DNA from: Intrasporangium sp.
GTDB taxonomy: Bacteria; Actinomycetota; Actinomycetes; Actinomycetales; Dermatophilaceae
Reading direction: 5' to 3'
Length of the DNA stretch: 64,000 nt
Assembly (NCBI RefSeq): GCF_040414665.1
Contig: NZ_JBEDUL010000010.1
Coordinates: 10,491 to 74,490, forward strand
The notes under the pieces were generated by a model, which saw only the letters and a list, made by a program, of their open reading frames with translations, did no database searches and was not told where the DNA came from. Positions 1-64,000 of this stretch are shown one piece after another; within the stretch, counting starts at the first letter, position 1, and the number at the start of each line of letters is the position of its first letter. The translations under genes were made by a program, and so were the position numbers.

Positions 1-2
1 GG

Positions 3-878
3 ATGCTCAAGACCAGCGGCCGCCGCGTCGACCTCAGCTCACCCTTTGTCGATGCGACCCTGCCGGACGGCTCTCGGCTGCACGTCGTCATCCCGGACAT
101 CAGCCGGGCCCACTGGCAGGTCAACATCCGCAAGTTCGTCGTCAAGGCGGACCGGCTGGAGGACCTCGTGCGGTTGGGCACGTTGACGAAGCAGGCCGCC
201 GATTTCCTTGCGGCAGCGGTGTCGAGCGGACTCAACATCCTCGTCGCGGGCGGCACCCAGGCCGGCAAGACGACGCTGCTCAACTGCCTCGCGGCAGCGA
301 TCCCTCCGCGGGAGCGAGTCGTCACCTGTGAGGAGGTCTTCGAGCTGAAGATCCCGCTCCGGGACGTCGCCTCCATGCAGTGCCGTCAGCCGAGCCTGGA
401 GGGTACGGGAGAGGTGCCGTTGCGGCGACTCGTCAAGGAGGCGCTGCGCATGCGGCCCTCGCGCATCATCGTCGGTGAGGTCCGGCAGGAGGAGAGCCTC
501 GACCTGCTCATTGCCTTGAACAGCGGGGTTCCCGGGATGTGCACTGTGCACGCCAACAGCGCGCGTGAGGCCGTGACGAAGATGTGCACCCTTCCGCTGC
601 TCGCCGGGGAGAACGTCTCGAGTCGGTTCGTGGTCCCCACTGTGGCCTCGTCCGTCGACCTCGTCGTGCAGGTCGCTCTCGAACGCGATGGGCAGCGGCG
701 AGTGCGAGAGATCGTGGGGGTGCCCGGTCGGGCCGAGGGTGATGTCATCGAGATCGCCGACCTCTTCGTCACACGTGACGGGAGGCTGCAGCGGGCCGAT
801 GGTTTCCCCCCGCACGCAGAGGCTTTCGAGCGGGCTGGGTACGACGTTGCCGCCCTCCTCTCGCAGCGGACGCCGTGA
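3..878 (+). CDS. tadA: Tad/Flp pilus secretion ATPase, CpaF/TadA family (5' end outside window)
   Basis: The ORF is open to the window edge. It has Walker A GGTQAGKTTLLN, Walker B-like RIIVGEVRQEE and His-box TVHANS. It is followed by tadB/tadC-like genes. Confidence 0.88.
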   Translation: MLKTSGRRVDLSSPFVDATLPDGSRLHVVIPDISRAHWQVNIRKFVVKADRLEDLVRLGTLTKQAADFLAAAVSSGLNILVAGGTQAGKTTLLNCLAAAIPPRERVVTCEEVFELKIPLRDVASMQCRQPSLEGTGEVPLRRLVKEALRMRPSRIIVGEVRQEESLDLLIALNSGVPGMCTVHANSAREAVTKMCTLPLLAGENVSSRFVVPTVASSVDLVVQVALERDGQRRVREIVGVPGRAEGDVIEIADLFVTRDGRLQRADGFPPHAEAFERAGYDVAALLSQRTP

Positions 879-1753
879 TGTCGCCATCGGTCGTCGGACT
901 CATCTTCGGCATAGGGGTCTTCTGCATCTACTGGTCGTTCTGGCCGAAGGAGGATGTCCGGCCGGAGACAGGGCAGCGGCGGCGTGCCGGCTTCGTGGCC
1001 GAGCTACGGGACCATCTGCACCAGGCCGGCTATGCCAGCGTGACGCCGACGAACGTCCTGGTCGGCTCCATGGTGCTGTTCGTCACTGCTTTCCTTGTCT
1101 TCCTGGTGGCCACCGCCGTGGTGCCGATAGCGATGTGCTTCGGCCTGATCGCCGCCGCGACCCCCATCTCGTTGATCCGGATGAGGGCCCGGAGGCGGCG
1201 GAGCAGACTTCGGGACCTGTGGCCGGATGCCGTCGACAACATCACCTCCGGCGTGCGGGCCGGCTTGGCCCTGCCGGAAGCCTTGGCGCAGTTGGCGGTC
1301 CGCGGGCCGGAGGAGCTTCGCCCGGCGTTTGCCGGGTTCGCAGAGGACTATCGCGCCACCGGGCGGTTCCACGAGTGCCTCGATCGTCTCAAGGACTCGA
1401 TGAGCGATCCGGTGGCCGACCGACTCATCGAGTCACTGCGCATCGCTCGAGAGGTGGGCGGCAGCGATCTCGGCAAGCTCCTGCGAACGCTGTCGGCGTT
1501 TCTGCGCGAGGACGCCCGCACGCGTGCGGAACTCGAGACTCGGCAGAGCTGGACGGTGAATGCCGCCCGCCTCGCCGTCGCGGCACCGTGGATCGTCCTC
1601 GCGATGCTGGCGCTGCGGGGCGGCTCCCTGCAGGCCTACGCGGCGCCGGCCGGTTGGGTGGTGCTCGCCTTCGGCGCGGGACTGTGTGCCGTGGCCTACC
1701 GCGCCATGGTCTGGATCGGTCGGCTCCCGGAAGAGGAGCGCGTGCTGCGGTGA
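875..1753 (+). CDS. tadB: Tad pilus inner-membrane platform protein, TadB-like (T2SS F family)
   Basis: The GTGATG start overlaps the tadA stop. About 290 aa, with terminal hydrophobic helices flanking a soluble domain. Its position and the coupling to tadA/tadC support the call. Confidence 0.8.
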   Translation: MMSPSVVGLIFGIGVFCIYWSFWPKEDVRPETGQRRRAGFVAELRDHLHQAGYASVTPTNVLVGSMVLFVTAFLVFLVATAVVPIAMCFGLIAAATPISLIRMRARRRRSRLRDLWPDAVDNITSGVRAGLALPEALAQLAVRGPEELRPAFAGFAEDYRATGRFHECLDRLKDSMSDPVADRLIESLRIAREVGGSDLGKLLRTLSAFLREDARTRAELETRQSWTVNAARLAVAAPWIVLAMLALRGGSLQAYAAPAGWVVLAFGAGLCAVAYRAMVWIGRLPEEERVLR

Positions 1754-2727
1754 ACGAGCCGGTGCAGCTCATCAGGGACCTGGTCGTGGGCGGGTGGTCG
1801 TGGCCAGGGGCCGCTGCGGGCGTCATCCTGCTCGCGGGGCTGGCGCTGATCGTGGCCGGGCTCCCTGTCTCCCGTCGCCCTGGCCTGGACGCGAGGCTCG
1901 CCCCCTACCTTCGGGACGCGCCACCACCGTCACGCCTGCTCGGATCCGGCTCGGCGATGCCCCGGGTCCTCGGGCTCGGCGAGCTCCTCGCGCCGTACCT
2001 GCGGCGCCTCGGAGACGGCATGGAACGGGTCCTCGGCGGCGCCGCGTCAGTGGCCCGTCGCCAGCTGCGCGCCGGGCGTCCGGCGGACGTGGAGCAGTTC
2101 CGGGCGGAGCAGGTCATCTGGGCGACCGCCGGAGGGATCCTCGGCCTCGTCGGCGGGGGTCTGGTCGGGCTGTCCAAGCGCCATCTGTCGGTCCCGGTCC
2201 TGGTCATGTTGGCCCTGATCGGGTTCGCACTGGGAGCGATCCTGCGTGACTACGCCCTGAGTCACACGGCACGTCGGCGCGAGCAGCGGATGCTGAGCGA
2301 GTTTCCCACGGTCGCAGAGTTGCTCGCTCTGGCAGTGAGCGCCGGTGAGGGGGCGACCGGAGCACTCGAGCGGGTCTGCCGGTTGTCCAACGGGGAGCTC
2401 GCCGACGAGCTGCGGCGGTGCCTGGCCGACGCTCGTGCCGGTGCGAACCTGCCGACCGCCCTCCAGGGTCTCGCGGACCGGACCGGCCTGCCCAGCCTGA
2501 GCAGGTTCGTCGACGGAATCGTCATCGCCGTTGAGCGAGGTACGCCTCTGGCTGAGGTCCTGCGCGCGCAGGCTCAGGACGTGCGCGAGGACGGCCGACG
2601 CGTCCTCATGGAGCAGGGTGGCAAACGCGAGATCCTCATGATGGTGCCCGTCGTCTTCCTCATCTTGCCCGTCACGGTGCTTTTCGCCATCTACCCGGGC
2701 CTGAGCTTCCTTCGCTTCGAGCTGTGA
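1750..2727 (+). CDS. tadC: Tad pilus inner-membrane platform protein, TadC-like (T2SS F family)
   Basis: GTG 1750 overlaps the tadB stop (GTGA). Only the C-terminal ~325 aa of the 679-aa track ORF is used; the upstream part overlaps tadA/tadB out of frame. The layout is TM helices plus a soluble T2SS-F-like domain. Confidence 0.8.
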   Translation: MNEPVQLIRDLVVGGWSWPGAAAGVILLAGLALIVAGLPVSRRPGLDARLAPYLRDAPPPSRLLGSGSAMPRVLGLGELLAPYLRRLGDGMERVLGGAASVARRQLRAGRPADVEQFRAEQVIWATAGGILGLVGGGLVGLSKRHLSVPVLVMLALIGFALGAILRDYALSHTARRREQRMLSEFPTVAELLALAVSAGEGATGALERVCRLSNGELADELRRCLADARAGANLPTALQGLADRTGLPSLSRFVDGIVIAVERGTPLAEVLRAQAQDVREDGRRVLMEQGGKREILMMVPVVFLILPVTVLFAIYPGLSFLRFEL

Positions 2728-2780
2728 ACCAGGCCAACCACGCAGGTGTATTCATCACGACAGAACGAGGAGAACCCACG

Positions 2781-3005
2781 ATGCGGACCGGGAACATGAC
2801 GACGACGCGGCTCGCCCGTTGGGCAGCGAGCCGGCTGGCACGGGCTCTACGCGGGCCGTCCGATCGGGGCGACGTGCCCGGCTGGGTGCTCATCACGCTG
2901 ATGACCGCCGGACTCGTGACCTTGCTCTGGGCCGTTGCAGGCGACCAGCTCGAGAGGCTGTTCACCGATGCCATCGGCAGCGTGAGCGGGCCGGGTGGCC
3001 GCTGA
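2781..3005 (+). CDS. Small hydrophobic Flp-pilin-like protein (DUF4244 position)
   Basis: High GC3. It has a single strongly hydrophobic helix (WVLITLMTAGLVTLLWAVAG) and sits directly after tadC, as in actinobacterial tad loci. The start is uncertain (2724, 2781 or 2796). Confidence 0.5.
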   Translation: MRTGNMTTTRLARWAASRLARALRGPSDRGDVPGWVLITLMTAGLVTLLWAVAGDQLERLFTDAIGSVSGPGGR

Positions 3006-3008
3006 CGC

Positions 3009-3464
3009 ATGGCCGTCCGTGGTCCGCTGTCCGACCGCGACCGGCAGGGGTCGGAGGAGGGGTCGGAGGACGGGTCGGCGATTGCCGAGTTCGTCATGGT
3101 GGCAGCCCTCTTGCTCTTCGTCGTGCTCGCGGTCCTGCAGATTGCCATCGCGCTCTACGTCCGCAACACCCTGATCGCCTCGGCGTCTGAGGGAGCCCGA
3201 TTCGGAGCACGTGCAGATGCCGCCCCCGGCGACGGTGTGGCCCGGACAGCGGCTCTCATCTCCTCCGCCTTGAACCCGTCGTTCGCAACGGACATCTCGG
3301 CCCAGAGGACAACGACCCCAGACGGCGTCAGGGTCGTCGTGGTCACTGTCGTCGCGCCACTGCCGCTCGTCGGGCCGATTGGCCCGGGGGACGGGTTCAC
3401 CGTGCAGGGGAGGGCATTCAGCGAGGAGCAGGTGTCCGCAGCCAGCAGCTCGAGCCCGCCGTGA
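3009..3464 (+). CDS. TadE-like pilus assembly protein
   Basis: The N-terminal segment AIAEFVMVAALLLFVVLAVLQIAIALY is typical of TadE/pseudopilin-like proteins. The gene is tightly packed within the tad operon. Confidence 0.7.
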   Translation: MAVRGPLSDRDRQGSEEGSEDGSAIAEFVMVAALLLFVVLAVLQIAIALYVRNTLIASASEGARFGARADAAPGDGVARTAALISSALNPSFATDISAQRTTTPDGVRVVVVTVVAPLPLVGPIGPGDGFTVQGRAFSEEQVSAASSSSPP

Positions 3465-3907
3465 GCCGGCCCAGGCCGCCGCAGACCGCGCGGGAGGAGG
3501 GGCGCGCCATCGTCGAGTTCGTGTTCCTGGGCATCCTCCTGCTCCTGCCGCTGACGTACCTGGTCCTCACCCTCGCGCGCATCCAGGGAGCGGCCTTCGC
3601 GGCCTCGCTCGCCGGTCGAGAGGCAGGCCGAGCCTTCGTCACGAGCGACGAGGACGAACGCGCGCATGCTCGCGCCATCGCTGCGGCGACCATCGCATTC
3701 GAGGACTTCGACTTCGACCGTGACGCGGCGTTGTCCGTCAGCTGCGATGGCTCGCCCTGCCTGCGTCCAGGAGGTGTCGTCACCACGACCGCGGTCATCG
3801 ACGTGCAGCTACCCCTCATTCCCGACTTCCTCGCCGGGAGCCTTCCCGGCTCGGTCACCATCTCGTCGACACACGTCGCGAGCGTCGACACCTATGTGGC
3901 GCGATGA
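3461..3907 (+). CDS. TadE-like pilus assembly protein (second copy)
   Basis: The GTG start overlaps the previous stop (GTGA). The N-terminal segment is AIVEFVFLGILLLLPLTYLVLTLARIQ. Confidence 0.7.
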   Translation: MSRPRPPQTAREEGRAIVEFVFLGILLLLPLTYLVLTLARIQGAAFAASLAGREAGRAFVTSDEDERAHARAIAAATIAFEDFDFDRDAALSVSCDGSPCLRPGGVVTTTAVIDVQLPLIPDFLAGSLPGSVTISSTHVASVDTYVAR

Positions 3908-4371
3908 GAGGCCCGCTGCCGCCGCTGCGCCGGAGACCTGAGGACGGCCAGATCGCGGTCCTCATCCTCGGCCTCTTCGTCATCGTTCTCGTCTTCATCC
4001 TCGGTGCGATCGACGTGACCGCAGCCCAGCTGGCGCGGATGCGTCTCCTCGACACGGCCGACGCCATCGCCCTCGACGCGGCCGACGCGCTCGACGTGGG
4101 AGCCGTCTACGAAGGCGGCGTCCAGGGGCCACTCGTTCTCACCCACGGCTCTGTCCGGGAGGCCGCGACCACGCACCTCTCGCGGACGCCCAGACCCACC
4201 GGAATCAGCAGCTGGACACTGCAGCCCCCTACCGGCACGCCGGACGGGACCACCGCCGAGGTGACGCTGAGCGGCCGGGCCACCCTGCCAATGACCGGCT
4301 GGATCCTCGAGTCGCTGGGCGGTGGCGTCACCATCACCGTCACCTCGCGGGCCCGAGCGCCGCTCCGATGA
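3904..4371 (+). CDS. TadG-like / pilus assembly protein with N-terminal membrane anchor
   Basis: The ATGA start overlaps the previous stop. The N-terminal segment GQIAVLILGLFVIVLVFILGAIDV resembles the TadG N-terminal region. It is the last gene of the tad block. Confidence 0.6.
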   Translation: MRGPLPPLRRRPEDGQIAVLILGLFVIVLVFILGAIDVTAAQLARMRLLDTADAIALDAADALDVGAVYEGGVQGPLVLTHGSVREAATTHLSRTPRPTGISSWTLQPPTGTPDGTTAEVTLSGRATLPMTGWILESLGGGVTITVTSRARAPLR

Positions 4372-4429
4372 CCGCGTCGTGGGGGACCGATCCGGCTCGT
4401 CGCCCGGCCGCGCTCCTTACGCTGGGCAC

Positions 4430-5821
4430 ATGTCCCGGAGCGCATCCCCGCACCCGGGCTTCTCCGCGTCCTTCCCGGCCCTGCGCAGTCTGTTCGCCAT
4501 CCGCCCGTTCCGAAAGCTGTTCATCGCCGGCTCTCTCTCCAGCTTCGGTGACTGGCTGGCCCTGCTCGCCACCACCGCCCTCGCCGCGGAGCTGGCCAAG
4601 GGCGGAGTGGGCCAGTACCTGGCCGTCTCAGGCGTGTTCATCCTGCGCATCGCCCCCGCGATCATCCTCGGCCCGCTCGCCGGCGTCGTCGCCGACCGCC
4701 TGGACCGACGCAAGACGATGGTCGTGGGGGACCTGCTCCGTTTCGTCCTCTTCGTGTCCATCCCGCTCGTCGGCCAGCTGTGGTGGATGTACCTGGCGAT
4801 CGTCCTCATCGAGTGCGTCTCGCTCTTCTGGAACCCGGCCAAGGACGCGACGGTGCCAAACCTCGTGCCGCCCAAGCGGCTCGAGCTGGCCAACCAGCTC
4901 AACCTCATCGGCAGCTACGGCACCGCGCCTCTCGCCGCCCTCGTCTTCTCGGGCCTCTCCCTCGTGGGCCAGCCGCTCCACGACCTCATCCCCGGGATCG
5001 ACGCGGAGGGCATCTACGTCGCCATCTACGCCAACGCCGCGACGTTCCTCGTGAGCGCGTCGATCGTCTGGAGCCTGAGGTTCCCGCCTCAGGTGGCGCA
5101 GGAGGAGCTCAAGGGCGAGTCGGTCGTGCGGAGCATCGCCGACGGGCTGCTCATCCTCAAGGAGCGGCCCTTCGTCCGCGGACTCATCGCGGGCATGCTC
5201 GGCGCCTTCGCCGGGGGAGGGCTCGTCATCGGCCTCGCCACCCGCTTCGTCGGCGACATGGGGGCCGGCGCCCCCGGTTACGGGCTGCTCTTCGTCAGCG
5301 TCTTCAGCGGCATGGCGCTCGGTCTCACCCTCGGTCCCCGAGTGCTCCGGGGCTTCTCCCGCGCAAGGCTTTTCGGCGCGGCCCTCACCGGTGCCGGCAT
5401 CGTGCTCCTCGTGCTTGCCGTGGTGCCGACGTTCCTGCTGTCCCTGCCGCTCGCGCTCCTCCTCGGCGCCTTCGTCGGCGTCGGCTGGGTCGTCGGCTAC
5501 ACCCTCATCGGACTCACCGTCGAGGACGAGATCCGCGGGCGCACGTTCGCCCTGGTCCAGTCACTCGACGGTGTCGTCCTCGTCGTCGTGCTCGCGGTCG
5601 CACCGCTCGTCGCCGCGATGTTCGACACGCTGCTCGGCCTCCCGGTCACCGTCAACCTCGGTGTCCTGGAGCTGACCTACACCGGCGCCATGGTCACCTA
5701 CCTGCTCGCAGGCCTGGCGATGATCGCGTCCGGCGTCTGGGCCTGGCGCAGCATGAACGACAGGCCCGGCCTCTCGGTCCTCGCCGAGCTACGTGAGGTC
5801 CGCCGCCGCAGAACGGGCTAG
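4430..5821 (+). CDS. MFS transporter
   Basis: It has about 12 hydrophobic segments and an MFS motif-A-like GVVADRLDRRKTM. ATG 4430 was chosen as the start because the track ORF start at 4322 overlaps the previous gene. Confidence 0.8.
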   Translation: MSRSASPHPGFSASFPALRSLFAIRPFRKLFIAGSLSSFGDWLALLATTALAAELAKGGVGQYLAVSGVFILRIAPAIILGPLAGVVADRLDRRKTMVVGDLLRFVLFVSIPLVGQLWWMYLAIVLIECVSLFWNPAKDATVPNLVPPKRLELANQLNLIGSYGTAPLAALVFSGLSLVGQPLHDLIPGIDAEGIYVAIYANAATFLVSASIVWSLRFPPQVAQEELKGESVVRSIADGLLILKERPFVRGLIAGMLGAFAGGGLVIGLATRFVGDMGAGAPGYGLLFVSVFSGMALGLTLGPRVLRGFSRARLFGAALTGAGIVLLVLAVVPTFLLSLPLALLLGAFVGVGWVVGYTLIGLTVEDEIRGRTFALVQSLDGVVLVVVLAVAPLVAAMFDTLLGLPVTVNLGVLELTYTGAMVTYLLAGLAMIASGVWAWRSMNDRPGLSVLAELREVRRRRTG

Positions 5822-6039
5822 TTGGACGGCTGCGGCACCGAGCAGCCGATCTCCGGGTCGAGGCCGAGGTAGTTGAGGGGACCCGCGATGATCGTCAGGG
5901 CGGCGCTCCCGACCCGGCTGCAGCTCGGCTGGGCCGAGCCGAAGTAGCCCCGCTGGAACGCGGCGGCCACTCCGATGAGGAGCCAGACGACGAGCACGAT
6001 GGTGGCGAGACTGGTACGAGACCTGGTGCGGACGGCCAT
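5818..6039 (-). CDS. Small membrane protein (73 aa), unknown function
   Basis: High GC3 in this frame. One TM helix (LATIVLVVWLLIGVAAAF) and two Cys residues. Its stop overlaps the MFS stop (CTAG). Confidence 0.5.
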   Translation of the reverse strand: MAVRTRSRTSLATIVLVVWLLIGVAAAFQRGYFGSAQPSCSRVGSAALTIIAGPLNYLGLDPEIGCSVPQPSN

Positions 6040-6174
6040 GGTCACCTTTCGTGGAGAGTCGGGCATCACCCGGGTTGGCGATGCCGGCCAGGGCGGCTCT
6101 CGAAGGTGCTTGCCGCCCAAGCGTGCCCACCCCTTACCCAGAAAGCGGCTCGCAATCGCACCAGACCTTCCAGC

Positions 6175-6190
6175 CCGTATGCCGCTGGGC
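6175..6190 (+). repeat. Dispersed motif copy M1 (ccgtatgccgctgggc)
   Basis: Exact core, followed by ccggtccc. It lies 70 nt upstream of the glycosyltransferase start, in the same orientation. Confidence 0.8.
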
Positions 6191-6260
6191 CCGGTCCCTC
6201 GTGCACCGACCCCAGGTCTCCGGTTGCGTCATTGACCGGACGCGGCTGACCCGCGCTGTC

Positions 6261-7442
6261 ATGCTCGGACTCGTGCGGATGCTCTTCTGCTCCACGGCTG
6301 CGACCGGCCACTTCAGCCCGCTGGTCCCGGTCGCGCGCAGTTGCGCCGAGGCGGGTCACGAGGTCCGGGTCGCCGCGCCGGCCTCGTTCGAGAGCCACGT
6401 GAGGCGGGCCGGTCTCGACCACGCTCCCTTCGAGGACATCCCGGCGGAGGTGGCCGGGCCCATCTGGGCCAGCCTGCCCACCCTGACGATGGAGGAGGCG
6501 AACCGCCGCGTCGTCCGGGAGATCTTCGCAGGGCACGCCGCCCGGCACGCGATCCCCGGGCTGCGAGCGACGATCGACGAGTGGCGCCCGGACCTCGTCG
6601 TCCGGGAGCCGGCCGAGCTCGGCTCGCTCGTCGCGGCCGAGGGAGCGAACGTCCCGCACGTCGAGGTGCTGGCCGGCCTCGCCGAGGTCACGGCCCTGCT
6701 CATGGCAGAGCTCGACGAGCCGCTCGCTGCACTCGACGCCGAAGCCGGGATGGCGGAGGGCACGCTGTACCAGGCGGCCACGACCTCGCCCTGCTGCACG
6801 AGCGTCCCCGCGAGCCTCGATGGGACGACAGGCCACACCGGACGCCCGGTCTGGCGCTATCGCGCCGACTCCGGCCGTCCCACCGGCTCGCTCCCAGAGG
6901 CATGGGGCGACCCGGACCACCCGCTGGTCTACGCCACCTTCGGCACCGTGGCCGGCGCCTTCGACACGTTCACCCACGTGTTCGGGGGAACCCTCGAGGC
7001 GCTGGCCGGTGAGCCGATCCGAGTGCTCCTGACGACCGGTCACTCCCTCGACCCGGAGTCGCTCCGACCCTGGCCGCCCAACGCGCACGTCCGTCAGTGG
7101 TGGCCGCAGGAGCAGGTCATGCCGCTCGCCTCGGCGATGGTCGGTCACGGCGGCTTCGGCACGACGATGGCGGCCCTGCAGGCCGGCGTCCCGCAGGTCA
7201 TCGTCCCGCTCTTCGCCTTCGACCAATGGGTCAACGCGAGACGCGTCCAGGGCATCGGCGCCGGACGGATGCTCGAGGGCGGCCCTGCAGCGACGTCCGA
7301 GCTCCCGGCCGCGGTAGCCGAGGTCACCCGCGACCCCGCGTTCCGGCAGCGGGCCGAGACGATCGCGGCAGACTTCACGGCCCTGCCGGACGTCGCCACG
7401 CTCGTGCCGCTGTTGACGGACCACGCGCGCTCGGCAGCGTGA
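6261..7442 (+). CDS. GT1-family UDP-glycosyltransferase (MGT/UGT-like)
   Basis: N-terminal MLFCSTAATGHFSPLVP and the C-terminal nucleotide-sugar motif GHGGFGTTMAALQAGVPQVIVPLFAFDQWVNA. The start could be 6261 or 6279. Confidence 0.8.
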   Translation: MLGLVRMLFCSTAATGHFSPLVPVARSCAEAGHEVRVAAPASFESHVRRAGLDHAPFEDIPAEVAGPIWASLPTLTMEEANRRVVREIFAGHAARHAIPGLRATIDEWRPDLVVREPAELGSLVAAEGANVPHVEVLAGLAEVTALLMAELDEPLAALDAEAGMAEGTLYQAATTSPCCTSVPASLDGTTGHTGRPVWRYRADSGRPTGSLPEAWGDPDHPLVYATFGTVAGAFDTFTHVFGGTLEALAGEPIRVLLTTGHSLDPESLRPWPPNAHVRQWWPQEQVMPLASAMVGHGGFGTTMAALQAGVPQVIVPLFAFDQWVNARRVQGIGAGRMLEGGPAATSELPAAVAEVTRDPAFRQRAETIAADFTALPDVATLVPLLTDHARSAA

Positions 7443-7453
7443 ACGGGGAACGA

Positions 7454-7469
7454 GCCCAGCGGCATACGA
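7454..7469 (-). repeat. Dispersed motif copy M2 (reverse; tcgtatgccgctgggc)
   Basis: 15 of 16 core positions match. It lies 12 nt after the glycosyltransferase stop and 144 nt before the prfB start. It is complementary to M1. Confidence 0.8.
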
Positions 7470-7613
7470 CAGCCTTTCTCTCGGCACGTGCGGGACGGAT
7501 GACGGGACGAGGCGCCGCGGTCCCTGCGTGGGCACCCGGCTCGACCGGGTTTGCTCCCGTCATCGCTCCCGGGCGGCAGGCCCCCTCGGTCCACTGCCGT
7601 AGGCTGTTGCATC

Positions 7614-8729
7614 GTGGCTGTTGACTTCACCCAAGAGATCAAGGAACTGCGCGCGACGATGGACTCGGTGCGCGGCGTCACCGACCTCGACGCCCTCGGC
7701 GCACGGATCGCCGAGCTGGAGCAGCAGGCAGCCGCCCCCAACCTGTGGGACGACCCCGACACGGCGCAGCAGGTCACGTCGGCGCTGTCCCGCGCCAACT
7801 CCGAGCGCGACCGCGTGCTCGCCATGGACGGCCGCATCGAGGACCTCGAGACGCTCGTCGAGATGGCCACGGAGGAGTCCGACCAGGACACCATGGACGA
7901 GGCCGAGCGCGAGCTGGCCGCCCTGAGGAAGGACGTCGGCGAGCTCGAGGTGCGTACCCTCCTGTCGGGGGAGTACGACGAGCGCGAGGCCGTCGTGACG
8001 ATCCGCTCCGGGGCCGGCGGCGTGGATGCGGCCGACTTCGCCGAGATGCTCATGCGGATGTACCTGCGCTGGGCCGAGCGCCACGGGTACCCGACCAAGG
8101 TGATGGACACGAGCTACGCCGAGGAGGCCGGCCTCAAGTCGGCCACCTTCGAGGTCAACGCCCCGTTCGCCTACGGACACCTGGCCGTTGAGGGCGGCAC
8201 CCACCGCCTCGTGCGGATCAGCCCGTTCGACAACCAGGGTCGGCGCCAGACGAGCTTCGCAGCGGTCGAGGTCATCCCGCTCATCGAGAGCACCGACCAC
8301 ATCGAGATCCCTGAGAATGAGATCAAGGTCGACGTCTTCCGGTCGTCGGGGCCGGGTGGCCAGAGCGTCAACACGACCGACTCCGCCGTCCGGATGACGC
8401 ACCTGCCGACCGGCATCGTCGTGTCGATGCAGAACGAGAAGTCCCAGATCCAGAACCGCGCCGCAGCCCTCCGGGTCCTCCAGTCCCGCCTGCTCCTGCA
8501 GCGCAAGGCGGAGGAGGCCGCGGCGAAGAAGGAGCTCGCCGGCGACGTCAAGGCGAGCTGGGGCGACCAGATGCGGTCCTACGTCCTCAACCCCTACCAG
8601 ATGGTCAAGGACCTGCGGACCGAGTACGAGACCGGCAATCCGGCCGCGGTCTTCGACGGCGACATCGACGGGTTCCTCGAGGCCGGCATCCGCTGGCAGA
8701 TCGGGCAGAAGAAGGCCGCCACCGTCTGA
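7614..8729 (+). CDS. prfB: Peptide chain release factor 2
   Basis: SPF tripeptide (RISPFD) and GGQ motif ([10 protein letters not shown]). GTG 7614 gives about 371 aa. The frame is continuous, with no programmed frameshift. Confidence 0.92.
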
Positions 8730-8888
8730 GCCGTCTGGGCCGTCTGGGCCGCAAGGAAGTTCCTCGTCGGCGGCGACAACGAAACCGCCGTCTCTGTGCG
8801 TCTTGGGATCACACGTCCTGCGGCGCCGAAGCAGCAGCGGACACGTCGCAGGGTGTGCATCGCCATCCACACCTGAGGGGGAACTCCC

Positions 8889-9395
8889 ATGCACGTGCTC
8901 ACTCGCTCCATCACCGCGCTCACCACGCTGACCGCCGCCGCGTCGCTCGCCGTCGCCGCCGCGCCCGCCTCCGCGGCAGCCTCCGCGCGAACGCCGGCAA
9001 TCGCACCGACGGTGTCGGTCAACGCCAACGGCGTCACCTGCACCAACGTGGTGCAGATCGGCACGAAGAAGGTCGTCGCCGACCGCGGCATGAACGCCTT
9101 CACCGTCCGCCAGTTCAAGGGGTACTGCCGGGACGCCAAGGGGTCCGCCTGGATGAACTTCGCCTCGGTCTACGTCTGGCAGCAGTACCACGTGCGCGGC
9201 TTCGCCTACCGGGCGTACGCCGGAATCGTGGTCCGAGGTGACTTCGAGCCGCGCGGCTTCAAAGCCGGTGCCAACCGCCAGCGGCTGACCTACTCCACGC
9301 CGGTCCGCACCATCAACGACTGCACCCGGGGCTGGGGCAAGCTGTTTCGGCTGGGCGACGAGTCGCGCCAAGGCATGACGTCCGAGCGGTGCTGA
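8889..9395 (+). CDS. Secreted hypothetical protein (168 aa)
   Basis: High GC3. It has a signal-peptide-like N-terminus (TALTTLTAAASLAVAAAPASAAAS). I recognise no family. Confidence 0.6.
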   Translation: MHVLTRSITALTTLTAAASLAVAAAPASAAASARTPAIAPTVSVNANGVTCTNVVQIGTKKVVADRGMNAFTVRQFKGYCRDAKGSAWMNFASVYVWQQYHVRGFAYRAYAGIVVRGDFEPRGFKAGANRQRLTYSTPVRTINDCTRGWGKLFRLGDESRQGMTSERC

Positions 9396-9411
9396 CCCGG
9401 CGCGCCACGCC

Positions 9412-9436
9412 CGAATCGTCGGTAACACCGGATTCG
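9412..9436 (+). terminator. Hairpin downstream of the secreted-protein gene
   Basis: CGAATCgtCGGtaacaCCGGATTCG forms 6+3 bp with a small bulge, 17 nt after the stop codon. There is no clear U-tract. Confidence 0.35.
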
Positions 9437-9476
9437 CCGCTTCGGCCCGTAGCCTCGAAGACGGCGACAGAACATG

Positions 9477-9492
9477 CCGTATGCCGCTGAGC
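9477..9492 (+). repeat. Dispersed motif copy M3 (ccgtatgccgctgagc)
   Basis: Exact core preceded by ATG and followed by gcggtcccagccc. It lies 76 nt upstream of the ftsE start. Confidence 0.8.
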
Positions 9493-9568
9493 GCGGTCCC
9501 AGCCCACCGCTGGCTCCGCGCCCGGCGCCAGTGCCGCCATTGCCCAGACGAGCGAGCCAGGGGAGCCG

Positions 9569-10447
9569 ATGATCCTCTTCGAGCAGGTGACGAAGACCTA
9601 TCCGCGGACGCAGCGGCCGGCCCTCGACGACGTGTCGCTCGAGATCCCCCGCGGCGAGTTCGCTTTCGTCGTCGGAGCCTCAGGCTCGGGCAAGTCGACG
9701 CTGCTCCAGCTCGTCATGAAGGAGCAGGATGCGACCTCGGGTCGCATTCTCGTTGCCGGCCGCGACCTGGCCCGGCTGCCGGACCGGAAGGTGCCGGCCC
9801 TGCGCCGCGAGATCGGCTTCGTCTTCCAGGACTTCCGCCTGCTGCCCAACAAGACGGTCCACCAGAACGTCGCCTATGCCCTTCAGGTCCTTGGTGCGTC
9901 ACGGTCGCGGATCCGCCAGGTCGTGCCGGAGACGCTCGAGCTCGTCGGCCTCGCGGAGATGGGGAAGCGCCTGCCCCACCAGCTCTCCGGCGGCGAGCAG
10001 CAGCGGGTCGCCATCGCCCGCGCCTTCGTCAACCGCCCGCCGATCCTGCTCGCCGACGAGCCCACTGGCAACCTCGACCCGGACACGAGCCTCGAGATCG
10101 TCAAGCTGCTCGAGCGGATCAACCGCACCGGCACGACGGTCGTCATGGCGACCCACGACACGGCCACGGTCAACGCGATGCGCAAGCGCGTCATCCGTCT
10201 CGACGAGGGCGCCCTCGTGGCCGACGTCGAGACGGGCGACTACACGACCGGGTCGATCCCGCGGGTCGAGCTCGGGCCGGCGCATCCGGACGACCTGCCA
10301 GACCCGCTCCAGGAGGAGGCGCTCCACGCCGTCGAGGCCTACGAGGAGGAGGGCGAGCTGCCGCCCATCGGCCGTGACGCCGACGAGCCGCGCGAGCGCT
10401 TCTCGGTCTTCCGCCGCCACCAGCCAGAGCGCTCGAGCGCCCGCTGA
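9569..10447 (+). CDS. ftsE: Cell-division ABC ATPase FtsE (with ~60-aa acidic/Pro-rich C-terminal extension)
   Basis: Walker A GASGSGKST, signature LSGGEQQR and Walker B ILLADEPTGNLD. It is followed by ftsX. Confidence 0.9.
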   Translation: MILFEQVTKTYPRTQRPALDDVSLEIPRGEFAFVVGASGSGKSTLLQLVMKEQDATSGRILVAGRDLARLPDRKVPALRREIGFVFQDFRLLPNKTVHQNVAYALQVLGASRSRIRQVVPETLELVGLAEMGKRLPHQLSGGEQQRVAIARAFVNRPPILLADEPTGNLDPDTSLEIVKLLERINRTGTTVVMATHDTATVNAMRKRVIRLDEGALVADVETGDYTTGSIPRVELGPAHPDDLPDPLQEEALHAVEAYEEEGELPPIGRDADEPRERFSVFRRHQPERSSAR

Positions 10448-10460
10448 CGGGGCAGGGGCG

Positions 10461-11366
10461 ATGCGACTCCAGTTCCTGCTCGGTGAGACCGGCAACGGTC
10501 TGCGCCGCAACCTCTCGATGGCGGTCTCCGTCGTCATCGTCACGATGATCTCCATGTACCTGCTGGGGCTCGGCCTGATGGGACAGCGCCAGGTCGACAC
10601 GATGAAGGACTACTGGTACGACCGGGTCCAGGTGACGGTGCTGCTCTGCGCGGAGAAGACCCGCTACACCAACTGCGCCGGGCAGCCGACGTCCGACGAG
10701 CAGCGGGCGACGATCAAGGGGGAGCTCGAGGCGCTGCGCCCGACCGTGAGCGAGATCTTCTACGAGTCGCGGGACGAGGCGTTCGGCAGGTTCAAGGAGA
10801 CGTACCAGAACTCGCCCCTCGCCCGAGCGGGGGAGTCGTACTTCGCCGACTCCTACCGGGTGAACCTGTCCGACCCCGGGAAGTTCGACATCGTCGCGAG
10901 CTCCCTCAAGGGCATGCCCGGCGTCGCCGACGTGCAGGACCAGAAGAAGCTGCTCGAGAAGTTCTTCACCTTCATGAACACCGTCTCGTGGTCGGCCATC
11001 GCCCTGTCATCGCTCATGGTCCTCGCGGCGGTCATGCTCATCTCGACGACGATCCGGCAGGCCGCCTTCAGTCGGCGTCGCGAGACCGGAATCATGCGGC
11101 TCGTCGGAGCGTCCAACCTCACCATCCGCTTTCCGTTCGTCATGGAGACGGTCCTCGCGAGCGTCGTCGGGGCGGGCCTGGCCATGTTCATGCTCTGGGC
11201 CACCGTCAAGTACGGCGTGGTCGGATTCCTCAGCGCCACCCTCACCGACACGGCCTTCATCGGCGTGGCGGACGTCCTGTCCGTCGCGCCCGCCATCGTG
11301 GTCGGCGTCGTGGTGCTCGCCACGGTCACGTCCTGGGTGACGCTGCGGCGCTACCTCCGGGTCTGA
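10461..11366 (+). CDS. ftsX: Cell-division ABC permease-like protein FtsX
   Basis: N-terminal MRLQFLLGETGNGLRRNLSMAVSVVIV, a large extracytoplasmic loop and 3 C-terminal TM helices. Only the 3' part of the 545-aa track ORF is used. Confidence 0.9.
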   Translation: MRLQFLLGETGNGLRRNLSMAVSVVIVTMISMYLLGLGLMGQRQVDTMKDYWYDRVQVTVLLCAEKTRYTNCAGQPTSDEQRATIKGELEALRPTVSEIFYESRDEAFGRFKETYQNSPLARAGESYFADSYRVNLSDPGKFDIVASSLKGMPGVADVQDQKKLLEKFFTFMNTVSWSAIALSSLMVLAAVMLISTTIRQAAFSRRRETGIMRLVGASNLTIRFPFVMETVLASVVGAGLAMFMLWATVKYGVVGFLSATLTDTAFIGVADVLSVAPAIVVGVVVLATVTSWVTLRRYLRV

Positions 11367-11412
11367 GGCACCGCCCCGCGAGGACAAATCCGGCGCTGCA
11401 CCTCCCCCTGCG

Positions 11413-12954
11413 GTGATGCATGTGGTACCAATGTTTCATATGTGGCTAGTGAGACCATCGAGCACGCCGTCTCGAAGGGCCCGGTGGACCGCCCTCGGGG
11501 TGGCAGTGGCGTGCACGCTGTCGCTGGCCGGGGGAGTCGTTGCCCGTGCGGATGACGTGGCCGACCAGAAGCGCAAAGCGGACCAGCGCATCGCCGCCCT
11601 GAGCCAGCAGCTCGAGGGCACCGGCGCCGCACTGGCCAAGGCGTACGTCAACCTCGAGAAGACCCGCGCGGCCATCCCCGTCGCACAGCAGCGGCTCGCC
11701 CAGTCCCAGGCCGCGCTCGCGCAGGCACAGCAGGCTCAGGCGCAGGCCGAGGCGACCGAGGCCCGCGCCATCGCCGCCGAAGCGCAGGCCCGCGCCCACA
11801 ACGAGGATGTCGCGCAGAAGCTCGCCGTCGCCCAGGCCAACGAGGCACGCGCTGCCGACAAGCTCCAGAAGACCGGCACGGAGCTCGCCTCGTCGCAGGA
11901 CGCGCTCGATGCCTACGCCGCCGAGGTCTTCCAGGGCGGAGCCGTGACGGAGTCGCAGCTCGGCATGGTCTTCGGCTCGACCTCCCCCCAGGACTTCGCC
12001 AACCGGCTCGTCATGGCAGACACGGCCAGCGCCGTCGCGAGCGACACCATCGACAAGCTCGCGGCCATGACCGCCGACAGCACCGCGACCAAGGCCTATC
12101 TGACCTCCGTCCGCGCCGAGGTCGCCGAGCTCAAGCGGCAGGCCGAGGCGGCGCTGCGCGCGGCCGAGGCGGCCAGTGCGGCGGCGACGACGGCGCGCGA
12201 GCAGGCGGTTGTCGCGAAGAACAACGCGGTGACCGCGACGAGCAACGCTGCCGCCGCCAGGGCCGACCTCGACTCGCTCAACACCAGGCAGACCGCCTAT
12301 GCAGCGGACCTCAAGGTCCAGCGCGCGGACGAGCGGGCGCAGCTGGCCGCCGCGGAGCGCGAAGCCGCACGTCTCAAGGCGATCCTCGTGGAGCGGGCGC
12401 GCCAGGCCCGGCTCGCCGAGCAGAGGCGACTGGCGAAGCTCAAGGCTGAGCGGGCGGCGAAGATCCGGGCCGAGCGCGCCAAGGCTGCCGCGGCAGCGCG
12501 CAACGGAAAGACCTATACGCCGAGGATCCCGGCGCCCGTACAGAGCGAGCCGACACCCTCCAACTACCTGTCCTACCCGGCCCGCGGCCGGACGACCTCT
12601 GGCTTCGGCATGCGCTGGCACCCCGTGCTCCAGAAGTGGATGCTCCACGACGGCCTGGACTGGGGGATCGGATGTGGGACCCCGGTCCGGGCAGCCGCGC
12701 CCGGGACCGTGATTCGTGCCGGATGGCGCGAGAGCGGCTGGGGCAACCAGATCCTCATCGACCACGGCATCCATCGCGGCGTGGACCTCGTCACGAGCTA
12801 CAACCACCTGTCGAGCATCGTTGCGTGGGGCGGCACGGTGCAGCGCGGCCAGCTCATCGGCTACAGCGGCACCACCGGCTACTCGACCGGGTGCCACCTG
12901 CACTTCGGCGTCTACGAGGACGGCACTCCGGTCAACCCGCGCAACTGGCTCTGA
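11413..12954 (+). CDS. Coiled-coil M23/LytM peptidoglycan metalloendopeptidase
   Basis: A long Ala/Gln/Glu-rich coiled-coil region is followed by a LytM domain with HxxxD (HDGLD) and HxH (HLH) intact. The start is uncertain (11413-11449); a signal-like segment follows GTG 11449. Confidence 0.85.
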   Translation: MMHVVPMFHMWLVRPSSTPSRRARWTALGVAVACTLSLAGGVVARADDVADQKRKADQRIAALSQQLEGTGAALAKAYVNLEKTRAAIPVAQQRLAQSQAALAQAQQAQAQAEATEARAIAAEAQARAHNEDVAQKLAVAQANEARAADKLQKTGTELASSQDALDAYAAEVFQGGAVTESQLGMVFGSTSPQDFANRLVMADTASAVASDTIDKLAAMTADSTATKAYLTSVRAEVAELKRQAEAALRAAEAASAAATTAREQAVVAKNNAVTATSNAAAARADLDSLNTRQTAYAADLKVQRADERAQLAAAEREAARLKAILVERARQARLAEQRRLAKLKAERAAKIRAERAKAAAAARNGKTYTPRIPAPVQSEPTPSNYLSYPARGRTTSGFGMRWHPVLQKWMLHDGLDWGIGCGTPVRAAAPGTVIRAGWRESGWGNQILIDHGIHRGVDLVTSYNHLSSIVAWGGTVQRGQLIGYSGTTGYSTGCHLHFGVYEDGTPVNPRNWL

Positions 12955-13041
12955 GGACAGGCCCGGGAACCGGCTCTGAGAACTCGCTCTGGGCCGCGAC
13001 CTCCGTCGGGGTAGCGTGGGGTCGCCGCCGGACGGAAGCCA

Positions 13042-13057
13042 GCCCAGCGGCATACGA
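13042..13057 (-). repeat. Dispersed motif copy M4 (reverse; tcgtatgccgctgggc)
   Basis: 15 of 16 core positions match. It lies 87 nt after the M23 stop and 37 nt before the smpB start. Confidence 0.8.
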
Positions 13058-13094
13058 CCTGGTGTGACGTGCTGCGTGGAGAAGGGACGGTCCG

Positions 13095-13574
13095 GTGCCG
13101 AAGGAGAAGGGACGGTCGCTCATCGCGAGCAACCGCAAGGCGCGCCACGACTACCACATCGAGGACACCTTCGAAGCTGGCATCGTGCTCTCCGGCACCG
13201 AGGTCAAGGCGCTGCGGATGGGCCGGGCCTCGCTCGTCGACGGATTTGCCATGTTCACGGGGGATGAGCTCTACCTCGAGAACGTCCACATCCCCGAGTA
13301 CCTCAACGGGACGTGGACGAACCACGCGCCGAGGCGCAAGCGCAAGCTGCTGCTGCACCGGTCCGAGCTGGACAAGATCGCGAGCAAGACCCGCGAGAGC
13401 GGCCGGACGATCGTGCCGCTCGCGCTGTACTTCAAGGACGGCCGCGCCAAGGTCGAGATCGCCCTGGCGACCGGCAAGAAGCAGTACGACAAGCGCCACG
13501 CGCTCCGGGAGCGGCAGGACCGCCGTGATGCCGAACGGGCGATGAGTGCCAACACCCGTGGCCGGCGGACCTGA
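13095..13574 (+). CDS. smpB: SsrA-binding protein SmpB
   Basis: [32 protein letters not shown] and a basic C-terminal tail. About 159 aa. Confidence 0.93.
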
Positions 13575-13577
13575 TCG

Positions 13578-15680
13578 TCAGTACCACTTTCCGAAGGACT
13601 GGTACTCCGAGAACCCGGCGTGCACGTCGAGGGTCCCCGTCTCCCACTTGCCCCACCGGAGCCAGCCGTAGGAGTACTGGAACCGACCCATGCCATTGGC
13701 CCACCCATTCGTGTCGGCGGGGTGGCACATGTTGGCGCAGTAGTCCGCGCCCCACGCCCCGAAGGCCCGATCCGGGTCTGCATGGCCGATGGGGGAGTAC
13801 TGGCTGCCGGGCAGACCGAAGTCCGTCGTTCCCAGGACGTCGTGCAGCGCCTTGTGGTCCGCGTGGAGGTACGGGGAGCCGGCTCCGGTGTCATTGAAGT
13901 AGCCACCGGCCACGATGTCCCCCTCCGACTGCGTCGGCAGGAGGGTGCGGAGCTGGCGGGCGTTCTCCAGGGCCCAGATGACCTTGTCCCTGGTGAGCTG
14001 GCCGTCCCCGAGGTCGAAGACGAAGCGGGCGCTGCGCGGCCCGATGGCAACGTCGACGTAGTCAGCCGGCTGGCTCGACCCATCCTCGACGAGGTGGGTC
14101 GGGGTCGGCAGGGTTCGCCCGTTCCAGGTGATCGACTGCCCCTGATGGCGCTCCACCTGACCCATGGGGTCGTCGGGACCAGCCAGGCGGTTGAGGAACT
14201 CGTGCCAGCTCGCGACCCGGTGGTCGCGGCATCGGTCCGAGAAGCGCAGGCCGGTCGGCTGTGGCTGAGGCAGGAACTCCTGGTTCATCCACGTGGTCGA
14301 GACCGGCCGGCCAGTGCAGTTGGAGGTCGCCTCGCCCCGGGTCAACAGGATGAACACGTCATAGCGCCCCGGGGTCGCCGGCAGGAGCGAGCCGGCGGAC
14401 ATGTTGTCGTCCGGGTGGACCTCCGGCACGTAGCGCAACACCGGCGCGTCAGCGGTGCCGACGTACCACGAGAGCCGGCGCGCCTCATCCGTCGTGGCTC
14501 GGGGGGACCTCGCCTGACCGGCATCGAGCAGGACGGGTCCACCCTTGAAGCCCGCGAGTGCACCAGCGGACAGGGCGTCCGCGAAGCCCAGGCCCGTCGC
14601 GAGGACGACCGTCGACGCCGTTCCGGTGAACGCGCTCCGCGACAGAGCCGCGGCGGTCTCGTAGCGGTTGGCGCCGCTGACCCGACGAACAGTGCCCCCC
14701 GTCGCGGACGCGATGGCCGCCCGGACCCCGTCGCTGATCACGTCAGCGCCGCCGACGATGACCGTCGTCTTCGGACGGGTGCGGGCGAGCTCGCGTGCGG
14801 TGGCCGGGGGCAGGCTGGTCGATGTGGCCAGCAGGAGGGAGCCCTTCTGGTGTGCAGCGACCGGCCCAGCGGCCAGGGCATCCGGGAAGTTGGCGCCGGT
14901 GGCGACGAAGGCGATCGTCGGGATCGTGGTGTCTGCGCGAGCCAGCGCTGCGGCCGTCTCGAAGCGGTTTGCCCCGGCGACCCTCCTGATCGTCGCCTTG
15001 GGCACCGCTTGTGCAATCGCCGACTGCACCGATGACGACACCACCCCGGTGCCGCCGACCACGATGACCTCAGTTGGCGCGAGACGGAGGAGCTCCTGGC
15101 GGGTCACGGACGGCAGGCCCGTCCCGCGGGTCAGCAGGAGCGGTGCGCTGTGGTGTGCGGCCGCCCGGGACGCGGCGAGACCATCGGGGAAGTTCTCCCC
15201 CGTCGCCACGTACACCCGGGCGCTTCCCGACGGATGGCCCGCGGCCGAGATCTGGGCGGCGGTCGAGTAACGGTCTGGCCCGGCGAGCCGGCTGGGCTTC
15301 CGGTCGGTGACCGATGCCAGCGTGGTGAGGGCGCCGGGCGTGACCACCGTCGTACCGCCAGCGGCGTGGAGTGTCCCGACACTGCGGTTGACGGAGGGAG
15401 TCGCCTGCACTCCAGCGACGAGCGACCGGTCCGCGGTACTCGACGCCACCGGTTTGTCGAGAACGGTGCTGCGCGAGCGCACCCGGGTGTCGGTGGCCTC
15501 CTCGGGGGGAGGCAGCTCGCGCCTCGCCACATCGGGTACCGACGGGGACCCCGGAGCCGGCGAGGGCGTTGGCGTGGGGACCGGCTGGGCAGATCCCTCG
15601 GCTGTCCCCACAGCGATGAGCGCAAGTGCTGCGATCAGTGCGGCGCCCAGTGCGCGCGCAGGCCGATGTGAGCGATTCAC
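13578..15680 (-). CDS. Secreted cell-wall-binding (CWB2-repeat) protein with uncharacterised C-terminal domain
   Basis: Signal peptide after GTG 15680. There are three CWB2-like repeats (G[AP][DN]R[YF][ES]TAA ... ATGxNFPDxLAA), then a ~320-aa Trp/Gly/His-rich domain I cannot assign. Confidence 0.75.
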   Translation of the reverse strand: MNRSHRPARALGAALIAALALIAVGTAEGSAQPVPTPTPSPAPGSPSVPDVARRELPPPEEATDTRVRSRSTVLDKPVASSTADRSLVAGVQATPSVNRSVGTLHAAGGTTVVTPGALTTLASVTDRKPSRLAGPDRYSTAAQISAAGHPSGSARVYVATGENFPDGLAASRAAAHHSAPLLLTRGTGLPSVTRQELLRLAPTEVIVVGGTGVVSSSVQSAIAQAVPKATIRRVAGANRFETAAALARADTTIPTIAFVATGANFPDALAAGPVAAHQKGSLLLATSTSLPPATARELARTRPKTTVIVGGADVISDGVRAAIASATGGTVRRVSGANRYETAAALSRSAFTGTASTVVLATGLGFADALSAGALAGFKGGPVLLDAGQARSPRATTDEARRLSWYVGTADAPVLRYVPEVHPDDNMSAGSLLPATPGRYDVFILLTRGEATSNCTGRPVSTTWMNQEFLPQPQPTGLRFSDRCRDHRVASWHEFLNRLAGPDDPMGQVERHQGQSITWNGRTLPTPTHLVEDGSSQPADYVDVAIGPRSARFVFDLGDGQLTRDKVIWALENARQLRTLLPTQSEGDIVAGGYFNDTGAGSPYLHADHKALHDVLGTTDFGLPGSQYSPIGHADPDRAFGAWGADYCANMCHPADTNGWANGMGRFQYSYGWLRWGKWETGTLDVHAGFSEYQSFGKWY

Positions 15681-15819
15681 TTCTTCCCCGATTCCCCTCA
15701 ATGCCAAACACGTCGAGCGGACGAACCGCCGAACGTCGACCACCCTCGGTCTAGGATAGGGACAAGCCAGCCGACTGCGGCGGCACTATCGCGGAACTGT
15801 GATCTTGGGGACATAAAAG

Positions 15820-17733
15820 GTGCGAAAGCGACAACGGTGGCTCTCGGCCTTGGCGGCTGTCGTTGGGGCCTGCTGGCTCGTCCTGCTCGTGCCAGCCGGG
15901 TCGGCGAGCGGCGTGGGCGACGAGGCCATGGAGCGGTTCGCCGTGGTCTACGACCTGCAGCCGGACGGCAGCGTGCACGTCTCCGAGACGATCACCTGGC
16001 GCTTCCCGTCCGGCGAGCAGAGACGCGGGATCTTCCGCAACATCGTCGTGCGGATGGGCTACCAGGACCAAGCGGGCAAGTACCGCTTCTTCGACCTCAC
16101 CGATGTCGCGGTGAGCAGCCCGACTGGTGCCCCGGCCGACTTCAAGGTCAGTGACAACGGTGCGGCCCAGGAGATCCGGATCGGCAATCCGAACGAGTGG
16201 ACCGAGGGCACCCAGGTCTACGAGGTGCGCTACACCCTGCACAACGTCCTCAACCCGATCACCGGCACCGGCGGCAACCCGGACACGGTGGAGTTCCACT
16301 ACAACGTCTTCGGCAGCAACGAGCTGACTCCTCGGGAGCGTGTCAACGTCGTCGTCAACGCGCCGGCTCCCTCGACGCAGGTGGCCTGCTTCAAGGGCGA
16401 GACCGGCAGCGACACACAGTGCCAGGCCAAGGCCGGCAGCCCGACGACCTTCGCCGCCATGGGTCTCGCGCCCGGTGAGGCCATGACCGTCATCGCGGGA
16501 TTCCCGGCCGCGGCCTTCGACAACCCCCAGCCGGACGTCCGCGACGGCAACGCCGAATCGACCGTCGGCGGGGGCGCCGCGACGGCTGCCAACGCCGCCG
16601 CGACGGCTGCCGGTATCGCGGCACCGGTCCTCGCGATCGCCATCATGGGGGCCCTCGTCTGGACGCGCGGCCGAGACGAGCGGTACGCCGGCCTCACCCC
16701 CGGGCTCACGCCGTCGGTCACCGACCGGGAGTCGCACCCGACCACACGAGGGGGACCGGACACGGTTGCAGTCCAGTTCCATCCGCCCGCCGGGGTGCCG
16801 CCGGGACTCGTCGGCACGATCATCGACGAGCGGGCGAACCCCATCGACGTGTCCGCGACGGTGATCGACCTCGCCGTGCGGGGGTACCTGCGCATCGAAG
16901 AGCTCGAGGGCGGCAGCATGTTCAAGCGGACGGACTGGAACCTCGTCCGCCTCAACCCTCCGGCCAACGACACGCTGCTGCCCTACGAGCGCCGGCTGCT
17001 CGACGGCATCTTCAGCACCCGAGGAGAGCTCGTCGCGCTCTCGGACCTGAAGAACACCTTCGCCACCACGCTGCGCAGGATCCAGTCGGACATGTACGGC
17101 GAAGTCGTCACCCGGCACTGGTTCCGTTCGTCCCCGCAGATCCAGCGCGGCTTGTGGCAGGGCCTCGGCATCGTTCTCGCCGTCATCGGCGGGATGATCC
17201 TGTTCTACGGTCAGGGCGCGATCACGGCACTCCTCGGGTCGGGGTTCACCGGTGGGGCCGTGCTCGGCATCGGCCTGCTCCTTGCGGGCGCCATCGTCTG
17301 GTTCCTCGGCGGCAAGATGGCCGCGAAGACTGCGGAGGGCTCGGCCGTGCTCGCGCAGTCGCTCGGGTTCAAGGAGTACCTCACGACCGCCGAGGCGGGG
17401 CAGATCGCCTTCGAGGAGGCGAGCAACATCTTCAGCCGCTACCTGCCCTACGCCGTCGTCTTCGGCGTCGCCGACCGGTGGGCACGCACCTTCGCGGACG
17501 TCGCCCAGGCGGCCGAGGCGGCCGGCCAGCCGCTCCTCATGCCGTCCTGGTACCTGTGGAGCGGTGCGGCCTTCCCCGACTTCGGCAGCATCGCCAGCGG
17601 TGTTGAAAGCTTCTCGACGACCTCGACGGGGACCTTCACGTCCACGCCCGGCTCGTCCGGGAGCTCGGGATTCTCCGGAGGCGGCGGCTTCAGCGGCTCC
17701 GGTGTGGGAGGGTCCTCCTCCGGCTCCTGGTGA
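15820..17733 (+). CDS. DUF2207-family membrane protein
   Basis: N-terminal signal/anchor, an extracytoplasmic domain, central and C-terminal TM helices, and a Gly/Ser-rich tail (GGGFSGSGVGGSSSGSW) typical of DUF2207. Confidence 0.75.
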   Translation: MRKRQRWLSALAAVVGACWLVLLVPAGSASGVGDEAMERFAVVYDLQPDGSVHVSETITWRFPSGEQRRGIFRNIVVRMGYQDQAGKYRFFDLTDVAVSSPTGAPADFKVSDNGAAQEIRIGNPNEWTEGTQVYEVRYTLHNVLNPITGTGGNPDTVEFHYNVFGSNELTPRERVNVVVNAPAPSTQVACFKGETGSDTQCQAKAGSPTTFAAMGLAPGEAMTVIAGFPAAAFDNPQPDVRDGNAESTVGGGAATAANAAATAAGIAAPVLAIAIMGALVWTRGRDERYAGLTPGLTPSVTDRESHPTTRGGPDTVAVQFHPPAGVPPGLVGTIIDERANPIDVSATVIDLAVRGYLRIEELEGGSMFKRTDWNLVRLNPPANDTLLPYERRLLDGIFSTRGELVALSDLKNTFATTLRRIQSDMYGEVVTRHWFRSSPQIQRGLWQGLGIVLAVIGGMILFYGQGAITALLGSGFTGGAVLGIGLLLAGAIVWFLGGKMAAKTAEGSAVLAQSLGFKEYLTTAEAGQIAFEEASNIFSRYLPYAVVFGVADRWARTFADVAQAAEAAGQPLLMPSWYLWSGAAFPDFGSIASGVESFSTTSTGTFTSTPGSSGSSGFSGGGGFSGSGVGGSSSGSW

Positions 17734-17736
17734 GGG

Positions 17737-19581
17737 TCAGCCGCCGCGCGCTCGCCGGCTGAGCTCCCGGTCCAGGGTGATCGCCGCGTTGATGAGGGCG
17801 AGGTGCGTGAACGCCTGCGGGAAGTTGCCGATCTGCTCTCCGCTCAGCGCGATCTCTTCCGAGTACAGGCCGAGGTGGTTGGCGTAGGTCAGCATCTTCT
17901 CGAAGGTGATGCGCGCCTTGTCGAGCCGGCCGGCCCCGGCGAGTGCCTCCACATACGTGAAGGTGCACAGCGAGAACGTGCCCTCTGAACCGCGCAGGCC
18001 GTCCGGCGACGCTTCGGGGTCGTACCGGTAGACGAGGCTGTCGGTGACGAGCTCCTCGTCCATCGCGTCGAGGGTGGACTGCCACATCGGGTCCGTCGGG
18101 CTGATGAAGCCGAGGGCGGCCATGCGCAGGAGGGACGCATCGAGCACGTGCGTGTCGAAGTGCTGCACGAACGCCTGCCGATCCGCACTCCAGCCCTTCT
18201 CCATGATCTGCCGGAACACCGCGTCCCGTGCGGCCGTCCAGTTCTCGATGGACGCTGGCCACCCTCGCTGGGTGGCCAGGCGGATGCCGCGGTCGAAGGC
18301 GACCCAGCTCATCAGGCGGCCGTAGGTGAAGTGCTGCCGCCCGCCGCGGGTCTCCCAGATGCCCTCCTCGGGCTGGTCCCAGTGGTCGACGAGCCAGTCG
18401 AGGACGGCGCAGACCTTGAGCCACCCCGCATAGTTCACCTGGAAGCCGCGTTGGTCCGCTGAGTACAGGCTGTCCATCATCTCGCCATAGATGTCGAGCT
18501 GCAGCTGGTCGGCGGCCCCGTTGCCGATCCGGACCGGGAAGGAATCGCGGTAGCCCGCCCAGTGCTCGAGACTCTCCTCGCTCAGCTCGCTGGACCCGTC
18601 GACGCGGTACATGATGTTCAGCGGCGCCCCGCCGTTCGTCTTGGTGTCCAGAACGCGCTCGCGCATCCACACGCCGAACGCAACGGCCTCCTCCATGAAG
18701 CCGAGCGCGAGCAGCGCGTACACCGAGAACGACGCGTCGCGGACCCACGTGAACCGGTAGTCCCAGTTGCGTTCGCCACCGATCTGCTCCGGCAGCGCGG
18801 CCGTCGGCGCGGCGACCAGTCCACCACTTGGCGCGTAGGTCATCAACTTGAGGGTGATGGCGGACCGGTTGACCATCTCCCGCCAGCGCCCCGTGTAGGT
18901 GGACTGCTCAAGCCATGTCGTCCAGAACTCCACGGTGCTGTTGAACAGGTCCCACACCTGCGCAACGCGCATCATGCGCGCCTCGCTCGACCCGACGTCG
19001 AGGACCATCCCGCGCGCCTCGCCGGTGCGCAGGGTCAGCTCGACACGCACGTCGCCGGACTCATCCGCGGCACCGCGACCCAGCTGCTCGTCCTCCGGTT
19101 CCCGGACGATGCTGACTGCCATCGTGGTGCTCGTTCCGCGGAAGACGACCCCGCCCTCGCTCACCTGCGTCTCGTGCGGCTCCCGGCCGTAGTCGAAGCG
19201 CGGGGCGATCTCGATGTCGAACGTCATCTCCCCGCGGATGCATCGCAGCATCCGCACGATCCGGTGGTGTTCCGCCGGCTCTCGCGCACTCGCCACGGGC
19301 ATGAAGTCGACCACCTCGCCGACACCCGCTTCGGTCAGGTACCTCGTGACGAGGACCGCCGTGTCGGGAAAGTAGAGCTGCTTGGTGGTGAAGGCGTCGC
19401 CGGTCGGTCGGATGCGAAAGTACCCGCCCTTGTCCTTGTCAAGCAGGGCCCCGAACACGCTCGGGGAGTCGAACCGGGGTGCGCAGAACCAGTCGATGGA
19501 ACCCTCCGTCGACACCAGGGCCGAGGTCTGGAGGTCCCCGATCAGCCCGTGGTCCTCGATGAGCGGGTATCCGTCCTTCAT
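17737..19581 (-). CDS. Glycoside hydrolase family 15 (glucoamylase/trehalase-like)
   Basis: N-terminal IEDHGLIGDLQTSALVSTEGSIDWFCAPRFDSPSVF and the (alpha/alpha)6-barrel region WDYRFTWVRDA are characteristic of GH15. Confidence 0.85.
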   Translation of the reverse strand: MKDGYPLIEDHGLIGDLQTSALVSTEGSIDWFCAPRFDSPSVFGALLDKDKGGYFRIRPTGDAFTTKQLYFPDTAVLVTRYLTEAGVGEVVDFMPVASAREPAEHHRIVRMLRCIRGEMTFDIEIAPRFDYGREPHETQVSEGGVVFRGTSTTMAVSIVREPEDEQLGRGAADESGDVRVELTLRTGEARGMVLDVGSSEARMMRVAQVWDLFNSTVEFWTTWLEQSTYTGRWREMVNRSAITLKLMTYAPSGGLVAAPTAALPEQIGGERNWDYRFTWVRDASFSVYALLALGFMEEAVAFGVWMRERVLDTKTNGGAPLNIMYRVDGSSELSEESLEHWAGYRDSFPVRIGNGAADQLQLDIYGEMMDSLYSADQRGFQVNYAGWLKVCAVLDWLVDHWDQPEEGIWETRGGRQHFTYGRLMSWVAFDRGIRLATQRGWPASIENWTAARDAVFRQIMEKGWSADRQAFVQHFDTHVLDASLLRMAALGFISPTDPMWQSTLDAMDEELVTDSLVYRYDPEASPDGLRGSEGTFSLCTFTYVEALAGAGRLDKARITFEKMLTYANHLGLYSEEIALSGEQIGNFPQAFTHLALINAAITLDRELSRRARGG

Positions 19582-19706
19582 GACGTGCCTCCTCGTCGGG
19601 TGCTCACCGATTCTTGGGCGGGCCGTCGTGACGCAGCATCATCCTGACCGGGTGAACCTGCCCGACATGCCCCGCATCGCACCAGACGCCGCCCTACAGT
19701 CGTCCC

Positions 19707-20366
19707 ATGGTGCTGAGCCGCTGGCAGCGACTGACCGAGTGGCCGTTGGTCGCCGCGGCCGTCGTCTTCACCGTGGTCTACGCGTGGTTGGTGATCACGA
19801 ACGTGCAGCCGCCCGATGACTCGCTGCCGCGTCTGGTCCTCGCCCTGATCTGGCTGCTCTTTGCCGCGGAGTACGCCGTCTGCGTGGTGCTCGCCCGACC
19901 CCGCGGCGAATGGGTTCGCACCCACCTGGGCCATCTCGGCGCCGTCGTGGTACCCACGCTGCGCCCGCTGCTCCTCCTGCGGCTGCTGCGGCTGTTCCCG
20001 TCGCTCCGCGCCGAGACGGCAGGAGCAGTGCGGACCCGCCTGTCGATCTACGGTGTGGCGACCACCGCACTGCTGGCCTTCATGGGTGCGCTCGCCGTGC
20101 TCGACGCCGAGCAGAACGCACCGGGGGCCAACATCCGTCACTTCGGTGATGCCCTCTGGTGGGTCGCAGTGACGGTCACGTCGGTCGGCTACGGCGACTA
20201 CTACCCGATCACCGGGAACGGTCGATGGGTGGCGACGGTCCTGATGTTCGGCGGGCTGGTGCTGCTCGGCGCCGTGGCCGCGACTCTCTCGTCCTGGCTC
20301 ATCGACCACGTTCGCAGTCGGCAGCGCAGGTCCGACGCGGATGGTTCGTCCCAGGGCCCCTGGTGA
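19707..20366 (+). CDS. Potassium channel family protein
   Basis: Selectivity filter TVTSVGYGD. There is an S4-like Arg/Leu repeat (RPLLLLRLLRLF) and several TM helices. Confidence 0.85.
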   Translation: MVLSRWQRLTEWPLVAAAVVFTVVYAWLVITNVQPPDDSLPRLVLALIWLLFAAEYAVCVVLARPRGEWVRTHLGHLGAVVVPTLRPLLLLRLLRLFPSLRAETAGAVRTRLSIYGVATTALLAFMGALAVLDAEQNAPGANIRHFGDALWWVAVTVTSVGYGDYYPITGNGRWVATVLMFGGLVLLGAVAATLSSWLIDHVRSRQRRSDADGSSQGPW

Positions 20367-20395
20367 GGGTGTCGACCGCCGGGTAGGACAGGGGT

Positions 20396-22015
20396 ATGGC
20401 CAAGGATCCGCACGCGCTCCTCGAGCCGTACCGTCGCAAGCGTGACTTCGGCCGGACGCCCGAGCCATCGGGCAGCGGAGCCAGGTCGGCGTCGCCGTCC
20501 GAGGACGGGCTGCGCCGCTTCGTCGTGCAGCGCCATCGGGCCCGTCGCCTCCACTACGACTTCCGCCTCGAGATGGACGGGGTGCTGGCGAGCTGGGCGG
20601 TACCCAAGGGTCCGACCCTCGACCCGGACGTGCGCCGCCTCGCCGTCCACGTCGAGGACCACCCCATGGAGTACGAGCTCTTCGAGGGCGTCATCCCGGC
20701 GGGGGAGTACGGCGGTGGCGACGTCATCGTCTGGGACCGCGGGACGTGGCGACCGCACGACACCGAGGACCCGGCAGCGGCGGTGCGCACGGGCGAGCTG
20801 CACCTGGACCTGTTCGGCGAGCGGCTTCGCGGCCGGTTCGCCCTGGTGCGCACCGGCCGCCCCGAACGCCCCTCGGACAAGGAGCAGTGGCTCCTCCTGC
20901 ACAAGCATGACGCCGATGCCGTCAGCGGCTGGGACGCAGAGGACCACCCGACATCCGTTCTCAGCGGCCGCACGAACGACGAGGTCAAGGCGGCACCGGA
21001 CCGGCTCTGGCGCTCGGACCTGCCGGCCGCCGAGGCCTCCGTGCCTGCAGACAACCAGCCCGGCGCCGGCCCGAGCGAGGACGATCTGGCGGCACTCGCC
21101 GACCTCGGTCGCCAAGGGACATGGGAGGTCTTTGGACGGACGCTCAAGGTCACCAACCTCGACAAGGAGCTGTTCCCCGCCCGACCCGGCGAGGAGCCGG
21201 TGACGAAGCGCGAGCTGCTCGCCTACGCAGCCCGGATCGCACCGGTCCTGCTGCCCTACCTGCGCGATCGTGCCCTCAACATGCATCGCTATCCCGACGG
21301 TGCGGCCCGGAAGGGCTTCTGGCACAAGGAGATCCCCGACCACGCCCCTGAATGGATCCGCCGCTGGCACAACGAGCAGGCAGATCCCGATGAGACCCAG
21401 CACTACGTTGTCGTCGACGAGCCGGCGACGCTCGTCTGGGTCGCTGGCTTCGGGGCGCTCGAGTGGCACCCGTGGACCTCGCCCACAGATGCGCCCGATC
21501 GGCCGTCCTACGTCCTGTTCGACATCGACCCGGGTGAGCGCACGTCTTGGGACGAGGTGGTCGAGCTTGCGCGCCTGCACCGCACGGCCTTCGAGCACCT
21601 GAACCTGCGGGCCTATCCCAAGGTGACCGGGCGGCGCGGCATCCAGGTGTGGGTGCCGATCGCCCGCGGTCCCGGTTTCGACGAGACGCGCGACTGGGCC
21701 GAGAGGGTCTCCAGGACGATCGGCGCTGTCCAGCCGGAGCTCGTCAGCTGGAAGTGGCAGAAGCGCGATCGACGCGGCCTGGCCCGTCTGGACTACACGC
21801 AGAACGCCGTCAACAAGACGCTCGTCGCGCCGTACAGTCCCCGGGCCTCGGCCGGTGCACCCGTGTCGGCTCCCATCACCTGGGACGAGCTCGACGACCC
21901 GGCCCTGCGCCCCGATCGGTTCACCATCCGGACCGTGCTCGACCGACTCGAGCAGCGCGGAGACCTCTTCCGCGGGGTCCTCGCCCAGGACCAGGCCCTG
22001 CCGGTCCTCCGCTGA
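20396..22015 (+). CDS. ligD: NHEJ LigD-type protein: 3'-phosphoesterase + polymerase/primase domains, no ligase domain
   Basis: The PE domain reads RFVVQRHRARRLHYDFRLEMDGVLASWAVPKGPTLDP. The Pol domain begins at LKVTNLDKELFP. No adenylation/OB ligase module is present in the ORF. Confidence 0.85.
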   Translation: MAKDPHALLEPYRRKRDFGRTPEPSGSGARSASPSEDGLRRFVVQRHRARRLHYDFRLEMDGVLASWAVPKGPTLDPDVRRLAVHVEDHPMEYELFEGVIPAGEYGGGDVIVWDRGTWRPHDTEDPAAAVRTGELHLDLFGERLRGRFALVRTGRPERPSDKEQWLLLHKHDADAVSGWDAEDHPTSVLSGRTNDEVKAAPDRLWRSDLPAAEASVPADNQPGAGPSEDDLAALADLGRQGTWEVFGRTLKVTNLDKELFPARPGEEPVTKRELLAYAARIAPVLLPYLRDRALNMHRYPDGAARKGFWHKEIPDHAPEWIRRWHNEQADPDETQHYVVVDEPATLVWVAGFGALEWHPWTSPTDAPDRPSYVLFDIDPGERTSWDEVVELARLHRTAFEHLNLRAYPKVTGRRGIQVWVPIARGPGFDETRDWAERVSRTIGAVQPELVSWKWQKRDRRGLARLDYTQNAVNKTLVAPYSPRASAGAPVSAPITWDELDDPALRPDRFTIRTVLDRLEQRGDLFRGVLAQDQALPVLR

Positions 22016-22035
22016 GGTCACTGCTGCGTCGTCCT

Positions 22036-22109
22036 CGACAATCGAGCCGGGGCGCGATGGTCGGCGCCACCCGGAGCGATGTCCCACCGACAACCGAGCC
22101 GGGGCGCGA
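22036..22109. repeat. Two 22-nt direct repeats (CGACAAYCGAGCCGGGGCGCGA) 52 nt apart
   Basis: The copies are at 22036-22057 and 22088-22109, in the convergent ligD/pyc intergenic region. Confidence 0.6.
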
Positions 22110-22143
22110 AAGGCGGAGCGACCGCTCAGACGCGGCAGCGACG

Positions 22144-25100
22144 TCAGCTGATGACGACGAGGAGGTCGCCACCTTCGACCTGCTGCTGTGCCGCTATCGC
22201 CAGCCGGGAGACGGTGCCGGCCGTTGGTGTCGTGATGTTGGCCTCCATCTTCATCGCCTCGATCGTCGCGACGACTCCTCCGGCCTCGACCGTGTCGCCG
22301 TCCGAGACGGTGAGGGTCACGACGCCGGCGAACGGTGCCGCGACCTGGCCGGGGACCCCCGGATCGGCCTTCTCGGCGGACTTGACGTCCGCTTCGACCG
22401 ACCGGTCCCGCACCTGAATCGGCCGGAACTGCCCGCCCAGCGTGCACATCACGGTGCGCAGACCCTTGGAGTCGGCCTCGCCGATCGACTGGACGCCGAT
22501 GATGAGGCGCTTGCCCTGCTCGATGTCGACCTCGTACTCCTCGCCGCTGACGAGGCCGTGGAGGAACTCGACGGTGCCCAGAAGGGAGAGGTCGCCGTAG
22601 GCCTCTCGGGAGGCTTCGAACTCCTTGGCCGGGGCGGGGAAGAGCAGGTGGTTCAGGGCGCGGCGTGGCTCGTCCGCCAACGCCTGCTCCTGCTCGGGCG
22701 TCAGCTCCGTGAGGCGCGGCTTGGCCTGGCGTCCCGCGAGGGCCTTGGTCCGGAACGGCTCGGGCCACCCGCCAGGCGGGTCACCCAGCTCACCGTTGAG
22801 GAAGCCGATGACCGAGTCCGGGATGTCGTACTTCTGCGGCTCCGACTCGAACTCCGCCGGGTCGGCACCGGCCCCCACGAGCGCGAGCGCGAGGTCGCCG
22901 ACGACCTTGCTGCTCGGCGTCACCTTGACGAGGTTGCCGAGGATCCGGTTGGCCGCGGCGTACATGTCCTCGATCGCCTCGAACCGGTCACCGAGGCCGA
23001 GGGCGATGGCCTGCTGGCGCAGGTTGGACAGCTGCCCGCCCGGGATCTCGTGGAAGTAGACGCGACCGGTGGGCGATTCCAGACCGGACTCGAAGGGCCG
23101 ATAGAGGTGCCGGGTCGCCTCCCAGTAGGGCTCGAGGGCGAAGACGTTCTGGATGTCGAGTCCGGTGGGCCGGTCGGTGTGGTCGGTCGCGGCGACGAGG
23201 GCGGACAGCGGCGGCTGGGACGTCGTCCCGGCCATGGTGGCGGTGGCGGCGTCGACGGCGTCGACTCCGGCACCGATCGCAGCGAGCAGCGTGCCGATCT
23301 GCCCACCGGCGGTGTCATGCGTGTGCAGGTGGACCGGAAGGTCGAAGCGCTCCCGGAGGGCGGTGACCAGCCGCGCTGCTGCCGGGGCCCGCAGCAGCCC
23401 GGCCATGTCCTTGATGGCGAGGACGTGCGCCCCCGTCTCGACGATTGCCTCCGCGAGCCGCAGGTAGTAGTCGAGGGTGTAGAGCTTCTCGTCCGGTGAG
23501 AGCAGGTCGCCGGTGTAGCAGAGTGCCACCTCGGCGACTGCCGTCCCCGTCTCGAGAACAGCCTCGACCGCCGGCCGCATCTGCGCCACGTCGTTGAGCG
23601 AGTCGAAGATGCGGAAGATGTCGAGCCCGGTGCGGGCGGCCTCGCGGACGAACGCGTCGGTGACGGCGGTGGGGTACGGCGTGTAGCCCACGGTGTTGCG
23701 CCCTCGCAGGAGCATCTGGAGCGGCACGTTGGGCATCGCCTCGCGGAGCGCCGCGAGACGCTCCCACGGGTCCTCGGCGAGGAACCGGAGCGCGACGTCG
23801 TAGGTCGCACCGCCCCACGCCTCGACGGACAGCAGCTGGGGCGTCAGGTGGGCGACGTGACCGGCGACGTGGAGCAGGTCGCGGGTGCGCATCCGGGTGG
23901 CGAGGAGCGACTGGTGGGCATCCCGGAAGGTCGTGTCCGTCACGCCCACCTCGGGCCGCTCGCGCAGACGCCGGGCGAACTCGGCGGGACCGACCTCGAG
24001 GAGCAGGTCACGGGCTCCCCGCGGCATCGGCTCGTCCGGGAGCGCAGGCAGCTTCTCGCGGGGGCGCACCCTCGTCGTCGCGGGGCCGTACGGCTGGTTG
24101 ACGGTGACGTCGGCGAGGTAGGTGAGCAGTCTGGTCGCCCGGTCGGCCGAGACCTTGGCGGTCAGCAGCTCGGGGCGCTCGTCGATGAACGAGGTCGTCG
24201 CCCGGCCGTCCCGGAAGGCGGGGTCCGCGAGCACGGCCTGCAGGAACGGGATGTTCGTCGCCACCCCCCGGATGCGGAACTCCGCGAGGGCCCGCTGTGC
24301 CCGGCGCACTGCAACGGGAAAGGTGCGTCCGCGGCACGTCAGCTTCACCAGCATCGAGTCGAAGTGGGCACTGACCTCCGCGCCGACGAAGATCGTGCCG
24401 CCGTCGAGTCGGACCCCGCTCCCCCCTGCGGACCGGTAGGTCGTGATGGTGCCGGCATCGGGGCGGAACCCGTTGGCCGGGTCCTCCGTCGTGATCCGGC
24501 ACTGCAGCGCGAAGCCGCGCGGCACGACGTCCTCCTGCCGGATCCCCAGGCTCTCCAGCGTCTCGCCCGAAGCGAGCTGCAGCTGCAGGACGACGAGGTC
24601 GATGTCCGTGATCTCCTCGGTGACCGTGTGCTCCACCTGGATGCGTGGGTTCATCTCGATGAAGACGTAGCGACCGTCCTCGCCGAGGAGGAACTCCACC
24701 GTGCCGGCGTTCCGGTAGCCGATCGACCGCGCGAAGTGGACTGCGTCCGCACAGATCCGCTCACGCAGCTCCGGATCGAGGTTCGGGGCGGGAGCGATCT
24801 CGACGACCTTCTGGTGCCGGCGCTGCACCGAGCAGTCACGCTCGAAGAGGTGGACGACCTGTCCGGCCGCGTCGGCCACCACCTGGACCTCGATGTGCCG
24901 GGGGTTCTGCACAGCCTCCTCGAGGTAGAGCGTCGGGTCGCCGAAGGCGGACTCGGCCTCCCGCTGGGCGACCCGGAGTGCCTCCGCGAGCACCTCAGGA
25001 CGGTCGACCCGACGCATGCCGCGTCCCCCGCCACCGGACACCGCCTTGACGAACAACGGGAAGCCGATCTCGCCGGCGGCCCCCTCCAGCTCGGAGAGGT

Positions 25101-25518
25101 CGGCGGTCGCCGCCGACCCGCGGAGCGTCGGCAGGCCCGCCTCGCGGGCGGCGGCGAGTGCCCGCGCCTTGTTGCCGGTCAGGTGCAGCACCGATGGCGG
25201 AGGACCGACGAACGTGATGCCGGCGCCTTCGCACGCCTCTGCCAGGCCGGGGTTCTCCGACAGGAAGCCGTAGCCCGGATAGATCGCGTCGGCGCCGGCC
25301 TCGACCGCTTGCGCCACGATCGCCTCGTGGTCGAGGTAGGCGCGGACGGGGTGACCCTGCTCGCCGATCTGGTAGGCCTCGTCGGCCTTGAGCCGGTGCT
25401 CCGACTTGCGGTCCTCGTAGGGGAACACGGCCACCGTGCGCGCGCCGAGCTCGGTCGCGGCCCGGAACGCCCGGACGGCGATCTCACCACGGTTGGCGAC
25501 GAGGACCTTGCGGAACAT
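22144..25518 (-). CDS. pyc: Pyruvate carboxylase
   Basis: 1124 aa. It has a biotin-carboxylase N-terminus (KVLVANRGEIAVRAFRA), a carboxyltransferase core and a C-terminal biotinyl motif EAMKME. Confidence 0.95.
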   Translation of the reverse strand: MFRKVLVANRGEIAVRAFRAATELGARTVAVFPYEDRKSEHRLKADEAYQIGEQGHPVRAYLDHEAIVAQAVEAGADAIYPGYGFLSENPGLAEACEGAGITFVGPPPSVLHLTGNKARALAAAREAGLPTLRGSAATADLSELEGAAGEIGFPLFVKAVSGGGGRGMRRVDRPEVLAEALRVAQREAESAFGDPTLYLEEAVQNPRHIEVQVVADAAGQVVHLFERDCSVQRRHQKVVEIAPAPNLDPELRERICADAVHFARSIGYRNAGTVEFLLGEDGRYVFIEMNPRIQVEHTVTEEITDIDLVVLQLQLASGETLESLGIRQEDVVPRGFALQCRITTEDPANGFRPDAGTITTYRSAGGSGVRLDGGTIFVGAEVSAHFDSMLVKLTCRGRTFPVAVRRAQRALAEFRIRGVATNIPFLQAVLADPAFRDGRATTSFIDERPELLTAKVSADRATRLLTYLADVTVNQPYGPATTRVRPREKLPALPDEPMPRGARDLLLEVGPAEFARRLRERPEVGVTDTTFRDAHQSLLATRMRTRDLLHVAGHVAHLTPQLLSVEAWGGATYDVALRFLAEDPWERLAALREAMPNVPLQMLLRGRNTVGYTPYPTAVTDAFVREAARTGLDIFRIFDSLNDVAQMRPAVEAVLETGTAVAEVALCYTGDLLSPDEKLYTLDYYLRLAEAIVETGAHVLAIKDMAGLLRAPAAARLVTALRERFDLPVHLHTHDTAGGQIGTLLAAIGAGVDAVDAATATMAGTTSQPPLSALVAATDHTDRPTGLDIQNVFALEPYWEATRHLYRPFESGLESPTGRVYFHEIPGGQLSNLRQQAIALGLGDRFEAIEDMYAAANRILGNLVKVTPSSKVVGDLALALVGAGADPAEFESEPQKYDIPDSVIGFLNGELGDPPGGWPEPFRTKALAGRQAKPRLTELTPEQEQALADEPRRALNHLLFPAPAKEFEASREAYGDLSLLGTVEFLHGLVSGEEYEVDIEQGKRLIIGVQSIGEADSKGLRTVMCTLGGQFRPIQVRDRSVEADVKSAEKADPGVPGQVAAPFAGVVTLTVSDGDTVEAGGVVATIEAMKMEANITTPTAGTVSRLAIAAQQQVEGGDLLVVIS

Positions 25519-25589
25519 GTGACCTCCAGGCGTCGACGGCGTGCGTCTGGCAGCCTAGTGGCGCGGCGTGCGCGTGACCCTGGCACCGA

Positions 25590-25605
25590 GCCCAGCGGCA
25601 TACGG
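25590..25605 (-). repeat. Dispersed motif copy M5 (reverse; ccgtatgccgctgggc)
   Basis: Exact core. It lies 71 nt upstream of the pyc start in the pyc orientation, and 111 nt upstream of the tmRNA 5' end. Confidence 0.8.
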
Positions 25606-25716
25606 CCGGAATGGGTGGTGGGAATGTGTGTGGCGGCACAGTCGTTACGGAGGCATACTGTGTTCTCGCAGTAGCGGCGTTTGACAAGTGCACAGCGTGA
25701 CGTGGACACCCCTCAT

Positions 25717-26083
25717 GGGGGTGATCGGTTTCGACGGTGGTCGACACACCAGGGGAAGCGGGTCGAGGATGCAGGGTTATCTCGTTAACGCTCCTTGCAA
25801 ACCAATAGGTGCCAACTCAAAGCGCACCGACTTCGCCCTCGCCGCCTGAGCGAGCCCCGAAGTCCGTCAGCCTGAGCTAGTTTCCGACTCAGTGCCTGGC
25901 GTCAGCTAGGAAACTTGCTGCGTGGTCATGTTGGGGGGCCGCGCGGGACTCTCACTCAACTGGGCCTGTCAGGGAACGTGTGCGCGCGAGCCCTGGGGCC
26001 GAGAAAAGCCATAGCGCACTGCACCCGGAGAAGTCCTGGTCTCTCGTCATCGGACGCGGGTTCAATTCCCGCCACCTCCACCA
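25717..26083 (+). ncRNA. ssrA: tmRNA (SsrA)
   Basis: The 5' end GGGGTGATCGGTTTCGACGG pairs with the 3' end, which has T-arm GGTTCAATTCCCGCC and terminal ACCTCCACCA. The tag ORF at 25811-25846 encodes ANSKRTDFALAA, followed by TGA. Confidence 0.95.
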
Positions 26084-26109
26084 CTTCGTGGTGGCCACGT
26101 CACGCTGTG

Positions 26110-26125
26110 CCGTATGCCGCTGGGC
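26110..26125 (+). repeat. Dispersed motif copy M6 (ccgtatgccgctgggc)
   Basis: Exact core preceded by GTG and followed by cgggtcccagccc. It lies 26 nt after the tmRNA 3' end and is a perfect complement of M5. Confidence 0.8.
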
Positions 26126-26167
26126 CGGGTCCCAGCCCGGACGTGCCTTCCCGCTTAGGGTGGGACC

Positions 26168-26968
26168 GTGCTGCGTGACCCGGACCTGATACCCGAGCCG
26201 TGGCGCTGGCGGCAGAGGTTCCGGCCGCACCCCTTGGTGGCGCTGCCGCTCTTTCCCCTCGTCGGGTTCCTGGTCATGCTCGCCCGCGCGATCGACGAAC
26301 CCAGCGTCCAGGCTTGGGTCTGGGTGGCGCACCTGCTCGCACTGACTCTCGTCGCGTCCGTCGCGTCGCCGTGGCACCTGCCGCGGCGGCCGATCCACGA
26401 CCCGGTCGGGCGGACCATCACGTTCCCCGCCCGCGCCCGGCTCGGGCTGATGCCCCTCGGGCTCGTCATCTGGGGCGTGGTGCTGCTCGTCCACTTCGAG
26501 CTGATGCGCCTGCTCGTCGTCGACCGACAGATCCGCTTCGGGGAGATCGACGTGCCGTGGTGGCTGACGCTGCCCACGGGTTTCGTGATGATCGCGCTCG
26601 GGCTGTCCGTCGCACGCCCGCCGGAGCTGCACCAGCTCATGGTCGGGGTCGACGGCCTGCACTTCGTGCACGGCAGGCAGGGCTTCTCGGCGCAATGGGA
26701 CCACATGCTGCGGATCGTGCCCACCCTCGAGCACCGGGTGCACCGCTGCCTCGAGGTGCACGGTCCCGGCCTCGTCGCCCGCGACGAGCACGGGCATCGC
26801 GGGCGGCCGACCGTCAATGCAGACGTGCTCGACTCGGACGCGGTGCGCCTGTGGCTGACCCTCGAGCACTACTACCGGCATCCCGCCGACCGCGAGGAGC
26901 TGGGCACGTCAGTGTGCCGGCAGCGTCGCGCGCAGTGGCGCCGGGTGTTGCCGCGCGAGATGGTCTGA
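26168..26968 (+). CDS. Hypothetical membrane protein (266 aa)
   Basis: High GC3. It has 4-5 hydrophobic helices followed by a soluble C-terminal domain. I recognise no family. Confidence 0.6.
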   Translation: MLRDPDLIPEPWRWRQRFRPHPLVALPLFPLVGFLVMLARAIDEPSVQAWVWVAHLLALTLVASVASPWHLPRRPIHDPVGRTITFPARARLGLMPLGLVIWGVVLLVHFELMRLLVVDRQIRFGEIDVPWWLTLPTGFVMIALGLSVARPPELHQLMVGVDGLHFVHGRQGFSAQWDHMLRIVPTLEHRVHRCLEVHGPGLVARDEHGHRGRPTVNADVLDSDAVRLWLTLEHYYRHPADREELGTSVCRQRRAQWRRVLPREMV

Positions 26969-27012
26969 GCAGCTGGCCAGACCCCCTGGCGTCGTGCCGG
27001 GGTCGCCGCCGG

Positions 27013-27399
27013 TCAGGCAGTGCCGCCCTTGGTGGCAGCCTCATGCGCGAGCTGCTCCTTGACCGGGCCCATGTCGAGCGCCTTGACCTGCTCGATGACG
27101 TTCTGCAGCGCAGACTGGGGCAGGGCGCCGGGCTGCGAGAAGACGAGCACACCCTCCTTGAACGCCATCAGCGTCGGGATCGAGGTGATGTTGGCGGCGC
27201 CGGCGAGCGCCTGCTCGGCCTCCGTGTCGACCTTGCCGAAGACGATGCCCTCGTTGTCGGTCTCATCCGATGCCGCGTCGTAGACGGGGGCGAACTGACG
27301 GCACGGCCCACACCACGCCGCCCAGAAGTCCACGAGGACGATGTCGTTGTCGAGGACCGTGCGCTCGAACGTCTCTGCGGTCAGCTCAGTGGTTGCCAT
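27013..27399 (-). CDS. Thioredoxin
   Basis: Active site WAAWCGPC within a thioredoxin fold, plus a ~20-aa C-terminal extension. Confidence 0.9.
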   Translation of the reverse strand: MATTELTAETFERTVLDNDIVLVDFWAAWCGPCRQFAPVYDAASDETDNEGIVFGKVDTEAEQALAGAANITSIPTLMAFKEGVLVFSQPGALPQSALQNVIEQVKALDMGPVKEQLAHEAATKGGTA

Positions 27400-27439
27400 G
27401 TCTCTCCCAACGGTTGGTGCGTGGATCGTTATTCCGGTG

Positions 27440-27455
27440 CCGTATGCCGCTCAGC
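27440..27455 (+). repeat. Dispersed motif copy M7 (ccgtatgccgctcagc)
   Basis: The core has the G-to-C variant. It overlaps the stop codon of the SIMPL gene and lies 40 nt from the thioredoxin start, in the opposite orientation to both genes. Confidence 0.75.
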
Positions 27456-28074
27456 GCAGTTCCCAGGTCACCGTGACGCTCGCGGTGAGCTCGAGATCAC
27501 CGCCCTCCACCGGCATGCCAGCCGACGAGTCCATGGCCGCCATGGCCATCATGCGGCGGCCCGGCTGGATCGGGGCCGCCCCGGACTCGGCCACTCCGAG
27601 GACGGTGCCGACCTCGGAACCGGACAGGGCGGCATACTGCTCGGCCTTGGCGCGCGCCTCGGCGAAGGCGGCGTCCCGGGCGCGGGCCAGCCCGTCGGAG
27701 CGGTCGTCGACGTCGAGGCGGACCTGGTCGACGAGCAGGGCATTGCCGACCTCCGAAGCGGCCGCCTCGAGGATCTCGCCGACCTGGTCGAGCCGGCGCA
27801 CGGTGACGCCGAGCCGCTGCTGGGCCGTGAAGCCCACCGGGGTGCCGGTGTTGTCGTACCGCTGGCTGACATTGGCGTCGAGGGTCCGGATGTCCCGGTC
27901 GGGCACGCCTTGGTCGCGGACCACCCGGCCGACCGCTGTGATCCCCTTCGAGGCGCCGGTGAGGGCGGCGGCCACGTCCTGCGCGTCGTGGCCGATGCGC
28001 AGGTCGAGGCGGACGACGTCGGGGCTGACGGCCGCGCGGCCGGTCCCGATGACGGTGACGGTGCGCTTGGGCAT
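27451..28074 (-). CDS. SIMPL/DUF541 domain protein
   Basis: N-terminal TVTVIGTGRAAVSPDVVRLDLRI and overall length are typical of SIMPL-family proteins. Confidence 0.75.
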   Translation of the reverse strand: MPKRTVTVIGTGRAAVSPDVVRLDLRIGHDAQDVAAALTGASKGITAVGRVVRDQGVPDRDIRTLDANVSQRYDNTGTPVGFTAQQRLGVTVRRLDQVGEILEAAASEVGNALLVDQVRLDVDDRSDGLARARDAAFAEARAKAEQYAALSGSEVGTVLGVAESGAAPIQPGRRMMAMAAMDSSAGMPVEGGDLELTASVTVTWELR

Positions 28075-28130
28075 GATCCCAACCTAACCCGCGGGGCCCG
28101 CCTCGGGCCGGTTCGTAGACTGCCGCTGAC

Positions 28131-28553
28131 GTGGCGGGCGGTGTGGCTGCGGGTTTGGCAGCGGATGTGGCAGCGGATGTGGCGGGGGAGACGGCGGGCC
28201 GGATGGCGACGAGTGGACGGCGATTCTGGGTGGCGACGGCCGCCCTGTCCGTGGTCACGCACCTGGCGGTCCTCTACTGGCCGTCCGTCACCGTCACGGG
28301 CCCGGTGTCCTGGACGGACAAGGCCGTGCACGTTCTCGTCTTCGCGCTCCCGACCTATCTGGTGGGACGCGTCGTCGGCAGACCGGTGCTGGTCGCGCTG
28401 CTGTTCGCGGCCCACGCCCTGGTCAGCGAGCTCACCCAGTACCTGCTCCTGCCGGGTCGCACCGGCGACCCCTGGGACGTCGTTGCGGATCTTGCCGGCG
28501 TCATGCTGGCGACCGCGGCGCTCATGGTCGGAGCACGGTCCGGCCGCTGGTAA
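28131..28553 (+). CDS. VanZ-like membrane protein
   Basis: DKAVHVLVFALP ... SELTQYLLLPGRTGDPWDVVADLAG resembles the VanZ family. The alternative start ATG 28203 would remove an N-terminal 12-nt x2 repeat region. Confidence 0.6.
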   Translation: MAGGVAAGLAADVAADVAGETAGRMATSGRRFWVATAALSVVTHLAVLYWPSVTVTGPVSWTDKAVHVLVFALPTYLVGRVVGRPVLVALLFAAHALVSELTQYLLLPGRTGDPWDVVADLAGVMLATAALMVGARSGRW

Positions 28554-28760
28554 ACTCGACTGGTCCGGCTCCGATCCATCTCGGGGCGCCGGACGAGCCA
28601 GGTCGCCGAGTCGCGAATCGACTGGCTCACCACCGCGTGGCACCGATGCCCACCCGGTGCACAAGGGCGCAGCTGCTGCGCTGAGGCTCGTCTGCCAGGT
28701 CGTGTTGTGACTCACGGCTCGAGACGAAGTCTGCTCGAGTCGAAGAGAGTTGAATACGCA

Positions 28761-30710
28761 ATGCCCAAGAAGCCCACGTCCCGCGCGCCCAAGAAGGCTC
28801 GTTGGACCCCCGCCCAGAAGAAGGCGCGAGCCGCCGCTGCCACCACCAAGCCGCACCGGGGTCGCGAAGGGGGTCGCGAGGAAGGTCGTGGCGCCGGACA
28901 GAAGGCCGGCACGTGGACATCACGTCCTGCCACCTCGTCGCGGAGCCACGCGGGAGGTCGTGAATGGCGCCCACGGCGCGACGAGCACCGCTCCCACGAC
29001 CGGCGGGACGACCGCGGGGGTTACGACCGGCGGGACGACCGCGGCGGCTACGACCGTCGGGACGACCGCGGGGGTTACGACCGTCGCGACGAGAACCGTC
29101 GGGATGACCGCGGCGGCTACGACCGTCGCGACTCCTGGCGTCAGCGCGACACCGGCCGCGAGCGGTTCGCTCCGTCCTCGTTCGAGGAGGCCGAGGCCGA
29201 GCGACTCGAGGCCGACGCGTGGACGAAGGCCACCCGCACACCGGTTTCCGACGGCCCCGTCGAGGTTGGCGCGGACAACGGCTTCGCGGCCCTCGGTCTG
29301 CCGGAGCGGCTCGTCGAACGCCTGGCCCGTGACGGGATCACCGATCCCTTCCCGATCCAGGCCGCGACGATCCCCGACGCCCTGGCCGGCAAGGATGTCC
29401 TCGGTCGCGGCCGGACCGGATCGGGCAAGACGCTTGCCTTCGGTCTTCCCCTGATCGCCCGACTCCTCGACCTCGGCCTGCGCAGGGCGCCGCGTCGCCC
29501 CCATGCGCTCGTGCTGGTGCCGACGCGCGAGCTCGCCATGCAGGTCTCGGATGCGCTCGAGCCGCTCGTGCACGTCGTCGGGCTGCGCCACAAGCTCGTG
29601 GCGGGTGGGCTGAGCTACACGACGCAGATCAACGCGCTCAACAAGGGCGTCGACCTCCTCATCGCCACGCCGGGTCGGCTCAACGACCTGCTCGAGCGTG
29701 GCGCGGTGGAGCTGGACGACGTCCGGATCACCGTCCTCGACGAGGCCGACCACATGGCCGAGATGGGCTTCCTGGCCGAGATCACGACCAGCCTCGACCT
29801 CATCCCGACCGACGGCCAGCGGCTGCTCTTCTCGGCGACCCTGGACAACGGCATCGACGCCCTGGTCGAGCGTTACCTCACGGACCCGGTGGTCCATTCG
29901 ACCGACGAGGCGACGGCCTCCGTGGAGACGATGGAGCACCACGTCCTGCTCATCGACCCCCAGCACAAGAAGCTCATCACGGCCGAGGTCGCGAACCGCC
30001 CGGGGCGAACCCTCGTCTTCTGCAGGACCAAGCTCGGCGCAGACCGGGTGGCGGGCCAGCTCCGCGAGCAGGGGGTGCTGGCCGCCGCGCTGCACGGCGG
30101 CCTGAGCCAGGGGGCGCGCAACCGGGTCCTCGGCGCCTTCCGGGACGGCGCCCTGCCGGTCCTCGTCGCCACGGACGTCGCCGCACGTGGAATTCACGTC
30201 GACGACGTATCCGTCGTGCTCCAGGTCGACCCGGCGGCCGACCACAAGGACTACCTGCACCGCTCCGGTCGCACGGCGCGCGCCGGTGACCGGGGCACGG
30301 TGGTGACGCTCGCGCTCCCGCACCAGCGCCGCACCATGGAACGCCAGCTGCGCGAGGCCGGTCTGGGCATCGCGCCGGTCAAGGCCGCGCCCGGCGACTC
30401 GATCATCGCGGCGACGGGAGCCACTGCGCCCACCGGCGTCCCGATCGCCGACGAGGACTTCGCACGGCTGATCGAGGGGCCAAAGCGCCACAGGCGAGGC
30501 ACGGGGGCCGCTCGAGGTGCCCGACGCCCCGGCGCGGGATCGCGCGGCGGCTACCGCCCGCACCACGGCGCCGGGCACGACGAGCGCCGCGCAGACCATC
30601 GCGGGGAGCGCAGTGACCGCCGGCAGCGGGCCCCGCGTGACGGTGAGCCGCTCATCAGTCGCTGGGGTGACGACACCACGGGGCGAGAGCGTCGCCGACC
30701 GCGTTACTGA
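28761..30710 (+). CDS. DEAD-box ATP-dependent RNA helicase with N- and C-terminal Arg/Asp/Gly-rich tails
   Basis: Motifs GRGRTGSGKTLAF, DEAD (VLDEADHM), SAT (FSATL) and HRSGRTARAG. The start was set at ATG 28761. Confidence 0.9.
   Translation: MPKKPTSRAPKKARWTPAQKKARAAAATTKPHRGREGGREEGRGAGQKAGTWTSRPATSSRSHAGGREWRPRRDEHRSHDRRDDRGGYDRRDDRGGYDRRDDRGGYDRRDENRRDDRGGYDRRDSWRQRDTGRERFAPSSFEEAEAERLEADAWTKATRTPVSDGPVEVGADNGFAALGLPERLVERLARDGITDPFPIQAATIPDALAGKDVLGRGRTGSGKTLAFGLPLIARLLDLGLRRAPRRPHALVLVPTRELAMQVSDALEPLVHVVGLRHKLVAGGLSYTTQINALNKGVDLLIATPGRLNDLLERGAVELDDVRITVLDEADHMAEMGFLAEITTSLDLIPTDGQRLLFSATLDNGIDALVERYLTDPVVHSTDEATASVETMEHHVLLIDPQHKKLITAEVANRPGRTLVFCRTKLGADRVAGQLREQGVLAAALHGGLSQGARNRVLGAFRDGALPVLVATDVAARGIHVDDVSVVLQVDPAADHKDYLHRSGRTARAGDRGTVVTLALPHQRRTMERQLREAGLGIAPVKAAPGDSIIAATGATAPTGVPIADEDFARLIEGPKRHRRGTGAARGARRPGAGSRGGYRPHHGAGHDERRADHRGERSDRRQRAPRDGEPLISRWGDDTTGRERRRPRY
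28998..29130 (+). repeat. ~27-nt in-frame tandem repeat (about 4.5 units) encoding (DRRDDRGGY)n
   Basis: The unit gaccggcgggacgaccgcgggggttac is repeated with minor variation inside the helicase N-terminal region. Confidence 0.85.
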
Positions 30711-30742
30711 TCGACGGCCCCTGGTGTGGAAGGCTTGCCCCC

Positions 30743-31303
30743 GTGAGCTCGACCTTCCACACCGGCCGCCTGCTCGTGGCCACCCCCTCCGTCGAAGGTG
30801 ACGTGTTCCATCGCTCGGTCATCCTGATGCTGCACCACGACGATGGCGGCGCGCAGGGTGTGGTGCTCAACAAGCCTTTGTCGGCCGAGGTCGACTCCGT
30901 GCTGCCGGGATGGCAGCGCGTCGTGACGGCCCCACCGGTCCTCTTCCAGGGCGGACCGGTCGCGACGTCGTCTGCCCTGGGCATCGTCACGGTCCCTGGG
31001 GACGAGCCCGAGCCGCTCGGAGTGAAGCGACTGTTCGGCTCCATCGGCCTCGTCGACCTGGACGTCCCGACACCGGTCGTCGCGGCCGAGCTCGCCGGGA
31101 TGCGGATCTTCGCCGGCTATGCGGGCTGGGAGGGCGGCCAGCTCGAGGGCGAGATCCGCCGCGGGGACTGGTACGTCGTGGACGCCGAGGTCCGGGACAC
31201 GTTCACCTCCGACCCGGACGGCCTCTGGCGCGCCGTCCTCCGCCGCCAGCGCGACAGCCTGGCCTTCGTCGCCAACTTCCCCGACGACCCGTCGATGAAC
31301 TGA
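30743..31303 (+). CDS. YqgE/AlgH family protein (UPF0301)
   Basis: LLVATPSVEGDVFHRSVILMLHHDDGGAQGVVLNKPL and GYAGWEGGQLEGEI are family hallmarks. Confidence 0.85.
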   Translation: MSSTFHTGRLLVATPSVEGDVFHRSVILMLHHDDGGAQGVVLNKPLSAEVDSVLPGWQRVVTAPPVLFQGGPVATSSALGIVTVPGDEPEPLGVKRLFGSIGLVDLDVPTPVVAAELAGMRIFAGYAGWEGGQLEGEIRRGDWYVVDAEVRDTFTSDPDGLWRAVLRRQRDSLAFVANFPDDPSMN

Positions 31304-31311
31304 GCCTCGCC

Positions 31312-32160
31312 ATGCCGTATGCCGCTGAGCTCGCTCCCGAGGGCTCGCCAGCTCCCGCTCGGGTGGCCGTCATCGACAGCGGCATCGGCCTGCTCGGCTA
31401 CGCGGGCGCCCTCCGGAACCTCCGGCCCGACCTGGAGCTGGTCCTGGCGCTCGACCCCGACCACATGCCATACGGTCCCCGGCCGCACGAGGAGGTCAGG
31501 GAGCTCGTCCTGGCCCTGGCGAGGTCCGCCGCGGCGTACGAGCCCACCGCCATCGTCGTCGCCTGCAACACCGCATCCGTCCACGGCCTGGCGGCACTCC
31601 GCGAGGAGTTCGAGCCCGATGTCCACATCGTCGGGACCGTCCCGGCGATCCGCCCGGCGGCCGCGACCGGCGGACCGGTGGCGATCTGGTCCACCGCCGC
31701 GACATCGTCGAGCGACTACCTGCGAGGCCTCGTCGATGCCTTCGCGTCGGACATCGAGACGCACTCGATCGCTGCGCTCGGCCTCGCCGAGGCCATCGAG
31801 CAGGCGGACCCGGAGGCGATCGACCGGAGCATTGCCGCTGCGGTTGCCGCCTCGCCCCGGAACGTGAGCGCCCTCGTCCTCGGCTGCACGCACTACGGAC
31901 TCGTCGGCGACCGCATCGCGCAAGCGTGGGCCCGGCGGGCGGGGGCCGGCGTGACGATCTTCGACTCGCCGGTCGCCGTCGCACGGCAGACGCTCCGCCG
32001 CATCGGGCTCGAGCCGGATGAGCGCGCCCTCCCGAGCCCGGCGGCGCCGACCGTGCTGCTCAGCGGCCGGCCGGGTCAGCTCCCCGAGCGGCTGGCGGCA
32101 TATGCCCCCGCGGCCGAGCTGCTCGGCCGATCGGACCCGCGGCCTACACTTTCGTCATGA
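31312..32160 (+). CDS. murI: Glutamate racemase
   Basis: VIDSGIGLLGY, and catalytic Cys motifs ACNTAS and GCTHY. Only the 3' part of the 416-aa track ORF is used. An alternative start exists at GTG 31363. Confidence 0.9.
   Translation: MPYAAELAPEGSPAPARVAVIDSGIGLLGYAGALRNLRPDLELVLALDPDHMPYGPRPHEEVRELVLALARSAAAYEPTAIVVACNTASVHGLAALREEFEPDVHIVGTVPAIRPAAATGGPVAIWSTAATSSSDYLRGLVDAFASDIETHSIAALGLAEAIEQADPEAIDRSIAAAVAASPRNVSALVLGCTHYGLVGDRIAQAWARRAGAGVTIFDSPVAVARQTLRRIGLEPDERALPSPAAPTVLLSGRPGQLPERLAAYAPAAELLGRSDPRPTLSS
31315..31330 (+). repeat. Dispersed motif copy M8 (ccgtatgccgctgagc)
   Basis: Exact core immediately after the ATG annotated as the murI start (MPYAAEL). Confidence 0.8.
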
Positions 32161-32495
32161 GTGTGATGCCCCCCGACCCCTTCGAGACCCAGCCCGAGCC
32201 GCAGCCGCTGCGCAGCACCGGCACCGCGACCATCGAGCGCGAGGAGGTCCGCGAGGAGCTCCAGGAGCCCGGCGACCACGAGCGCTTCTCCCACTACGTC
32301 CGCAAGGAGAAGATCCTCGAGAGCGCGCTCAGCGGAGAGCCCGTGGTCGCTCTCTGCGGCAAGGTCTGGGTTCCCGGCCGCGACCCACAGAAGTTCCCGG
32401 TGTGTCCCGTCTGCAAGGAGATCTACGACGGCCTGCGCGACCCCCAGGACGGCGGCGACGGCGGTTCCGGCGGGGACTCTGGCGGCACGTCCTGA
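32157..32495 (+). CDS. DUF3039 domain protein
   Basis: ERFSHYVRKEKILESALSGEPVVALCGKVWVPGRDPQKFPVCPVCKEIY. The ATGA start overlaps the murI stop. Confidence 0.8.
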   Translation: MSVMPPDPFETQPEPQPLRSTGTATIEREEVREELQEPGDHERFSHYVRKEKILESALSGEPVVALCGKVWVPGRDPQKFPVCPVCKEIYDGLRDPQDGGDGGSGGDSGGTS

Positions 32496-32592
32496 GTCGG
32501 CCGATCCGGCCAATACCATGCGAGCGAGGCCCCGCCCGTCAGGGCGGGGCCTCGGCATGTCGTCTCTCGAGATCGCCTACGGTGGGGGGCCT

Positions 32593-34362
32593 ATGAGTTC
32601 AGGGGCCGCCTTTCACCTGTCACCCGCCTTCCCGGATCGCGCCGCCTGGGGCACCGCGAGCAAGCTGCGTGCCTGGCAGCAGGAGGCCCTCGACTCGTAC
32701 CTTCGGGACGACCCGCGCGACTTCCTCGCCGTGGCCACGCCCGGTGCCGGCAAGACCACCTACGCGCTCCGGGTCGCCACCGAGCTGCTCTCCCGCGGCC
32801 TCGTCCACCGGATCACCGTCGTGGCGCCGACCGAGCACCTCAAGACGCAGTGGGCTGATGCGGCGGCCCGGGTCGGGATCAGCCTCGACCCGAGGTTCAG
32901 CAACTCGGTCGGCCGACACTCCGAGGACTACCACGGCGTCGCGGTGACGTATGCGCAGGTCGCCTCGCGTCCCTCGCTCCACCGCGAGCTGACGCTGACC
33001 CGCCCCACCCTGGTGATCCTCGACGAGATCCACCACGGCGGCGACAGCAAGAGCTGGGGGGACGGCATCCGGGAGGCGTTCGACTCGGCGACGCGCCGAC
33101 TCTCGTTGACCGGCACGCCGTTCCGTTCGGACACGTCACCGATCCCCTTCGTGCGCTACGAGCTCGATGCGGATGGGATCCTGACGTCGTCGAGCGACTA
33201 CGCGTACGGCTATGCGGAGGCGCTGCGCGACGGCGTCGTGCGACCGGTCCTCTTCCTCGCCTACGGCGGCAACATGCGCTGGCGCACCAAGGCGGGTGAC
33301 GAGATCTCGGCGAGCCTCGGCACCCCGATGACGAAGGACCAGATCGCCCAGGCCTGGCGCACCGCCCTCGACCCCAAGGGGGAGTGGATCGGCTCGGTCC
33401 TTGCCGCCGCCGACAAGCGGCTCACCGAGGTCAGGCGCGGGGTGCCTGACGCGGGCGGCCTCGTCATCGCGTCCAACCAGACGCAGGCGAGGGCGTATGC
33501 CGCTCAGCTCCGAGCGCTGACCGGCGAACCTGTCGCGGTGGTGCTCTCCGATGACGCGGGGGCCTCCCAGCGCATCGAGGAGTTCGCCGCCGACACGTCC
33601 CGCTGGATGGTCGCCGTCCGCATGGTGTCCGAGGGTGTCGACGTGCCGCGCCTCTGCGTCGGCGTGTACGCCACCTCGACCTCCACCCCGCTCTTCTTCG
33701 CCCAGGCAGTGGGTCGCTTCGTCCGGGCCCGGAGGCGTGGCGAGACGGCGTCCGTGTTCCTGCCCTCCGTGCCCGTCGTCCTGGACCATGCTGCGCGGCT
33801 GGAGGAGCAGCGCGACCATGCCCTCGACCGCAAGCCAGCGGCAGAGGGCGACGTCGCTGCGATGTGGGCGGAGGAGCAGGGTCTGCTCGACGAGGCCCTG
33901 CGCGAGGAGAAGGCGAACGCCAGCCTGCTGGACGAGGGCACCTTCGAGGCGCTCGAGTCCGAGGCCCACTTCGACCACGTGCTCTTCGACAAGCAGCAGT
34001 GGGGCATGCACGCCCAGGTCGGCTCCGCGGAGGAAGAGGAGTACCTCGGCCTGCCCGGGCTGCTCGAGCCCGACCAGGTCGCCGCGCTGCTCCACGAGCG
34101 GCAGCGCAAGCAGGTGAAGAAGGCACCGAAGGCGCCGAGCGCACCCCTCGCGCAGCACCGGGCGCTCGCCGCCCAGCGCAAGGAGCTCAACAAGCTCGTC
34201 TCTGCCTACGCGCGGCAGAAGGGCCATCCGCACGCCACCGTCCACCTGGACCTGCGGCGGGCATGTGGTGGGCCCGACCTCGCCGCAGCCTCGTCGGAGC
34301 AGGTCGCGGAGCGGATCGAGCGGATCCGCAACTGGCTGGTCGGCCGGCGCCAACGTCAGTAG
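32593..34362 (+). CDS. SF2 DEAD/DEAH-box helicase (Res-subunit-like)
   Basis: Walker A ATPGAGKT, DEIHH box, and a helicase C-terminal domain. The start is uncertain (32518, 32557 or 32593). Confidence 0.8.
   Translation: MSSGAAFHLSPAFPDRAAWGTASKLRAWQQEALDSYLRDDPRDFLAVATPGAGKTTYALRVATELLSRGLVHRITVVAPTEHLKTQWADAAARVGISLDPRFSNSVGRHSEDYHGVAVTYAQVASRPSLHRELTLTRPTLVILDEIHHGGDSKSWGDGIREAFDSATRRLSLTGTPFRSDTSPIPFVRYELDADGILTSSSDYAYGYAEALRDGVVRPVLFLAYGGNMRWRTKAGDEISASLGTPMTKDQIAQAWRTALDPKGEWIGSVLAAADKRLTEVRRGVPDAGGLVIASNQTQARAYAAQLRALTGEPVAVVLSDDAGASQRIEEFAADTSRWMVAVRMVSEGVDVPRLCVGVYATSTSTPLFFAQAVGRFVRARRRGETASVFLPSVPVVLDHAARLEEQRDHALDRKPAAEGDVAAMWAEEQGLLDEALREEKANASLLDEGTFEALESEAHFDHVLFDKQQWGMHAQVGSAEEEEYLGLPGLLEPDQVAALLHERQRKQVKKAPKAPSAPLAQHRALAAQRKELNKLVSAYARQKGHPHATVHLDLRRACGGPDLAAASSEQVAERIERIRNWLVGRRQRQ
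33493..33508 (+). repeat. Dispersed motif copy M9 (gcgtatgccgctcagc), inside the helicase CDS
   Basis: 15 of 16 core positions match. It is read as AYAAQL and uses the rare codons TAT and GCT. Confidence 0.65.
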
Positions 34363-34503
34363 CCGATGCTGCCGAGCCGCTCCCGGCAACGTCGTCACCT
34401 TCTGCCAGACAGTAGGTCACCCGGACGGTGCCTCCCGCGGCTAGGGTCGACGCGCCCTCCACCTACCAAGCCGGTGGAGGAGACGACCTCCTAGGGGACG
34501 CTG

Positions 34504-36354
34504 ATGACGAAAGACCTCCTCCGGTCCGAGACGACCCGGCGGCAGCTGCTCACCATGGCCGCGATCGGCGGCGCTGGCCTGTTCACGGTGGCGGGAGCGC
34601 CTGCGGCAACGGCTCAGGGAAGCGGTGCTGGCAGCAACGGCAAGCCGCTGCGGCTGACCGTGCTCGGCACGACTGACCTGCACGGCAACGTCTACAACTG
34701 GGACTACTTCAAGGACGCTGTCTACCAGGACTCGGCCGGCAACCACGTCGGCCTCGCGAAGGCCGCGACGCTGATCAAGGCGGTCCGGGCCGAGCGCGGA
34801 GCGGACACGTGCATCACCCTCGACGCCGGCGACACCATCCAAGGCACCCCGCTCGCGTACTACTACGCGAAGATCGACCCCATCACCGGTGGCTCGAAGC
34901 ACCCGATGGCGCAGTCGATGAACCTCGTCGGCTACGACGCCGCTGCGCTCGGCAACCACGAGTACAACTACGGCCTCGACCTGCTGCACACCTGGGAGGA
35001 GCAGCTCAACTTCCCGCTGCTGTCGGCGAACTCGGTCGACTGGCACACCGGCCAGCCGGTCTTCCGGCCCTACGTCATCAAGACCATCAGGGTGCCCGGA
35101 TCCAAGCCGGTGAAGGTGGGCATCCTCGGCCTCGTCACCCCCGGCGTCGCGATCTGGGACAAGGCCAACGTCGAGGGCAAGGTCAGGTTCCCGGGCATCG
35201 TCGAGCAGGCCGCCCTCTTCGTCCCCAGGCTCAGGGCCGCCGGCGCCGACGTCGTCGTCGTCTCGGTCCACTCGGGAGCGGACACGTCGTCGTCCTACGG
35301 TGACGCGCTGCCGTACCCGGAGAACGCCGCCACCCTCATGGCGCAGCAGGTCCCCGGCATCGACGCGGTGCTCGTCGGGCACGCGCACAAGGAGATCCCG
35401 CAACGGTTCGTGACGAACGAGCAGACCGGCAAGCAGGTCCTGCTCTCGGAGCCGCTCTACTGGGGCATGCGCGTCACCGTCATGGATCTCGACCTCGTCA
35501 AGGTCCGGGGCCAGTGGCAGGTCGCCTCGTCCGGTGCGACCACCCTCAACTCGAACACCGCCCCCGAGGACCCGGAGATCGCGGCCCTGCTGCGCGACTC
35601 GCACGAGACGGTGCGCACGTACGTCAACAGCGTCATCGGCGAGTGCCTCTCACCGATGTCCGCGGCGACGTCCCGATACGAGGACACCGCGGCGATGGAC
35701 TTCATCAACCACGTCCAGGCCGACGCGGTGAAGCAGGCCCTCGTGGGGACGCCGCAGGAGAACCTGCCCATGCTGTCCATCGCGGCACCCTTCAACAAGA
35801 ACGCCGCGATCCCGGCCGGCGACGTCACGGTCCGCGACGTCGCGGGCCTGTACATCTTCGACAACACCCTGCTCGCCATCGTCCTGACGGGCGCCCAGGT
35901 CAAGGACTACCTCGAGTACTCGTCGCGGTACTTCAACAAGGTGAGCGGCACCGGACCCTTCGCGCCGGGCGAGCTGACGAACGCCGTCACCGGCACGGCA
36001 CCGAACGGCACGCCGGACTACAACTACGACATCATGGGCGGTCTCGATGCCCCGCTGACCTACGACATCGATCTCGCCAAGAACCCCGGTGAGCGGATCC
36101 GGGGCCTGTCGTACGACGGCTCGCCCATCGACCTCGACGGCGAGTTCGTCATCGCCATCAACAACTACCGACAGTCCGGTGGCGGCAACTTCCCGCACGT
36201 CACCGCCGCGCCCGTCGTCTACAACCGGCAGATCGAGATCCGTCAGCTGCTCATCGACTGGGTGAGCGCGCAGGGCGTCATCGACCCCTCGACGTTCTCC
36301 GCGATCGACTGGACGCTCGTCAGCAACAGCAGCCCCATCACCATCACCCCCTGA
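34504..36354 (+). CDS. Secreted bifunctional metallophosphatase/5'-nucleotidase (CpdB/UshA-like)
   Basis: Tat-type signal (TRRQLLTMAAIGGAGLF), metallophosphatase motifs DAGDTIQG and GNHEYN, and a C-terminal 5'-nucleotidase domain. Confidence 0.88.
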   Translation: MTKDLLRSETTRRQLLTMAAIGGAGLFTVAGAPAATAQGSGAGSNGKPLRLTVLGTTDLHGNVYNWDYFKDAVYQDSAGNHVGLAKAATLIKAVRAERGADTCITLDAGDTIQGTPLAYYYAKIDPITGGSKHPMAQSMNLVGYDAAALGNHEYNYGLDLLHTWEEQLNFPLLSANSVDWHTGQPVFRPYVIKTIRVPGSKPVKVGILGLVTPGVAIWDKANVEGKVRFPGIVEQAALFVPRLRAAGADVVVVSVHSGADTSSSYGDALPYPENAATLMAQQVPGIDAVLVGHAHKEIPQRFVTNEQTGKQVLLSEPLYWGMRVTVMDLDLVKVRGQWQVASSGATTLNSNTAPEDPEIAALLRDSHETVRTYVNSVIGECLSPMSAATSRYEDTAAMDFINHVQADAVKQALVGTPQENLPMLSIAAPFNKNAAIPAGDVTVRDVAGLYIFDNTLLAIVLTGAQVKDYLEYSSRYFNKVSGTGPFAPGELTNAVTGTAPNGTPDYNYDIMGGLDAPLTYDIDLAKNPGERIRGLSYDGSPIDLDGEFVIAINNYRQSGGGNFPHVTAAPVVYNRQIEIRQLLIDWVSAQGVIDPSTFSAIDWTLVSNSSPITITP

Positions 36355-36362
36355 CTCCCCGA

Positions 36363-36404
36363 TCGAGGTATCCGGTCGCTCCCGAGAGCGATCGGATACC
36401 TCGA
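36363..36404. terminator. Bidirectional hairpin terminator (19-bp stem, 4-nt loop)
   Basis: TCGAGGTATCCGGTCGCTC-ccga-GAGCGATCGGATACCTCGA, with one G-U pair. It lies between the convergent nucleotidase and lrp genes. Confidence 0.75.
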
Positions 36405-36427
36405 CCGGGAGGGGTGGGCGAGAAGGG

Positions 36428-38302
<1,875 letters not shown>

Positions 38303-38377
38303 CGCGCCGCTGACGCGGGACGACAGAGTGTGGTGACGTCGACTGCGGAGGGCCGGCTTCATGGCAGAGTTGGGGGC

Positions 38378-39214
38378 ATGAGCCAGCAGCCCTCAGGGTG
38401 GTACGACGACCCCAGCAATCCCGACCTTCTCCGCTACTGGGACGGGGTGACCTGGACGAGCCACACCGCGCCGAAGAAGTCGCCGACGGCGCCACAGTCC
38501 ACCATCGGCCAGCCGCAGCAGCAGCCGCAGCAGCCGCAGCAGTCACCGACCGCTCCGTTGCCCCAGGGCGGCGCGTGGCAGGTCCCGGGCGGTGGGCAGT
38601 CTCGCCCGGAGACCCAGCAATACCAGCAGTACCCGGGCTACCCGGGGGCCGGGCAGTACCCGGGCGCCCCACAGGCGCAGCAGTGGCTGCAGGGGCCGGT
38701 CACCGAGGACGGCGTCCCGCTGGCGTCGTGGGGCAAGCGGTTCCTCGGGTGGATCCTCGACGGCATCATCATTGCGATCATCGTGCAGCTGCTCACGCCG
38801 ATCTTCGTGCCCGAGTACGGCGAGCTCGTCGACCGGTTCACGACCGCGATCGAGTCCAATGACCAGGCCGCGATGAACGACTTCGTGTCCTCCATCGCCG
38901 GCATGTCGCTCAAGGTTGGGCTGCTGTCCTGGTTCATTGCGTCCGTCTACGCCATCGCCTTCTGGGTCACCCTCGCGCAGACGCCCGGGAAGATGGCGGC
39001 GCGCATCAGTGTGCGCCGGACCGACCGGCCCGGGCCCCTCGACCTGGGAACTGCCGTCAAGCGCCGCGTCCTTCCGCTCGTCAGCACCTTCATCGGGCTG
39101 CTGACCCTCATCGACGGGCTGTGGCCGCTGTGGGACGCCAAGCGCCAGGCACTGCACGACAAGGTCGCGGGCACCTATGTCGTCGTAGGGAAGCAGCCGC
39201 GACGCCCGATGTGA
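38378..39214 (+). CDS. DUF2510 + RDD family membrane protein
   Basis: N-terminal GWYDDPSNPDLLRYWDGVTWTSHT (DUF2510-like), a Gln/Pro-rich linker and a C-terminal RDD-type TM domain. Confidence 0.75.
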   Translation: MSQQPSGWYDDPSNPDLLRYWDGVTWTSHTAPKKSPTAPQSTIGQPQQQPQQPQQSPTAPLPQGGAWQVPGGGQSRPETQQYQQYPGYPGAGQYPGAPQAQQWLQGPVTEDGVPLASWGKRFLGWILDGIIIAIIVQLLTPIFVPEYGELVDRFTTAIESNDQAAMNDFVSSIAGMSLKVGLLSWFIASVYAIAFWVTLAQTPGKMAARISVRRTDRPGPLDLGTAVKRRVLPLVSTFIGLLTLIDGLWPLWDAKRQALHDKVAGTYVVVGKQPRRPM

Positions 39215-39234
39215 CTCACGGCTGACCCTCGGAG

Positions 39235-39252
39235 CCGCAAAAAACTTTGCGG
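39235..39252 (+). terminator. AT-rich hairpin CCGCAAA-aaac-TTTGCGG after the RDD gene
   Basis: A 7-bp stem 20 nt after the stop codon. There is no U-tract, so function is uncertain. Confidence 0.35.
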
Positions 39253-39370
39253 ATGGAGCAGGGGTCGGGTGCACAATGGCATGCGCGCAGATCTGCGCTG
39301 CTGCGGCAACGACGCCGATGGCCGCTCGGCCAACCCTTACCTCTCAGCTTCTCCATGACCAGGGGGACAC

Positions 39371-40972
39371 GTGTCACCTGCACCAGCTTCGACGGCGACC
39401 GGCCAACCCGGGGGACCGGAACAGTATCCGGACAAGATCGACGGCACCGTCCTCAAGGTGGCCGGTGTCGTCGTCCTCGGCTCGATCATGTCGATCCTCG
39501 ACATCACGGTCGTCAACGTCGCCCTCCCGACCTTTGCCGTGGAGTTCTCGTCCGACCCGTCCACTCCGCTCCCGTACTCCACCGTTGCGTGGACGATCAC
39601 GGCGTACACCCTCGCGCTCGCGACGGTCATCCCGCTGACCGGATGGGCCGCGGACCGCTTCGGCACGAAGCGGCTCTACATGCTCGCTCTCGCGCTCTTC
39701 ACGGTGGGCTCGGCCCTCTGCGCAACGGCCGACTCGATCGGCATGCTCATCCTCTTCCGGGTCCTGCAAGGGCTCGGTGGGGGAATGCTCATGCCTCTGG
39801 GCATGACCATCATGACGAAGGCCGCCGGGCCTGCGCGCATGGGCCGACTGATGGCGATCCTCGGTGTACCCATGCTCCTCGGCCCCATCTTCGGGCCGAT
39901 CCTCGGCGGCTGGCTCATCGACCACTACTCCTGGCACTGGATCTTCCTGATCAACGTGCCCCTCGGCTTCGTCGCGATCCTCTACGCCTGGCTCGCTCTG
40001 GCGAAGGACCGGCCGGAGCCGTCGGAGTCGTTCGACGTCATCGGCATGCTGCTCATGTCACCCGGTCTCGCGCTCTTCCTCTACGGGATCAGCTCGATCC
40101 CCGGGGAGGGCACCTTCTTCTCGGTCAAGGTCGGCGTGCCCGCGACGATCGGCGTGATCATGATGCTCGCCTTCGTCCTCTACAGCTTCCGGCCGAAGCA
40201 CCCGCTGCTCGACCTGCGCCTCTTCACCATCCGGAACTACTCCGCCGCGGCGATCACGATGTTCCTCTTCGCGGCCTCCTTCTTCGGAGCGCTCTTCCTC
40301 GTGCCGACCTACTTCCAGCTCGTCCGGGGCGAGTCTCCGGTCGACTCCGGCTGGCTGGTCGCGGCGCAGGGCGTCGGCGCCATGGTCACCATGCCCATCG
40401 CCGGCGCGCTCGCGGACCGGTTCCCGGTGGGCCGCATCGTCCCCTTCGGCCTGATTCTCATCGTGGGCGGCATGTTCGCCCTGACCCAGGTCACTGCAAC
40501 CACGTCGTACTGGGGCTACCTCATCCCGGTCCTGTTCATCATGGGTCTCGGCATGGGGGCGACGATGATGCCGCTCATGACGTCGGCGCTGAAGACCCTG
40601 AAGTCGCACCAGGTCGCTCGCGGCTCGACGCTGCTCAACATCAGTCAGCAGGTCGCCAGCTCCATTGGCATCGCGGTCATCTCGGTCGTCTTCACCAACC
40701 TGGTCGCCGAGAAGCCCCTCGCCGGACCGGCCATGGCCACCTGGCACGACCCGACCATCGCCAACCAGATGGGCGGTCAGGCTGGCGTAGCCGTCGGGTT
40801 GGAGCAGGCCGCCCAAGCCTTCGGTCAGACCTTCCTCGTGGCCGCGATCCTGGTCACCCTGACCCTGATCCCGGCGTACTTCCTGCCCCGCAGACGCGAG
40901 GTGTCACACCTGCTCGATGACGTGGAGGGCGAGGGCCCGGACCAGGGCGTGCCCGCGGTCGTCGTGCACTGA
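39371..40972 (+). CDS. MFS transporter, DHA2 (EmrB/QacA, 14-TMS) family
   Basis: About 14 hydrophobic segments and the DHA2-like motifs LDITVVNVALP and ADRFGTKRLY. The GTG start is preceded by AGGGGGA. Confidence 0.85.
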   Translation: MSPAPASTATGQPGGPEQYPDKIDGTVLKVAGVVVLGSIMSILDITVVNVALPTFAVEFSSDPSTPLPYSTVAWTITAYTLALATVIPLTGWAADRFGTKRLYMLALALFTVGSALCATADSIGMLILFRVLQGLGGGMLMPLGMTIMTKAAGPARMGRLMAILGVPMLLGPIFGPILGGWLIDHYSWHWIFLINVPLGFVAILYAWLALAKDRPEPSESFDVIGMLLMSPGLALFLYGISSIPGEGTFFSVKVGVPATIGVIMMLAFVLYSFRPKHPLLDLRLFTIRNYSAAAITMFLFAASFFGALFLVPTYFQLVRGESPVDSGWLVAAQGVGAMVTMPIAGALADRFPVGRIVPFGLILIVGGMFALTQVTATTSYWGYLIPVLFIMGLGMGATMMPLMTSALKTLKSHQVARGSTLLNISQQVASSIGIAVISVVFTNLVAEKPLAGPAMATWHDPTIANQMGGQAGVAVGLEQAAQAFGQTFLVAAILVTLTLIPAYFLPRRREVSHLLDDVEGEGPDQGVPAVVVH

Positions 40973-40978
40973 CCCAGT

Positions 40979-41025
40979 CCGTCCGGGCGGACGGTTCCGT
41001 CCGGAGGGAACCGGGCTCCGCCCGG
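40979..41025. terminator. Three consecutive GC-rich hairpins between convergent MFS and fahA genes
   Basis: CCGTCCGggCGGACGG, GGTTCC-n8-GGAACC and CCGGGCtccGCCCGG. Confidence 0.5.
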
Positions 41026-41032
41026 CGGGTCG

Positions 41033-42268
41033 TCAGGGACTGGGGCGGATCGTTCCTGAGACCTCGCCGAGGCCGATCCGGGAGCTGCCCGGTCCCGGGG
41101 CCCAGGCCCTGATCGTCACGGTGTCGCCGTCCTCGAGGAAGCCGCGGGTCGAGCCGTCCTCGAGGACGAGCGGCTCGGCGCCGTTCCAGGTGAGCTCGAG
41201 CAGGCTGCCCCGCGTGCCCTTCTCGGGACCGCTGACGGTGCCCGAGCCGAAGAGGTCACCGTTGCGCAGGGAGGCGCCGCCCACGGTCAGGTGCGCGAGC
41301 ATCTGCACCGGTGACCAGTACATTCCGGCGTACGCCGGTCGGGAGACGACGGTGCCGTTGAGGGCGACCTCGAGGTGGAGGTCGAGCCCGAACGCCGGCC
41401 CCTCGAGATAGGGCAGGACGGCCGGCTCCTCCTGTCCTGGGAGGGCCACCCGGGCCTGCGCCAGCGCGTCGAGGGGCGTCACCCACGCCGAGATCGAGGT
41501 CGCAAAGGACTTGCCGAGGAAGGGGCCCAGCGGGACGTACTCCCACGCCTGGATGTCCCGCGCGCTCCAGTCGTTGAGGATGACGACGCCGAAGAGGTGG
41601 TCGACCGCCTCCTCGACGGAGACCCGCGTCCCGACCTCGGTGGCACCGCCCACGACATAGCCGAGCTCGGCCTCGATGTCGAGGCGGATGCTCGGGCCGA
41701 AGACCGGGGCGGGATCGCTCGGCGCCTTGCGCTGACCACTCGGGCGCACGACGTCGGTCCCCGAGACGACGACGGTGCCGGACCGCCCGTGGTAGCCGAT
41801 CGGCAAGTGCTTCCAGTTCGGCGGCAGCGCGGCATTGTCAGGGCGGAAGATCTTGCCGACGTTGGATGCATGGTCCTCGCTGGCGTAGAAGTCGACGTAG
41901 TCGGCGACCTCGATCGGCAGGTGCAGGGTGACGGAGTCGAGAGGGTGCAGATGTGGCTCGACGCGGGTGCGGTGCACGTCGTCCGTGAGAATCTCGGTGA
42001 GCCACGCCCGCGCGATGGTCCACGCCGGCCGGCCCAGCGCCAGGAACGCGTTGAGGCTCGCGGTCTGCCAGGCAGTCGCGAGATCGGGACCGGAACCCGC
42101 CTGACCGGCGTCGCGTCCGATCGCGGCGACGGCGCCGGCGTCGAGGACGACATCGCCGATCCTGACCCCGACCCGCCTCGTGGCGTCGCCGCTGGCGGAG
42201 AAGACTCCGTAGGGCAGGTTGTCGATGCCGAACTGATGGTCGACTGGGACGTCAAGCCACGTGGTCAC
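41033..42268 (-). CDS. fahA: Fumarylacetoacetase
   Basis: 411 aa. It has the N-terminal FAA-hydrolase domain (FGIDNLPYGVFS) and a C-terminal FAH fold. Confidence 0.9.
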   Translation of the reverse strand: MTTWLDVPVDHQFGIDNLPYGVFSASGDATRRVGVRIGDVVLDAGAVAAIGRDAGQAGSGPDLATAWQTASLNAFLALGRPAWTIARAWLTEILTDDVHRTRVEPHLHPLDSVTLHLPIEVADYVDFYASEDHASNVGKIFRPDNAALPPNWKHLPIGYHGRSGTVVVSGTDVVRPSGQRKAPSDPAPVFGPSIRLDIEAELGYVVGGATEVGTRVSVEEAVDHLFGVVILNDWSARDIQAWEYVPLGPFLGKSFATSISAWVTPLDALAQARVALPGQEEPAVLPYLEGPAFGLDLHLEVALNGTVVSRPAYAGMYWSPVQMLAHLTVGGASLRNGDLFGSGTVSGPEKGTRGSLLELTWNGAEPLVLEDGSTRGFLEDGDTVTIRAWAPGPGSSRIGLGEVSGTIRPSP

Positions 42269-43134
42269 GCCGTGGTCCTTTCAGGGAGGAGGCCGAGCGC
42301 CTTCAGCTCGGTCAGGGGGTCGAGGACGCCGCAACAGCCGAAGCCGGTGAACGACGCGCGCAGCCGGTCGATGTCCCCGGCGTCGAAGGCGGTCAGGCGC
42401 CCGACGAGGTCCTCGACGTCCGTCACCTCGAGAGTGCGCACGAGGTGTGCAGTGCCCGCCCGCTCGAGCGCGTCATGGGTGGCCACCAGGACGTTGAGCA
42501 AGCCATGCATGGGCTCCCCACCGCCGTCACCGCGCACGACATGGTGCAGGCCGCCGGTCAGCTTGAAGGCGAGGCCCCGCGCCACTGCTGCGTGCAGAAA
42601 GCCTGCCAGTGTCGCCTCGTCGGGCCACGGCCAGGTCGGCGTCTGGCCGGTGCGGAACTTGGCCCGGACGCGCGCGCCCTGGCGGGCCGCGTCGGCGATG
42701 TCGTCCAGCTCCTGCGCCTGGCCCGGCCCGCGTCCGACCTCGACCACGACAGGTGGCCCGAGCTCGAGCACCTCCCGCCAGTCTGCCGACCAGCCGACCT
42801 CGACGCTCGAGACGTGCGCGGCGGACTCGTCGTGGAGCAGGCGGACCGCATCGGCCAGCGGCTCGAGCGGTCCACCCGGGCGCACGACGAGGCCGACCTG
42901 GATCGGGGAGCGCGCCGCACGAGGGTCCCGAGCTGCGAGGGCGGCCACCTCAGCCGCCGCGGTGGCGGGCACGAGCAGCGGTCCGAGCTGAGCGGCATAC
43001 GGCCCGGCTTGGAGGTCGAGGTGCTCGCGCACGGCCACGTCCGTCGGAGCCAGCCCCGGCGGGAAGACGGCTGCATCGTCGACGAGGTGCTCGAAGATCC
43101 GCGCATGGTGGGGGAAGCCGGTCGACCTTGACAT
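42265..43134 (-). CDS. Hypothetical protein (289 aa) translationally coupled to fahA
   Basis: High GC3. Its stop overlaps the fahA start (ATGA). I recognise no family. Notable segments are AKFRTGQ and FKLTGGLHH. Confidence 0.7.
   Translation of the reverse strand: MSRSTGFPHHARIFEHLVDDAAVFPPGLAPTDVAVREHLDLQAGPYAAQLGPLLVPATAAAEVAALAARDPRAARSPIQVGLVVRPGGPLEPLADAVRLLHDESAAHVSSVEVGWSADWREVLELGPPVVVEVGRGPGQAQELDDIADAARQGARVRAKFRTGQTPTWPWPDEATLAGFLHAAVARGLAFKLTGGLHHVVRGDGGGEPMHGLLNVLVATHDALERAGTAHLVRTLEVTDVEDLVGRLTAFDAGDIDRLRASFTGFGCCGVLDPLTELKALGLLPERTTA
42987..43002 (-). repeat. Dispersed motif copy M11 (reverse; ccgtatgccgctcagc), inside the CDS
   Basis: Core with the G-to-C variant. It is in sense orientation to the minus-strand gene and is read as PYAAQL. 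Confidence 0.7.
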
Positions 43135-43154
43135 GTCCCGGAGGGTACTCCAGT

Positions 43155-43192
43155 GTGTCTTGAGGGAGACACCAACGTCCGAAAATCGGACG
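43155..43192. promoter_or_regulatory. Two palindromes in the divergent hmgA promoter region
   Basis: GTGTCTtgagggAGACAC (43155-43172) and the perfect 17-bp CGTCCGAaaaTCGGACG (43176-43192), which ends 23 nt upstream of the hmgA ATG. Confidence 0.45.
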
Positions 43193-43214
43193 CCGCGATG
43201 ACCGAGGGGCAGAC

Positions 43215-44501
43215 ATGGCGTACTACCGGGCAGCCGGCAACATCCCGCCCAAGCGACACACCCAACACCGCCGCGACGGAGGCGAGCTCTACTACGAGGA
43301 GCTCATGGGCGAGGAGGGCTTCTCCTCCGACTCGTCCCTGCTCTACCACCGCAATATCCCGTCGACCGTGTCGTCGTCGCGCGTCTGGGAGGTGCGAGAC
43401 CAGTCGACGACCCCGAACCACCCCTTGACCCCCCGGCACCTCAAGCTGCACGACCTCTTCGACGACGCCGCCGTGCGGTCGACCGACGTCGTGACGGGCC
43501 GACGGCTCGTCCTCGGCAACGGTGACGTGCGGATCTCCTACGCCGTCGCCGCCCAGCCCAGCCCCTGGTACCGGAATGCCATGGGCGACGAGTGTGTCTA
43601 CGTCGAGCGCGGTGCGGCTCACGTCGAGACGGTCTTCGGCGCCTTCGACGTGGGCGAGGGCGACTACGTCATCATCCCGCGCGCGACGACCCACCGGTGG
43701 CTCCCCGTCGAGGATGCGGCCAACCCGCTCCGGGCCTACTGCATCGAGGCCAACAGCCACATCTCCCCGCCGAAGCGTTACCTCAGCAGGTACGGCCAGC
43801 TGCTCGAGCACGCGCCGTACTGCGAGCGAGACCTGCGCGGACCCGCGGGGCCGCTGCTGGCAGAGGACACCGGGGCGAGCGCCGACGAGGAGACCGAGGT
43901 CTACATCAAGCACCGGGGCAGTGGGCCGGGTGGCGTCGTCGGGTCGATCCACGTGCTGCCCTTCCACCCACTCGACGTCGTCGGGTGGGACGGATGCCTC
44001 TACCCCTACGTGTTCAACGTCCGGGACTACGAGCCGATCACCGGCCGCGTGCACCAGCCGCCACCCGTACACCAGGTCTTCGAGGGGATGGGGTTCGTCG
44101 TCTGCAACTTCGTGCCACGCAAGGTCGACTACCACCCCCTGTCGATTCCCGTGCCGTACTACCACTCCAACGTCGACAGCGACGAGATCATGTTCTACGT
44201 CGACGGCGACTACGAGGCCAGGAAGGGGTCCGGCATCGGCCGCGGGTCGATCTCGGTCCACCCAGGCGGGCACGCGCACGGACCGCAACCCGGCGCCACC
44301 GAGGGGTCGATCGGCGTCGAGTTCTTCGACGAGCTGGCCGTCATGGTGGACACGTTCCGGCCGCTCGAGCTCGGTGAAGCCGGACTCGCAGCCGACGACG
44401 GCCTCTACGCCTCGTCGTGGTCGCGCGGGGCGGCCACGCAGGCGAGCGGTCAGCCGGCGGCTGGCCAGCAGGACTCCGACGGAGTCCACACGGAGGGGTG
44501 A
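43215..44501 (+). CDS. hmgA: Homogentisate 1,2-dioxygenase
   Basis: 428 aa. The N-terminus YYRAAGNIPPKRHTQHR and the cupin core with a His-rich metal site (SVHPGGHAHGP) support the call. Confidence 0.9.
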   Translation: MAYYRAAGNIPPKRHTQHRRDGGELYYEELMGEEGFSSDSSLLYHRNIPSTVSSSRVWEVRDQSTTPNHPLTPRHLKLHDLFDDAAVRSTDVVTGRRLVLGNGDVRISYAVAAQPSPWYRNAMGDECVYVERGAAHVETVFGAFDVGEGDYVIIPRATTHRWLPVEDAANPLRAYCIEANSHISPPKRYLSRYGQLLEHAPYCERDLRGPAGPLLAEDTGASADEETEVYIKHRGSGPGGVVGSIHVLPFHPLDVVGWDGCLYPYVFNVRDYEPITGRVHQPPPVHQVFEGMGFVVCNFVPRKVDYHPLSIPVPYYHSNVDSDEIMFYVDGDYEARKGSGIGRGSISVHPGGHAHGPQPGATEGSIGVEFFDELAVMVDTFRPLELGEAGLAADDGLYASSWSRGAATQASGQPAAGQQDSDGVHTEG

Positions 44502-45205
44502 TGGCCGGACCCCTCGACGGGAGAGCCTCTCCTGTCAGCGAACGGCGCGCGCGGGAGAGCTCCAAGACGCTGGATCGCGGCATCCAGCTGCTCGAGCTGC
44601 TGGCCCGTCCGGGGCGTGCCAGCGGCCTGACCATCACCGAGCTGGCCGCGGAGCTCGGCGTGGGCCGTCCCGTCGTCTATCGGCTCGTCACGGCCCTCGA
44701 GGCCCACCACCTCGTCACCAGGCGGCCAGGTGGACGGGTCCGCCTCGGCCTCGGAGTGAGTCGGCTCGCCGCCGCGGTCACGCCCCTCGTCCGCTCCGAG
44801 GCCCGCCCGATCCTGCAGGAGCTGGCTGACTCGGTCGGCGCCACCGCCCACCTGACAGTGTCCGAGGGCGAGGAAGCGCTCGCCCTGGTCGTCGTCGAGC
44901 CGACGTGGACGGACTTCCACGTGGCCTATCGCTCCGGTGCCCGCCACCCCCTCGACCGGGGAGCGGCTGGCCGAGCGATCCTCGGCGGCCGGTCCGGCTC
45001 CGCGGACCTCGTCGTCAGCGTCGGTGAGCTCCAGTCCGGGGCCCACGGGCTCGCCGTCCCCGTCCTCCCGCCGACCGAGGCGGGTCAACCGGACCGTGTC
45101 GTCGAGGCGTCCGTGGGCGTGGTCGCACTCGAGCCGATCGACCCCGCCTCGGCCGGACCGCGGCTCGAGCGAGCCGCTCGGGCTCTCTCGACGATCCTGA
45201 CCTGA
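44501..45205 (+). CDS. IclR family transcriptional regulator
   Basis: The ATG overlaps the hmgA stop by 1 nt. The N-terminal wHTH reads LDRGIQLLELLARPGRASGLTITELAAELGVGRPVVYRLVTALE. Confidence 0.88.
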   Translation: MAGPLDGRASPVSERRARESSKTLDRGIQLLELLARPGRASGLTITELAAELGVGRPVVYRLVTALEAHHLVTRRPGGRVRLGLGVSRLAAAVTPLVRSEARPILQELADSVGATAHLTVSEGEEALALVVVEPTWTDFHVAYRSGARHPLDRGAAGRAILGGRSGSADLVVSVGELQSGAHGLAVPVLPPTEAGQPDRVVEASVGVVALEPIDPASAGPRLERAARALSTILT

Positions 45206-45230
45206 CGGACGTGCGCGCCCAACCGGGGCG

Positions 45231-45260
45231 GGCTGGCGAGCGGGCCAGCCTCTCGGTTTT
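45231..45260 (+). terminator. Intrinsic terminator after iclR
   Basis: GGCTGGC-gagcgg-GCCAGCC (7-bp GC stem) is followed by tctcggTTTT. Confidence 0.6.
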
Positions 45261-45262
45261 CT

Positions 45263-45291
45263 GGGACAGGGCATGTGGCCTTCCTTACACT
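45263..45291 (+). promoter_or_regulatory. Candidate sigma-70-type promoter for the downstream five-gene operon
   Basis: -35-like GGGACA, a 17-nt spacer, then -10 TACACT (TANNNT), about 70 nt upstream of ATG 45361. The surrounding stretch is visibly less GC-rich. Confidence 0.3.
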
Positions 45292-45360
45292 TCCGATAGG
45301 CGTCACACACCGAAGTCACCGGTTCACCCGGCCGGTGGCGAGACATCAAGGCGAGCCAAC

Positions 45361-46953
45361 ATGCCGAGACGTACCCCGCGCTCCAGTGGCAACAACGACG
45401 TCCGCGATCCGGCCTACGACGCGCTCATCAGCCTGCACGCCCAAACCGGCCTTCGGGGTGCCACGGACCCCGGCCTCATCCCGGGGTTTCACAGCCTGCC
45501 AACCGGCGAGGCGCTACGGATGGTCGCCGCCGCGCCGGCCGACCAGATCCCCGCGTCCGCACGACTGGGAGTCCTGGGCGACCTGGCCCGCGCTGGGTTC
45601 CCCGGCCGCGCGGACGACGAGGAGGCCTATCTCGAGCTGGCGAGGTCGGTGGACCAGGTCAGGATCAAGAACGGCAAACCCATCGACCCGGCGACCCTGC
45701 TGACGGATCTCGAGCAGGCGTTGCGAGATCGCGTCCCCTTCTACAAGACGCACACCGGCGGTGCCCTGGAGCACCAAGAGGCCGCCCTTGTCGGGGAAGA
45801 CGTGTGCACCGTGCGCACCGTAGAGGTCGGTGGGCTCGAGGCCACGTCCATCTATGCGGAGTTCCACACCAACGCGCCTTTCGAGACCGTGGCGGAGTGG
45901 ATCGATCCCCGCAGCTGGCCAAGGCGCGGGCCGATGCTGTTCAAGCGCATGACGGTGGTCGACGCCGCCGAACCGGTGGCGCTGGGTCCGCCCGGCTCAC
46001 CGCACTGGCATGGCGTCTTCCACGAGGAGGTCCAGCTGCTCCAGCGGGTCAACACATTGCTGCACTGCGACTTCTGGCGCCAGGGCAATGAGGCAGCCGG
46101 GATGACCTACGACCTCAGCCTCAGCCTCGACAACGAGATCGACGTCGACCGGGGCTTCCTCCTCGTCACCAACGCCGGGGGAGACCTCACGGTCAAGGCG
46201 CTCAAGATCGTCGGCTTCCGGCTCGACGTCTGGGACACCGTGGCCGGATGGGTCTGTCCGTCGTGGACCGACTTCGTTCGCGCTGCCGCCGAAGGCGGCA
46301 CCGAGTCGTCCGCTTACCCGGCCTCTGGAGGGCATATCGGCCCTCCCGGCCGCTCCCCCTTGGGAGAGACCTTCGATGCGTGGGTCGAGTTCCTCGGTGA
46401 CTCGGCACGGGCCTATGTCGACCTCTTCGAGGACGTGACAACGCGGGTGAGCACGAAGGGGGTCTCCGCGGCCGAGTGCCTCGACGACGAACGGAAGCTC
46501 TGGTCGCGGCTCGCGAAGGACTGGTCCCAGGCCTGGACGCACGGCATGAGCACCCTGGAGGAGGTCTCGCGCGAGGGGCTCGATGCCGGTTTCATGCCCC
46601 CGGGCGTTCCTCCCGATCGGGGTCGCGGAGCCGCGAGGACGATGACCTCGGGTGCGCCCGCCGGCCCACCTGTCGATGCAGCCGAGGGCACGATCATCCA
46701 GATTCCCGGGCTCGGCCCGTCGGTGCGGCTCCGGGTCTCCGACCTCGTCTCCATCGAAGCCGGGGGTGCCATGATCCGCGCAGGCGCGGTCCGCGTCAGC
46801 GTCGAGCAGCTCGCACAGGGACAGTACGGCGTCCACCTTGATGTCAGCGACCCCACGGCGGCAGCCGGCCTCTACGTGGGCGAGCTGATGAGCGCGGACG
46901 GGACCATGCGCACCCCGATCCAGCTCTACGTCTCCAGAGCCACTGGGGCGTGA
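45361..46953 (+). CDS. Hypothetical protein (530 aa): unassigned N-terminal region, START/SRPBCC-like middle, helical + beta-rich C-terminal module
   Basis: High GC3 from ATG 45361; upstream of that the track ORF looks non-coding. I recognise no family. It is the first gene of a tightly coupled operon. Confidence 0.7.
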   Translation: MPRRTPRSSGNNDVRDPAYDALISLHAQTGLRGATDPGLIPGFHSLPTGEALRMVAAAPADQIPASARLGVLGDLARAGFPGRADDEEAYLELARSVDQVRIKNGKPIDPATLLTDLEQALRDRVPFYKTHTGGALEHQEAALVGEDVCTVRTVEVGGLEATSIYAEFHTNAPFETVAEWIDPRSWPRRGPMLFKRMTVVDAAEPVALGPPGSPHWHGVFHEEVQLLQRVNTLLHCDFWRQGNEAAGMTYDLSLSLDNEIDVDRGFLLVTNAGGDLTVKALKIVGFRLDVWDTVAGWVCPSWTDFVRAAAEGGTESSAYPASGGHIGPPGRSPLGETFDAWVEFLGDSARAYVDLFEDVTTRVSTKGVSAAECLDDERKLWSRLAKDWSQAWTHGMSTLEEVSREGLDAGFMPPGVPPDRGRGAARTMTSGAPAGPPVDAAEGTIIQIPGLGPSVRLRVSDLVSIEAGGAMIRAGAVRVSVEQLAQGQYGVHLDVSDPTAAAGLYVGELMSADGTMRTPIQLYVSRATGA

Positions 46954-46956
46954 CGA

Positions 46957-49900
46957 GTGAGTGATCTCGCGGCCTCCGAGGATCCGAGGTTCACGCGGCT
47001 GCTCGAACGGCTTCTCACCGCGGCCGAGGCCTCGCTCGCCGCCGGTGATCTCGAGCCGGCCCGTGCGACCGCCGAGGAGGTCCGCGCAGTCGACCCGGAC
47101 AACGAGCGGGCGAGGAGGATCCTGCGGCAGCTCGCCGCCCGTCAACGGGCACCGTCCGGCGAGCGAGCCCTGATGACCCTCTTGTTCTCCGACCTGGTCG
47201 GCTCGACGTTGCTTTCCGAGCGCGTGGAGCCCGAGCAGCTCCGGGACCTGTTCTCCTTCTACCGGGCGGCCGCCCGCGAGGCGGTGGAGCGCTACAGCGG
47301 ACAGCTCATCCAGTTCTCCGGCGATGGCGTGCTCGCCGGCTTCGGGTACCCGGAGCCACACGAGGACGACGCCCGGCGTGCCGTCCTCGCGGGCCTCGAC
47401 CTTGCTGTGGCGATGCGGGACGGGCGGGCCGAGATGGAGCGGCGCGTCGGCGCGGCCGCGGAGGTGCGGGTGGGGATCCACACCGGGCGGGTCGTCGTCA
47501 CCGACTTCAGCAACGACGCGAGTGTGGCCGAGCGGGACTCCATCGTCGGCATCACCCCGAACCTGGCGGCGCGGATCCAGGCCAATGCTGAGCCGGGCAC
47601 GGTGGTGATCAGCGACGTCACACAGCAGCTCGTGGACACCGACTTCTACCTGCAGTCCCGGGGGGAGCACCAGTTCAAGGGCATCAGCCGGCCGGTCGAG
47701 GTCTTCGCCGTCGAAGGACCCCGTTTCGCGGCGGCGCGTTTCGCGGCGGAACGCTATCGCAAGTCGGGACTGGTCGGACGGGACGAGCCACGGACGGCGA
47801 TGCTCGAGGCGTGGCAGTCGATCCGGACGGACGAGGGCGGCGTGCGGCCTGGCGCCTCTTTTCTCGTCGTCGGGGAAGCGGGAATCGGCAAGTCCCGCTT
47901 GGTTGCCGAGGTTCTGGACCGGGTCGAGGCCAGCGCCGGCCGGGTGCTCGGGGCGGGGTGCCTGCCCTACTACGCCAACGTGTCGTTGTGGCCGATCGCC
48001 CAGATGCTCGAGAGGGCCCTCGGCCTCTCGGGCGGGCCGGAGCGCAAGCTGCGGGCACTCGTTGCGCACCTGGCCGATCTGGACCTGGACCTTGGACGCA
48101 GTGTCCCGTTCCTCGCAGCGCTCGTCGGGGTGGCACCCTCTGACGCGTACCCGCGGCCGGAGCTGGACCCGATCGCCTTCCTGGACGAGACGCTGAACCA
48201 CGTCGTCGAGTGGCTGACCGCCGTCGCTGCGAGCACGCCCCACCTGCTCGTCGTCGAGGACCTGCACTGGGCCGACCCGTCCACCCTCGCGCTGCTCGGT
48301 CGTCTCGTGGGCCGGGCGCCGAGCGGGCTGCTCACGGTGGCCACCACTCGTGACTCCCACCTCGTACCCTGGACGCAGGCTGTCGAGGTCGTCGAGCTCG
48401 ACCATCTTGACCGGGACGAAGCCATGAGCCTCGTCACGAACCTCGTTGCAGGGCAGGACCTCTCCGATGACAGGTGCGCGTCGATCGTCGCCCAGGCCGA
48501 CGGGATCCCGCTCTACATCGAGGAGCTCACCCGGTCGTGTCTCGCCGAGGACCGAGGCGAGCCGATGCCGCTGCGTCTGCAGGAGCTGTTCACCTGGCGC
48601 TTCCGGGCTCCCGGAGTCGACCTGCGCGTCGTGCAGGTCGCCGCGACGGTGGGCCCGACCTTCCCCGCCGGCCTCGTGTCGGCGGTGATCCGCGACGAGG
48701 CGCTCGTGATCCAGCAGCTGGAGGTGCTCGTCGACCACGGGATCATCGAACGCGGTGACCCGGAGTCGGGGAGGTATCGCTTCCGGCACGCACTCATGCG
48801 TGACGCGGCCTACGAGACACAGGTGCTCGACGTACGCCGCGAGACGCACGCCAACGTGGCGGAAGCCATGGCAGCCCAGGGCGCCGAGCCCGCTCTCATC
48901 GCCGCCCACCTCGACCTGGCAGGTATGGCTGAGCGGGCCGCCGCGCTCTACGTCGCGGCTGCTCAGGGTGAGCAGGCCCGGGGAGCGCACACGGAGGCCG
49001 CGAGGCTCGTCACGCGGGCCCTCGAGCTCTATGAGGGCCTTCCGGAGTCAGAGGAGCGGGACCTCGCCGAGCTCGGCGCCCGCATGCTGCGCGTGCTGAG
49101 CATCAGCTCGATGCGTGGCTACGCGGCTCCTGAGGTACAGGCGGACCACAGCCGTGCCGAGGCACTGACCACGGCGCTGGGCAGCCGACCCGAGGTCCTG
49201 CCGGCGGTCATCGGGATCTACGGCTACCGCCTGACGAATGGTGACGTGCCGACAGCTCGCATGCTCATCGAGCGCCTCATGGGCATGATCCGTCAGCCAG
49301 CCTTCGCCTGGTTCGACCCCGAGGTGGAGGAATGTGCAGGATATGTCGAGCTGTACCAGGGAAACCTCGGTGCGGCGCGGACCTACCTCGAACGGTCGAT
49401 GGCCGGCTACGAGGGACGCCCGGATGACGCCGTCATCTCTCCGTACTGGCCTCTGCCCAACGACCCCAAGGCCGCGTCGGCGATCGGCCTGGCCTGCATC
49501 GCCGCGCTGCAGGGTGACGTCGAGGCAGCGTCGCGGTGGGAGCACCAAGCGGTCGAGCGGGCCGAGGGCCTTGGGTTTCCACGGGGCCCGTTCACGCTCG
49601 GTTTCGTCAAGACCTACGCCGCCTGGATCCGGCAGTTCCTCGGCGACGACGTCGGCGCACGGCGGCTGGGGGCTGAGGTCGTGCAGGTGGGACAGCAGCA
49701 CGGCTATGCCTACTGGATGATGCTCGGCTCGGCCTACGTTGCCACGGCCCTTCCGGGGGGCGAGCCCGACCGTGAGTTCCTCGAGCAGACGGTGGCCTCG
49801 TTGCGCCTCATGGGTCACGAGGCGTTCCTCGGGTCGATGCTCGCCCATCTCGCCCGCCTCCATGCGCAGGCCGGCGATGTCGACCGCGCCAGCGAGCTGA

Positions 49901-50220
49901 TCGACGAAGCCGTCGAGGCCGTCCACAAGAGCGGTGAGTATCTCCACCTACCCGAGCTGCTCCGGCAGCGAGCCGGCTTCGCACTGAGCCGCGGTGCACA
50001 TGCTGATGACGTCGTGGCAGACCTTCAGGGCGCCGTCGACGTGGCCGTCGAGCAGGAGGCGACCGTCTCCTACCTTCGTGCCGCCCTCGAGCTGGCTCGG
50101 CTGCCGGAGGACCGACGCCCCATCGACTGGCGCATCACCCTCGACCAGGCCAGGCAGAGCCTGCCGCCGTCATTCCGGTCGGCCGAGAGCGCGGCCGCCG
50201 ACGCCCTGCTCTCCGACTGA
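46957..50220 (+). CDS. Class III nucleotidyl (adenylate/guanylate) cyclase fused to a P-loop STAND NTPase and TPR-like repeats
   Basis: Cyclase motifs FSDLVGST, FSGDGVLAGFG, VGIHTG and NLAARIQ. Walker A is VVGEAGIGKSRLV. The long helical-repeat C-terminus has no HTH. The gene starts 3 nt after the previous stop. Confidence 0.88.
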   Translation: MSDLAASEDPRFTRLLERLLTAAEASLAAGDLEPARATAEEVRAVDPDNERARRILRQLAARQRAPSGERALMTLLFSDLVGSTLLSERVEPEQLRDLFSFYRAAAREAVERYSGQLIQFSGDGVLAGFGYPEPHEDDARRAVLAGLDLAVAMRDGRAEMERRVGAAAEVRVGIHTGRVVVTDFSNDASVAERDSIVGITPNLAARIQANAEPGTVVISDVTQQLVDTDFYLQSRGEHQFKGISRPVEVFAVEGPRFAAARFAAERYRKSGLVGRDEPRTAMLEAWQSIRTDEGGVRPGASFLVVGEAGIGKSRLVAEVLDRVEASAGRVLGAGCLPYYANVSLWPIAQMLERALGLSGGPERKLRALVAHLADLDLDLGRSVPFLAALVGVAPSDAYPRPELDPIAFLDETLNHVVEWLTAVAASTPHLLVVEDLHWADPSTLALLGRLVGRAPSGLLTVATTRDSHLVPWTQAVEVVELDHLDRDEAMSLVTNLVAGQDLSDDRCASIVAQADGIPLYIEELTRSCLAEDRGEPMPLRLQELFTWRFRAPGVDLRVVQVAATVGPTFPAGLVSAVIRDEALVIQQLEVLVDHGIIERGDPESGRYRFRHALMRDAAYETQVLDVRRETHANVAEAMAAQGAEPALIAAHLDLAGMAERAAALYVAAAQGEQARGAHTEAARLVTRALELYEGLPESEERDLAELGARMLRVLSISSMRGYAAPEVQADHSRAEALTTALGSRPEVLPAVIGIYGYRLTNGDVPTARMLIERLMGMIRQPAFAWFDPEVEECAGYVELYQGNLGAARTYLERSMAGYEGRPDDAVISPYWPLPNDPKAASAIGLACIAALQGDVEAASRWEHQAVERAEGLGFPRGPFTLGFVKTYAAWIRQFLGDDVGARRLGAEVVQVGQQHGYAYWMMLGSAYVATALPGGEPDREFLEQTVASLRLMGHEAFLGSMLAHLARLHAQAGDVDRASELIDEAVEAVHKSGEYLHLPELLRQRAGFALSRGAHADDVVADLQGAVDVAVEQEATVSYLRAALELARLPEDRRPIDWRITLDQARQSLPPSFRSAESAAADALLSD

Positions 50221-50221
50221 C

Positions 50222-52315
50222 ATGGCGGGGCGGCGGGTGGTCATCCTGGGGGGCGGCATGGCCGGCCTCACCACTGCCTGGGAACTGAGCTCGGGCGACT
50301 GGCGGAAGGAGTTCGACTCCATCACCGTGTACCAGCGCGGCTGGCGCCTGGGTGGGAAGGGTGCGAGCAGCCGCGGCCCTCATGGCCGCATCGAGGAACA
50401 CGGGCTGCACGTCCTCCTCGGCTATTACGACGCGACCTTTCGGCTGCTTCGGGAGGTGTACGCGGAACTCGACCGGACCGTGACCGACCCCGGTTGTCCG
50501 ATCCGGGACTGGCGGGAGGCATTCTCGCCCAGCGATGACGTGGGCCTCGCCGACCACGACGGCACCACGTGGAGTCACTTCGTGACGCAGTTCTCACGCA
50601 ACGGGGACCTGCCGGGCGAGCCGGGTGCCGAGGACCGGCCACTGGAGCCGCTGGGCGTCGCCTTACGGGCGTTGCGGCTGCTCGCCGACTTCGACGAGGC
50701 GGTCGCACCGGAGCCAGCCGGGGCGGGCGTCTATCTGAGCGCGTCCGCAGTGCCGAGGCCGGCAGGATCGGCGATCCGGACCCTCGTCCGGGCCGGAAGC
50801 CGCACCACCATGGCCGGGCTCCTCGTGCTGCTCGATCGGGCCGCAGGTGTGGTCACCGGACCGGGGCTCGGCGCTCCGGTCGTGGATGCCGTCACGGCTG
50901 GGCTGCAGAGGTGGCGTGATGACCTTCGCGCGGCGGTCCAGGACACTCCGGCGGCCCGGCGAACCTGGCAGCTGGTCGATCTCGTCGCGACGAATCTCCA
51001 AGGCATGGTCGTCGACGGACTGCTGTCGGGGACCGCCTACGAGCGGATCGACCACCTGGACTACCGCGAGTGGCTGGCCCTGCACGGCGCGGCTCGAGAG
51101 ACGCGCGACTCTCCCATCGTCCGAGGGATGTACGACCTCACCTTCGCCTATGAAGGGGGTGACCGGTCACGCCCGCGATTTGCCGCGGGACTGGGACTCC
51201 AGCTCGCCAGCCGCATGCTCTTCGACTACAAGGGCTCGATCTTCTGGAGGATGCAGGCCGGGATGGGCGAGGTCGTCTTCGCCCCCCTGTACCAGGCGCT
51301 CGTCCAGCGGGGCGTCGAGTTCACGTTCTTCCGGCGGCTCTCGCGCCTGAGCCTCGCCGATGATCGGTCGATCAGGTCGATCAGGTCGATCGGGTCGATC
51401 GGGTCGATCGAGCTCGTCCGGCAGGCGGAGCCGGCCATCGGGCAGCACGCCTACGATCCGCTCGTGCGTCACGGCGGCCTCCCGTGCTGGCCCGATCGGC
51501 CGCTTGTCAACCAGCTCGACCACGATCCCGGGGTCCATGCTGAGTCGCACTGGGCACGGGATGACGGCCGGCCGGTCGAGACGCTGCGCGCCGGCGAGGA
51601 CTTCGACGTGGCAGTGCTCGCGGTCTCCCTGGGCATGATCCCGCACGTCGCCGGCGAGCTGCTCGCGGCCGATCCCGCGTGGCGCAGGATGGTCGACCAC
51701 GTCGCGACGGTAGGGACTCGCGCCGCGCAGCTGTGGTTCCGCTCGACCGAGGCACAGCTGGGCTGGAATGGTCGGCCCGGAGTGACCCTGACCGGGTTCG
51801 GCAACACCTTTGACACGTGGGCGTCGATGTCCCACCTGCTGTCCCGTGAGGGATGGCCCGAGCACGACGGACCACGTGCCCTCGCGTACCTGTGCGGCGC
51901 GATGCCCGACGGCGACCCGGCCTCGGCTGGTCGGCGCGTCCGGGGGGAGCTGACCCGCTTCCTCGACGAGGAGTCCGGCGCCTTGTGGCCGGCGGTCTCG
52001 GGTCCCCAAGGCTTCCGGTGGGAAGCGCTGTGGGACGACCGGGACCGCATCGGGCCGGAGCGGCTCGACGCCCAGTACCTGAGAGCGAACCTCGATCCCT
52101 CCGACCGCTATGTCCAGTCACTGCCCGGGTCAGGGAGACACCGGATCGCTCCCGACCGCACCGGCTTCACGAACCTGGCCGTGGCGGGGGACTGGACGGC
52201 CTGCGGGCTCGACGCCGGTTGCGTCGAGGCTGCGACCCGGTCCGGAGTGCTCGCGGCGAGAGCCATCCGGTCCGGAACGTGTGGGCAGACCCCTGCCGAG
52301 GAGGTCGTCGGGTGA
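50222..52315 (+). CDS. FAD/NAD(P)-binding oxidoreductase, phytoene/zeta-carotene-desaturase-like (amine-oxidase fold), 697 aa
   Basis: Dinucleotide motif VVILGGGMAGLTTA, then GWRLGGKGAS...IEEHGLHVLLGYY, and C-terminal NLAVAGDWTACGLDAGCVEAATRSG. The ATG lies 1 nt after the cyclase stop. Confidence 0.8.
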   Translation: MAGRRVVILGGGMAGLTTAWELSSGDWRKEFDSITVYQRGWRLGGKGASSRGPHGRIEEHGLHVLLGYYDATFRLLREVYAELDRTVTDPGCPIRDWREAFSPSDDVGLADHDGTTWSHFVTQFSRNGDLPGEPGAEDRPLEPLGVALRALRLLADFDEAVAPEPAGAGVYLSASAVPRPAGSAIRTLVRAGSRTTMAGLLVLLDRAAGVVTGPGLGAPVVDAVTAGLQRWRDDLRAAVQDTPAARRTWQLVDLVATNLQGMVVDGLLSGTAYERIDHLDYREWLALHGAARETRDSPIVRGMYDLTFAYEGGDRSRPRFAAGLGLQLASRMLFDYKGSIFWRMQAGMGEVVFAPLYQALVQRGVEFTFFRRLSRLSLADDRSIRSIRSIGSIGSIELVRQAEPAIGQHAYDPLVRHGGLPCWPDRPLVNQLDHDPGVHAESHWARDDGRPVETLRAGEDFDVAVLAVSLGMIPHVAGELLAADPAWRRMVDHVATVGTRAAQLWFRSTEAQLGWNGRPGVTLTGFGNTFDTWASMSHLLSREGWPEHDGPRALAYLCGAMPDGDPASAGRRVRGELTRFLDEESGALWPAVSGPQGFRWEALWDDRDRIGPERLDAQYLRANLDPSDRYVQSLPGSGRHRIAPDRTGFTNLAVAGDWTACGLDAGCVEAATRSGVLAARAIRSGTCGQTPAEEVVG
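51366..51410 (+). repeat. Five tandem copies of the 9-nt unit GGTCGATCR, in frame (SIRSIRSIGSIGSI)
   Basis: ggtcgatca x2 then ggtcgatcg x3, lying inside the oxidoreductase CDS. Each unit carries GATC. Confidence 0.9.
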
Positions 52316-52935
52316 GTGGGACGCTGGACGCAGCGTCCCAGGTCGCGCACCTCGTCGGAGAGGTGCAGCGCTTCGGGTTCCTCAGCGCCGCGTCCGTGGT
52401 CAAGCGTTACACCGAGATCGTCGACCGGGCCATCGCCGGCGCCGGCCTTCCCGAGTCCGACCCGGTCGCGCGAGGACCCGCTGGCGATGCGTTGCTCGAC
52501 GCTGCCTCCCGGTTGGCCGAGGCGGGCCTCACGTCCCTGGAGACGATGACGGCCCTGCTGGGCGACAGTCTCCGACCGAACCCCGGAAGAGGCGGACGGG
52601 AGACGGTGGTCCTTCCCCCTGCAGCCGGAGGCTCCACCTCGCTGGCCCCATTGTGGCTGCACAACGCAACCGACGCGTCCGTGCGACGAGTCGAGCTCCA
52701 CGCGACGGCGCTCACCTCGTCCTCGGGAGCCGTCATCCCAGCCGCTGCCCTGAGCCTCTCACCCTCGAACGTCGACGTCCTGGCCGCCATGAGCCACCAG
52801 CAGGTCACTGTCCAGGTGACCGTGCCCCCCGGCCAGGCGCCAGGTCACTACCACGGAGTCGTCGTCCTGTCGGCGGCACCGGACGAGGCGATGGCACTGC
52901 TGCTCGAGGTCCGGACGATGGACGGGGAGCCGTGA
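52312..52935 (+). CDS. Hypothetical protein (207 aa): helical N-terminus + beta-rich C-terminal domain
   Basis: The GTG start overlaps the oxidoreductase stop (GTGA). High GC3. Its architecture resembles the C-terminal third of the 530-aa protein. Confidence 0.65.
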   Translation: MSGTLDAASQVAHLVGEVQRFGFLSAASVVKRYTEIVDRAIAGAGLPESDPVARGPAGDALLDAASRLAEAGLTSLETMTALLGDSLRPNPGRGGRETVVLPPAAGGSTSLAPLWLHNATDASVRRVELHATALTSSSGAVIPAAALSLSPSNVDVLAAMSHQQVTVQVTVPPGQAPGHYHGVVVLSAAPDEAMALLLEVRTMDGEP

Positions 52936-53966
52936 GCGGCCCGAGCCCTCAGTTCCTCGGGCAGCTCGAGACGTACGCGTCCCAGGCACGCGTCGTCGCG
53001 GCGTCCTACCTGCCCGAAGGTGCATTCTCGCCCTACCTCCGGCTCCCGGCCACCGAGTATCTCGACCGGGGAGGGAAGGGGCTGCGACCTGCTCTGTGCC
53101 TGGCCACCTGCAGCGCGTTCGGCGGCGAGGTGGAGGCCGCCCTGCCCTCGGCCGCCGCCATCGAGCTGCTCCACACGGCGTTCCTCGTCCACGACGACGT
53201 CGAGGACGACAGCGACCTCCGGCGCGGCGAGCCCACCCTGCACCAGAAGTACGGACCCGCGCTGGCGATCAACGCGGGCGACGGCCTCGCGGTGGTCGCG
53301 CTGAGTGCGCTGCGGGAGAACGAGCGCACGATCGGGCGGCCGCTCGCCGCCAAGGTCTGGTCCGAGTTCGACTTGATGGCACGGCAGACCGTCGATGGCC
53401 AGGCCTGCGAGCTCGGGTGGCAGCGTGATCGGCGGACCGACCTCACCCCGGACGACTACCTCGAGCTCATCATGAAGAAGACCTGCTGGTACACGACCCT
53501 CCTGCCGCTGCGGGTCGGCGCGCTGATCGGGTCGAGGGGGACGCTGGACCTCGAGCCAATGCTCCGGTTCGGGTTCTTCCTCGGCGCGGCCTTCCAGATC
53601 CGGGACGACGTGCTCAATCTCACCGGGTCGCAGGCCCTCTACGGCAAGGAGGCCCTCGGCGATCTGCGTGAGGGGAAGCGCACGCTGATGCTCATCCACC
53701 TGCTGGCGGCGGCCAACCCGCGAGAGCGCGAGCAGGTCGTCGGCTACCTCGCCCTCGACCCGGCGGAGCGCTCGGGTGAGGTTGCAGAACACCTCTTGGC
53801 CCTGATGGACGACCACGGCAGCGTCGCCTTCGCGGACGAGTTCGCCCGGGGCATTGCCCGGGCGGCGGGAGTCGCATTCGAGGAGGCCTTCGCTGCCGCG
53901 CCCGACTCGCCGGCCCGCCGCTTCATCCGCGAGCTCGTGACCTACATGGTGGAACGGGACCGCTGA
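52932..53966 (+). CDS. Polyprenyl diphosphate synthase (GGPP-synthase-like trans-prenyltransferase)
   Basis: First Asp-rich motif LVHDDVEDDSDLRRG and second FQIRDDVLNL. The GTG start overlaps the previous stop (GTGA). Confidence 0.88.
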   Translation: MSGPSPQFLGQLETYASQARVVAASYLPEGAFSPYLRLPATEYLDRGGKGLRPALCLATCSAFGGEVEAALPSAAAIELLHTAFLVHDDVEDDSDLRRGEPTLHQKYGPALAINAGDGLAVVALSALRENERTIGRPLAAKVWSEFDLMARQTVDGQACELGWQRDRRTDLTPDDYLELIMKKTCWYTTLLPLRVGALIGSRGTLDLEPMLRFGFFLGAAFQIRDDVLNLTGSQALYGKEALGDLREGKRTLMLIHLLAAANPREREQVVGYLALDPAERSGEVAEHLLALMDDHGSVAFADEFARGIARAAGVAFEEAFAAAPDSPARRFIRELVTYMVERDR

Positions 53967-53972
53967 GGCGGG

Positions 53973-54584
53973 TCATCGCTGGACGACGGGCGCACCCTCG
54001 AGCCGGACGCCGGCCTCCTCGAGCTGCGCCAGCGCGGCCTCCGTCGTCTTCGGTGCGACCCCGGCCGTGAGGTCGAGCAGCACGGTGGTGTCGAGTCCCT
54101 CGCGACGGGCATCGAGCGCCGTGGCTCGCACGCAGTGGTCCGTGGCGATCCCGACGACGTCGACGTGCGAGACGCCGCGCTCCGCGAGCCAGTCCGGGAG
54201 AGTCGAGCTGTCCGGGCCGATCCCGTGGCATTCAAAGCCGCTGTAGGCAGCCGAGTACTCGCCCTTGTGGAACACGGCTTGGACCGAGTCCAGGGCGCCG
54301 GCGAGGTTCGGGTGGAAGGCGGAGCCCGCGCTTCCGGCCACGCAGTGGACCGGCCACGTGTCGATGTAGTCCGGGTCCGCCGAGAAGTGGTCGCCCGGGT
54401 CGATGTGCCAGTCGGCCGTGGCGATGATGGTGTCGTAGGCGGCCCCGCGCTCGGCAACGTACGCCGAGATGGCCTGCGCGACAGCGGCGCCACCCTCGAC
54501 AGCGAGCGAGCCGCCTTCGCAGAAGTCGTTCTGGACGTCGACGATGATGAGCGCGCGGCGCTCGCTGGGGCCGGACGTGGACAT
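53973..54584 (-). CDS. pncA: Nicotinamidase/pyrazinamidase
   Basis: ALIIVDVQNDFCEGGSLAV, and the catalytic Cys in GIATDHCV. Isochorismatase fold. Confidence 0.88.
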   Translation of the reverse strand: MSTSGPSERRALIIVDVQNDFCEGGSLAVEGGAAVAQAISAYVAERGAAYDTIIATADWHIDPGDHFSADPDYIDTWPVHCVAGSAGSAFHPNLAGALDSVQAVFHKGEYSAAYSGFECHGIGPDSSTLPDWLAERGVSHVDVVGIATDHCVRATALDARREGLDTTVLLDLTAGVAPKTTEAALAQLEEAGVRLEGAPVVQR

Positions 54585-54587
54585 GAC

Positions 54588-55877
54588 TCAGTGCTCCTCG
54601 AAGATGGTGGGAATGACGGGCTCGCCGCGCGAGAGCTGGGTCGCGGCTCGGGGCAGCTCCGCCCGCGACGCGGCATGGCGTTCGCGGGCCTCATGGATGT
54701 CCTGGTGGTCGATGACCGCACCATCGCGGACCAGCTCGACCATGAGCGGACGGTCGTTGCCGTCGTCGCGCGGCCGCTCCCCGATCCCGATCACCTCGGC
54801 CTCGGCGAGCCCCTTCGCGCCCAGGCGGCGCATCGCCCACTTGCGGCCGCCCTTCGACGCCTTGTCCTTGCTCTTCTTGGCGACTTTCTCCAGCTCACCG
54901 CTTGAGTTCTCGCGCTGGACGAGCTTGTAGACCATCGAAGCGGTCGGTGCCCCAGACCCCGTCACGAGGGCGGTGCCCACGCCGTACCCGCTCACGGGCG
55001 CGACCGCGAGGGCCGCGATCGCGTACTCGTCGAGGTCGGAGGTGACGATGATGCGCGTGTCCCGGTTGCCCGCGGCGTCGAGCTGTGCACGGACCTCCTG
55101 CGCCTGGATGAGCAGGTCGCCGGAGTCGAGCCGGACGGCGCCGAGCTCGGATCCGGCGATCTCCATGGCGAGGTCGACAGCGGTCCGCACGTCGTACGTG
55201 TCGACGAGGAGCGTCGTGCCCTTGCCGAGGGACTCGACCTGGGCGGTGAACGCGTCGCGTTCCGAGTCGTAGAGCAGGGTGAAGGAGTGCGCGGCCGTGC
55301 CGGCTGTCGGCACGCCGTGACGTCTCCCGGCCTCCAGGTTGCTCGTGGCGTCGAAGCCGGCGATGTAGGCCGCGCGCGCGGCAGCGACGGCAGACTCCTC
55401 GTGGGTGCGTCGCGCCCCCATCTCGATGCACGGCCGGCCGCCCGCCGCACAGGTCATCCGGGAGGCAGCCGATGCGATCGCCGTGTCGTGGTTGAGGACC
55501 GACAGGACCAGGGTCTCGAGAACGACCGCCTCGGCGAAGGTCGACTCGACGACGAGCACGGGGGAGTAGGGGAAGTAGACCTCGCCCTCGCGATAGCCGC
55601 TGACGGCGCCACTGAACCGGTAGGACGCGAGCCAGTCGATCGTCTCCTGGTTGACCACGTGCGTGTCCGAGAGGAACCGCAGCTCCGCCTCGCCGAAGCG
55701 GAACTGCTCGAGCGCCTCGAGGAACCGTCCCGTCCCCCCGACGACCCCGTAGCGGCGGCCGTCGGGCAGTCGCCGAGCGAACGCCTCGAAGACGCACCGG
55801 CGCTGGGCCTCCCCGGAGGCCAGTGCGGCCTGCACCATCGTCAGCTCGTAGTGGTCGGTCAGCAGTGCGGTGCTCAC
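54588..55877 (-). CDS. pncB: Nicotinate phosphoribosyltransferase
   Basis: N-terminal STALLTDHYELTMVQAAL and about 430 aa from GTG 55877. The longer track ORF would run into the clpS start region. Confidence 0.85.
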   Translation of the reverse strand: MSTALLTDHYELTMVQAALASGEAQRRCVFEAFARRLPDGRRYGVVGGTGRFLEALEQFRFGEAELRFLSDTHVVNQETIDWLASYRFSGAVSGYREGEVYFPYSPVLVVESTFAEAVVLETLVLSVLNHDTAIASAASRMTCAAGGRPCIEMGARRTHEESAVAAARAAYIAGFDATSNLEAGRRHGVPTAGTAAHSFTLLYDSERDAFTAQVESLGKGTTLLVDTYDVRTAVDLAMEIAGSELGAVRLDSGDLLIQAQEVRAQLDAAGNRDTRIIVTSDLDEYAIAALAVAPVSGYGVGTALVTGSGAPTASMVYKLVQRENSSGELEKVAKKSKDKASKGGRKWAMRRLGAKGLAEAEVIGIGERPRDDGNDRPLMVELVRDGAVIDHQDIHEARERHAASRAELPRAATQLSRGEPVIPTIFEEH

Positions 55878-55929
55878 GCTGCCCAGCCTACGATCCCGCT
55901 CCGTGGCAGGGCGGTCATAGGGTGGACGC

Positions 55930-56268
55930 GTGATCCTGACGAGCATGTCCCTCGCGCCGGTGGCTCCCGTGCGCAGCCCGGATACGGAGGAGGCCACCGA
56001 GGAGGCCACGGGGACGGATGAGGTCGTCCTGCCGGACGTCCCCTGGGTCACCATCGTGTGGAACGACCCGGTCAACCTCATGACCTACGTGACCTGGGTC
56101 TTCGAGTCGTACTTCGGGTATCCCCGCCCCAAGGCGGAGAAGCTGATGATGGACGTCCACACCAAGGGCCGGGCGGTGGTGTCGAACGGCCCGCGCGAGT
56201 CGATGGAGCGGGACGCCGAGTCGCTCCAGGGCTACGGCCTGTGGGCGACCTTCGAGAAGGACGAATGA
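55930..56268 (+). CDS. clpS: ATP-dependent Clp protease adaptor ClpS
   Basis: [47 protein letters not shown]. The start is either 55930 (GTG) or 55945 (ATG). Confidence 0.88.
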
Positions 56269-56855
56269 TGGCCCGCGCCTTCCTCCCCGAGGACGGACGC
56301 TACGTCGCGCTCCTCGATGACACCGAGCGGTTCATGATCCACGGGCTCATGCAGCAGACCCGGATCGTCCTGTCCCCGGAGCTCGAGCCGACGGGGGATG
56401 TCTTCGCGGATGTCGTCGCCTCGATGGGCGTGTCCGTCGCCGCCCAGGACCACGTCGAGGCCGAGGAACGGGATCCGGCGCTCGACCGGTTGCTGCCCGA
56501 TGCGCACCGCGGCGACGACAAGGTCGCTGCAGAGTTCCGACGCCTCACCGAGGAGGGACTGCGGCAGCGCAAGAGCGCGAACCTCGACGTCGCGATGGAG
56601 CGGCTCGCCGCAGCATCGGATGACGAGGTGGCGCTCGACGAGGCGGAGGCACCGGCGTTCCTCATGGCGTTGACCGACGTCCGCCTCCTGCTGGGTGAAC
56701 GGATGGGCATGCGGACCGAGGAGGACGCCGAGCGCCTCCACGAAGCCATGGAGGTCATCGACGACGACGATCCACTCGGCTATGCGATGGCCTGGTACGA
56801 CTTCCTCACCTGGCTCCAGGAGACGTTGACCCAAGCGCTCATGGATGGCGTCTGA
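56265..56855 (+). CDS. DUF2017 domain protein
   Basis: The start overlaps the clpS stop (ATGATG). It is an acidic ~195-aa protein in the conserved position after clpS in Actinobacteria. Confidence 0.7.
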
Positions 56856-56922
56856 TATCTGTGTGACACAGAGAACGCGCAAGTCGCGGGTGGCCGGGGC
56901 CATTCGCACCTAGGCTCAGTCC

Positions 56923-57690
56923 GTGGAACTCACCATCGTCGGCTGCTCCGGGTCCTTCGCGGGCCCCGACTCGCCCGCATCGTGCTACCTCCTGCGGGCA
57001 GAGGCTGAGGGCCGCACGTGGAGCATCGTGCTCGACCTGGGCAACGGCGCGCTCGGAAACCTCCAGCGTCACATCGACCCGCTCACCGTCGACGCCGTGC
57101 TGATCAGCCATCTGCATGTCGACCACTTCATCGATCTCTGCGGCCTCTACGTCATGCTCAAGTACGTGCCGGGCGGGTCCGGTCGGGAGGACCTCCCGAC
57201 CTATGGCCCGGAGGGACTCGGTGAGCACCTGTCCCACGCCTACGGCAACGAGGCCATCGAGGACGTTCCGGGGATCTTCGAGTTCCGCACCATCCGCGAT
57301 CGGGAGCCGATCGTCCTGGGCCCGTTCACCATCACGCCGGTCGGCGTCAAACACACCATCGAGTCCTACGGCTTCCGGGTCGAGGTGGACGGCCGCACGC
57401 TCGTCTACACCGGCGACACCGATCTGTGTGACGCGCTGACGCCGCTGATGACCGGCGCGGACCTCGTGCTCGCCGACGCCGCCTTCGTGGACGGCCGCGA
57501 CGAGACCCCTGGCATCCATCTCTCCGGCAGCCGCGCCGCCGAGGCGGCCGTCCGCGCCGGGGGAGTGCAGCGCCTCATGCTCACGCACATTCCCTCGTGG
57601 AACGATCCCGACGTCTGCTACGCGCAGGCCGCTGCCGTGTGGCCGGGTGAGGTGGAGGTCGCCAAGCCGGGTGCCACCTACGTCGTGTGA
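56923..57690 (+). CDS. MBL-fold metallo-hydrolase (Rv1339-like position upstream of rph)
   Basis: Metal motif SHLHVDH, and a later GDTD segment. It sits immediately upstream of rph-rdgB, as in mycobacteria. Confidence 0.8.
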   Translation: MELTIVGCSGSFAGPDSPASCYLLRAEAEGRTWSIVLDLGNGALGNLQRHIDPLTVDAVLISHLHVDHFIDLCGLYVMLKYVPGGSGREDLPTYGPEGLGEHLSHAYGNEAIEDVPGIFEFRTIRDREPIVLGPFTITPVGVKHTIESYGFRVEVDGRTLVYTGDTDLCDALTPLMTGADLVLADAAFVDGRDETPGIHLSGSRAAEAAVRAGGVQRLMLTHIPSWNDPDVCYAQAAAVWPGEVEVAKPGATYVV

Positions 57691-57697
57691 CGCGATG

Positions 57698-57713
57698 TCG
57701 TATGCTGCTGAGC
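57698..57713 (+). repeat. Dispersed motif copy M12 (tcgtatgctgctgagc)
   Basis: 14 of 16 core positions match, and it is preceded by ATG. It lies 7 nt after the MBL stop and 88 nt before the rph start. Confidence 0.65.
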
Positions 57714-57801
57714 TCGGTCTTACGTCTTCGTGACGTCGCGCGCAGGCCGGGTCAGCGCGCGGCGCGCGGCCTACCGTTGAGGGATGGCTAGCCTTCAGGG
57801 C

Positions 57802-58554
57802 ATGACTGCCACACGACATGACGGACGTGCCCCCGACGAGACCCGCCCGGTCCGGATCACCCGGGGCTGGCTCGACCACGCCGAGGGGAGCGTCCTCGTC
57901 GAGTTCGGGCGCACTCGGGTCCTCTGCGCCGCCTCGTTCACCGAGGGAGTGCCCCGCTGGCTCAAGGGAAAGGGCACCGGCTGGGTGACGGCCGAGTACG
58001 CCATGCTGCCGCGATCGACGAACACCCGATCCGACCGCGAGTCCGTCAAGGGCCGGATCGGCGGCCGCACGCACGAGATCTCCCGGCTCATCGGACGCAG
58101 CCTGCGCGCCGTCATCGACACGAAAGCCTTGGGGGAGAACACGATCATCCTCGACTGCGACGTCCTGCAGGCCGACGGCGGGACCCGGACGGCCGCCATC
58201 ACCGGCGCCTACGTGGCACTGGCCGACGCCGTTGCGGATGCCCGGGCACGGGGCCTGATCGGCAAGAACGCGAAGCCCCTGACGGGGTCGGTCGCGGCGG
58301 TGTCGGTCGGCATCGTCGGCGGGCAGGCGGTCCTCGACCTCGACTACGAGGAGGACGTGACCGCTGGGACGGACATGAACGTCGTCATGACCGGTGACGG
58401 CCGCTACATCGAGGTGCAGGGCACCGCCGAGGGCCAGCCGTTCGAGCGAGCCCTTCTCGACGAGCTGCTCGAGCTGGCCGCCAGGGGATGTGCAGACCTC
58501 ACCACCGCACAGCGCGCGGCTCTCGACTCGGGTGGCGAGGGGGCGGCCTCATGA
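57802..58554 (+). CDS. rph: Ribonuclease PH
   Basis: [19 protein letters not shown]..., [14 protein letters not shown] and [22 protein letters not shown] 57802 is preferred over 57784. Confidence 0.93.
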
Positions 58555-59183
58555 CGAAGGTCGTCCTCGCCACGCGCAACCACCACAAGGTCGAGGAGCT
58601 GCGCGAGATCCTCGCGGACGTCTGCGGCGAGCTCGACCTCGACATCGTCGGTCTCGACGAGTTCCCTGATGCACCCGACGTCGTCGAGGACGGTGTCACG
58701 TTCGACGAGAACGCGGTGCTCAAGGCGACATCGGCCGCGGAGACGACGGGGCTACCGGCGCTCGCGGATGACTCAGGGCTTGCCGTCGACGTGCTCGGAG
58801 GCGCGCCTGGCATCTTCAGCGCCCGCTGGTCCGGGAGCGCGGGGCCGGGAGCCGACCGGGCGAATCTCGAGCTGCTGCTCGCACAGCTCGGCGACGTGCG
58901 CGAGGAGCATCGGGGCGCGGCGTTCGTCTGTGCGGCCGCACTCGTCCTGCCGGATGGACGGTCCGCGGTCGAGACGGGCCGCTTCCCCGGCCGGGTCGCT
59001 CACGAGCCCCGGGGGACCGGCGGCTTCGGCTACGACCCCATCTTCGTCCCCGAGGAGCAGCCGGCTCCGGGCGAGTCGCGCACGCTCGCGGAGTACTCAG
59101 CGCAGGAGAAGAACGGTGTCTCACATCGGTTCCGCGCCTTCCGGGCGCTGGCGCCGCAGCTGAGGGAGCTGCTCCGCCCATGA
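58551..59183 (+). CDS. rdgB: Non-canonical purine NTP pyrophosphatase (XTP/dITP diphosphatase)
   Basis: [18 protein letters not shown] ... FGYDPIFVP ... [11 protein letters not shown]. The ATGA start overlaps the rph stop. Confidence 0.92.
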
Positions 59184-60751
59184 GCTCGGCCAGCCCGACG
59201 GCACGCAACCCGGTCGCGAGCAGACCACCTGCGACGCAGCCGGTCCCGGCCTGGGCTGCTGCTGCGCACGGTCTTGTCGCCGGGCTGCTCACCGTTGGGC
59301 TCAGCACCCTCATCGCGGCGATCCTCGGGTGGCTCGGCGGGACCAGCGGCCAAGCCGCCCCGATCGCAGCGGTCAGCAGCGCGTTCATCGACCGCACCCC
59401 ACCGTGGCTGAAGGACCTGGCGATTTCGGCCTTCGGCACGAACGACAAGCGGGCCCTCCTGGTCGGGGTCGTCATCGTGCTCGCCGTCCTCTGCGCCGTC
59501 ATCGGCATCCTCGCGCGTACGAGGCTGACGGCGGCGCTCATCGCCTTCGGCGTGCTCGGGGGGGTCGGCGTCGCCGCGGTGCTCTCGCGGCCCGAAGCCT
59601 CGCTCGCCGACGCCGTTCCAACGGTGCTCGGTACCGCCGCGGGGCTGTGGTTCCTCAGCCGCGGCACCCGCTCGGCCGCGGCGACGGGCGCCGACAACCC
59701 GGCGCGACGCCTCCTGCTCGGGGCAGCGGTAGGCGGCTCAGCGGCATACGTCGGCTGGTTCCTCGGCGGCGACTCGGCGGCGGCCACGGCCTCCCGGGAG
59801 GCGATCGCCCGCGAGCCCGCCCGGGCAACGAAGATCCCGGTGCCGGCGGGCGCCGACCTCAAGGTCCCGGGAGCGACCCCGTTCGTCGTGCCCAACGACG
59901 ACTTCTACCGGATCGACACCGCGATCATCGTGCCGCGGCTGAACGCCGACGAGTGGAGTCTCCGGGTCACGGGCATGGTGGAGCGGGAGGTCGCGCTCGA
60001 CTGGAACGCCTTGCAGGACAAGCCGATGCACGAGGCGTTCGTGACGCTGACCTGCGTCTCCAACGAGGTCGGTGGGGACCTCGTCGGCAACGCCGTGTGG
60101 ACCGGCTGGCCGGTGCGCGACCTGCTCGCACAGGCCGGCCCGCTGGCCGGGGCCGACATGGTGCTCCAGACGAGCGCCGACGGGTGGACGTGCGGGACGC
60201 CCCTGTCCGCCATGACAGACGGCCGCAACGCCCTGCTCGCCGTGCGCATGAACGGTGAGCCGCTCCCGTTCGAGCACGGCTTCCCGGTGCGGCTCGTCGT
60301 GCCGGGCCTCTACGGCTTTGTCTCCGCGTGCAAGTGGGTGACCGAGCTGAAGGTGACGACCTTCGCGAAGGACGTGGGCTACTGGACTCCGCGAGGATGG
60401 TCGGCCGAGGGGCCGATCAAGACGTCGTCACGGATCGACGTCCCCCGATCCGGGGCCACGGTGCCGGCGGGCCGGGTCGCGGTCGCCGGTGTGGCATGGG
60501 CGCAGCACCGGGGGATAGCCGAGGTGGAGGTTCAGGTCGACGACGGTCCGTGGACGCCGGCACGGTTGGCGGCCGACGCGAGCATCGACTCATGGCGCCA
60601 GTGGGTCCTCGACTGGGACGCGACGCCGGGCAGTCACACGCTTCGCGTGCGCGCGAGGGACCTGACCGGCGCGCTGCAGTCCGCCGTCGCACGACCCCCG
60701 GCGCCCAACGGGGCGGAGGGCCTGCACACGGTGACCGTGCGCGTCGACTGA
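59180..60751 (+). CDS. Membrane-anchored molybdopterin-dependent oxidoreductase (sulfite-oxidase/MsrP-like fold)
   Basis: An N-terminal multi-TM region is followed by a Moco domain with LTCVSNEVGG (Mo-ligand Cys) and a C-terminal Ig-like domain. The ATGA start overlaps the rdgB stop. Confidence 0.8.
   Translation: MSSASPTARNPVASRPPATQPVPAWAAAAHGLVAGLLTVGLSTLIAAILGWLGGTSGQAAPIAAVSSAFIDRTPPWLKDLAISAFGTNDKRALLVGVVIVLAVLCAVIGILARTRLTAALIAFGVLGGVGVAAVLSRPEASLADAVPTVLGTAAGLWFLSRGTRSAAATGADNPARRLLLGAAVGGSAAYVGWFLGGDSAAATASREAIAREPARATKIPVPAGADLKVPGATPFVVPNDDFYRIDTAIIVPRLNADEWSLRVTGMVEREVALDWNALQDKPMHEAFVTLTCVSNEVGGDLVGNAVWTGWPVRDLLAQAGPLAGADMVLQTSADGWTCGTPLSAMTDGRNALLAVRMNGEPLPFEHGFPVRLVVPGLYGFVSACKWVTELKVTTFAKDVGYWTPRGWSAEGPIKTSSRIDVPRSGATVPAGRVAVAGVAWAQHRGIAEVEVQVDDGPWTPARLAADASIDSWRQWVLDWDATPGSHTLRVRARDLTGALQSAVARPPAPNGAEGLHTVTVRVD
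59736..59751 (-). repeat. Dispersed motif copy M13 (reverse; acgtatgccgctgagc), inside the Moco CDS
   Basis: 15 of 16 core positions match. It is antisense to the gene, where it is read as GSAAYV. Confidence 0.6.
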
Positions 60752-60761
60752 GGGCTCCCCG

Positions 60762-61160
60762 TCAGGGGTCCGTCGCTCCTCCACCGACGATCGCCTCCGC
60801 CTCGATCTCGACGAGGAGGTCGGGGTGGATGAGCGCCGAGACCTCGAGCATGGAGGCGGCGGGCCGGACGTCCCGGAAGATCTCACCGTGCGCTCGGCCG
60901 TACTCCTCCCACCGGGAGATGTCGGTGACGAACATCCGAGTGCGGACCACGTCGGCCGGCGTGGCGCCGAGCTCGGCCAGGGCAGCGATCACGATCTCGA
61001 GCGCCACCCTGGTCTGGGTGTAGGGGTTCCCGGCGCCGACGACCTGTCCGTCCCGGACGGCGGTGGTGCCGGACACGTGGACCGTGTCGCCGACCCGAAC
61101 CGCACGTGAGTAGCCGACGAGGTCCTCCCATGGACTGCTCGTGCTCACCCGCTCCCGCAT
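60762..61160 (-). CDS. RidA/YjgF family protein
   Basis: 132 aa, with YSRAVRVGDTVHVSGT ... VRTRMFVTD ... EIEAEAIV. Confidence 0.85.
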   Translation of the reverse strand: MRERVSTSSPWEDLVGYSRAVRVGDTVHVSGTTAVRDGQVVGAGNPYTQTRVALEIVIAALAELGATPADVVRTRMFVTDISRWEEYGRAHGEIFRDVRPAASMLEVSALIHPDLLVEIEAEAIVGGGATDP

Positions 61161-61229
61161 GCCGTCAGCCTAGGCAACTAGGCTGGGCCCCGGCGCCCAA
61201 GGTCAGGGGAGCCGCCAGACATGCGGTAG

Positions 61230-61310
61230 GCGGACGTGGTGGAACTGGTAGACACGCAGGATTTAGGTTCCTGTGCCATCGGCGTGCGGGTTCGAGTCCC
61301 GCCGTCCGCA
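61230..61310 (+). tRNA. tRNA-Leu (anticodon UAG)
   Basis: Acceptor stem GCGGACG/CGTCCGC, anticodon stem CAGGA/TCCTG with loop TTTAGGT, a long variable arm and T-arm GCGGG-TTCGAGT-CCCGC. CCA is not encoded. Confidence 0.9.
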
Positions 61311-61342
61311 CTCCAGTGAACGATCCCGACGAAGGAGACCCC

Positions 61343-61816
61343 GTGAGCGACCGACTCGAGCCGGGCGACCAGGCCCCCGACTTCACGCTTCCCGACGACA
61401 CCGGCGCATCCGTGAGCCTTCGTGACTTTCGCGGCCGGAAGGTGATCGTCTACTTCTACCCCGCAGCGATGACGCCGGGCTGCACGAAGCAGGCCTGCGA
61501 CTTCAGCGAGTCGCTCGAGTCGCTCCGGCGGGACGGCTACGAGGTCGTCGGGATCAGCAAGGACAAGCCGGCCAAGCTGGCGACGTTCCGCGAGCGTGAC
61601 GCGCTGACCATTCCCCTGCTGTCCGACGAGTCCCTCGACGTCCACCGTGCCTACGGCGCCTACGGCGAGAAGAAGCTGTACGGCAAGACGATGGAGGGCG
61701 TGATCCGCTCGACGTTCGTCATCGACGAGGACGGCGTGGTCTCGCACGCCCTGTACAACGTCAAGGCCACCGGTCATGTCGCGAAGCTCCGACGGGACCT
61801 CGGCATCGCGGCCTGA
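61343..61816 (+). CDS. bcp: Thiol peroxidase Bcp (peroxiredoxin)
   Basis: GDQAPDFTLPDD..., and YFYPAAMTPGCTKQACDF carrying the peroxidatic Cys. The GTG start has GAAGGAG upstream. Confidence 0.9.
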   Translation: MSDRLEPGDQAPDFTLPDDTGASVSLRDFRGRKVIVYFYPAAMTPGCTKQACDFSESLESLRRDGYEVVGISKDKPAKLATFRERDALTIPLLSDESLDVHRAYGAYGEKKLYGKTMEGVIRSTFVIDEDGVVSHALYNVKATGHVAKLRRDLGIAA

Positions 61817-61873
61817 CGCCTGCTGGGACCTGCCGGGACTAGAGTCGACACCAGCCTGCCGAAAGGACGCGTC

Positions 61874-62131
61874 ATGACCGACACCGCACGGATCGAGAGG
61901 GACATCGAGGCCGCTCGGGCCCGCCTCGAGGGGACCGTCAACGAGCTCGCCTACCGGGCGCAGCCCCAGGTCATCGCGCAGCGCCAGGTGCAGAGCCTCA
62001 AGCTCCGCCTCAATGAGGCGACGCACACGCCCGATGGCAGCCTCCGGGTCGAGCGGGTGGCGGCGGCCGCGGCCGCCGTCGTCGCCTTCGTCGTCGTGGT
62101 CGGACTGCTTCGCCGCCGCCGGCGCCGCTGA
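61874..62131 (+). CDS. DUF3618-like small protein with C-terminal TM anchor
   Basis: IERDIEAARARLEGTVNELAYR, followed by a hydrophobic tail and RRRRRR. Confidence 0.65.
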   Translation: MTDTARIERDIEAARARLEGTVNELAYRAQPQVIAQRQVQSLKLRLNEATHTPDGSLRVERVAAAAAAVVAFVVVVGLLRRRRRR

Positions 62132-62160
62132 CTCCGGCCCACCCGGCGACCAGCACCCAC

Positions 62161-62508
62161 ATGGCCAAGAGCACGTCGACGAGCGGGTCGGCAGCGTCCA
62201 AGCTGCCGATCCGCATGCTGCACGACCGACTCCTCGTCAGCCTCGAGCGCGAGGGTGAGCGTCGCAGCGGCGGCGGCATCCTCATCCCTGCGACGGCGTC
62301 GGTCGGCCGCCGGCTCGTCTGGGCCCAGGTCGTCGCCACCGGTCCGAACGTCAGGCAGGTCCAGCTCGGGGACCGGGTCCTCTTCGATCCGGAGGAGCGG
62401 GCCGAGGTGGAGCTGCAGGGAAAGGACTACGCGCTGCTGCGCGAGCGGGACATCCACGCCGTCGCAGCCTCCCGCATCGACGACGGCCAGACCGGCCTCT
62501 ACCTCTGA
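62161..62508 (+). CDS. GroES/Cpn10-family co-chaperonin paralogue
   Basis: IRMLHDRLLV...GGILIP...WAQVVATGP...GDRVLF... matches the Cpn10 pattern. No groEL is adjacent. Confidence 0.75.
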   Translation: MAKSTSTSGSAASKLPIRMLHDRLLVSLEREGERRSGGGILIPATASVGRRLVWAQVVATGPNVRQVQLGDRVLFDPEERAEVELQGKDYALLRERDIHAVAASRIDDGQTGLYL

Positions 62509-62521
62509 CCGGGGCCGGACG

Positions 62522-64000
62522 TCAGTCGATGAGCTGCCCGGATGGACGCTCGCGCCGACGGTCCAGCGCCTTGATCGCCTCGACGACGAGGAAGATGACG
62601 AGGGCGAGCACCGAGGTCAGCGCCCACTCGCGTACCCCGATCGGAGCGACGCCGAACAGCACCTGCAGCGCTGGTACGTAGAGGAAGACGAGCTGCAGCG
62701 CGATCAGGGCGAGCGCCGACCACCACAGGGCGCTGTTGCCGCGCAGCACGTCGAGGGTCAGGCTCGAGCGGTCGAGGAACCGGCAGCTGAACAGGTAGGC
62801 GAGCTGGCCCAGCGCCAGCATCGTCACCGCTGCGGCCTGGGCGCCGGGCAGAGCGACGCCGTGGCTCTGCTCGAAGGCGAACACCGCCCAGGTGGTGCCG
62901 CCGATGAGTACCGAGACGAGCAGGATCCGCCGGAGGAACGCTGGGGTGAGCAGCGGCGCGCTCGGGTCTCGTGGCGGACGCTCCATGGCGCCGGGTTCGC
63001 GAGGCTCGCTCGCGAGGGGCAGCGACAGGGTCACCGAGGTGACCATGTTGATCCACAGCACCTGGGTCGGCTCGAGGGGCAGCGTCTGGCCCAGGAGCAC
63101 GGCGGCGATGATCACGAGCGACTGGGCGCCGTTGGTGGGCAGCAGGAACAACACCGCCTTGCGGATGTTGTCGTAGATGCGACGACCCTCCGCGACTGCT
63201 TGCTCGATGGTCGTGAAGTTGTCGTCGGCGAGGACGACGTCGGCTGCCTCCTTGGTGGCCTCCGTGCCCTTGATGCCCATCGCGACGCCGACGTCGGCCT
63301 GGGTGAGCGCCGGCGCGTCGTTGACCCCGTCGCCGGTCATCGCCACGACCTCCCCGTGTGCCTGCAGGGCGCGCACGATGCGGAGCTTGTGCTCGGGGCT
63401 GGTGCGCGCGTAGACGTGCACGTCGCGCACGACCTCGCGCAGTCGGCCGTCGTCCATCGCCTCGAGCTCGACCCCCGTGAGGGCAGGCGCCTCGTCGCCG
63501 GTGACGATGCCCATCTCCTGCGCGATCGACACCGCGGTGCCGACGTGGTCGCCGGTGATCATGGTGACCGCGATGCCCGCCGCGCGCGCCTCGGCGATCG
63601 CGTCGATCGCCTCGGGCCGGGGCGGGTCGACGATCCCGACGATACCGAGGAAGGTCAGGTTCCGGGGGCCCTCTGCCTCAAGGGAGTCCATGGCCGGATC
63701 GGCATCGGCGCGGGCGGCGGCCAGCACCCGAAGGCCCTGCCCGCCGAGAGCTGCGACCTCGGCGTCCCAGAAGTCCGGGTCATAGGGCTCGAGCCCGTCC
63801 GCGGCTCGTTGATCGGTGCACCGGGCCGCGATGGCGTCGATCGCCCCCTTGACCAGGACGTGACGGGCACCGGCCGGGTCCTGCACGAGCGTGGCCATGT
63901 ACTTGGTCGCCGACTCGAACGGGATCTCCGCCAGGCGCCGCCAGCCCTCGCCGTCGACGCCCGATTTCCGACCCAGCACGAGCACCGCTCCCTCGGTGGG
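62522..64000 (-). CDS. Cation-transporting P-type ATPase, C-terminal part (5' end outside window)
   Basis: VAMTGDGVNDAPALTQADVGVAMG hinge motif, TEGA(V)L in the N-domain at the window edge, and C-terminal TM helices. The frame is open to position 64000. Confidence 0.9.
   Translation of the reverse strand, partial: PTEGAVLVLGRKSGVDGEGWRRLAEIPFESATKYMATLVQDPAGARHVLVKGAIDAIAARCTDQRAADGLEPYDPDFWDAEVAALGGQGLRVLAAARADADPAMDSLEAEGPRNLTFLGIVGIVDPPRPEAIDAIAEARAAGIAVTMITGDHVGTAVSIAQEMGIVTGDEAPALTGVELEAMDDGRLREVVRDVHVYARTSPEHKLRIVRALQAHGEVVAMTGDGVNDAPALTQADVGVAMGIKGTEATKEAADVVLADDNFTTIEQAVAEGRRIYDNIRKAVLFLLPTNGAQSLVIIAAVLLGQTLPLEPTQVLWINMVTSVTLSLPLASEPREPGAMERPPRDPSAPLLTPAFLRRILLVSVLIGGTTWAVFAFEQSHGVALPGAQAAAVTMLALGQLAYLFSCRFLDRSSLTLDVLRGNSALWWSALALIALQLVFLYVPALQVLFGVAPIGVREWALTSVLALVIFLVVEAIKALDRRRERPSGQLID

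Follow-up and report, generated by a model that had tools for sequence, protein, structure and literature searches.

A recurring Intrasporangium motif as the probable dialect of a clade-wide word with features of DNA uptake sequences

A short word recurs on both strands of a 64-kb stretch of DNA from Intrasporangium sp. (‘the window’, meaning the whole of that stretch), raising the question of what kind of element it is. Searching for CCGTATGCCGCTGRGC with up to two mismatches on either strand, we reproduce all 13 positions and strands listed in an earlier note on this DNA (six exact copies, five with one mismatch and two, at 33493 and 57698, with two; Table 1), dinucleotide-preserving shuffles giving 0.23 on average and never more than 2; the repeated word is real. 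Gene context was taken from a simple codon-statistics finder made for this analysis, which places ten of the copies between genes and three within them (33493, 42987 and 59736), in agreement with the note’s view that most are intergenic, and returns the distances of 70, 76 and 71 nt given earlier for the start codons of the glycosyltransferase gene, ftsE and pyc. The copy-free stretches at 13.1–25.5 kb and 43.0–57.7 kb exist as described; by an estimate from an exponential spacing model, two such gaps among 13 copies are ordinary for random placement. Read in frame, the 33493 copy is xCG TAT GCC GCT CAG CTC (AYAAQL) and the 42987 copy CCG TAT GCC GCT CAG CTC (PYAAQL), the latter in a protein with no Pfam match; opposite the 59736 copy the coding strand reads GGC TCA GCG GCA TAC GTC (GSAAYV).

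Table 1. Copies of the word in the window, with their context and orthologous copies in relatives
Position	Strand	Type	Context	Orthologous copies
6175..6198	+	long form	exact 16-mer, flank CCGGTCCC; intergenic, 70 nt 5' of glycosyltransferase gene (6261-7442)	L119 at 5862
7446..7469	-	long form	11 nt past glycosyltransferase stop; 5' of prfB; antisense to both flanking genes	I. calvum L118 at 7755, L119 at 7143 (same 15-mer, flanks diverged)
9477..9500	+	long form	ftsE leader; ~20 nt 3' of conserved -10-like TAGCCT; 76 nt to start codon	L118 at 9010, L119 at 9031
13034..13057	-	long form	smpB leader, antisense; 3' of conserved -10-like TAGCGT	L118 at 12591, L119 at 12657
25582..25605	-	long form	71 nt 5' of pyc (22144-25518, minus); divergent region with tmRNA gene	L118 at 19368
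26110..26133	+	long form	27 nt past 3' end of tmRNA gene (25717-26083)	L118 at 19925
27440..27463	+	long form, CTCAGC variant	overlaps SIMPL-family stop codon (gene 27451-28074, minus); antisense to both neighbours	
31315..31338	+	long form	full consensus flank TCGCTCCC; 12 nt past DUF179 gene stop; ~32 nt before glutamate racemase start	
33493..33508	+	coding	sense; 2 mismatches to 16-mer; ResIII/DEAD helicase gene (32557-34362)	
36987..37002	-	long form	non-consensus flank; 16 nt 5' of Lrp/AsnC regulator gene (36428-36970, minus); divergent intergenic region	
42987..43002	-	coding	sense; gene 42265-43134 (minus), 289-aa product	L124 at 2359, I. oryzae L125 at 1835, Terrabacter L126 at 1295 (site and rare TAT codon kept)
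57698..57721	+	decaying long form	TCGTATGCTGCTGAGC, 2 mismatches; 8 nt past metallo-beta-lactamase-fold gene stop; 5' of rph	L124 at 8518 (exact), L125 at 8151 (CCGTATGCCGCCGGGC)
59736..59751	-	coding	antisense; molybdopterin oxidoreductase gene (59180-60751)	
27630..27637	-	short core only, GTATGCCG	sense; SIMPL-family gene	
37615..37622	+	short core only, GTATGCCG	sense; glyoxalase-family gene (37079-38302)	

Form and abundance of the word in Intrasporangium and its relatives

The Intrasporangium form is ~24 nt long and consists of an A-rich stretch followed by (ATG)C-CGTATGCCGCTG(A/G)GC-T(C/G)G(C/G)TCCC. Across 161 distinct copies we see that the A-rich zone occupies positions -13 to -4 and that the extended 3' flank, previously picked out in several window copies, is common to copies as T(C/G)G(C/G)TCCC after the 15-mer; the 7-nt direct repeat reported alongside it (ATGCCGT-ATGCCGC) generalises only in part, the upstream bases standing at A 39%, T 40%, G 70% and C 50%. 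In 127 kb of Intrasporangium DNA picked by gene homology, ignoring the motif, the perfect 15-mer CGTATGCCGCT[G/C][A/G]GC occurs 29 times, with one mismatch twice and with two mismatches never, matches that are three or four off being at chance level (motif-independent DNA comes to ~250 kb in all, and counts rest on sampled loci, not whole genomes). The 15-mer is all-or-none: copies are either perfect or missing with hardly any in between, at a density of ~0.2–0.26 per kb.

Comparison with sister lineages points to the window motif being the Intrasporangium dialect of a word kept at very high copy number across a clade of Micrococcales. The clade-wide core, GTATGCCG, is exactly 8 bp long and is carried by Intrasporangium, Terrabacter and related MAGs; in Humibacillus and Flexivirga the word is dense in the few blocks sampled, these having been selected for holding the motif. 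I. oryzae, Terrabacter and three MAGs have the core only, at ~0.5 per kb. The dialects, comparable to those of DUS (PMC3630211), are the long form in Intrasporangium in the strict sense, GGTATGCCGC in L122, GTATGCCGT in L121 and GTATGCCG(Y) in Terrabacter and I. oryzae. The ‘genome-wide signature sequence’ proposed earlier fits, and reaches the whole clade: the core ranks first or second among over-represented 8-mers in nine of ten sampled genomes, the exception being Lapillicoccus, with 0 copies in 21 kb.

Sister lineages hold 57 copies of the core against 2.8 expected, at 49 independent positions that are mostly lineage-specific and in unrelated genes; most copies are inside genes, with ~15 intergenic 8-mers against at most ~2.5 by a composition-based estimate. 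Here the core arises where Tyr-Ala codons have changed synonymously. Counts in the context nnG TAY GCC Gnn are 25 TAT to 3 TAC, against a TAT share of 6.6% among Tyr codons elsewhere (Fisher p = 9e-24), and in the context nCG GCN TAC there are 10 GCA to 2 GCC; GTAC itself is not avoided. Identical peptides are spelled with GTACGCCG or GTATGCCG depending on the lineage, and at a DUF2207 site the word was built by two synonymous changes together, the second being CCC to CCG. Summed, GTACGCC and GTATGCC have nearly the same density in coding DNA whether or not a lineage has the word (0.73, 0.50 and 0.72 per kb). A single C-to-T change tied to this context, of a kind that a bias in mutation or repair could equally yield, could therefore account for most coding copies.

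Conservation, placement and pairing of copies

Copies are kept at orthologous sites in relatives: for intergenic copies shared by three species, the 15-mer is 97% identical and the flanks 73–75%. The site of the ftsE-leader copy holds a degenerate divergent pair in L120 and no copy in L121 or Lapillicoccus (L123), the smpB-leader copy is missing at the orthologous site in L120, L121, L122 and L123, and the prfB-proximal copy shifts relative to the promoter, from upstream of it in one species to a distance of 130 nt in another. At the GSAAYV site (59736) the peptide alignment is free of indels across 25 orthologues and L124, with a protein 78% identical, retains TCA and GCA, both rare codons, so that this copy came from substitution and not insertion; I. 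oryzae and Terrabacter keep only GCG GCA TAC G. Orthologous-site conservation, together with at least one coding copy born by substitution, runs counter to the lineage-specific selfish mini-repeat that the earlier note had held in reserve.

Both orientations are balanced in every locus picked without regard to the motif. By context, 164 copies divide into 115 between genes and 49 in genes (~70% intergenic; a coding share of 21–30%, in real genes), and 18 of the 25 coding copies on the sense strand use one and the same reading frame. Where neighbouring genes run in the same direction, 30 copies are in sense and 35 in antisense orientation; a further 27 lie between convergent and 16 between divergent genes, and boundary copies sit mostly 10–80 nt from a stop codon. 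The fixed placement before start codons that the window had seemed to offer dissolves in the 115 intergenic copies, in distance and orientation alike.

Some copies are paired. In relatives, 24% of copies belong to convergent pairs (partner no more than 130 nt away), whose folding z-scores range from -3.8 to -10.6 and one of which passes a stem-plus-T-tail terminator scan; the pairs show no target-site duplication, their symmetry runs into unique flanks and their interiors vary from pair to pair. Copies standing alone, about two thirds of the total, fold no better than shuffles and have no secondary structure. The description of the motif as neither an inverted repeat nor REP- or terminator-like thus holds for every copy in the window but not for the family as a whole, where convergent pairs in relatives form perfect, terminator-like hairpins.

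An uptake-sequence reading weighed against other explanations

The best fit to these data (orientations, frame bias, point substitution, dyad pairs, dialects) is an idea that the earlier note had offered as speculation: that the motif acts as DNA uptake sequences (DUS/USS) do, a reading we put forward tentatively. At the level of sequence it has their hallmarks. Known uptake sequences drop steeply from perfect to one-off copies, as the motif does (PMC1939737); they are non-palindromic, similarly numerous in both orientations, under-represented in genes (34.5–65% in ORFs), where they strongly favour particular reading frames, and often found in dyad pairs that are predicted terminators, terms in which the motif’s own orientation balance, gene under-representation, frame bias and dyads can be described (PMC2817400). 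This match speaks against reading the word as a promoter site, RNA element, REP/RAYT, MITE or Chi/KOPS. To our knowledge, uptake sequences have so far come from two Gram-negative families only; the one-off to perfect ratio of 2 to 29 in Intrasporangium is lower than in H. influenzae or Neisseria, which site-wise purifying selection would explain equally well, and the copy density is below that of classical uptake-sequence systems.

We infer that some protein reads the word and that biased uptake or transfer would be the driving force. A sequence-specific gene-transfer step would favour word-bearing fragments, most plausibly during natural transformation through a Tad/Flp pilus and the ComEA/ComEC pathway as used by Micrococcus luteus; homologous recombination of the favoured fragments would then act as a molecular drive, creating copies by point substitution where tolerated (intergenic DNA, synonymous Tyr-Ala sites) and restoring mutated ones, with convergent pairs also serving as terminator-like hairpins. 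The window opens with a locus of the tadA-tadB-tadC-(flp)-tadE-tadG type, whose gene order is that of the tad-type clusters on which natural transformation of M. luteus depends (PMC4322843). Since word-less Lapillicoccus also has a Tad locus, this locus has no power to explain the distribution of the word.

Copies could instead be where an abundant protein, such as a nucleoid-associated or boundary protein, binds the chromosome, each site being kept by purifying selection with no gene transfer; we consider this unlikely, if well worth weighing. The conserved 15-mer amid diverging flanks, the near absence of one-off copies, the position at gene boundaries and a 24-nt footprint with a heptad direct repeat would all suit recognition by such a protein, but site-wise selection leaves unexplained the near-total conversion of compatible Tyr-Ala sites (TAT 25, TAC 3), spread as these are over 49 mostly lineage-specific positions in unrelated genes. 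The sites of known global regulators, moreover, are degenerate rather than identical over 15 nt, and we know of no candidate protein for the word.

Rather improbable, to our minds, is that the word is a functionless by-product of context-specific mutation or repair bias, for example deamination of methylated C in GTACGCCG or very-short-patch-like repair towards GTATGCCG. The steady sum of GTACGCC and GTATGCC and the lineage-dependent spelling of identical peptides favour it, as does the precedent of HIP1, a hyper-abundant cyanobacterial octamer linked with methyltransferases (bioRxiv 10.64898/2026.06.24.733823). The clade word, however, lacks the palindromic symmetry of HIP1 and of most sites of methyltransferases; a one-base conversion, moreover, could neither make nor keep a 15–24-nt form (29 perfect copies against ~0 expected), and leaves unaccounted for the fact that orthologous intergenic sites preserve all 15 positions, the excess of intergenic 8-mers in sister lineages, the second synonymous change at the DUF2207 site and the dyad pairs.

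The same molecular drive with a different reader, a conjugative FtsK/TraB-type dsDNA translocase of mycelial actinomycetes transferring word-bearing segments preferentially, strikes us as improbable. Evidence for transfer-linked drive applies to it as much as to uptake, Intrasporangium is mycelial, and the 8-bp core is of the length recognised by such translocases (KOPS, SRS, TRS); yet KOPS and SRS are strongly strand-skewed, whereas the clade word is not, known TraB sites cluster in a short clt locus instead of recurring at 0.2–0.5 per kb, the 24-nt form is far longer than any known translocase word, and the sampled DNA showed no TraB-like gene.

REP/BIME-like or MITE-like selfish repeats spread by a RAYT or other transposase are very unlikely. 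Most Intrasporangium copies do lie between genes, close to the ends of genes and in either orientation, some as inverted pairs with strong hairpins, and their head, GTAT then GCCGCTGAGC, is reminiscent of how REPs are laid out (GTAG plus palindrome); this explanation is nevertheless largely refuted by the non-palindromic single copies, the copies within genes, the origin of the coding copy by substitution, the occupation of the same orthologous sites in three species, the build of the dyads and the sister lineages’ gene-borne 8-mers. A tblastn search of 813 kb of clade DNA with E. coli RayT, a low-power test, gave no match, no viral contig had more than one copy, and plasmids gave no match.

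Scarcely credible as a general explanation is a promoter, sigma-factor or operator site, or a 5' UTR RNA element, roles suggested by sense copies 70–76 nt before start codons in the window (four by earlier start calls; three by ours, with rph at 88 nt) and by the ftsE and smpB copies in leaders 3' of conserved -10-like boxes, but contradicted by random orientation to transcription, by the 27 copies between convergent genes and the ~30% in genes, by the shifting position of the prfB-proximal copy relative to its promoter and, for the RNA-level element, by unstructured single copies, the lack of strand preference or conserved structure and the lack of any Rfam match.

Apart from the long form, the core-only copy at 27630 has candidate counterparts in L122 at 20479 and L120 at 20372, where GTATGCCG is preceded by an upstream flank similar to its own (gcagagca / gcgcagca).

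The word in the window and across Intrasporangium

The 13 positions and strands listed in the earlier note, and no others, are recovered when the window is searched with the pattern CCGTATGCCGCTGRGC and a maximum of two mismatches; six copies are exact, five carry a single mismatch and two carry two. Dinucleotide-preserving shuffles of the window (70% G+C) yield a mean of 0.23 copies and never more than two. Our gene calls, made with a simple codon-statistics finder of our own, place ten of these copies between genes and the remaining three inside genes, and reproduce the distances previously given to the starts of the glycosyltransferase gene, ftsE and pyc.

An alignment of 161 distinct copies—taken from the window and from 79 related 8-kb blocks, themselves picked from a genome scan for holding the 15-mer CGTATGCCGCTGRGC—reveals an invariant part, CGTATGCCGCT(G/C)(A/G)GC, preceded by an A-rich stretch and often by (A)(T/G)G(C), and followed by T(C/G)G(C/G)TCCC, with no conservation past position +23. 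About two-thirds of all copies in the window and related blocks are single; for 24%, a second copy lies in convergent orientation within 130 nt, mostly at a spacing of 2–4 nt and at up to 95 nt, and 9% have a divergent partner 8–14 nt away, with a few such partners lying at around 55 nt. The convergent pairs form perfect hairpins (folding z-scores of -3.8 to -10.6), the palindromic symmetry of which often continues into unique sequence on both sides; in a scan for terminators of the stem-plus-T-tail type one such pair passes and another fails. No convergent pair is found in this window. The single copies are a different matter: for 50 that are intergenic, the mean folding energy is -33.2 kcal/mol as compared to -32.8 for shuffles, and calculated pairing probabilities indicate no preferred partner at any position. 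Of four window copies that were folded, three have z-scores between 0 and +0.6, the value of -2.85 for the copy upstream of ftsE being due to an adjacent, independent hairpin. The earlier description of the motif as ‘not palindromic’ is therefore apt for the copies of the window, which are unstructured when alone, but does not extend to the family, with its perfectly paired convergent copies.

When one genome per species is scanned for exact matches, CGTATGCCGCTGRGC is found, among the matches listed, mostly in Intrasporangium species and MAGs, but also in Humibacillus, Terrabacter, Flexivirga and Actinomycetota MAGs, with unrelated phyla providing single chance matches; none of the at least 113 loci listed by the scan overlaps the window. 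The FtsX protein of the window shares 96% identity with its counterpart in an Intrasporangium MAG and 93% with the I. calvum protein, and its molybdopterin oxidoreductase shows 100% identity with a protein of an Intrasporangium sp.; exact matches to its SmpB occur on short metagenome contigs only. The earlier note had proposed conservation at orthologous intergenic sites as a check, and here the regions from I. calvum, an Intrasporangium MAG and Intrasporangium sp. DVR do share copies with the window, in the intervals separating the glycosyltransferase gene from prfB and the M23 peptidase gene from smpB, upstream of each of ftsE, pyc and rph, and after the tmRNA gene. Sequence identity over these sites is 97% for the 15-mer, 73% and 75% for the upstream and downstream flanks, respectively, and 80% for the 8-nt extension; the copies are old and conserved, rather than recently mobile.

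Within 127 kb of Intrasporangium DNA, selected through gene homology, we count 29 perfect 15-mers (expected ~0), two copies with one mismatch and none with two, whilst matches with three or four mismatches occur at the level of chance. Extrapolation from 0.2–0.26 copies/kb gives an estimate of 800–1,000 copies per 4.0-Mb Intrasporangium genome, the DNA sampled independently of the motif amounting to only ~250 kb.

Some differences in gene content are also apparent. The orthologous stretch of I. calvum has no counterpart for the genes at 4430–7442 (MFS transporter and glycosyltransferase), 8889–9395 (a 168-aa hypothetical protein) and 13578–22015 (the block of CWB2 protein, GH15, ion channel and LigD) of the window; the window segment from 13.5 to 22 kb holds no copy of the motif. 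Between ligD and pyc (22043–22109) the window has two copies, 52 nt apart, of a direct repeat CGAGCCGGGGCGCGA, in place of which both I. calvum and the Intrasporangium MAG have a copy of the motif; I. calvum also has a repeat of its own here, GAACTGCTCTTTCGATGGGTC.

Position relative to genes and promoters

Taking 164 copies together, 115 lie between genes and the others in coding DNA, with 25 of these on the sense and 24 on the antisense strand, the share inside genes being 21–30%; around 35 copies sit deep within long ORFs of high score, with over 120 nt to each end. For most copies the distance to a stop codon is 10–80 nt. Where the flanking genes are co-directional, 30 intergenic copies are sense and 35 antisense, with a further 27 lying between convergent and 16 between divergent neighbours. 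Orientation is also balanced locus by locus (plus:minus counts of 7:7, 4:3, 4:2, 5:6, 6:6, 6:4, 2:4, 7:8 and 5:4), and is 7:7 in the window even though 44 of its 57 genes lie on one strand; this is a balance of strands within loci.

The leaders of three genes contain -10-like boxes, most of which are kept across Intrasporangium, three MAGs and even Lapillicoccus, and which are likely to be the real promoters of prfB, ftsE and smpB.

Features of the window, with the state of each promoter box in other lineages where recorded
Feature	Window position	Sequence or type	Upstream of	Other lineages
Tad/Flp pilus locus	3–4371	tadA-tadB-tadC-(flp)-tadE-tadG type		
-10-like box	7594–7613	CTGCCGTAGGCTGTTGCATC	prfB	none in one of the three MAGs (L121)
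-10-like box	9444–9457	GGCCCGTAGCCTCG	ftsE	
-10-like box	13008–13021	GGGGTAGCGTGGGG	smpB	TAACCT in Lapillicoccus

Both ftsE and smpB have a copy in the leader, downstream of the box (TAGCCT and TAGCGT, respectively), which is sense in the former and antisense in the latter; the copy proximal to prfB instead precedes the promoter, with a spacing that differs between species. The suggestion of a regulator or sigma-associated site consequently falls, there being no fixed orientation or distance with respect to start codons and a variable position relative to the boxes; a promoter or operator site is likewise rejected, on the context counts for sense, antisense and convergent arrangements and on this variable spacing. 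Nor do we find support for an RNA-level element, as was also put forward: in a scan of the window against Rfam only the tmRNA gene (25717–26083) and a tRNA-Leu gene reach the gathering score, and single copies are unstructured. A shared downstream hairpin, or a fixed distance to the ribosome-binding site, fails for want of a consistent pairing partner and because folding energies equal those of shuffles, and a small ORF from an upstream ATG (MPYAAELAP...) is discounted by the end of conservation at +23 and the lack of a consistent ORF. Conserved 15-mers in 5' leaders or after stop codons should not be annotated as regulatory by default. As an aside, a public minus-strand gene call at 8692–9909 in one of the three MAGs (L120) overlaps what is clearly a plus-strand ftsE, and is probably a mis-call; the sequence following the motif pair there, from about position 225 of the examined stretch, translates as MILFENVTKTYPR...

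The short core, coding copies and codon choice

At loci not chosen by motif, the 8-mer GTATGCCG ranks first or second for over-representation in nine genomes (the window, I. calvum, the Intrasporangium MAG, DVR, I. oryzae, Terrabacter and the three further MAGs), with 6–15 occurrences per 21–64-kb locus against 0.2–0.9 expected; it is absent from the locus examined in Lapillicoccus jejuensis. In Intrasporangium in the strict sense, nearly all of these 8-mers are part of the long form and 26 of 33 are intergenic; the remaining lineages seldom have the long form and show a density of ~0.5 copies/kb, with 42 of 57 copies coding. The lineages have their own dialects: the long form, GGTATGCCGC, GTATGCCGT and GTATGCCG(Y). 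For the sister lineages (I. oryzae, Terrabacter and the three MAGs) the excess is ~20-fold, with 57 sites, representing 49 independent positions, against 2.8 expected. Saying this, our expected counts derive from low-order Markov models, which underestimate words favoured by codon usage, as demonstrated by the control word GTAGCCGA with 14 occurrences in the window (for example at 5493, 12857, 20185 and 34928) against 1.8 expected. We rejected this word as a second signal; it is an artefact of codon usage, since 12 of the 13 copies in coding DNA are antisense to the gene and the preferred codons TC GGC TAC thereby fall on the coding strand. The top 8-mer of the Lapillicoccus locus, GACCCGGA/TCCGGGTC (12 against 1.9 expected), equals the sequence recognised by TraB of Streptomyces plasmid pSVH1; its abundance may be no more than an effect of codon usage.

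Coding copies have a preferred frame. That of xCG TAT GCC GCT GAG is used by 18 of the 25 sense-strand coding copies, and short-core sense copies share one frame in 6/6 cases in I. oryzae, Terrabacter and one of the MAGs (L121), and in 4/6 and 3/5 cases in the other two (L120 and L122, respectively). The antisense copy at 59736 encodes the peptide GSAAYV of an oxidoreductase, in a segment free of indels in 25 orthologues from Intrasporangium, Terrabacter, Terracoccus and others; the window and DVR, at 78% protein identity, both have GGC TCA GCG GCA TAC GT, including two rare A-ending codons, with I. oryzae and Terrabacter keeping only GCG GCA TAC G. The sense copy at 42987 (PYAAQL, with a rare TAT codon) is kept in four of four genomes. 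From such alignments, coding copies appear to arise by point substitution and not by insertion.

In the sister lineages, codon choice follows the word. Within the context nnG TAY GCC Gnn, tyrosine is encoded by TAT 25 times and by TAC three times, TAT making up 6.6% of tyrosine codons elsewhere (Fisher p = 9e-24); within nCG GCN TAC, GCA is found ten times and GCC twice. Avoidance of GTAC is not the cause of the preference for TAT, as G-TAC before other codons is used normally (98 TAC against 4 TAT). Identical peptides carry either GTACGCCG or GTATGCCG—the Pyc peptide EDMYAAANRILG, for instance, is coded with GTATGCCG in the three MAGs and with GTACGCCG in the window—and at a DUF2207 site two synonymous changes jointly create the word. 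The summed density of GTACGCC and GTATGCC per kb is approximately constant across lineages, indicating that most coding copies derive from one abundant near-match. Even if uptake has no part in it, a word that dictates synonymous codons at nearly every compatible site would expose a genome-wide force acting at the level of DNA.

A possible uptake sequence and its alternatives

Uptake sequences are described as non-palindromic, present in both orientations, under-represented in genes, frame-biased, arranged in part as dyad terminators and growing in number by point mutation, with a steep drop from perfect to one-off copies and with lineage dialects (PMC2817400, PMC1939737, PMC3630211). At the level of sequence, all of these features are present here. 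Molecular drive of this kind, acting through biased uptake or transfer, would in our view be the best explanation of the word, albeit one to which we assign somewhat less than an even chance; our confidence is held down by Lapillicoccus, which has the same kind of Tad locus without the word. In the window, that locus encodes a T2SSE ATPase, two T2SSF proteins, a small flp-like ORF (~2780–3004), TadE, a 148-aa ORF and a TadG-like ORF. Micrococcus luteus belongs to the same taxonomic order as Intrasporangium. The same arrangement of genes is found in the clusters that M. luteus requires for natural transformation (PMC4322843).

The DNA uptake sequence (DUS) of Neisseriaceae is likewise non-palindromic, strongly over-represented and similarly numerous in both orientations, with a minority of copies in ORFs, a reading-frame bias and intergenic dyads resembling terminator hairpins (PMC2817400); it too has lineage dialects around a common core and copies kept at orthologous positions (PMC2817400, PMC3630211). 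DUS are 10–12 nt long, comprise eight dialects and are bound by the minor pilin ComP. Here, by contrast, the motif belongs to a high-GC, Gram-positive actinobacterium whose pilus is of the Tad/Flp kind rather than type IV with ComP, and in Intrasporangium it measures 15–24 nt, about double the length of DUS, and is some 4–5 times sparser (~0.2–0.26/kb). ATGCCGCTGA partly resembles the DUS ATGCCGTCTGAA, probably by coincidence. The uptake signal sequence (USS) of Pasteurellaceae has a 9-nt core with AT-rich flanks, extending over ~29–32 bp. Its strongly conserved short core and weaker flank preferences find a parallel in the A-rich 5' and T(C/G)G(C/G)TCCC 3' flanks of our motif, as do its many copies within genes, in preferred frames, and their origin from point mutation of existing sequence rather than insertion (PMC1939737). 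The short-core lineages, with mostly coding copies, are the more USS-like, and Intrasporangium, with mostly intergenic copies, the more DUS-like. We know of no receptor for USS.

It is possible, though less likely than not, that the clade with the Tad pilus (Intrasporangium, Terrabacter, Humibacillus and relatives) uses a genuine uptake or transfer signal with the core GTATGCCG, extended to 24 nt in one genus. Such an uptake sequence would be without precedent outside Neisseriaceae and Pasteurellaceae, and in any Gram-positive bacterium, and would imply both frequent natural transformation favouring the same species, in actinomycetes of soil and activated sludge, and a sequence-specific receptor in a Tad/ComEA system. 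To our knowledge, sequence-specific uptake has been demonstrated in two Gram-negative families only; it has long been asked how such specificity originates and what reads the sequence. A third, independent instance, in Actinobacteria and with a different pilus type, would if confirmed bear on both, the dialects of 8–24 nt and the close but word-less relative Lapillicoccus providing a comparative system in which to search for the receptor and test models of molecular drive. Confirmation would also suggest that natural transformation takes place in groups of environmental importance, among them relatives of Tetrasphaera and Phosphoribacter, where few genetic tools exist, and adding the word to donor DNA could render these bacteria transformable. 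Our literature search returned no relevant report on uptake sequences in Actinobacteria or on repeats in Intrasporangium, and a full-text search for the motif sequence gave unrelated matches only, apparently to primers or oligonucleotides.

Of the alternatives, site-wise selection for binding of an abundant DNA-binding protein accounts for the conservation of copies but leaves the near-saturation of synonymous sites unexplained. A bias driven by methylation, deamination or repair could produce the coding conversions; the conserved 15–24-nt word, the intergenic excess and the dyads fall outside its reach. A reader in the form of a conjugative FtsK/TraB-like translocase would be a variant of the same drive. 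HIP1 (GCGATCGC) of cyanobacteria is also an octamer many-fold over-represented across a clade, both in and between genes, yet it is a palindrome and a methyltransferase target, whereas the word here is asymmetric and reaches 15–24 nt in one genus; a role for HIP1 in DNA uptake has been proposed in a preprint (bioRxiv 10.64898/2026.06.24.733823).

Repeats of the REP/BIME type, like our motif, occur as hundreds of short intergenic units near gene ends, in both orientations, some as inverted pairs, and are conserved at orthologous sites within a genus. The REP unit, known from enterobacteria and pseudomonads and associated with RAYT transposases, is however an imperfect palindrome in itself and extragenic by definition; here single copies fold like shuffles, 21–30% of copies are in genes and one has been shown to arise by substitution. 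A tblastn search with E. coli RayT, a distant query, against 813 kb from ~20 genomes gave a best E of 0.06, at low power given the small genome parts covered. MITEs fail similarly, since the interiors of pairs differ in sequence and length (3–95 nt) and their flanks continue the palindrome, with no target-site duplications. Chi, KOPS and SRS are also short asymmetric words over-represented genome-wide, including inside genes, but show a strong skew to one replication strand and an enrichment of only a few-fold; the balanced orientation in every locus excludes a word of the Chi/KOPS type, and the enrichment here is ~20-fold, and far higher for the long form. A phage origin is dismissed, as 106 viral contigs contain one match each, the level of chance, and none contains several; no plasmid matched a 60-nt synthetic dyad.

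Other repeats were seen close to copies of the motif or to the pilus genes. In MAG CAVWGJ01 a second family, TCGAGTGTGCAGTTCGCGCCCGTCAAGTCC with inverted variants, adjoins several copies (blocks L074, L092 and L110) and is tandemly repeated in one block (L092). An Intrasporangium-like MAG (L122) has a tandem array at 3939–4107, just after its Tad locus, in which a unit of 21-nt period that contains AGTGCACT is present nine times.

Follow-up and report, generated by a model that had tools for sequence, protein, structure and literature searches.

A conserved five-gene operon of Actinomycetota that joins a cyclase-STAND-TPR protein to a flavoprotein and a prenyl diphosphate synthase

Several described systems resemble parts of the five-gene operon found in a genome of Intrasporangium sp., within a window of 64,000 nucleotides (the whole stretch of DNA analysed). 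The domain order of its gene 2, a nucleotidyl cyclase followed by a P-loop STAND ATPase and TPR-like repeats, is that of the Mycobacterium tuberculosis proteins Rv0386, Rv1358 and Rv2488c, and in Rv0386 a Gln reportedly replaces the adenine-binding Lys, as in gene 2. However, the mycobacterial type is LAL-like and carries a LuxR HTH, whereas gene 2 has none and is translationally coupled with enzymes, and we know of no link of Rv0386, Rv1358 or Rv2488c to a flavoprotein or prenyl synthase. Gene 2 also aligns over aa 102-1047 with model positions 321-1265 (cyclase, NTPase and repeats) of the TOMM kinase/cyclase fusion TIGR03903 (E 4.9e-119), but its 399 bits lie far below the cut-off of 705.75, the N-terminal kinase domain is missing and there are no TOMM precursor or cyclodehydratase genes near it. 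The MalT/LAL/AfsR regulators share with gene 2 an AAA_16/NB-ARC-type NTPase and a C-terminal repeat sensor, and by analogy with this family inducer-driven oligomerisation is likely to be its logic; they differ in that the output of gene 2 is a nucleotidyl cyclase and not a DNA-binding domain, and that putative inducer-making enzymes are co-translated with it. Finally, the cyclase matches the PycC models of Pycsar (PADLOC, E 7.6e-14) and the effector-NTPase-TPR layout is like that of Avs, whereas the cassette has no cNMP-dependent effector gene, contains conserved metabolic enzymes and gives no PADLOC match for its other genes. No described system matching the five-gene combination was found in the literature, in agreement with the initial annotation of this DNA.

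The operon spans 45361-53966 on the + strand, and the features of the locus are the following.

45187..53028, no strand: two-haplotype block, genes 1-4 and the first ~100 nt of gene 5 (blastn, tblastn)
45230..45261, + strand: intrinsic-terminator-like hairpin (45230-45251) and T-tract (terminator scan, sequence reading)
45263..45291, + strand: promoter-like element, -35 GGGACA at 45263-45268, 17-nt spacer, -10 TACACT at 45286-45291
45361..46953, + strand: gene 1, 530 aa (AF2 model, Foldseek, homologue alignment)
46957..50220, + strand: gene 2, 1087 aa (Pfam, NCBIfam, orthologue alignment)
50222..52315, + strand: gene 3, 697 aa (Pfam NAD_binding_8 and Amino_oxidase)
51362..51410, + strand: in-frame 9-bp tandem repeat inside gene 3, 5.6 copies (TRF, protein alignment)
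52312..52935, + strand: gene 4, 207 aa (AF2 model, Foldseek, gene 4 HMM)
52932..53966, + strand: gene 5, 344 aa (PF00348 polyprenyl_synt, 201 bits)

The tight packing is exactly as the initial annotation described it: the TGA of gene 1 (46951-46953) is followed after 3 nt by the GTG of gene 2 at 46957, the stop of gene 2 (50218-50220) after 1 nt by the ATG of gene 3 at 50222, and both genes 3/4 and genes 4/5 overlap by GTGA (52312-52315 and 52932-52935). The N-termini of 37 homologues agree on a start of gene 1 at 45361 and not at the upstream GTG 45211. Both limits proposed for the unit were recovered as well. At its left edge the terminator scan identified a hairpin with an 8-bp stem including 6 GC pairs and the tail CTCGGTTTTC, closing an upstream IclR-family gene (44417-45205, with IclR domains), and downstream lies a convergent isochorismatase/pncA-type gene (53973-54584). 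The suggested -35/-10-like element, ~70 nt 5' of the gene 1 ATG, is conserved: a formal sigma-70 scan upstream of gene 1 called no promoter, the pair scoring 8/12 where 9/12 is needed, but the ACA of the -35 and the entire TACACT are invariant in an alignment of five related loci, the diverged haplotype included. Two weak Crp-like matches overlap this element and are not relied on here.

The five-gene set recurs between unrelated flanks in dozens of Actinomycetota genomes, for example in Ornithinimicrobium, Blastococcus and Acidimicrobiia. Among 80 flavoprotein loci, gene 5 is present in 78 and genes 2 and 4 in 74 each, gene 2 lying directly upstream of the flavoprotein gene on the same strand in 66; the few loci that have no STAND gene include L057 and L011. 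No other neighbour family occurs in more than 10 of 81 loci, and the same count revealed no cNMP receptor conserved beside the actinobacterial cassette. This synteny shows that the five genes, which share one orientation and are coupled in translation, are passed on and exchanged together across Actinomycetota, and bears out the earlier view of a self-contained operon. Moreover, in sister Intrasporangium genomes genes 1-4 are replaced at the same chromosomal site by a ~70%-identical version (blastn and tblastn against loci L035, L067 and L013), while identity remains at ~88% in gene 5 and the flanks (flanks 87-89%). GC3 is 0.84-0.86 in genes 1-4 versus 0.91 in gene 5 and the flanks. Evolution has been fastest in gene 1, in gene 4 and in the TPR region at the C-terminus of gene 2, and slowest in the cyclase.

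Gene 2 begins with a short helical region. Next come a class III nucleotidyl cyclase (Pfam Guanylate_cyc, aa 73-252, nt 47173-47712) and a STAND NTPase matching Pfam AAA_16 (aa 272-456, nt 47770-48324), and the C-terminal part is a long putative TPR-like sensor region with weak Pfam TPR matches (~aa 560-1087). The cyclase and P-loop motifs, read earlier as intact, are kept in 68-71 of 71 orthologues (D79, D123, N202, R206, Walker A K312 and Walker B D435), the cyclase domain being the most conserved part of the protein and the TPR region the least. The nucleotide product is uncertain, since Gln stands in place of the adenine-specifying Lys. No HTH or other DNA-binding output was found in the Pfam search, again as first reported.

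Gene 3 codes for a long amine-oxidase/CrtI-HpnE-superfamily flavoprotein. Its GxGxxG lies at aa 10-15, and the segments that bind FAD are separated by a large insertion. No other gene of the cassette is as conserved (homologues 64-70% identical across orders); relatives occur in 527 species genomes, and in this genome the tandem repeat inserts SIRSIRSIG with respect to all aligned orthologues. The phytoene/zeta-carotene-desaturase-like label that it had been given holds at the superfamily level: an N-terminal dinucleotide-binding motif and a C-terminal amine-oxidase segment are common to gene 3 and HpnE/PDS/ZDS (COG3349, a name that JGI gives to gene 3 homologues). However, this likeness to carotenoid and HpnE desaturases is limited to the FAD-binding parts, gene 3 is ~230 aa longer, its NCBIfam scores are far below the cut-offs (HpnE 68 bits against 283, PDS 30, ZDS 26), and it has conserved STAND and SRPBCC or ADC-like partners of its own in place of HpnC/D or CrtB.

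Gene 5 encodes a trans-prenyl diphosphate synthase, and its sequence most resembles the short-chain, GGPP-synthase-like (C20) type. Its closest solved relative is the Thermus thermophilus GGPP synthase 1wmw (168 bits), and it shares with 1WMW and archaeal IdsA a full-length PF00348 domain, the first DDxxD (D88, D89, D92) and an invariant RRG. Two Asp-rich motifs had been announced; both are invariant in the orthologue alignment, but the second is DDxxN (D225, D226, N229, with N in 75/81 orthologues) and not DDxxD. The best NCBIfam matches (IdsA, encapsulin cargo4, GGPP_syn) are, like every other equivalog, below cut-off, and the chain length is a predicted one. Pfam and NCBIfam profiles detected no phytoene/squalene (head-to-head) synthase, terpene cyclase or prenyltransferase in the five-gene unit, as had been noted for the first two, so that GGPP would have no obvious acceptor.

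Genes 1 and 4 had been called unassignable, with a START/SRPBCC-type pocket guessed in the middle of gene 1. Indeed, the sequence of gene 1 has no match in Pfam, NCBIfam or PDB and its family has few members (278 representatives in 1.84 billion proteins), but the fold could be assigned and the pocket was recovered. In the AF2 model (pLDDT 81, pTM 0.72) the N-terminal domain is helical (aa 17-141) and the second domain has the SRPBCC/START helix-grip fold (aa 149-310, nt 45805-46290); these are followed by a long hairpin of helices (aa 333-408) and then by a beta-sandwich of Ig-like type (aa 442-524, nt 46684-46932). With Foldseek, the second domain matches TTHA0849, Bet v 1/PR-10, COQ10-type proteins, norcoclaurine synthase and the TcmN ARO/CYC at probability 1.0 and a target TM-score <=0.67, although it belongs to none of these families by sequence and is embedded in a four-domain protein. 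Gene 4, the fastest-evolving gene of the cassette by identity, gave only sub-threshold beta-sandwich matches in Pfam/NCBIfam profile searches; its model combines a low-confidence helical hairpin (aa 3-84) with an Ig-like beta-sandwich (aa 98-201, nt 52603-52914) that Foldseek matches to GH123 N-terminal, sialidase-linker and PapD-like types. Gene 1 shows fusion and fission across loci and is split in distant variants, for example into three genes of 345, 98 and 137 aa in L011, the 137-aa fragment being detected by the gene 4 HMM. In the predicted models, the hairpin plus Ig-like module that makes up the C-terminal half of gene 1 is thus the same as that of gene 4.

Full-length gene 3 homologues are also present on Gram-negative plasmids. 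In Proteobacteria and Bacteroidota such homologues adjoin AAA_16 STAND signalling proteins at loci without genes 1, 4 and 5. Judging from these neighbourhoods, the deepest conserved linkage is that of the flavoprotein with a STAND signalling protein, and as the prenyl synthase is lacking there, the substrate of the flavoprotein need not be isoprenoid. An acetoacetate-decarboxylase-like (ADC) beta-barrel protein takes the place of gene 1, and a FadL-type outer-membrane channel lies nearby in Azospirillum. In Qingshengfaniella a flavoprotein-ADC fusion precedes a cyclase-AAA_16-TPR gene, after which comes an overlapping Crp/Fnr gene, an arrangement that argues for a cyclic nucleotide as a real output.

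The reading that we favour, with a probability of about 0.4, is that a hydrophobic (isoprenoid) metabolite feeds a STAND-gated cyclase. Gene 5 would make an all-trans prenyl diphosphate of short chain length, GGPP (C20) being the most likely one, and the gene 3 flavoenzyme would oxidise, desaturate or reduce a hydrophobic, probably isoprenoid-derived substrate. Genes 1 and 4 may be lipid-pocket/adaptor proteins, the START/SRPBCC pocket of gene 1 holding or presenting the hydrophobic molecule of gene 3, and their hairpin and Ig-like modules docking the enzymes onto gene 2 at its fast-evolving TPR sensor. On binding of ligand or partner, the STAND NTPase could oligomerise in an ATP-dependent way, like MalT-type switches, and thereby pair the class III cyclase domains at the N-terminus into the catalytically required dimers; Crp-type receptors encoded at other loci would read the resulting cyclic nucleotide. 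In favour of this reading is the synteny of the five genes. Catalytic competence is suggested by the retention of the cyclase metal, Asn and Arg residues, of Walker A/B and of the gene 5 Asp motifs, and the hydrophobic ligand by the SRPBCC fold together with the Gram-negative ADC-like barrel and FadL-type channel. Coupling of the products of genes 1-4 is indicated by the fusion and fission of gene 1, the shared module, the one-block swap and the contrast between fast-evolving gene 1, gene 4 and TPR region and the slow cyclase; from this genomic basis we infer protein-protein contacts among them. Counting against this reading are the restriction of the desaturase likeness to FAD-binding segments, the missing GGPP acceptor enzyme, the Gram-negative relatives without prenyl synthase, the lack of a conserved adjacent cNMP receptor and the few loci without the STAND gene.

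An ordinary terpenoid or specialised-lipid operon, in which genes 5, 3 and 1 make a modified isoprenoid with a structural or protective role and not that of a sensed signal, is unlikely, though it survives best among the alternatives. Both the prenyl synthase and the CrtI/HpnE-superfamily flavoprotein are of kinds typical of terpenoid pathways, the fold matches of gene 1 include catalytic SRPBCC cyclases (TcmN, norcoclaurine synthase), so that gene 1 could act as cyclase or chaperone, and STAND/LAL regulators are common in actinobacterial biosynthetic clusters, gene 2 then being no more than a pathway-specific regulator or scaffold of LAL/AfsR kind whose cyclase replaces the HTH. Against this, no enzyme commits GGPP, the flavoprotein-STAND linkage persists without a prenyl synthase at the locus, gene 5 is the interchangeable part in the haplotype swap, and gene 2 is translationally coupled in mid-operon and not a separate regulator gene.

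Somewhat less likely again is an anti-phage/abortive-infection island, with gene 2 as an Avs-like STAND sensor bearing a Pycsar-like cyclase effector domain and the other genes as accessory or effector functions that could, for example, perturb membrane or isoprenoid pools after infection. The architecture and the PycC matches fit, as do the haplotype replacement, the fast evolution of the small proteins and TPR region, the deviant GC3 and the varied contexts. In Ornithinimicrobium pekingense the cassette adjoins IS110 transposases, a ParE/Phd toxin-antitoxin pair and a further STAND gene, on a mobilizable mycobacterial megaplasmid it lies beside a recombinase, and in Rufibacter its neighbours are a recombinase, a patatin-like lipase and a PDDEXK nuclease. 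However, the only PADLOC matches are the generic ones of the cyclase, the unit has no cNMP-activated effector, both enzymes are 64-76% identical across orders, a strong conservation that is not usual in defence genes, and the operon is flanked in the window by housekeeping genes with no phage genes nearby. Improbable is a pherotype-like isoprenoid signal-receptor system, conceptually ComQXPA-like, in which genes 1-4 co-diverge into incompatible types around a constant prenyl donor: the two haplotypes between conserved flanks and gene 5, with divergence greatest in genes 1 and 4 and at the sensor end of gene 2, would fit it, but all five proteins look cytoplasmic, with no secreted peptide, exporter or membrane receptor, only two types are seen, from few MAGs, and simple horizontal transfer via flanking homology explains the pattern equally well.

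The five-gene operon is real and appears to be undescribed so far; should a metabolite indeed feed the STAND-gated cyclase, it would constitute a conserved and self-contained signalling-plus-metabolism module of the Actinomycetota.

The initial annotation had described five plus-strand genes in close succession, and its open reading frames and junctions prove exact: genes 1 and 2 lie 3 nt apart, genes 2 and 3 are separated by 1 nt, and the two remaining junctions are GTGA overlaps (52312-52315 and 52932-52935). The cassette and the gene preceding it are as follows.

44417-45205, IclR-family gene upstream of the cassette
45361-46953, plus strand, gene 1, 530-aa protein
46957-50220, plus strand, gene 2, 1087-aa cyclase-STAND-TPR protein
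50222-52315, plus strand, gene 3, 697-aa flavoprotein
52312-52935, plus strand, gene 4, 207-aa protein
52932-53966, plus strand, gene 5, 344-aa prenyl synthase

The gene 1 start at 45361 agrees with the N-termini of 37 homologues, and the gene 1 product matches a hypothetical Intrasporangium sp. protein at 100% identity. The limits first placed around the unit are also borne out: a terminator-like hairpin with a T-tract lies at 45230-45251, 3' of the IclR-family gene, and downstream the cassette faces a convergent isochorismatase gene of the pncA type, beyond which lies a NAPRTase gene. The proposed -35/-10-like element (GGGACA-17 nt-TACACT, 45263-45291) scores 8/12 and, although a sigma-70 scan upstream of gene 1 called no promoter, it is supported because its ACA and TACACT bases are invariant across five related loci, one of them a strongly diverged haplotype. 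The Crp-type palindrome TGTGA-N6-TCACA has only five 2-mismatch matches in the 64-kb window, two of which lie next to each other at 45274-45307, within the 155 nt that precede gene 1, and overlap the putative promoter. The evidence for a Crp operator there is weak, and it is not relied on because the window shows no enrichment of the pattern. No riboswitch or other known RNA was found in or around the operon.

The DNA of the window (GC 70%) is actinobacterial, and the remainder is ordinary core chromosome, with prfB-like, ftsE-like, LigD, pyruvate carboxylase, tyrosine-catabolism and RNase PH genes. No further isoprenoid or cNMP genes occur in the rest of the 64 kb, and a megablast search of 8.8 kb against plasmids returned no plasmid or mobile-element copy of the window DNA. 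Two other coding-like ORFs match no Pfam family: 26159-26968 (plus strand, 269 aa) and 42265-43134 (minus strand, 289 aa), the latter located between fumarylacetoacetase and homogentisate-dioxygenase-like genes and 82-86% identical at the amino acid level in related genomes.

The cassette is conserved across Actinobacteria. The same five-gene order is found among wholly different neighbours in Ornithinimicrobium pekingense, Blastococcus, Acidimicrobiia MAGs and other carriers of gene 1 homologues. Of the 80 best gene 3 loci, 78 also contain gene 5 and 74 gene 4, and BLAST recognises gene 1 in 53; a gene 2 homologue occurs in 74 (directly upstream on the same strand in 66), and five of the six loci lacking it are truncated where the contig stops. 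When all flanking ORFs from 81 loci were clustered, with a GC3-based gene filter, no other neighbour family recurred in more than about 10 loci, so that the cassette is self-contained. The same clustering showed no conserved cNMP receptor beside the cassette, and the Crp gene near that of O. pekingense is not a general feature. The region upstream of the O. pekingense cassette (locus L001, 1-9402) is island-like: besides a further AAA_16/NACHT/TPR STAND gene it contains two IS110 transposases, a toxin-antitoxin pair (Phd/ParE) and a gene resembling those for aminoglycoside resistance.

More distant variants differ in layout. In some, gene 1 is split into genes of 345 aa (SRPBCC), 98 aa (hairpin) and 137 aa (beta-sandwich). 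A STAND-less six-gene form on a JGI metagenome contig (L011, 5330-10802) combines a split gene 1 with a flavoprotein, a gene 4-like gene and a prenyl synthase, and is inserted in a suf Fe-S assembly cluster (Rrf2, SufC, SufS, NifU ... Rieske, SufB), a context repeated on a second contig. In the mycobacterial type the arrangement is divergent, genes 4 and 5 facing the counterparts 1', 2' and 3', and gene 1' (about 475 aa) is recognised by profile comparison only (hhalign 97%, E 4.5e-11). Its two representatives are as follows.

L092, 1798-12306, cassette of Mycobacterium sp. JS623 plasmid pMYCSM01
L082, 3093-13370, cassette of M. hubeiense

In both, gene 1' is followed by an extra gene of about 170 aa, and the flavoprotein gene directly by a saccharopine-dehydrogenase-like gene. 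The JS623 cassette is on a mobilizable megaplasmid and adjoins a recombinase.

Two haplotypes occupy the same chromosomal site within Intrasporangium. The sister genomes L035 and L067 match the window at 87-89% nucleotide identity (86-95% amino acid) in the flanks and gene 5, whereas genes 1-4 share only about 70% nucleotide identity, the encoded proteins 1, 2, 3 and 4 being 44, 65, 64 and 40% identical; two other related genomes, L012 and L013, carry the haplotype of the window throughout. The breakpoints, at about 45187-45306 and 52797-53028, coincide with a dip in GC3 (0.84-0.86 in genes 1-4 versus 0.91 in gene 5 and the flanks). The operon is thus both conserved and exchanged as a block, and its fastest-evolving members are genes 1 and 4.

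Gene 2 encodes a class III nucleotidyl cyclase (PF00211, 68.2 bits versus a cut-off of 21.9, aa 73-252) fused to a STAND NTPase (AAA_16, 68.2 bits versus 32.6). Among 71 cassette-linked orthologues, the metal-binding D79 and D123 are each kept in 70, the transition-state residues N202 and R206 in 68 and 71, the GxxGxGK[ST] P-loop in all 71 and the Walker B Asp in 70. There are also weak NB-ARC and TPR matches, and the single TPR scores are below cut-offs while the region aligns to the repeats of TIGR03903, giving the P-loop, Walker A/B and repeat-sensor order of STAND proteins. No HTH family is found among the Pfam matches, in agreement with the original reading of an intact cyclase without a DNA-binding output. 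The cyclase domain is the most conserved part of the protein and the C-terminal TPR region the least. From its sequence the cyclase is probably active. The nucleotide it makes is uncertain because position 119, the adenine-specifying Lys site, is Gln and varies in the family (Q in 40, K in 9, S in 7 and H in 5 of the 71); D194 is present, and the Lys/Asp pair of a strict adenylate cyclase is therefore incomplete.

Several known systems resemble this protein in part. It aligns to the cyclase-NTPase-repeat portion of the TOMM kinase/cyclase fusion TIGR03903 but scores 399 bits where the cut-off is 705.75 and lacks the kinase part (model positions 1-320), and there are no TOMM genes within the window. 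It lacks the C-terminal LuxR-type HTH of the LuxR/LAL cyclase-ATPase regulators of the Rv0386 type. Pycsar PycC profiles match its cyclase domain (E 7.6e-14), but PADLOC matches and cNMP-binding domains are absent from the other four genes. PADLOC also gives no match to Avs or any other STAND defence model.

Gene 5 is a full-length trans-isoprenyl diphosphate synthase (PF00348, 201.5 bits versus a cut-off of 27), with the Thermus GGPP synthase 1wmw as its best solved relative. Of the two Asp-rich motifs originally reported, the first is an invariant DDxxD-RRG (D88, D89, D92), whereas the second (aa 225-229) has Asn in place of the final Asp of DDxxD (giving DDxxN) in 75 of 81 cassette-linked orthologues, its first two Asp being invariant. 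A Phe four residues before the first motif is nearly invariant. The protein falls below every prenyl synthase equivalog cut-off tested: IdsA (188.7 versus 468), GGPP_syn (168.7 versus 500), CrtE (118.8 versus 460) and family-2 encapsulin cargo4 (184.9 versus 450). An encapsulin role, raised by the cargo family being its second-best NCBIfam match, is rejected because of this score, because the gene 1 fold is SRPBCC and not HK97, and because there is no shell gene.

Gene 3 is an amine-oxidase-type FAD flavoprotein (PF01593, 47.3 versus 19.8; PF13450, 41.4 versus 21.9) with the Rossmann motif GGGMAG at aa 10-15, the only part matched by sequence in the PDB. Its description as a phytoene/zeta-carotene-desaturase-like enzyme holds for this flavoprotein core but not beyond, since resemblance is confined to the FAD-binding segments and the scores lie far below the cut-offs for HpnE (68.2 versus the equivalog cut-off of 283), PDS (29.9 versus 569) and ZDS (26.4 versus 622). 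Scanning one genome per species, relatives are present in at least 527 species-level genomes. Gene 3 also contains an in-frame 9-bp tandem repeat, GATCGGGTC, in 5.6 copies at 51362-51410, which adds SIRSIRSIG relative to every aligned orthologue and may be a slippage-prone site. The cassette has no SQS_PSY-type gene, and CrtB/CrtY, HpnC/D and Shc are missing from the five genes and their conserved neighbours, confirming that it is not a canonical carotenoid or hopanoid cluster.

Gene 1 matches no sequence family, and a PDB sequence search was also empty. Its AF2 model (pLDDT 81, pTM 0.72, with pLDDT around 90 over aa 149-310) is made up of a helical N-domain, then a helix-grip domain, a long helical hairpin and an Ig-like beta-sandwich. 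Foldseek against PDB and viral libraries relates the helix-grip domain to SRPBCC/START/Bet v 1 proteins, with probability 1.0 to many SRPBCC structures and E down to 1.2e-4. The model thus places gene 1 in the SRPBCC/START superfamily with a putative ligand pocket, as had been guessed for its middle part. A metal site in the His/Cys/Asp-rich motifs of this domain is a weakened idea, these residues not being retained in mycobacterial-type homologues. The family is small (278 representatives among 1.84 billion proteins). The gene 4 model consists of a low-confidence hairpin and a confident Ig-like beta-sandwich, the module that also forms the C-terminal half of gene 1.

Full-length gene 3 homologues are also found on Gram-negative plasmids, where most adjoin an AAA_16 STAND signalling protein. 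On a Qingshengfaniella plasmid (L093, 8992-15706), a fusion of the flavoprotein with an acetoacetate-decarboxylase-like domain precedes a cyclase-AAA_16-TPR gene and an overlapping Crp/Fnr gene. The flavoprotein gene is next to a divergent kinase-AAA_16-GAF-cyclase gene in Rufibacter (L094) and to a divergent kinase-AAA_16-GAF-PAS-histidine kinase gene in Azospirillum (L095/L097), where an ADC-family gene, a gene for a FadL-like porin and a further paralogue of the flavoprotein are also present; Catenovulum (L096) has the ADC-family partner only. The paired STAND outputs are therefore cyclase, Ser/Thr-kinase or His-kinase. As none of these four kinds of loci harbors genes 1, 4 or 5, the oldest linkage is that of flavoprotein and STAND. 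It spans phyla, with a Crp receptor coupled in one lineage; the prenyl synthase is an actinobacterial addition, and the hydrophobic-pocket partner varies (SRPBCC or ADC-like barrel).

The best explanation for the cassette as a whole, to which we give a probability of about 0.4, is a hydrophobic-metabolite module that gates the STAND cyclase. Gene 5 would make a short prenyl diphosphate, the gene 3 flavoenzyme would transform a hydrophobic metabolite, and the gene 1 pocket, together with the hairpin and Ig-like modules, would present to the TPR sensor either the metabolite or the enzyme, upon which STAND oligomerisation would assemble active cyclase dimers. This scheme builds on established family properties, since class III cyclases function as dimers and inducer binding leads STAND NTPases to oligomerise, as in MalT. 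Against it stand the lack of a committed step for GGPP in the cassette, of a prenyl synthase in the Gram-negative relatives and of a conserved receptor gene near the cassette. That the cassette is simply a terpenoid operon with a regulator of the STAND type is rather unlikely. Less probable still is a defence island. The domain architecture, island-like surroundings and swapped haplotypes would suit this reading, but the missing defence profile matches and the unusually conserved enzymes agree poorly with it. A typed signal system resembling pherotypes is very improbable.

The initial statement that no described system accommodates the combination still stands, as the cassette departs from TOMM, LuxR-type, Pycsar, Avs, HpnE/PDS/ZDS, carotenoid/hopanoid and encapsulin-cargo systems alike, and full-text literature searches found no account of it. 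Its parts come from known superfamilies, and we class it with the ligand-gated STAND signalling proteins, in this case one whose output is a cyclase and whose operon also encodes enzymes. A broader reading, which we regard as speculative and on the whole unlikely, is an ancient cross-phylum two-part sensor in which a flavoenzyme with a hydrophobic metabolite as substrate would gate STAND oligomerisation and, through it, an exchangeable output, be it cyclase, Ser/Thr kinase or His kinase. Actinobacteria would have recruited a GGPP synthase and START/Ig-like adaptors of their own, so that the cell both makes and reads an isoprenoid second signal, whose specificity types would be co-adapted and exchanged as a block. 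If true, the flavoprotein-STAND sensor would be a signalling principle without earlier description.

Many class III cyclase-STAND ATPase fusions exist in actinobacteria, mycobacteria included, and to our knowledge their activating signals are essentially unknown. In this cassette, the proteins likely to make or present the signal share an operon with the cyclase-STAND protein, and the question of candidate ligands is therefore directly testable with five genes. Three uncharacterised protein families are defined here (gene 1, gene 4 and the long flavoprotein). The cassette ties isoprenoid metabolism to cyclic-nucleotide signalling, and the flavoprotein-STAND pairing in other phyla suggests a more general sensor design.
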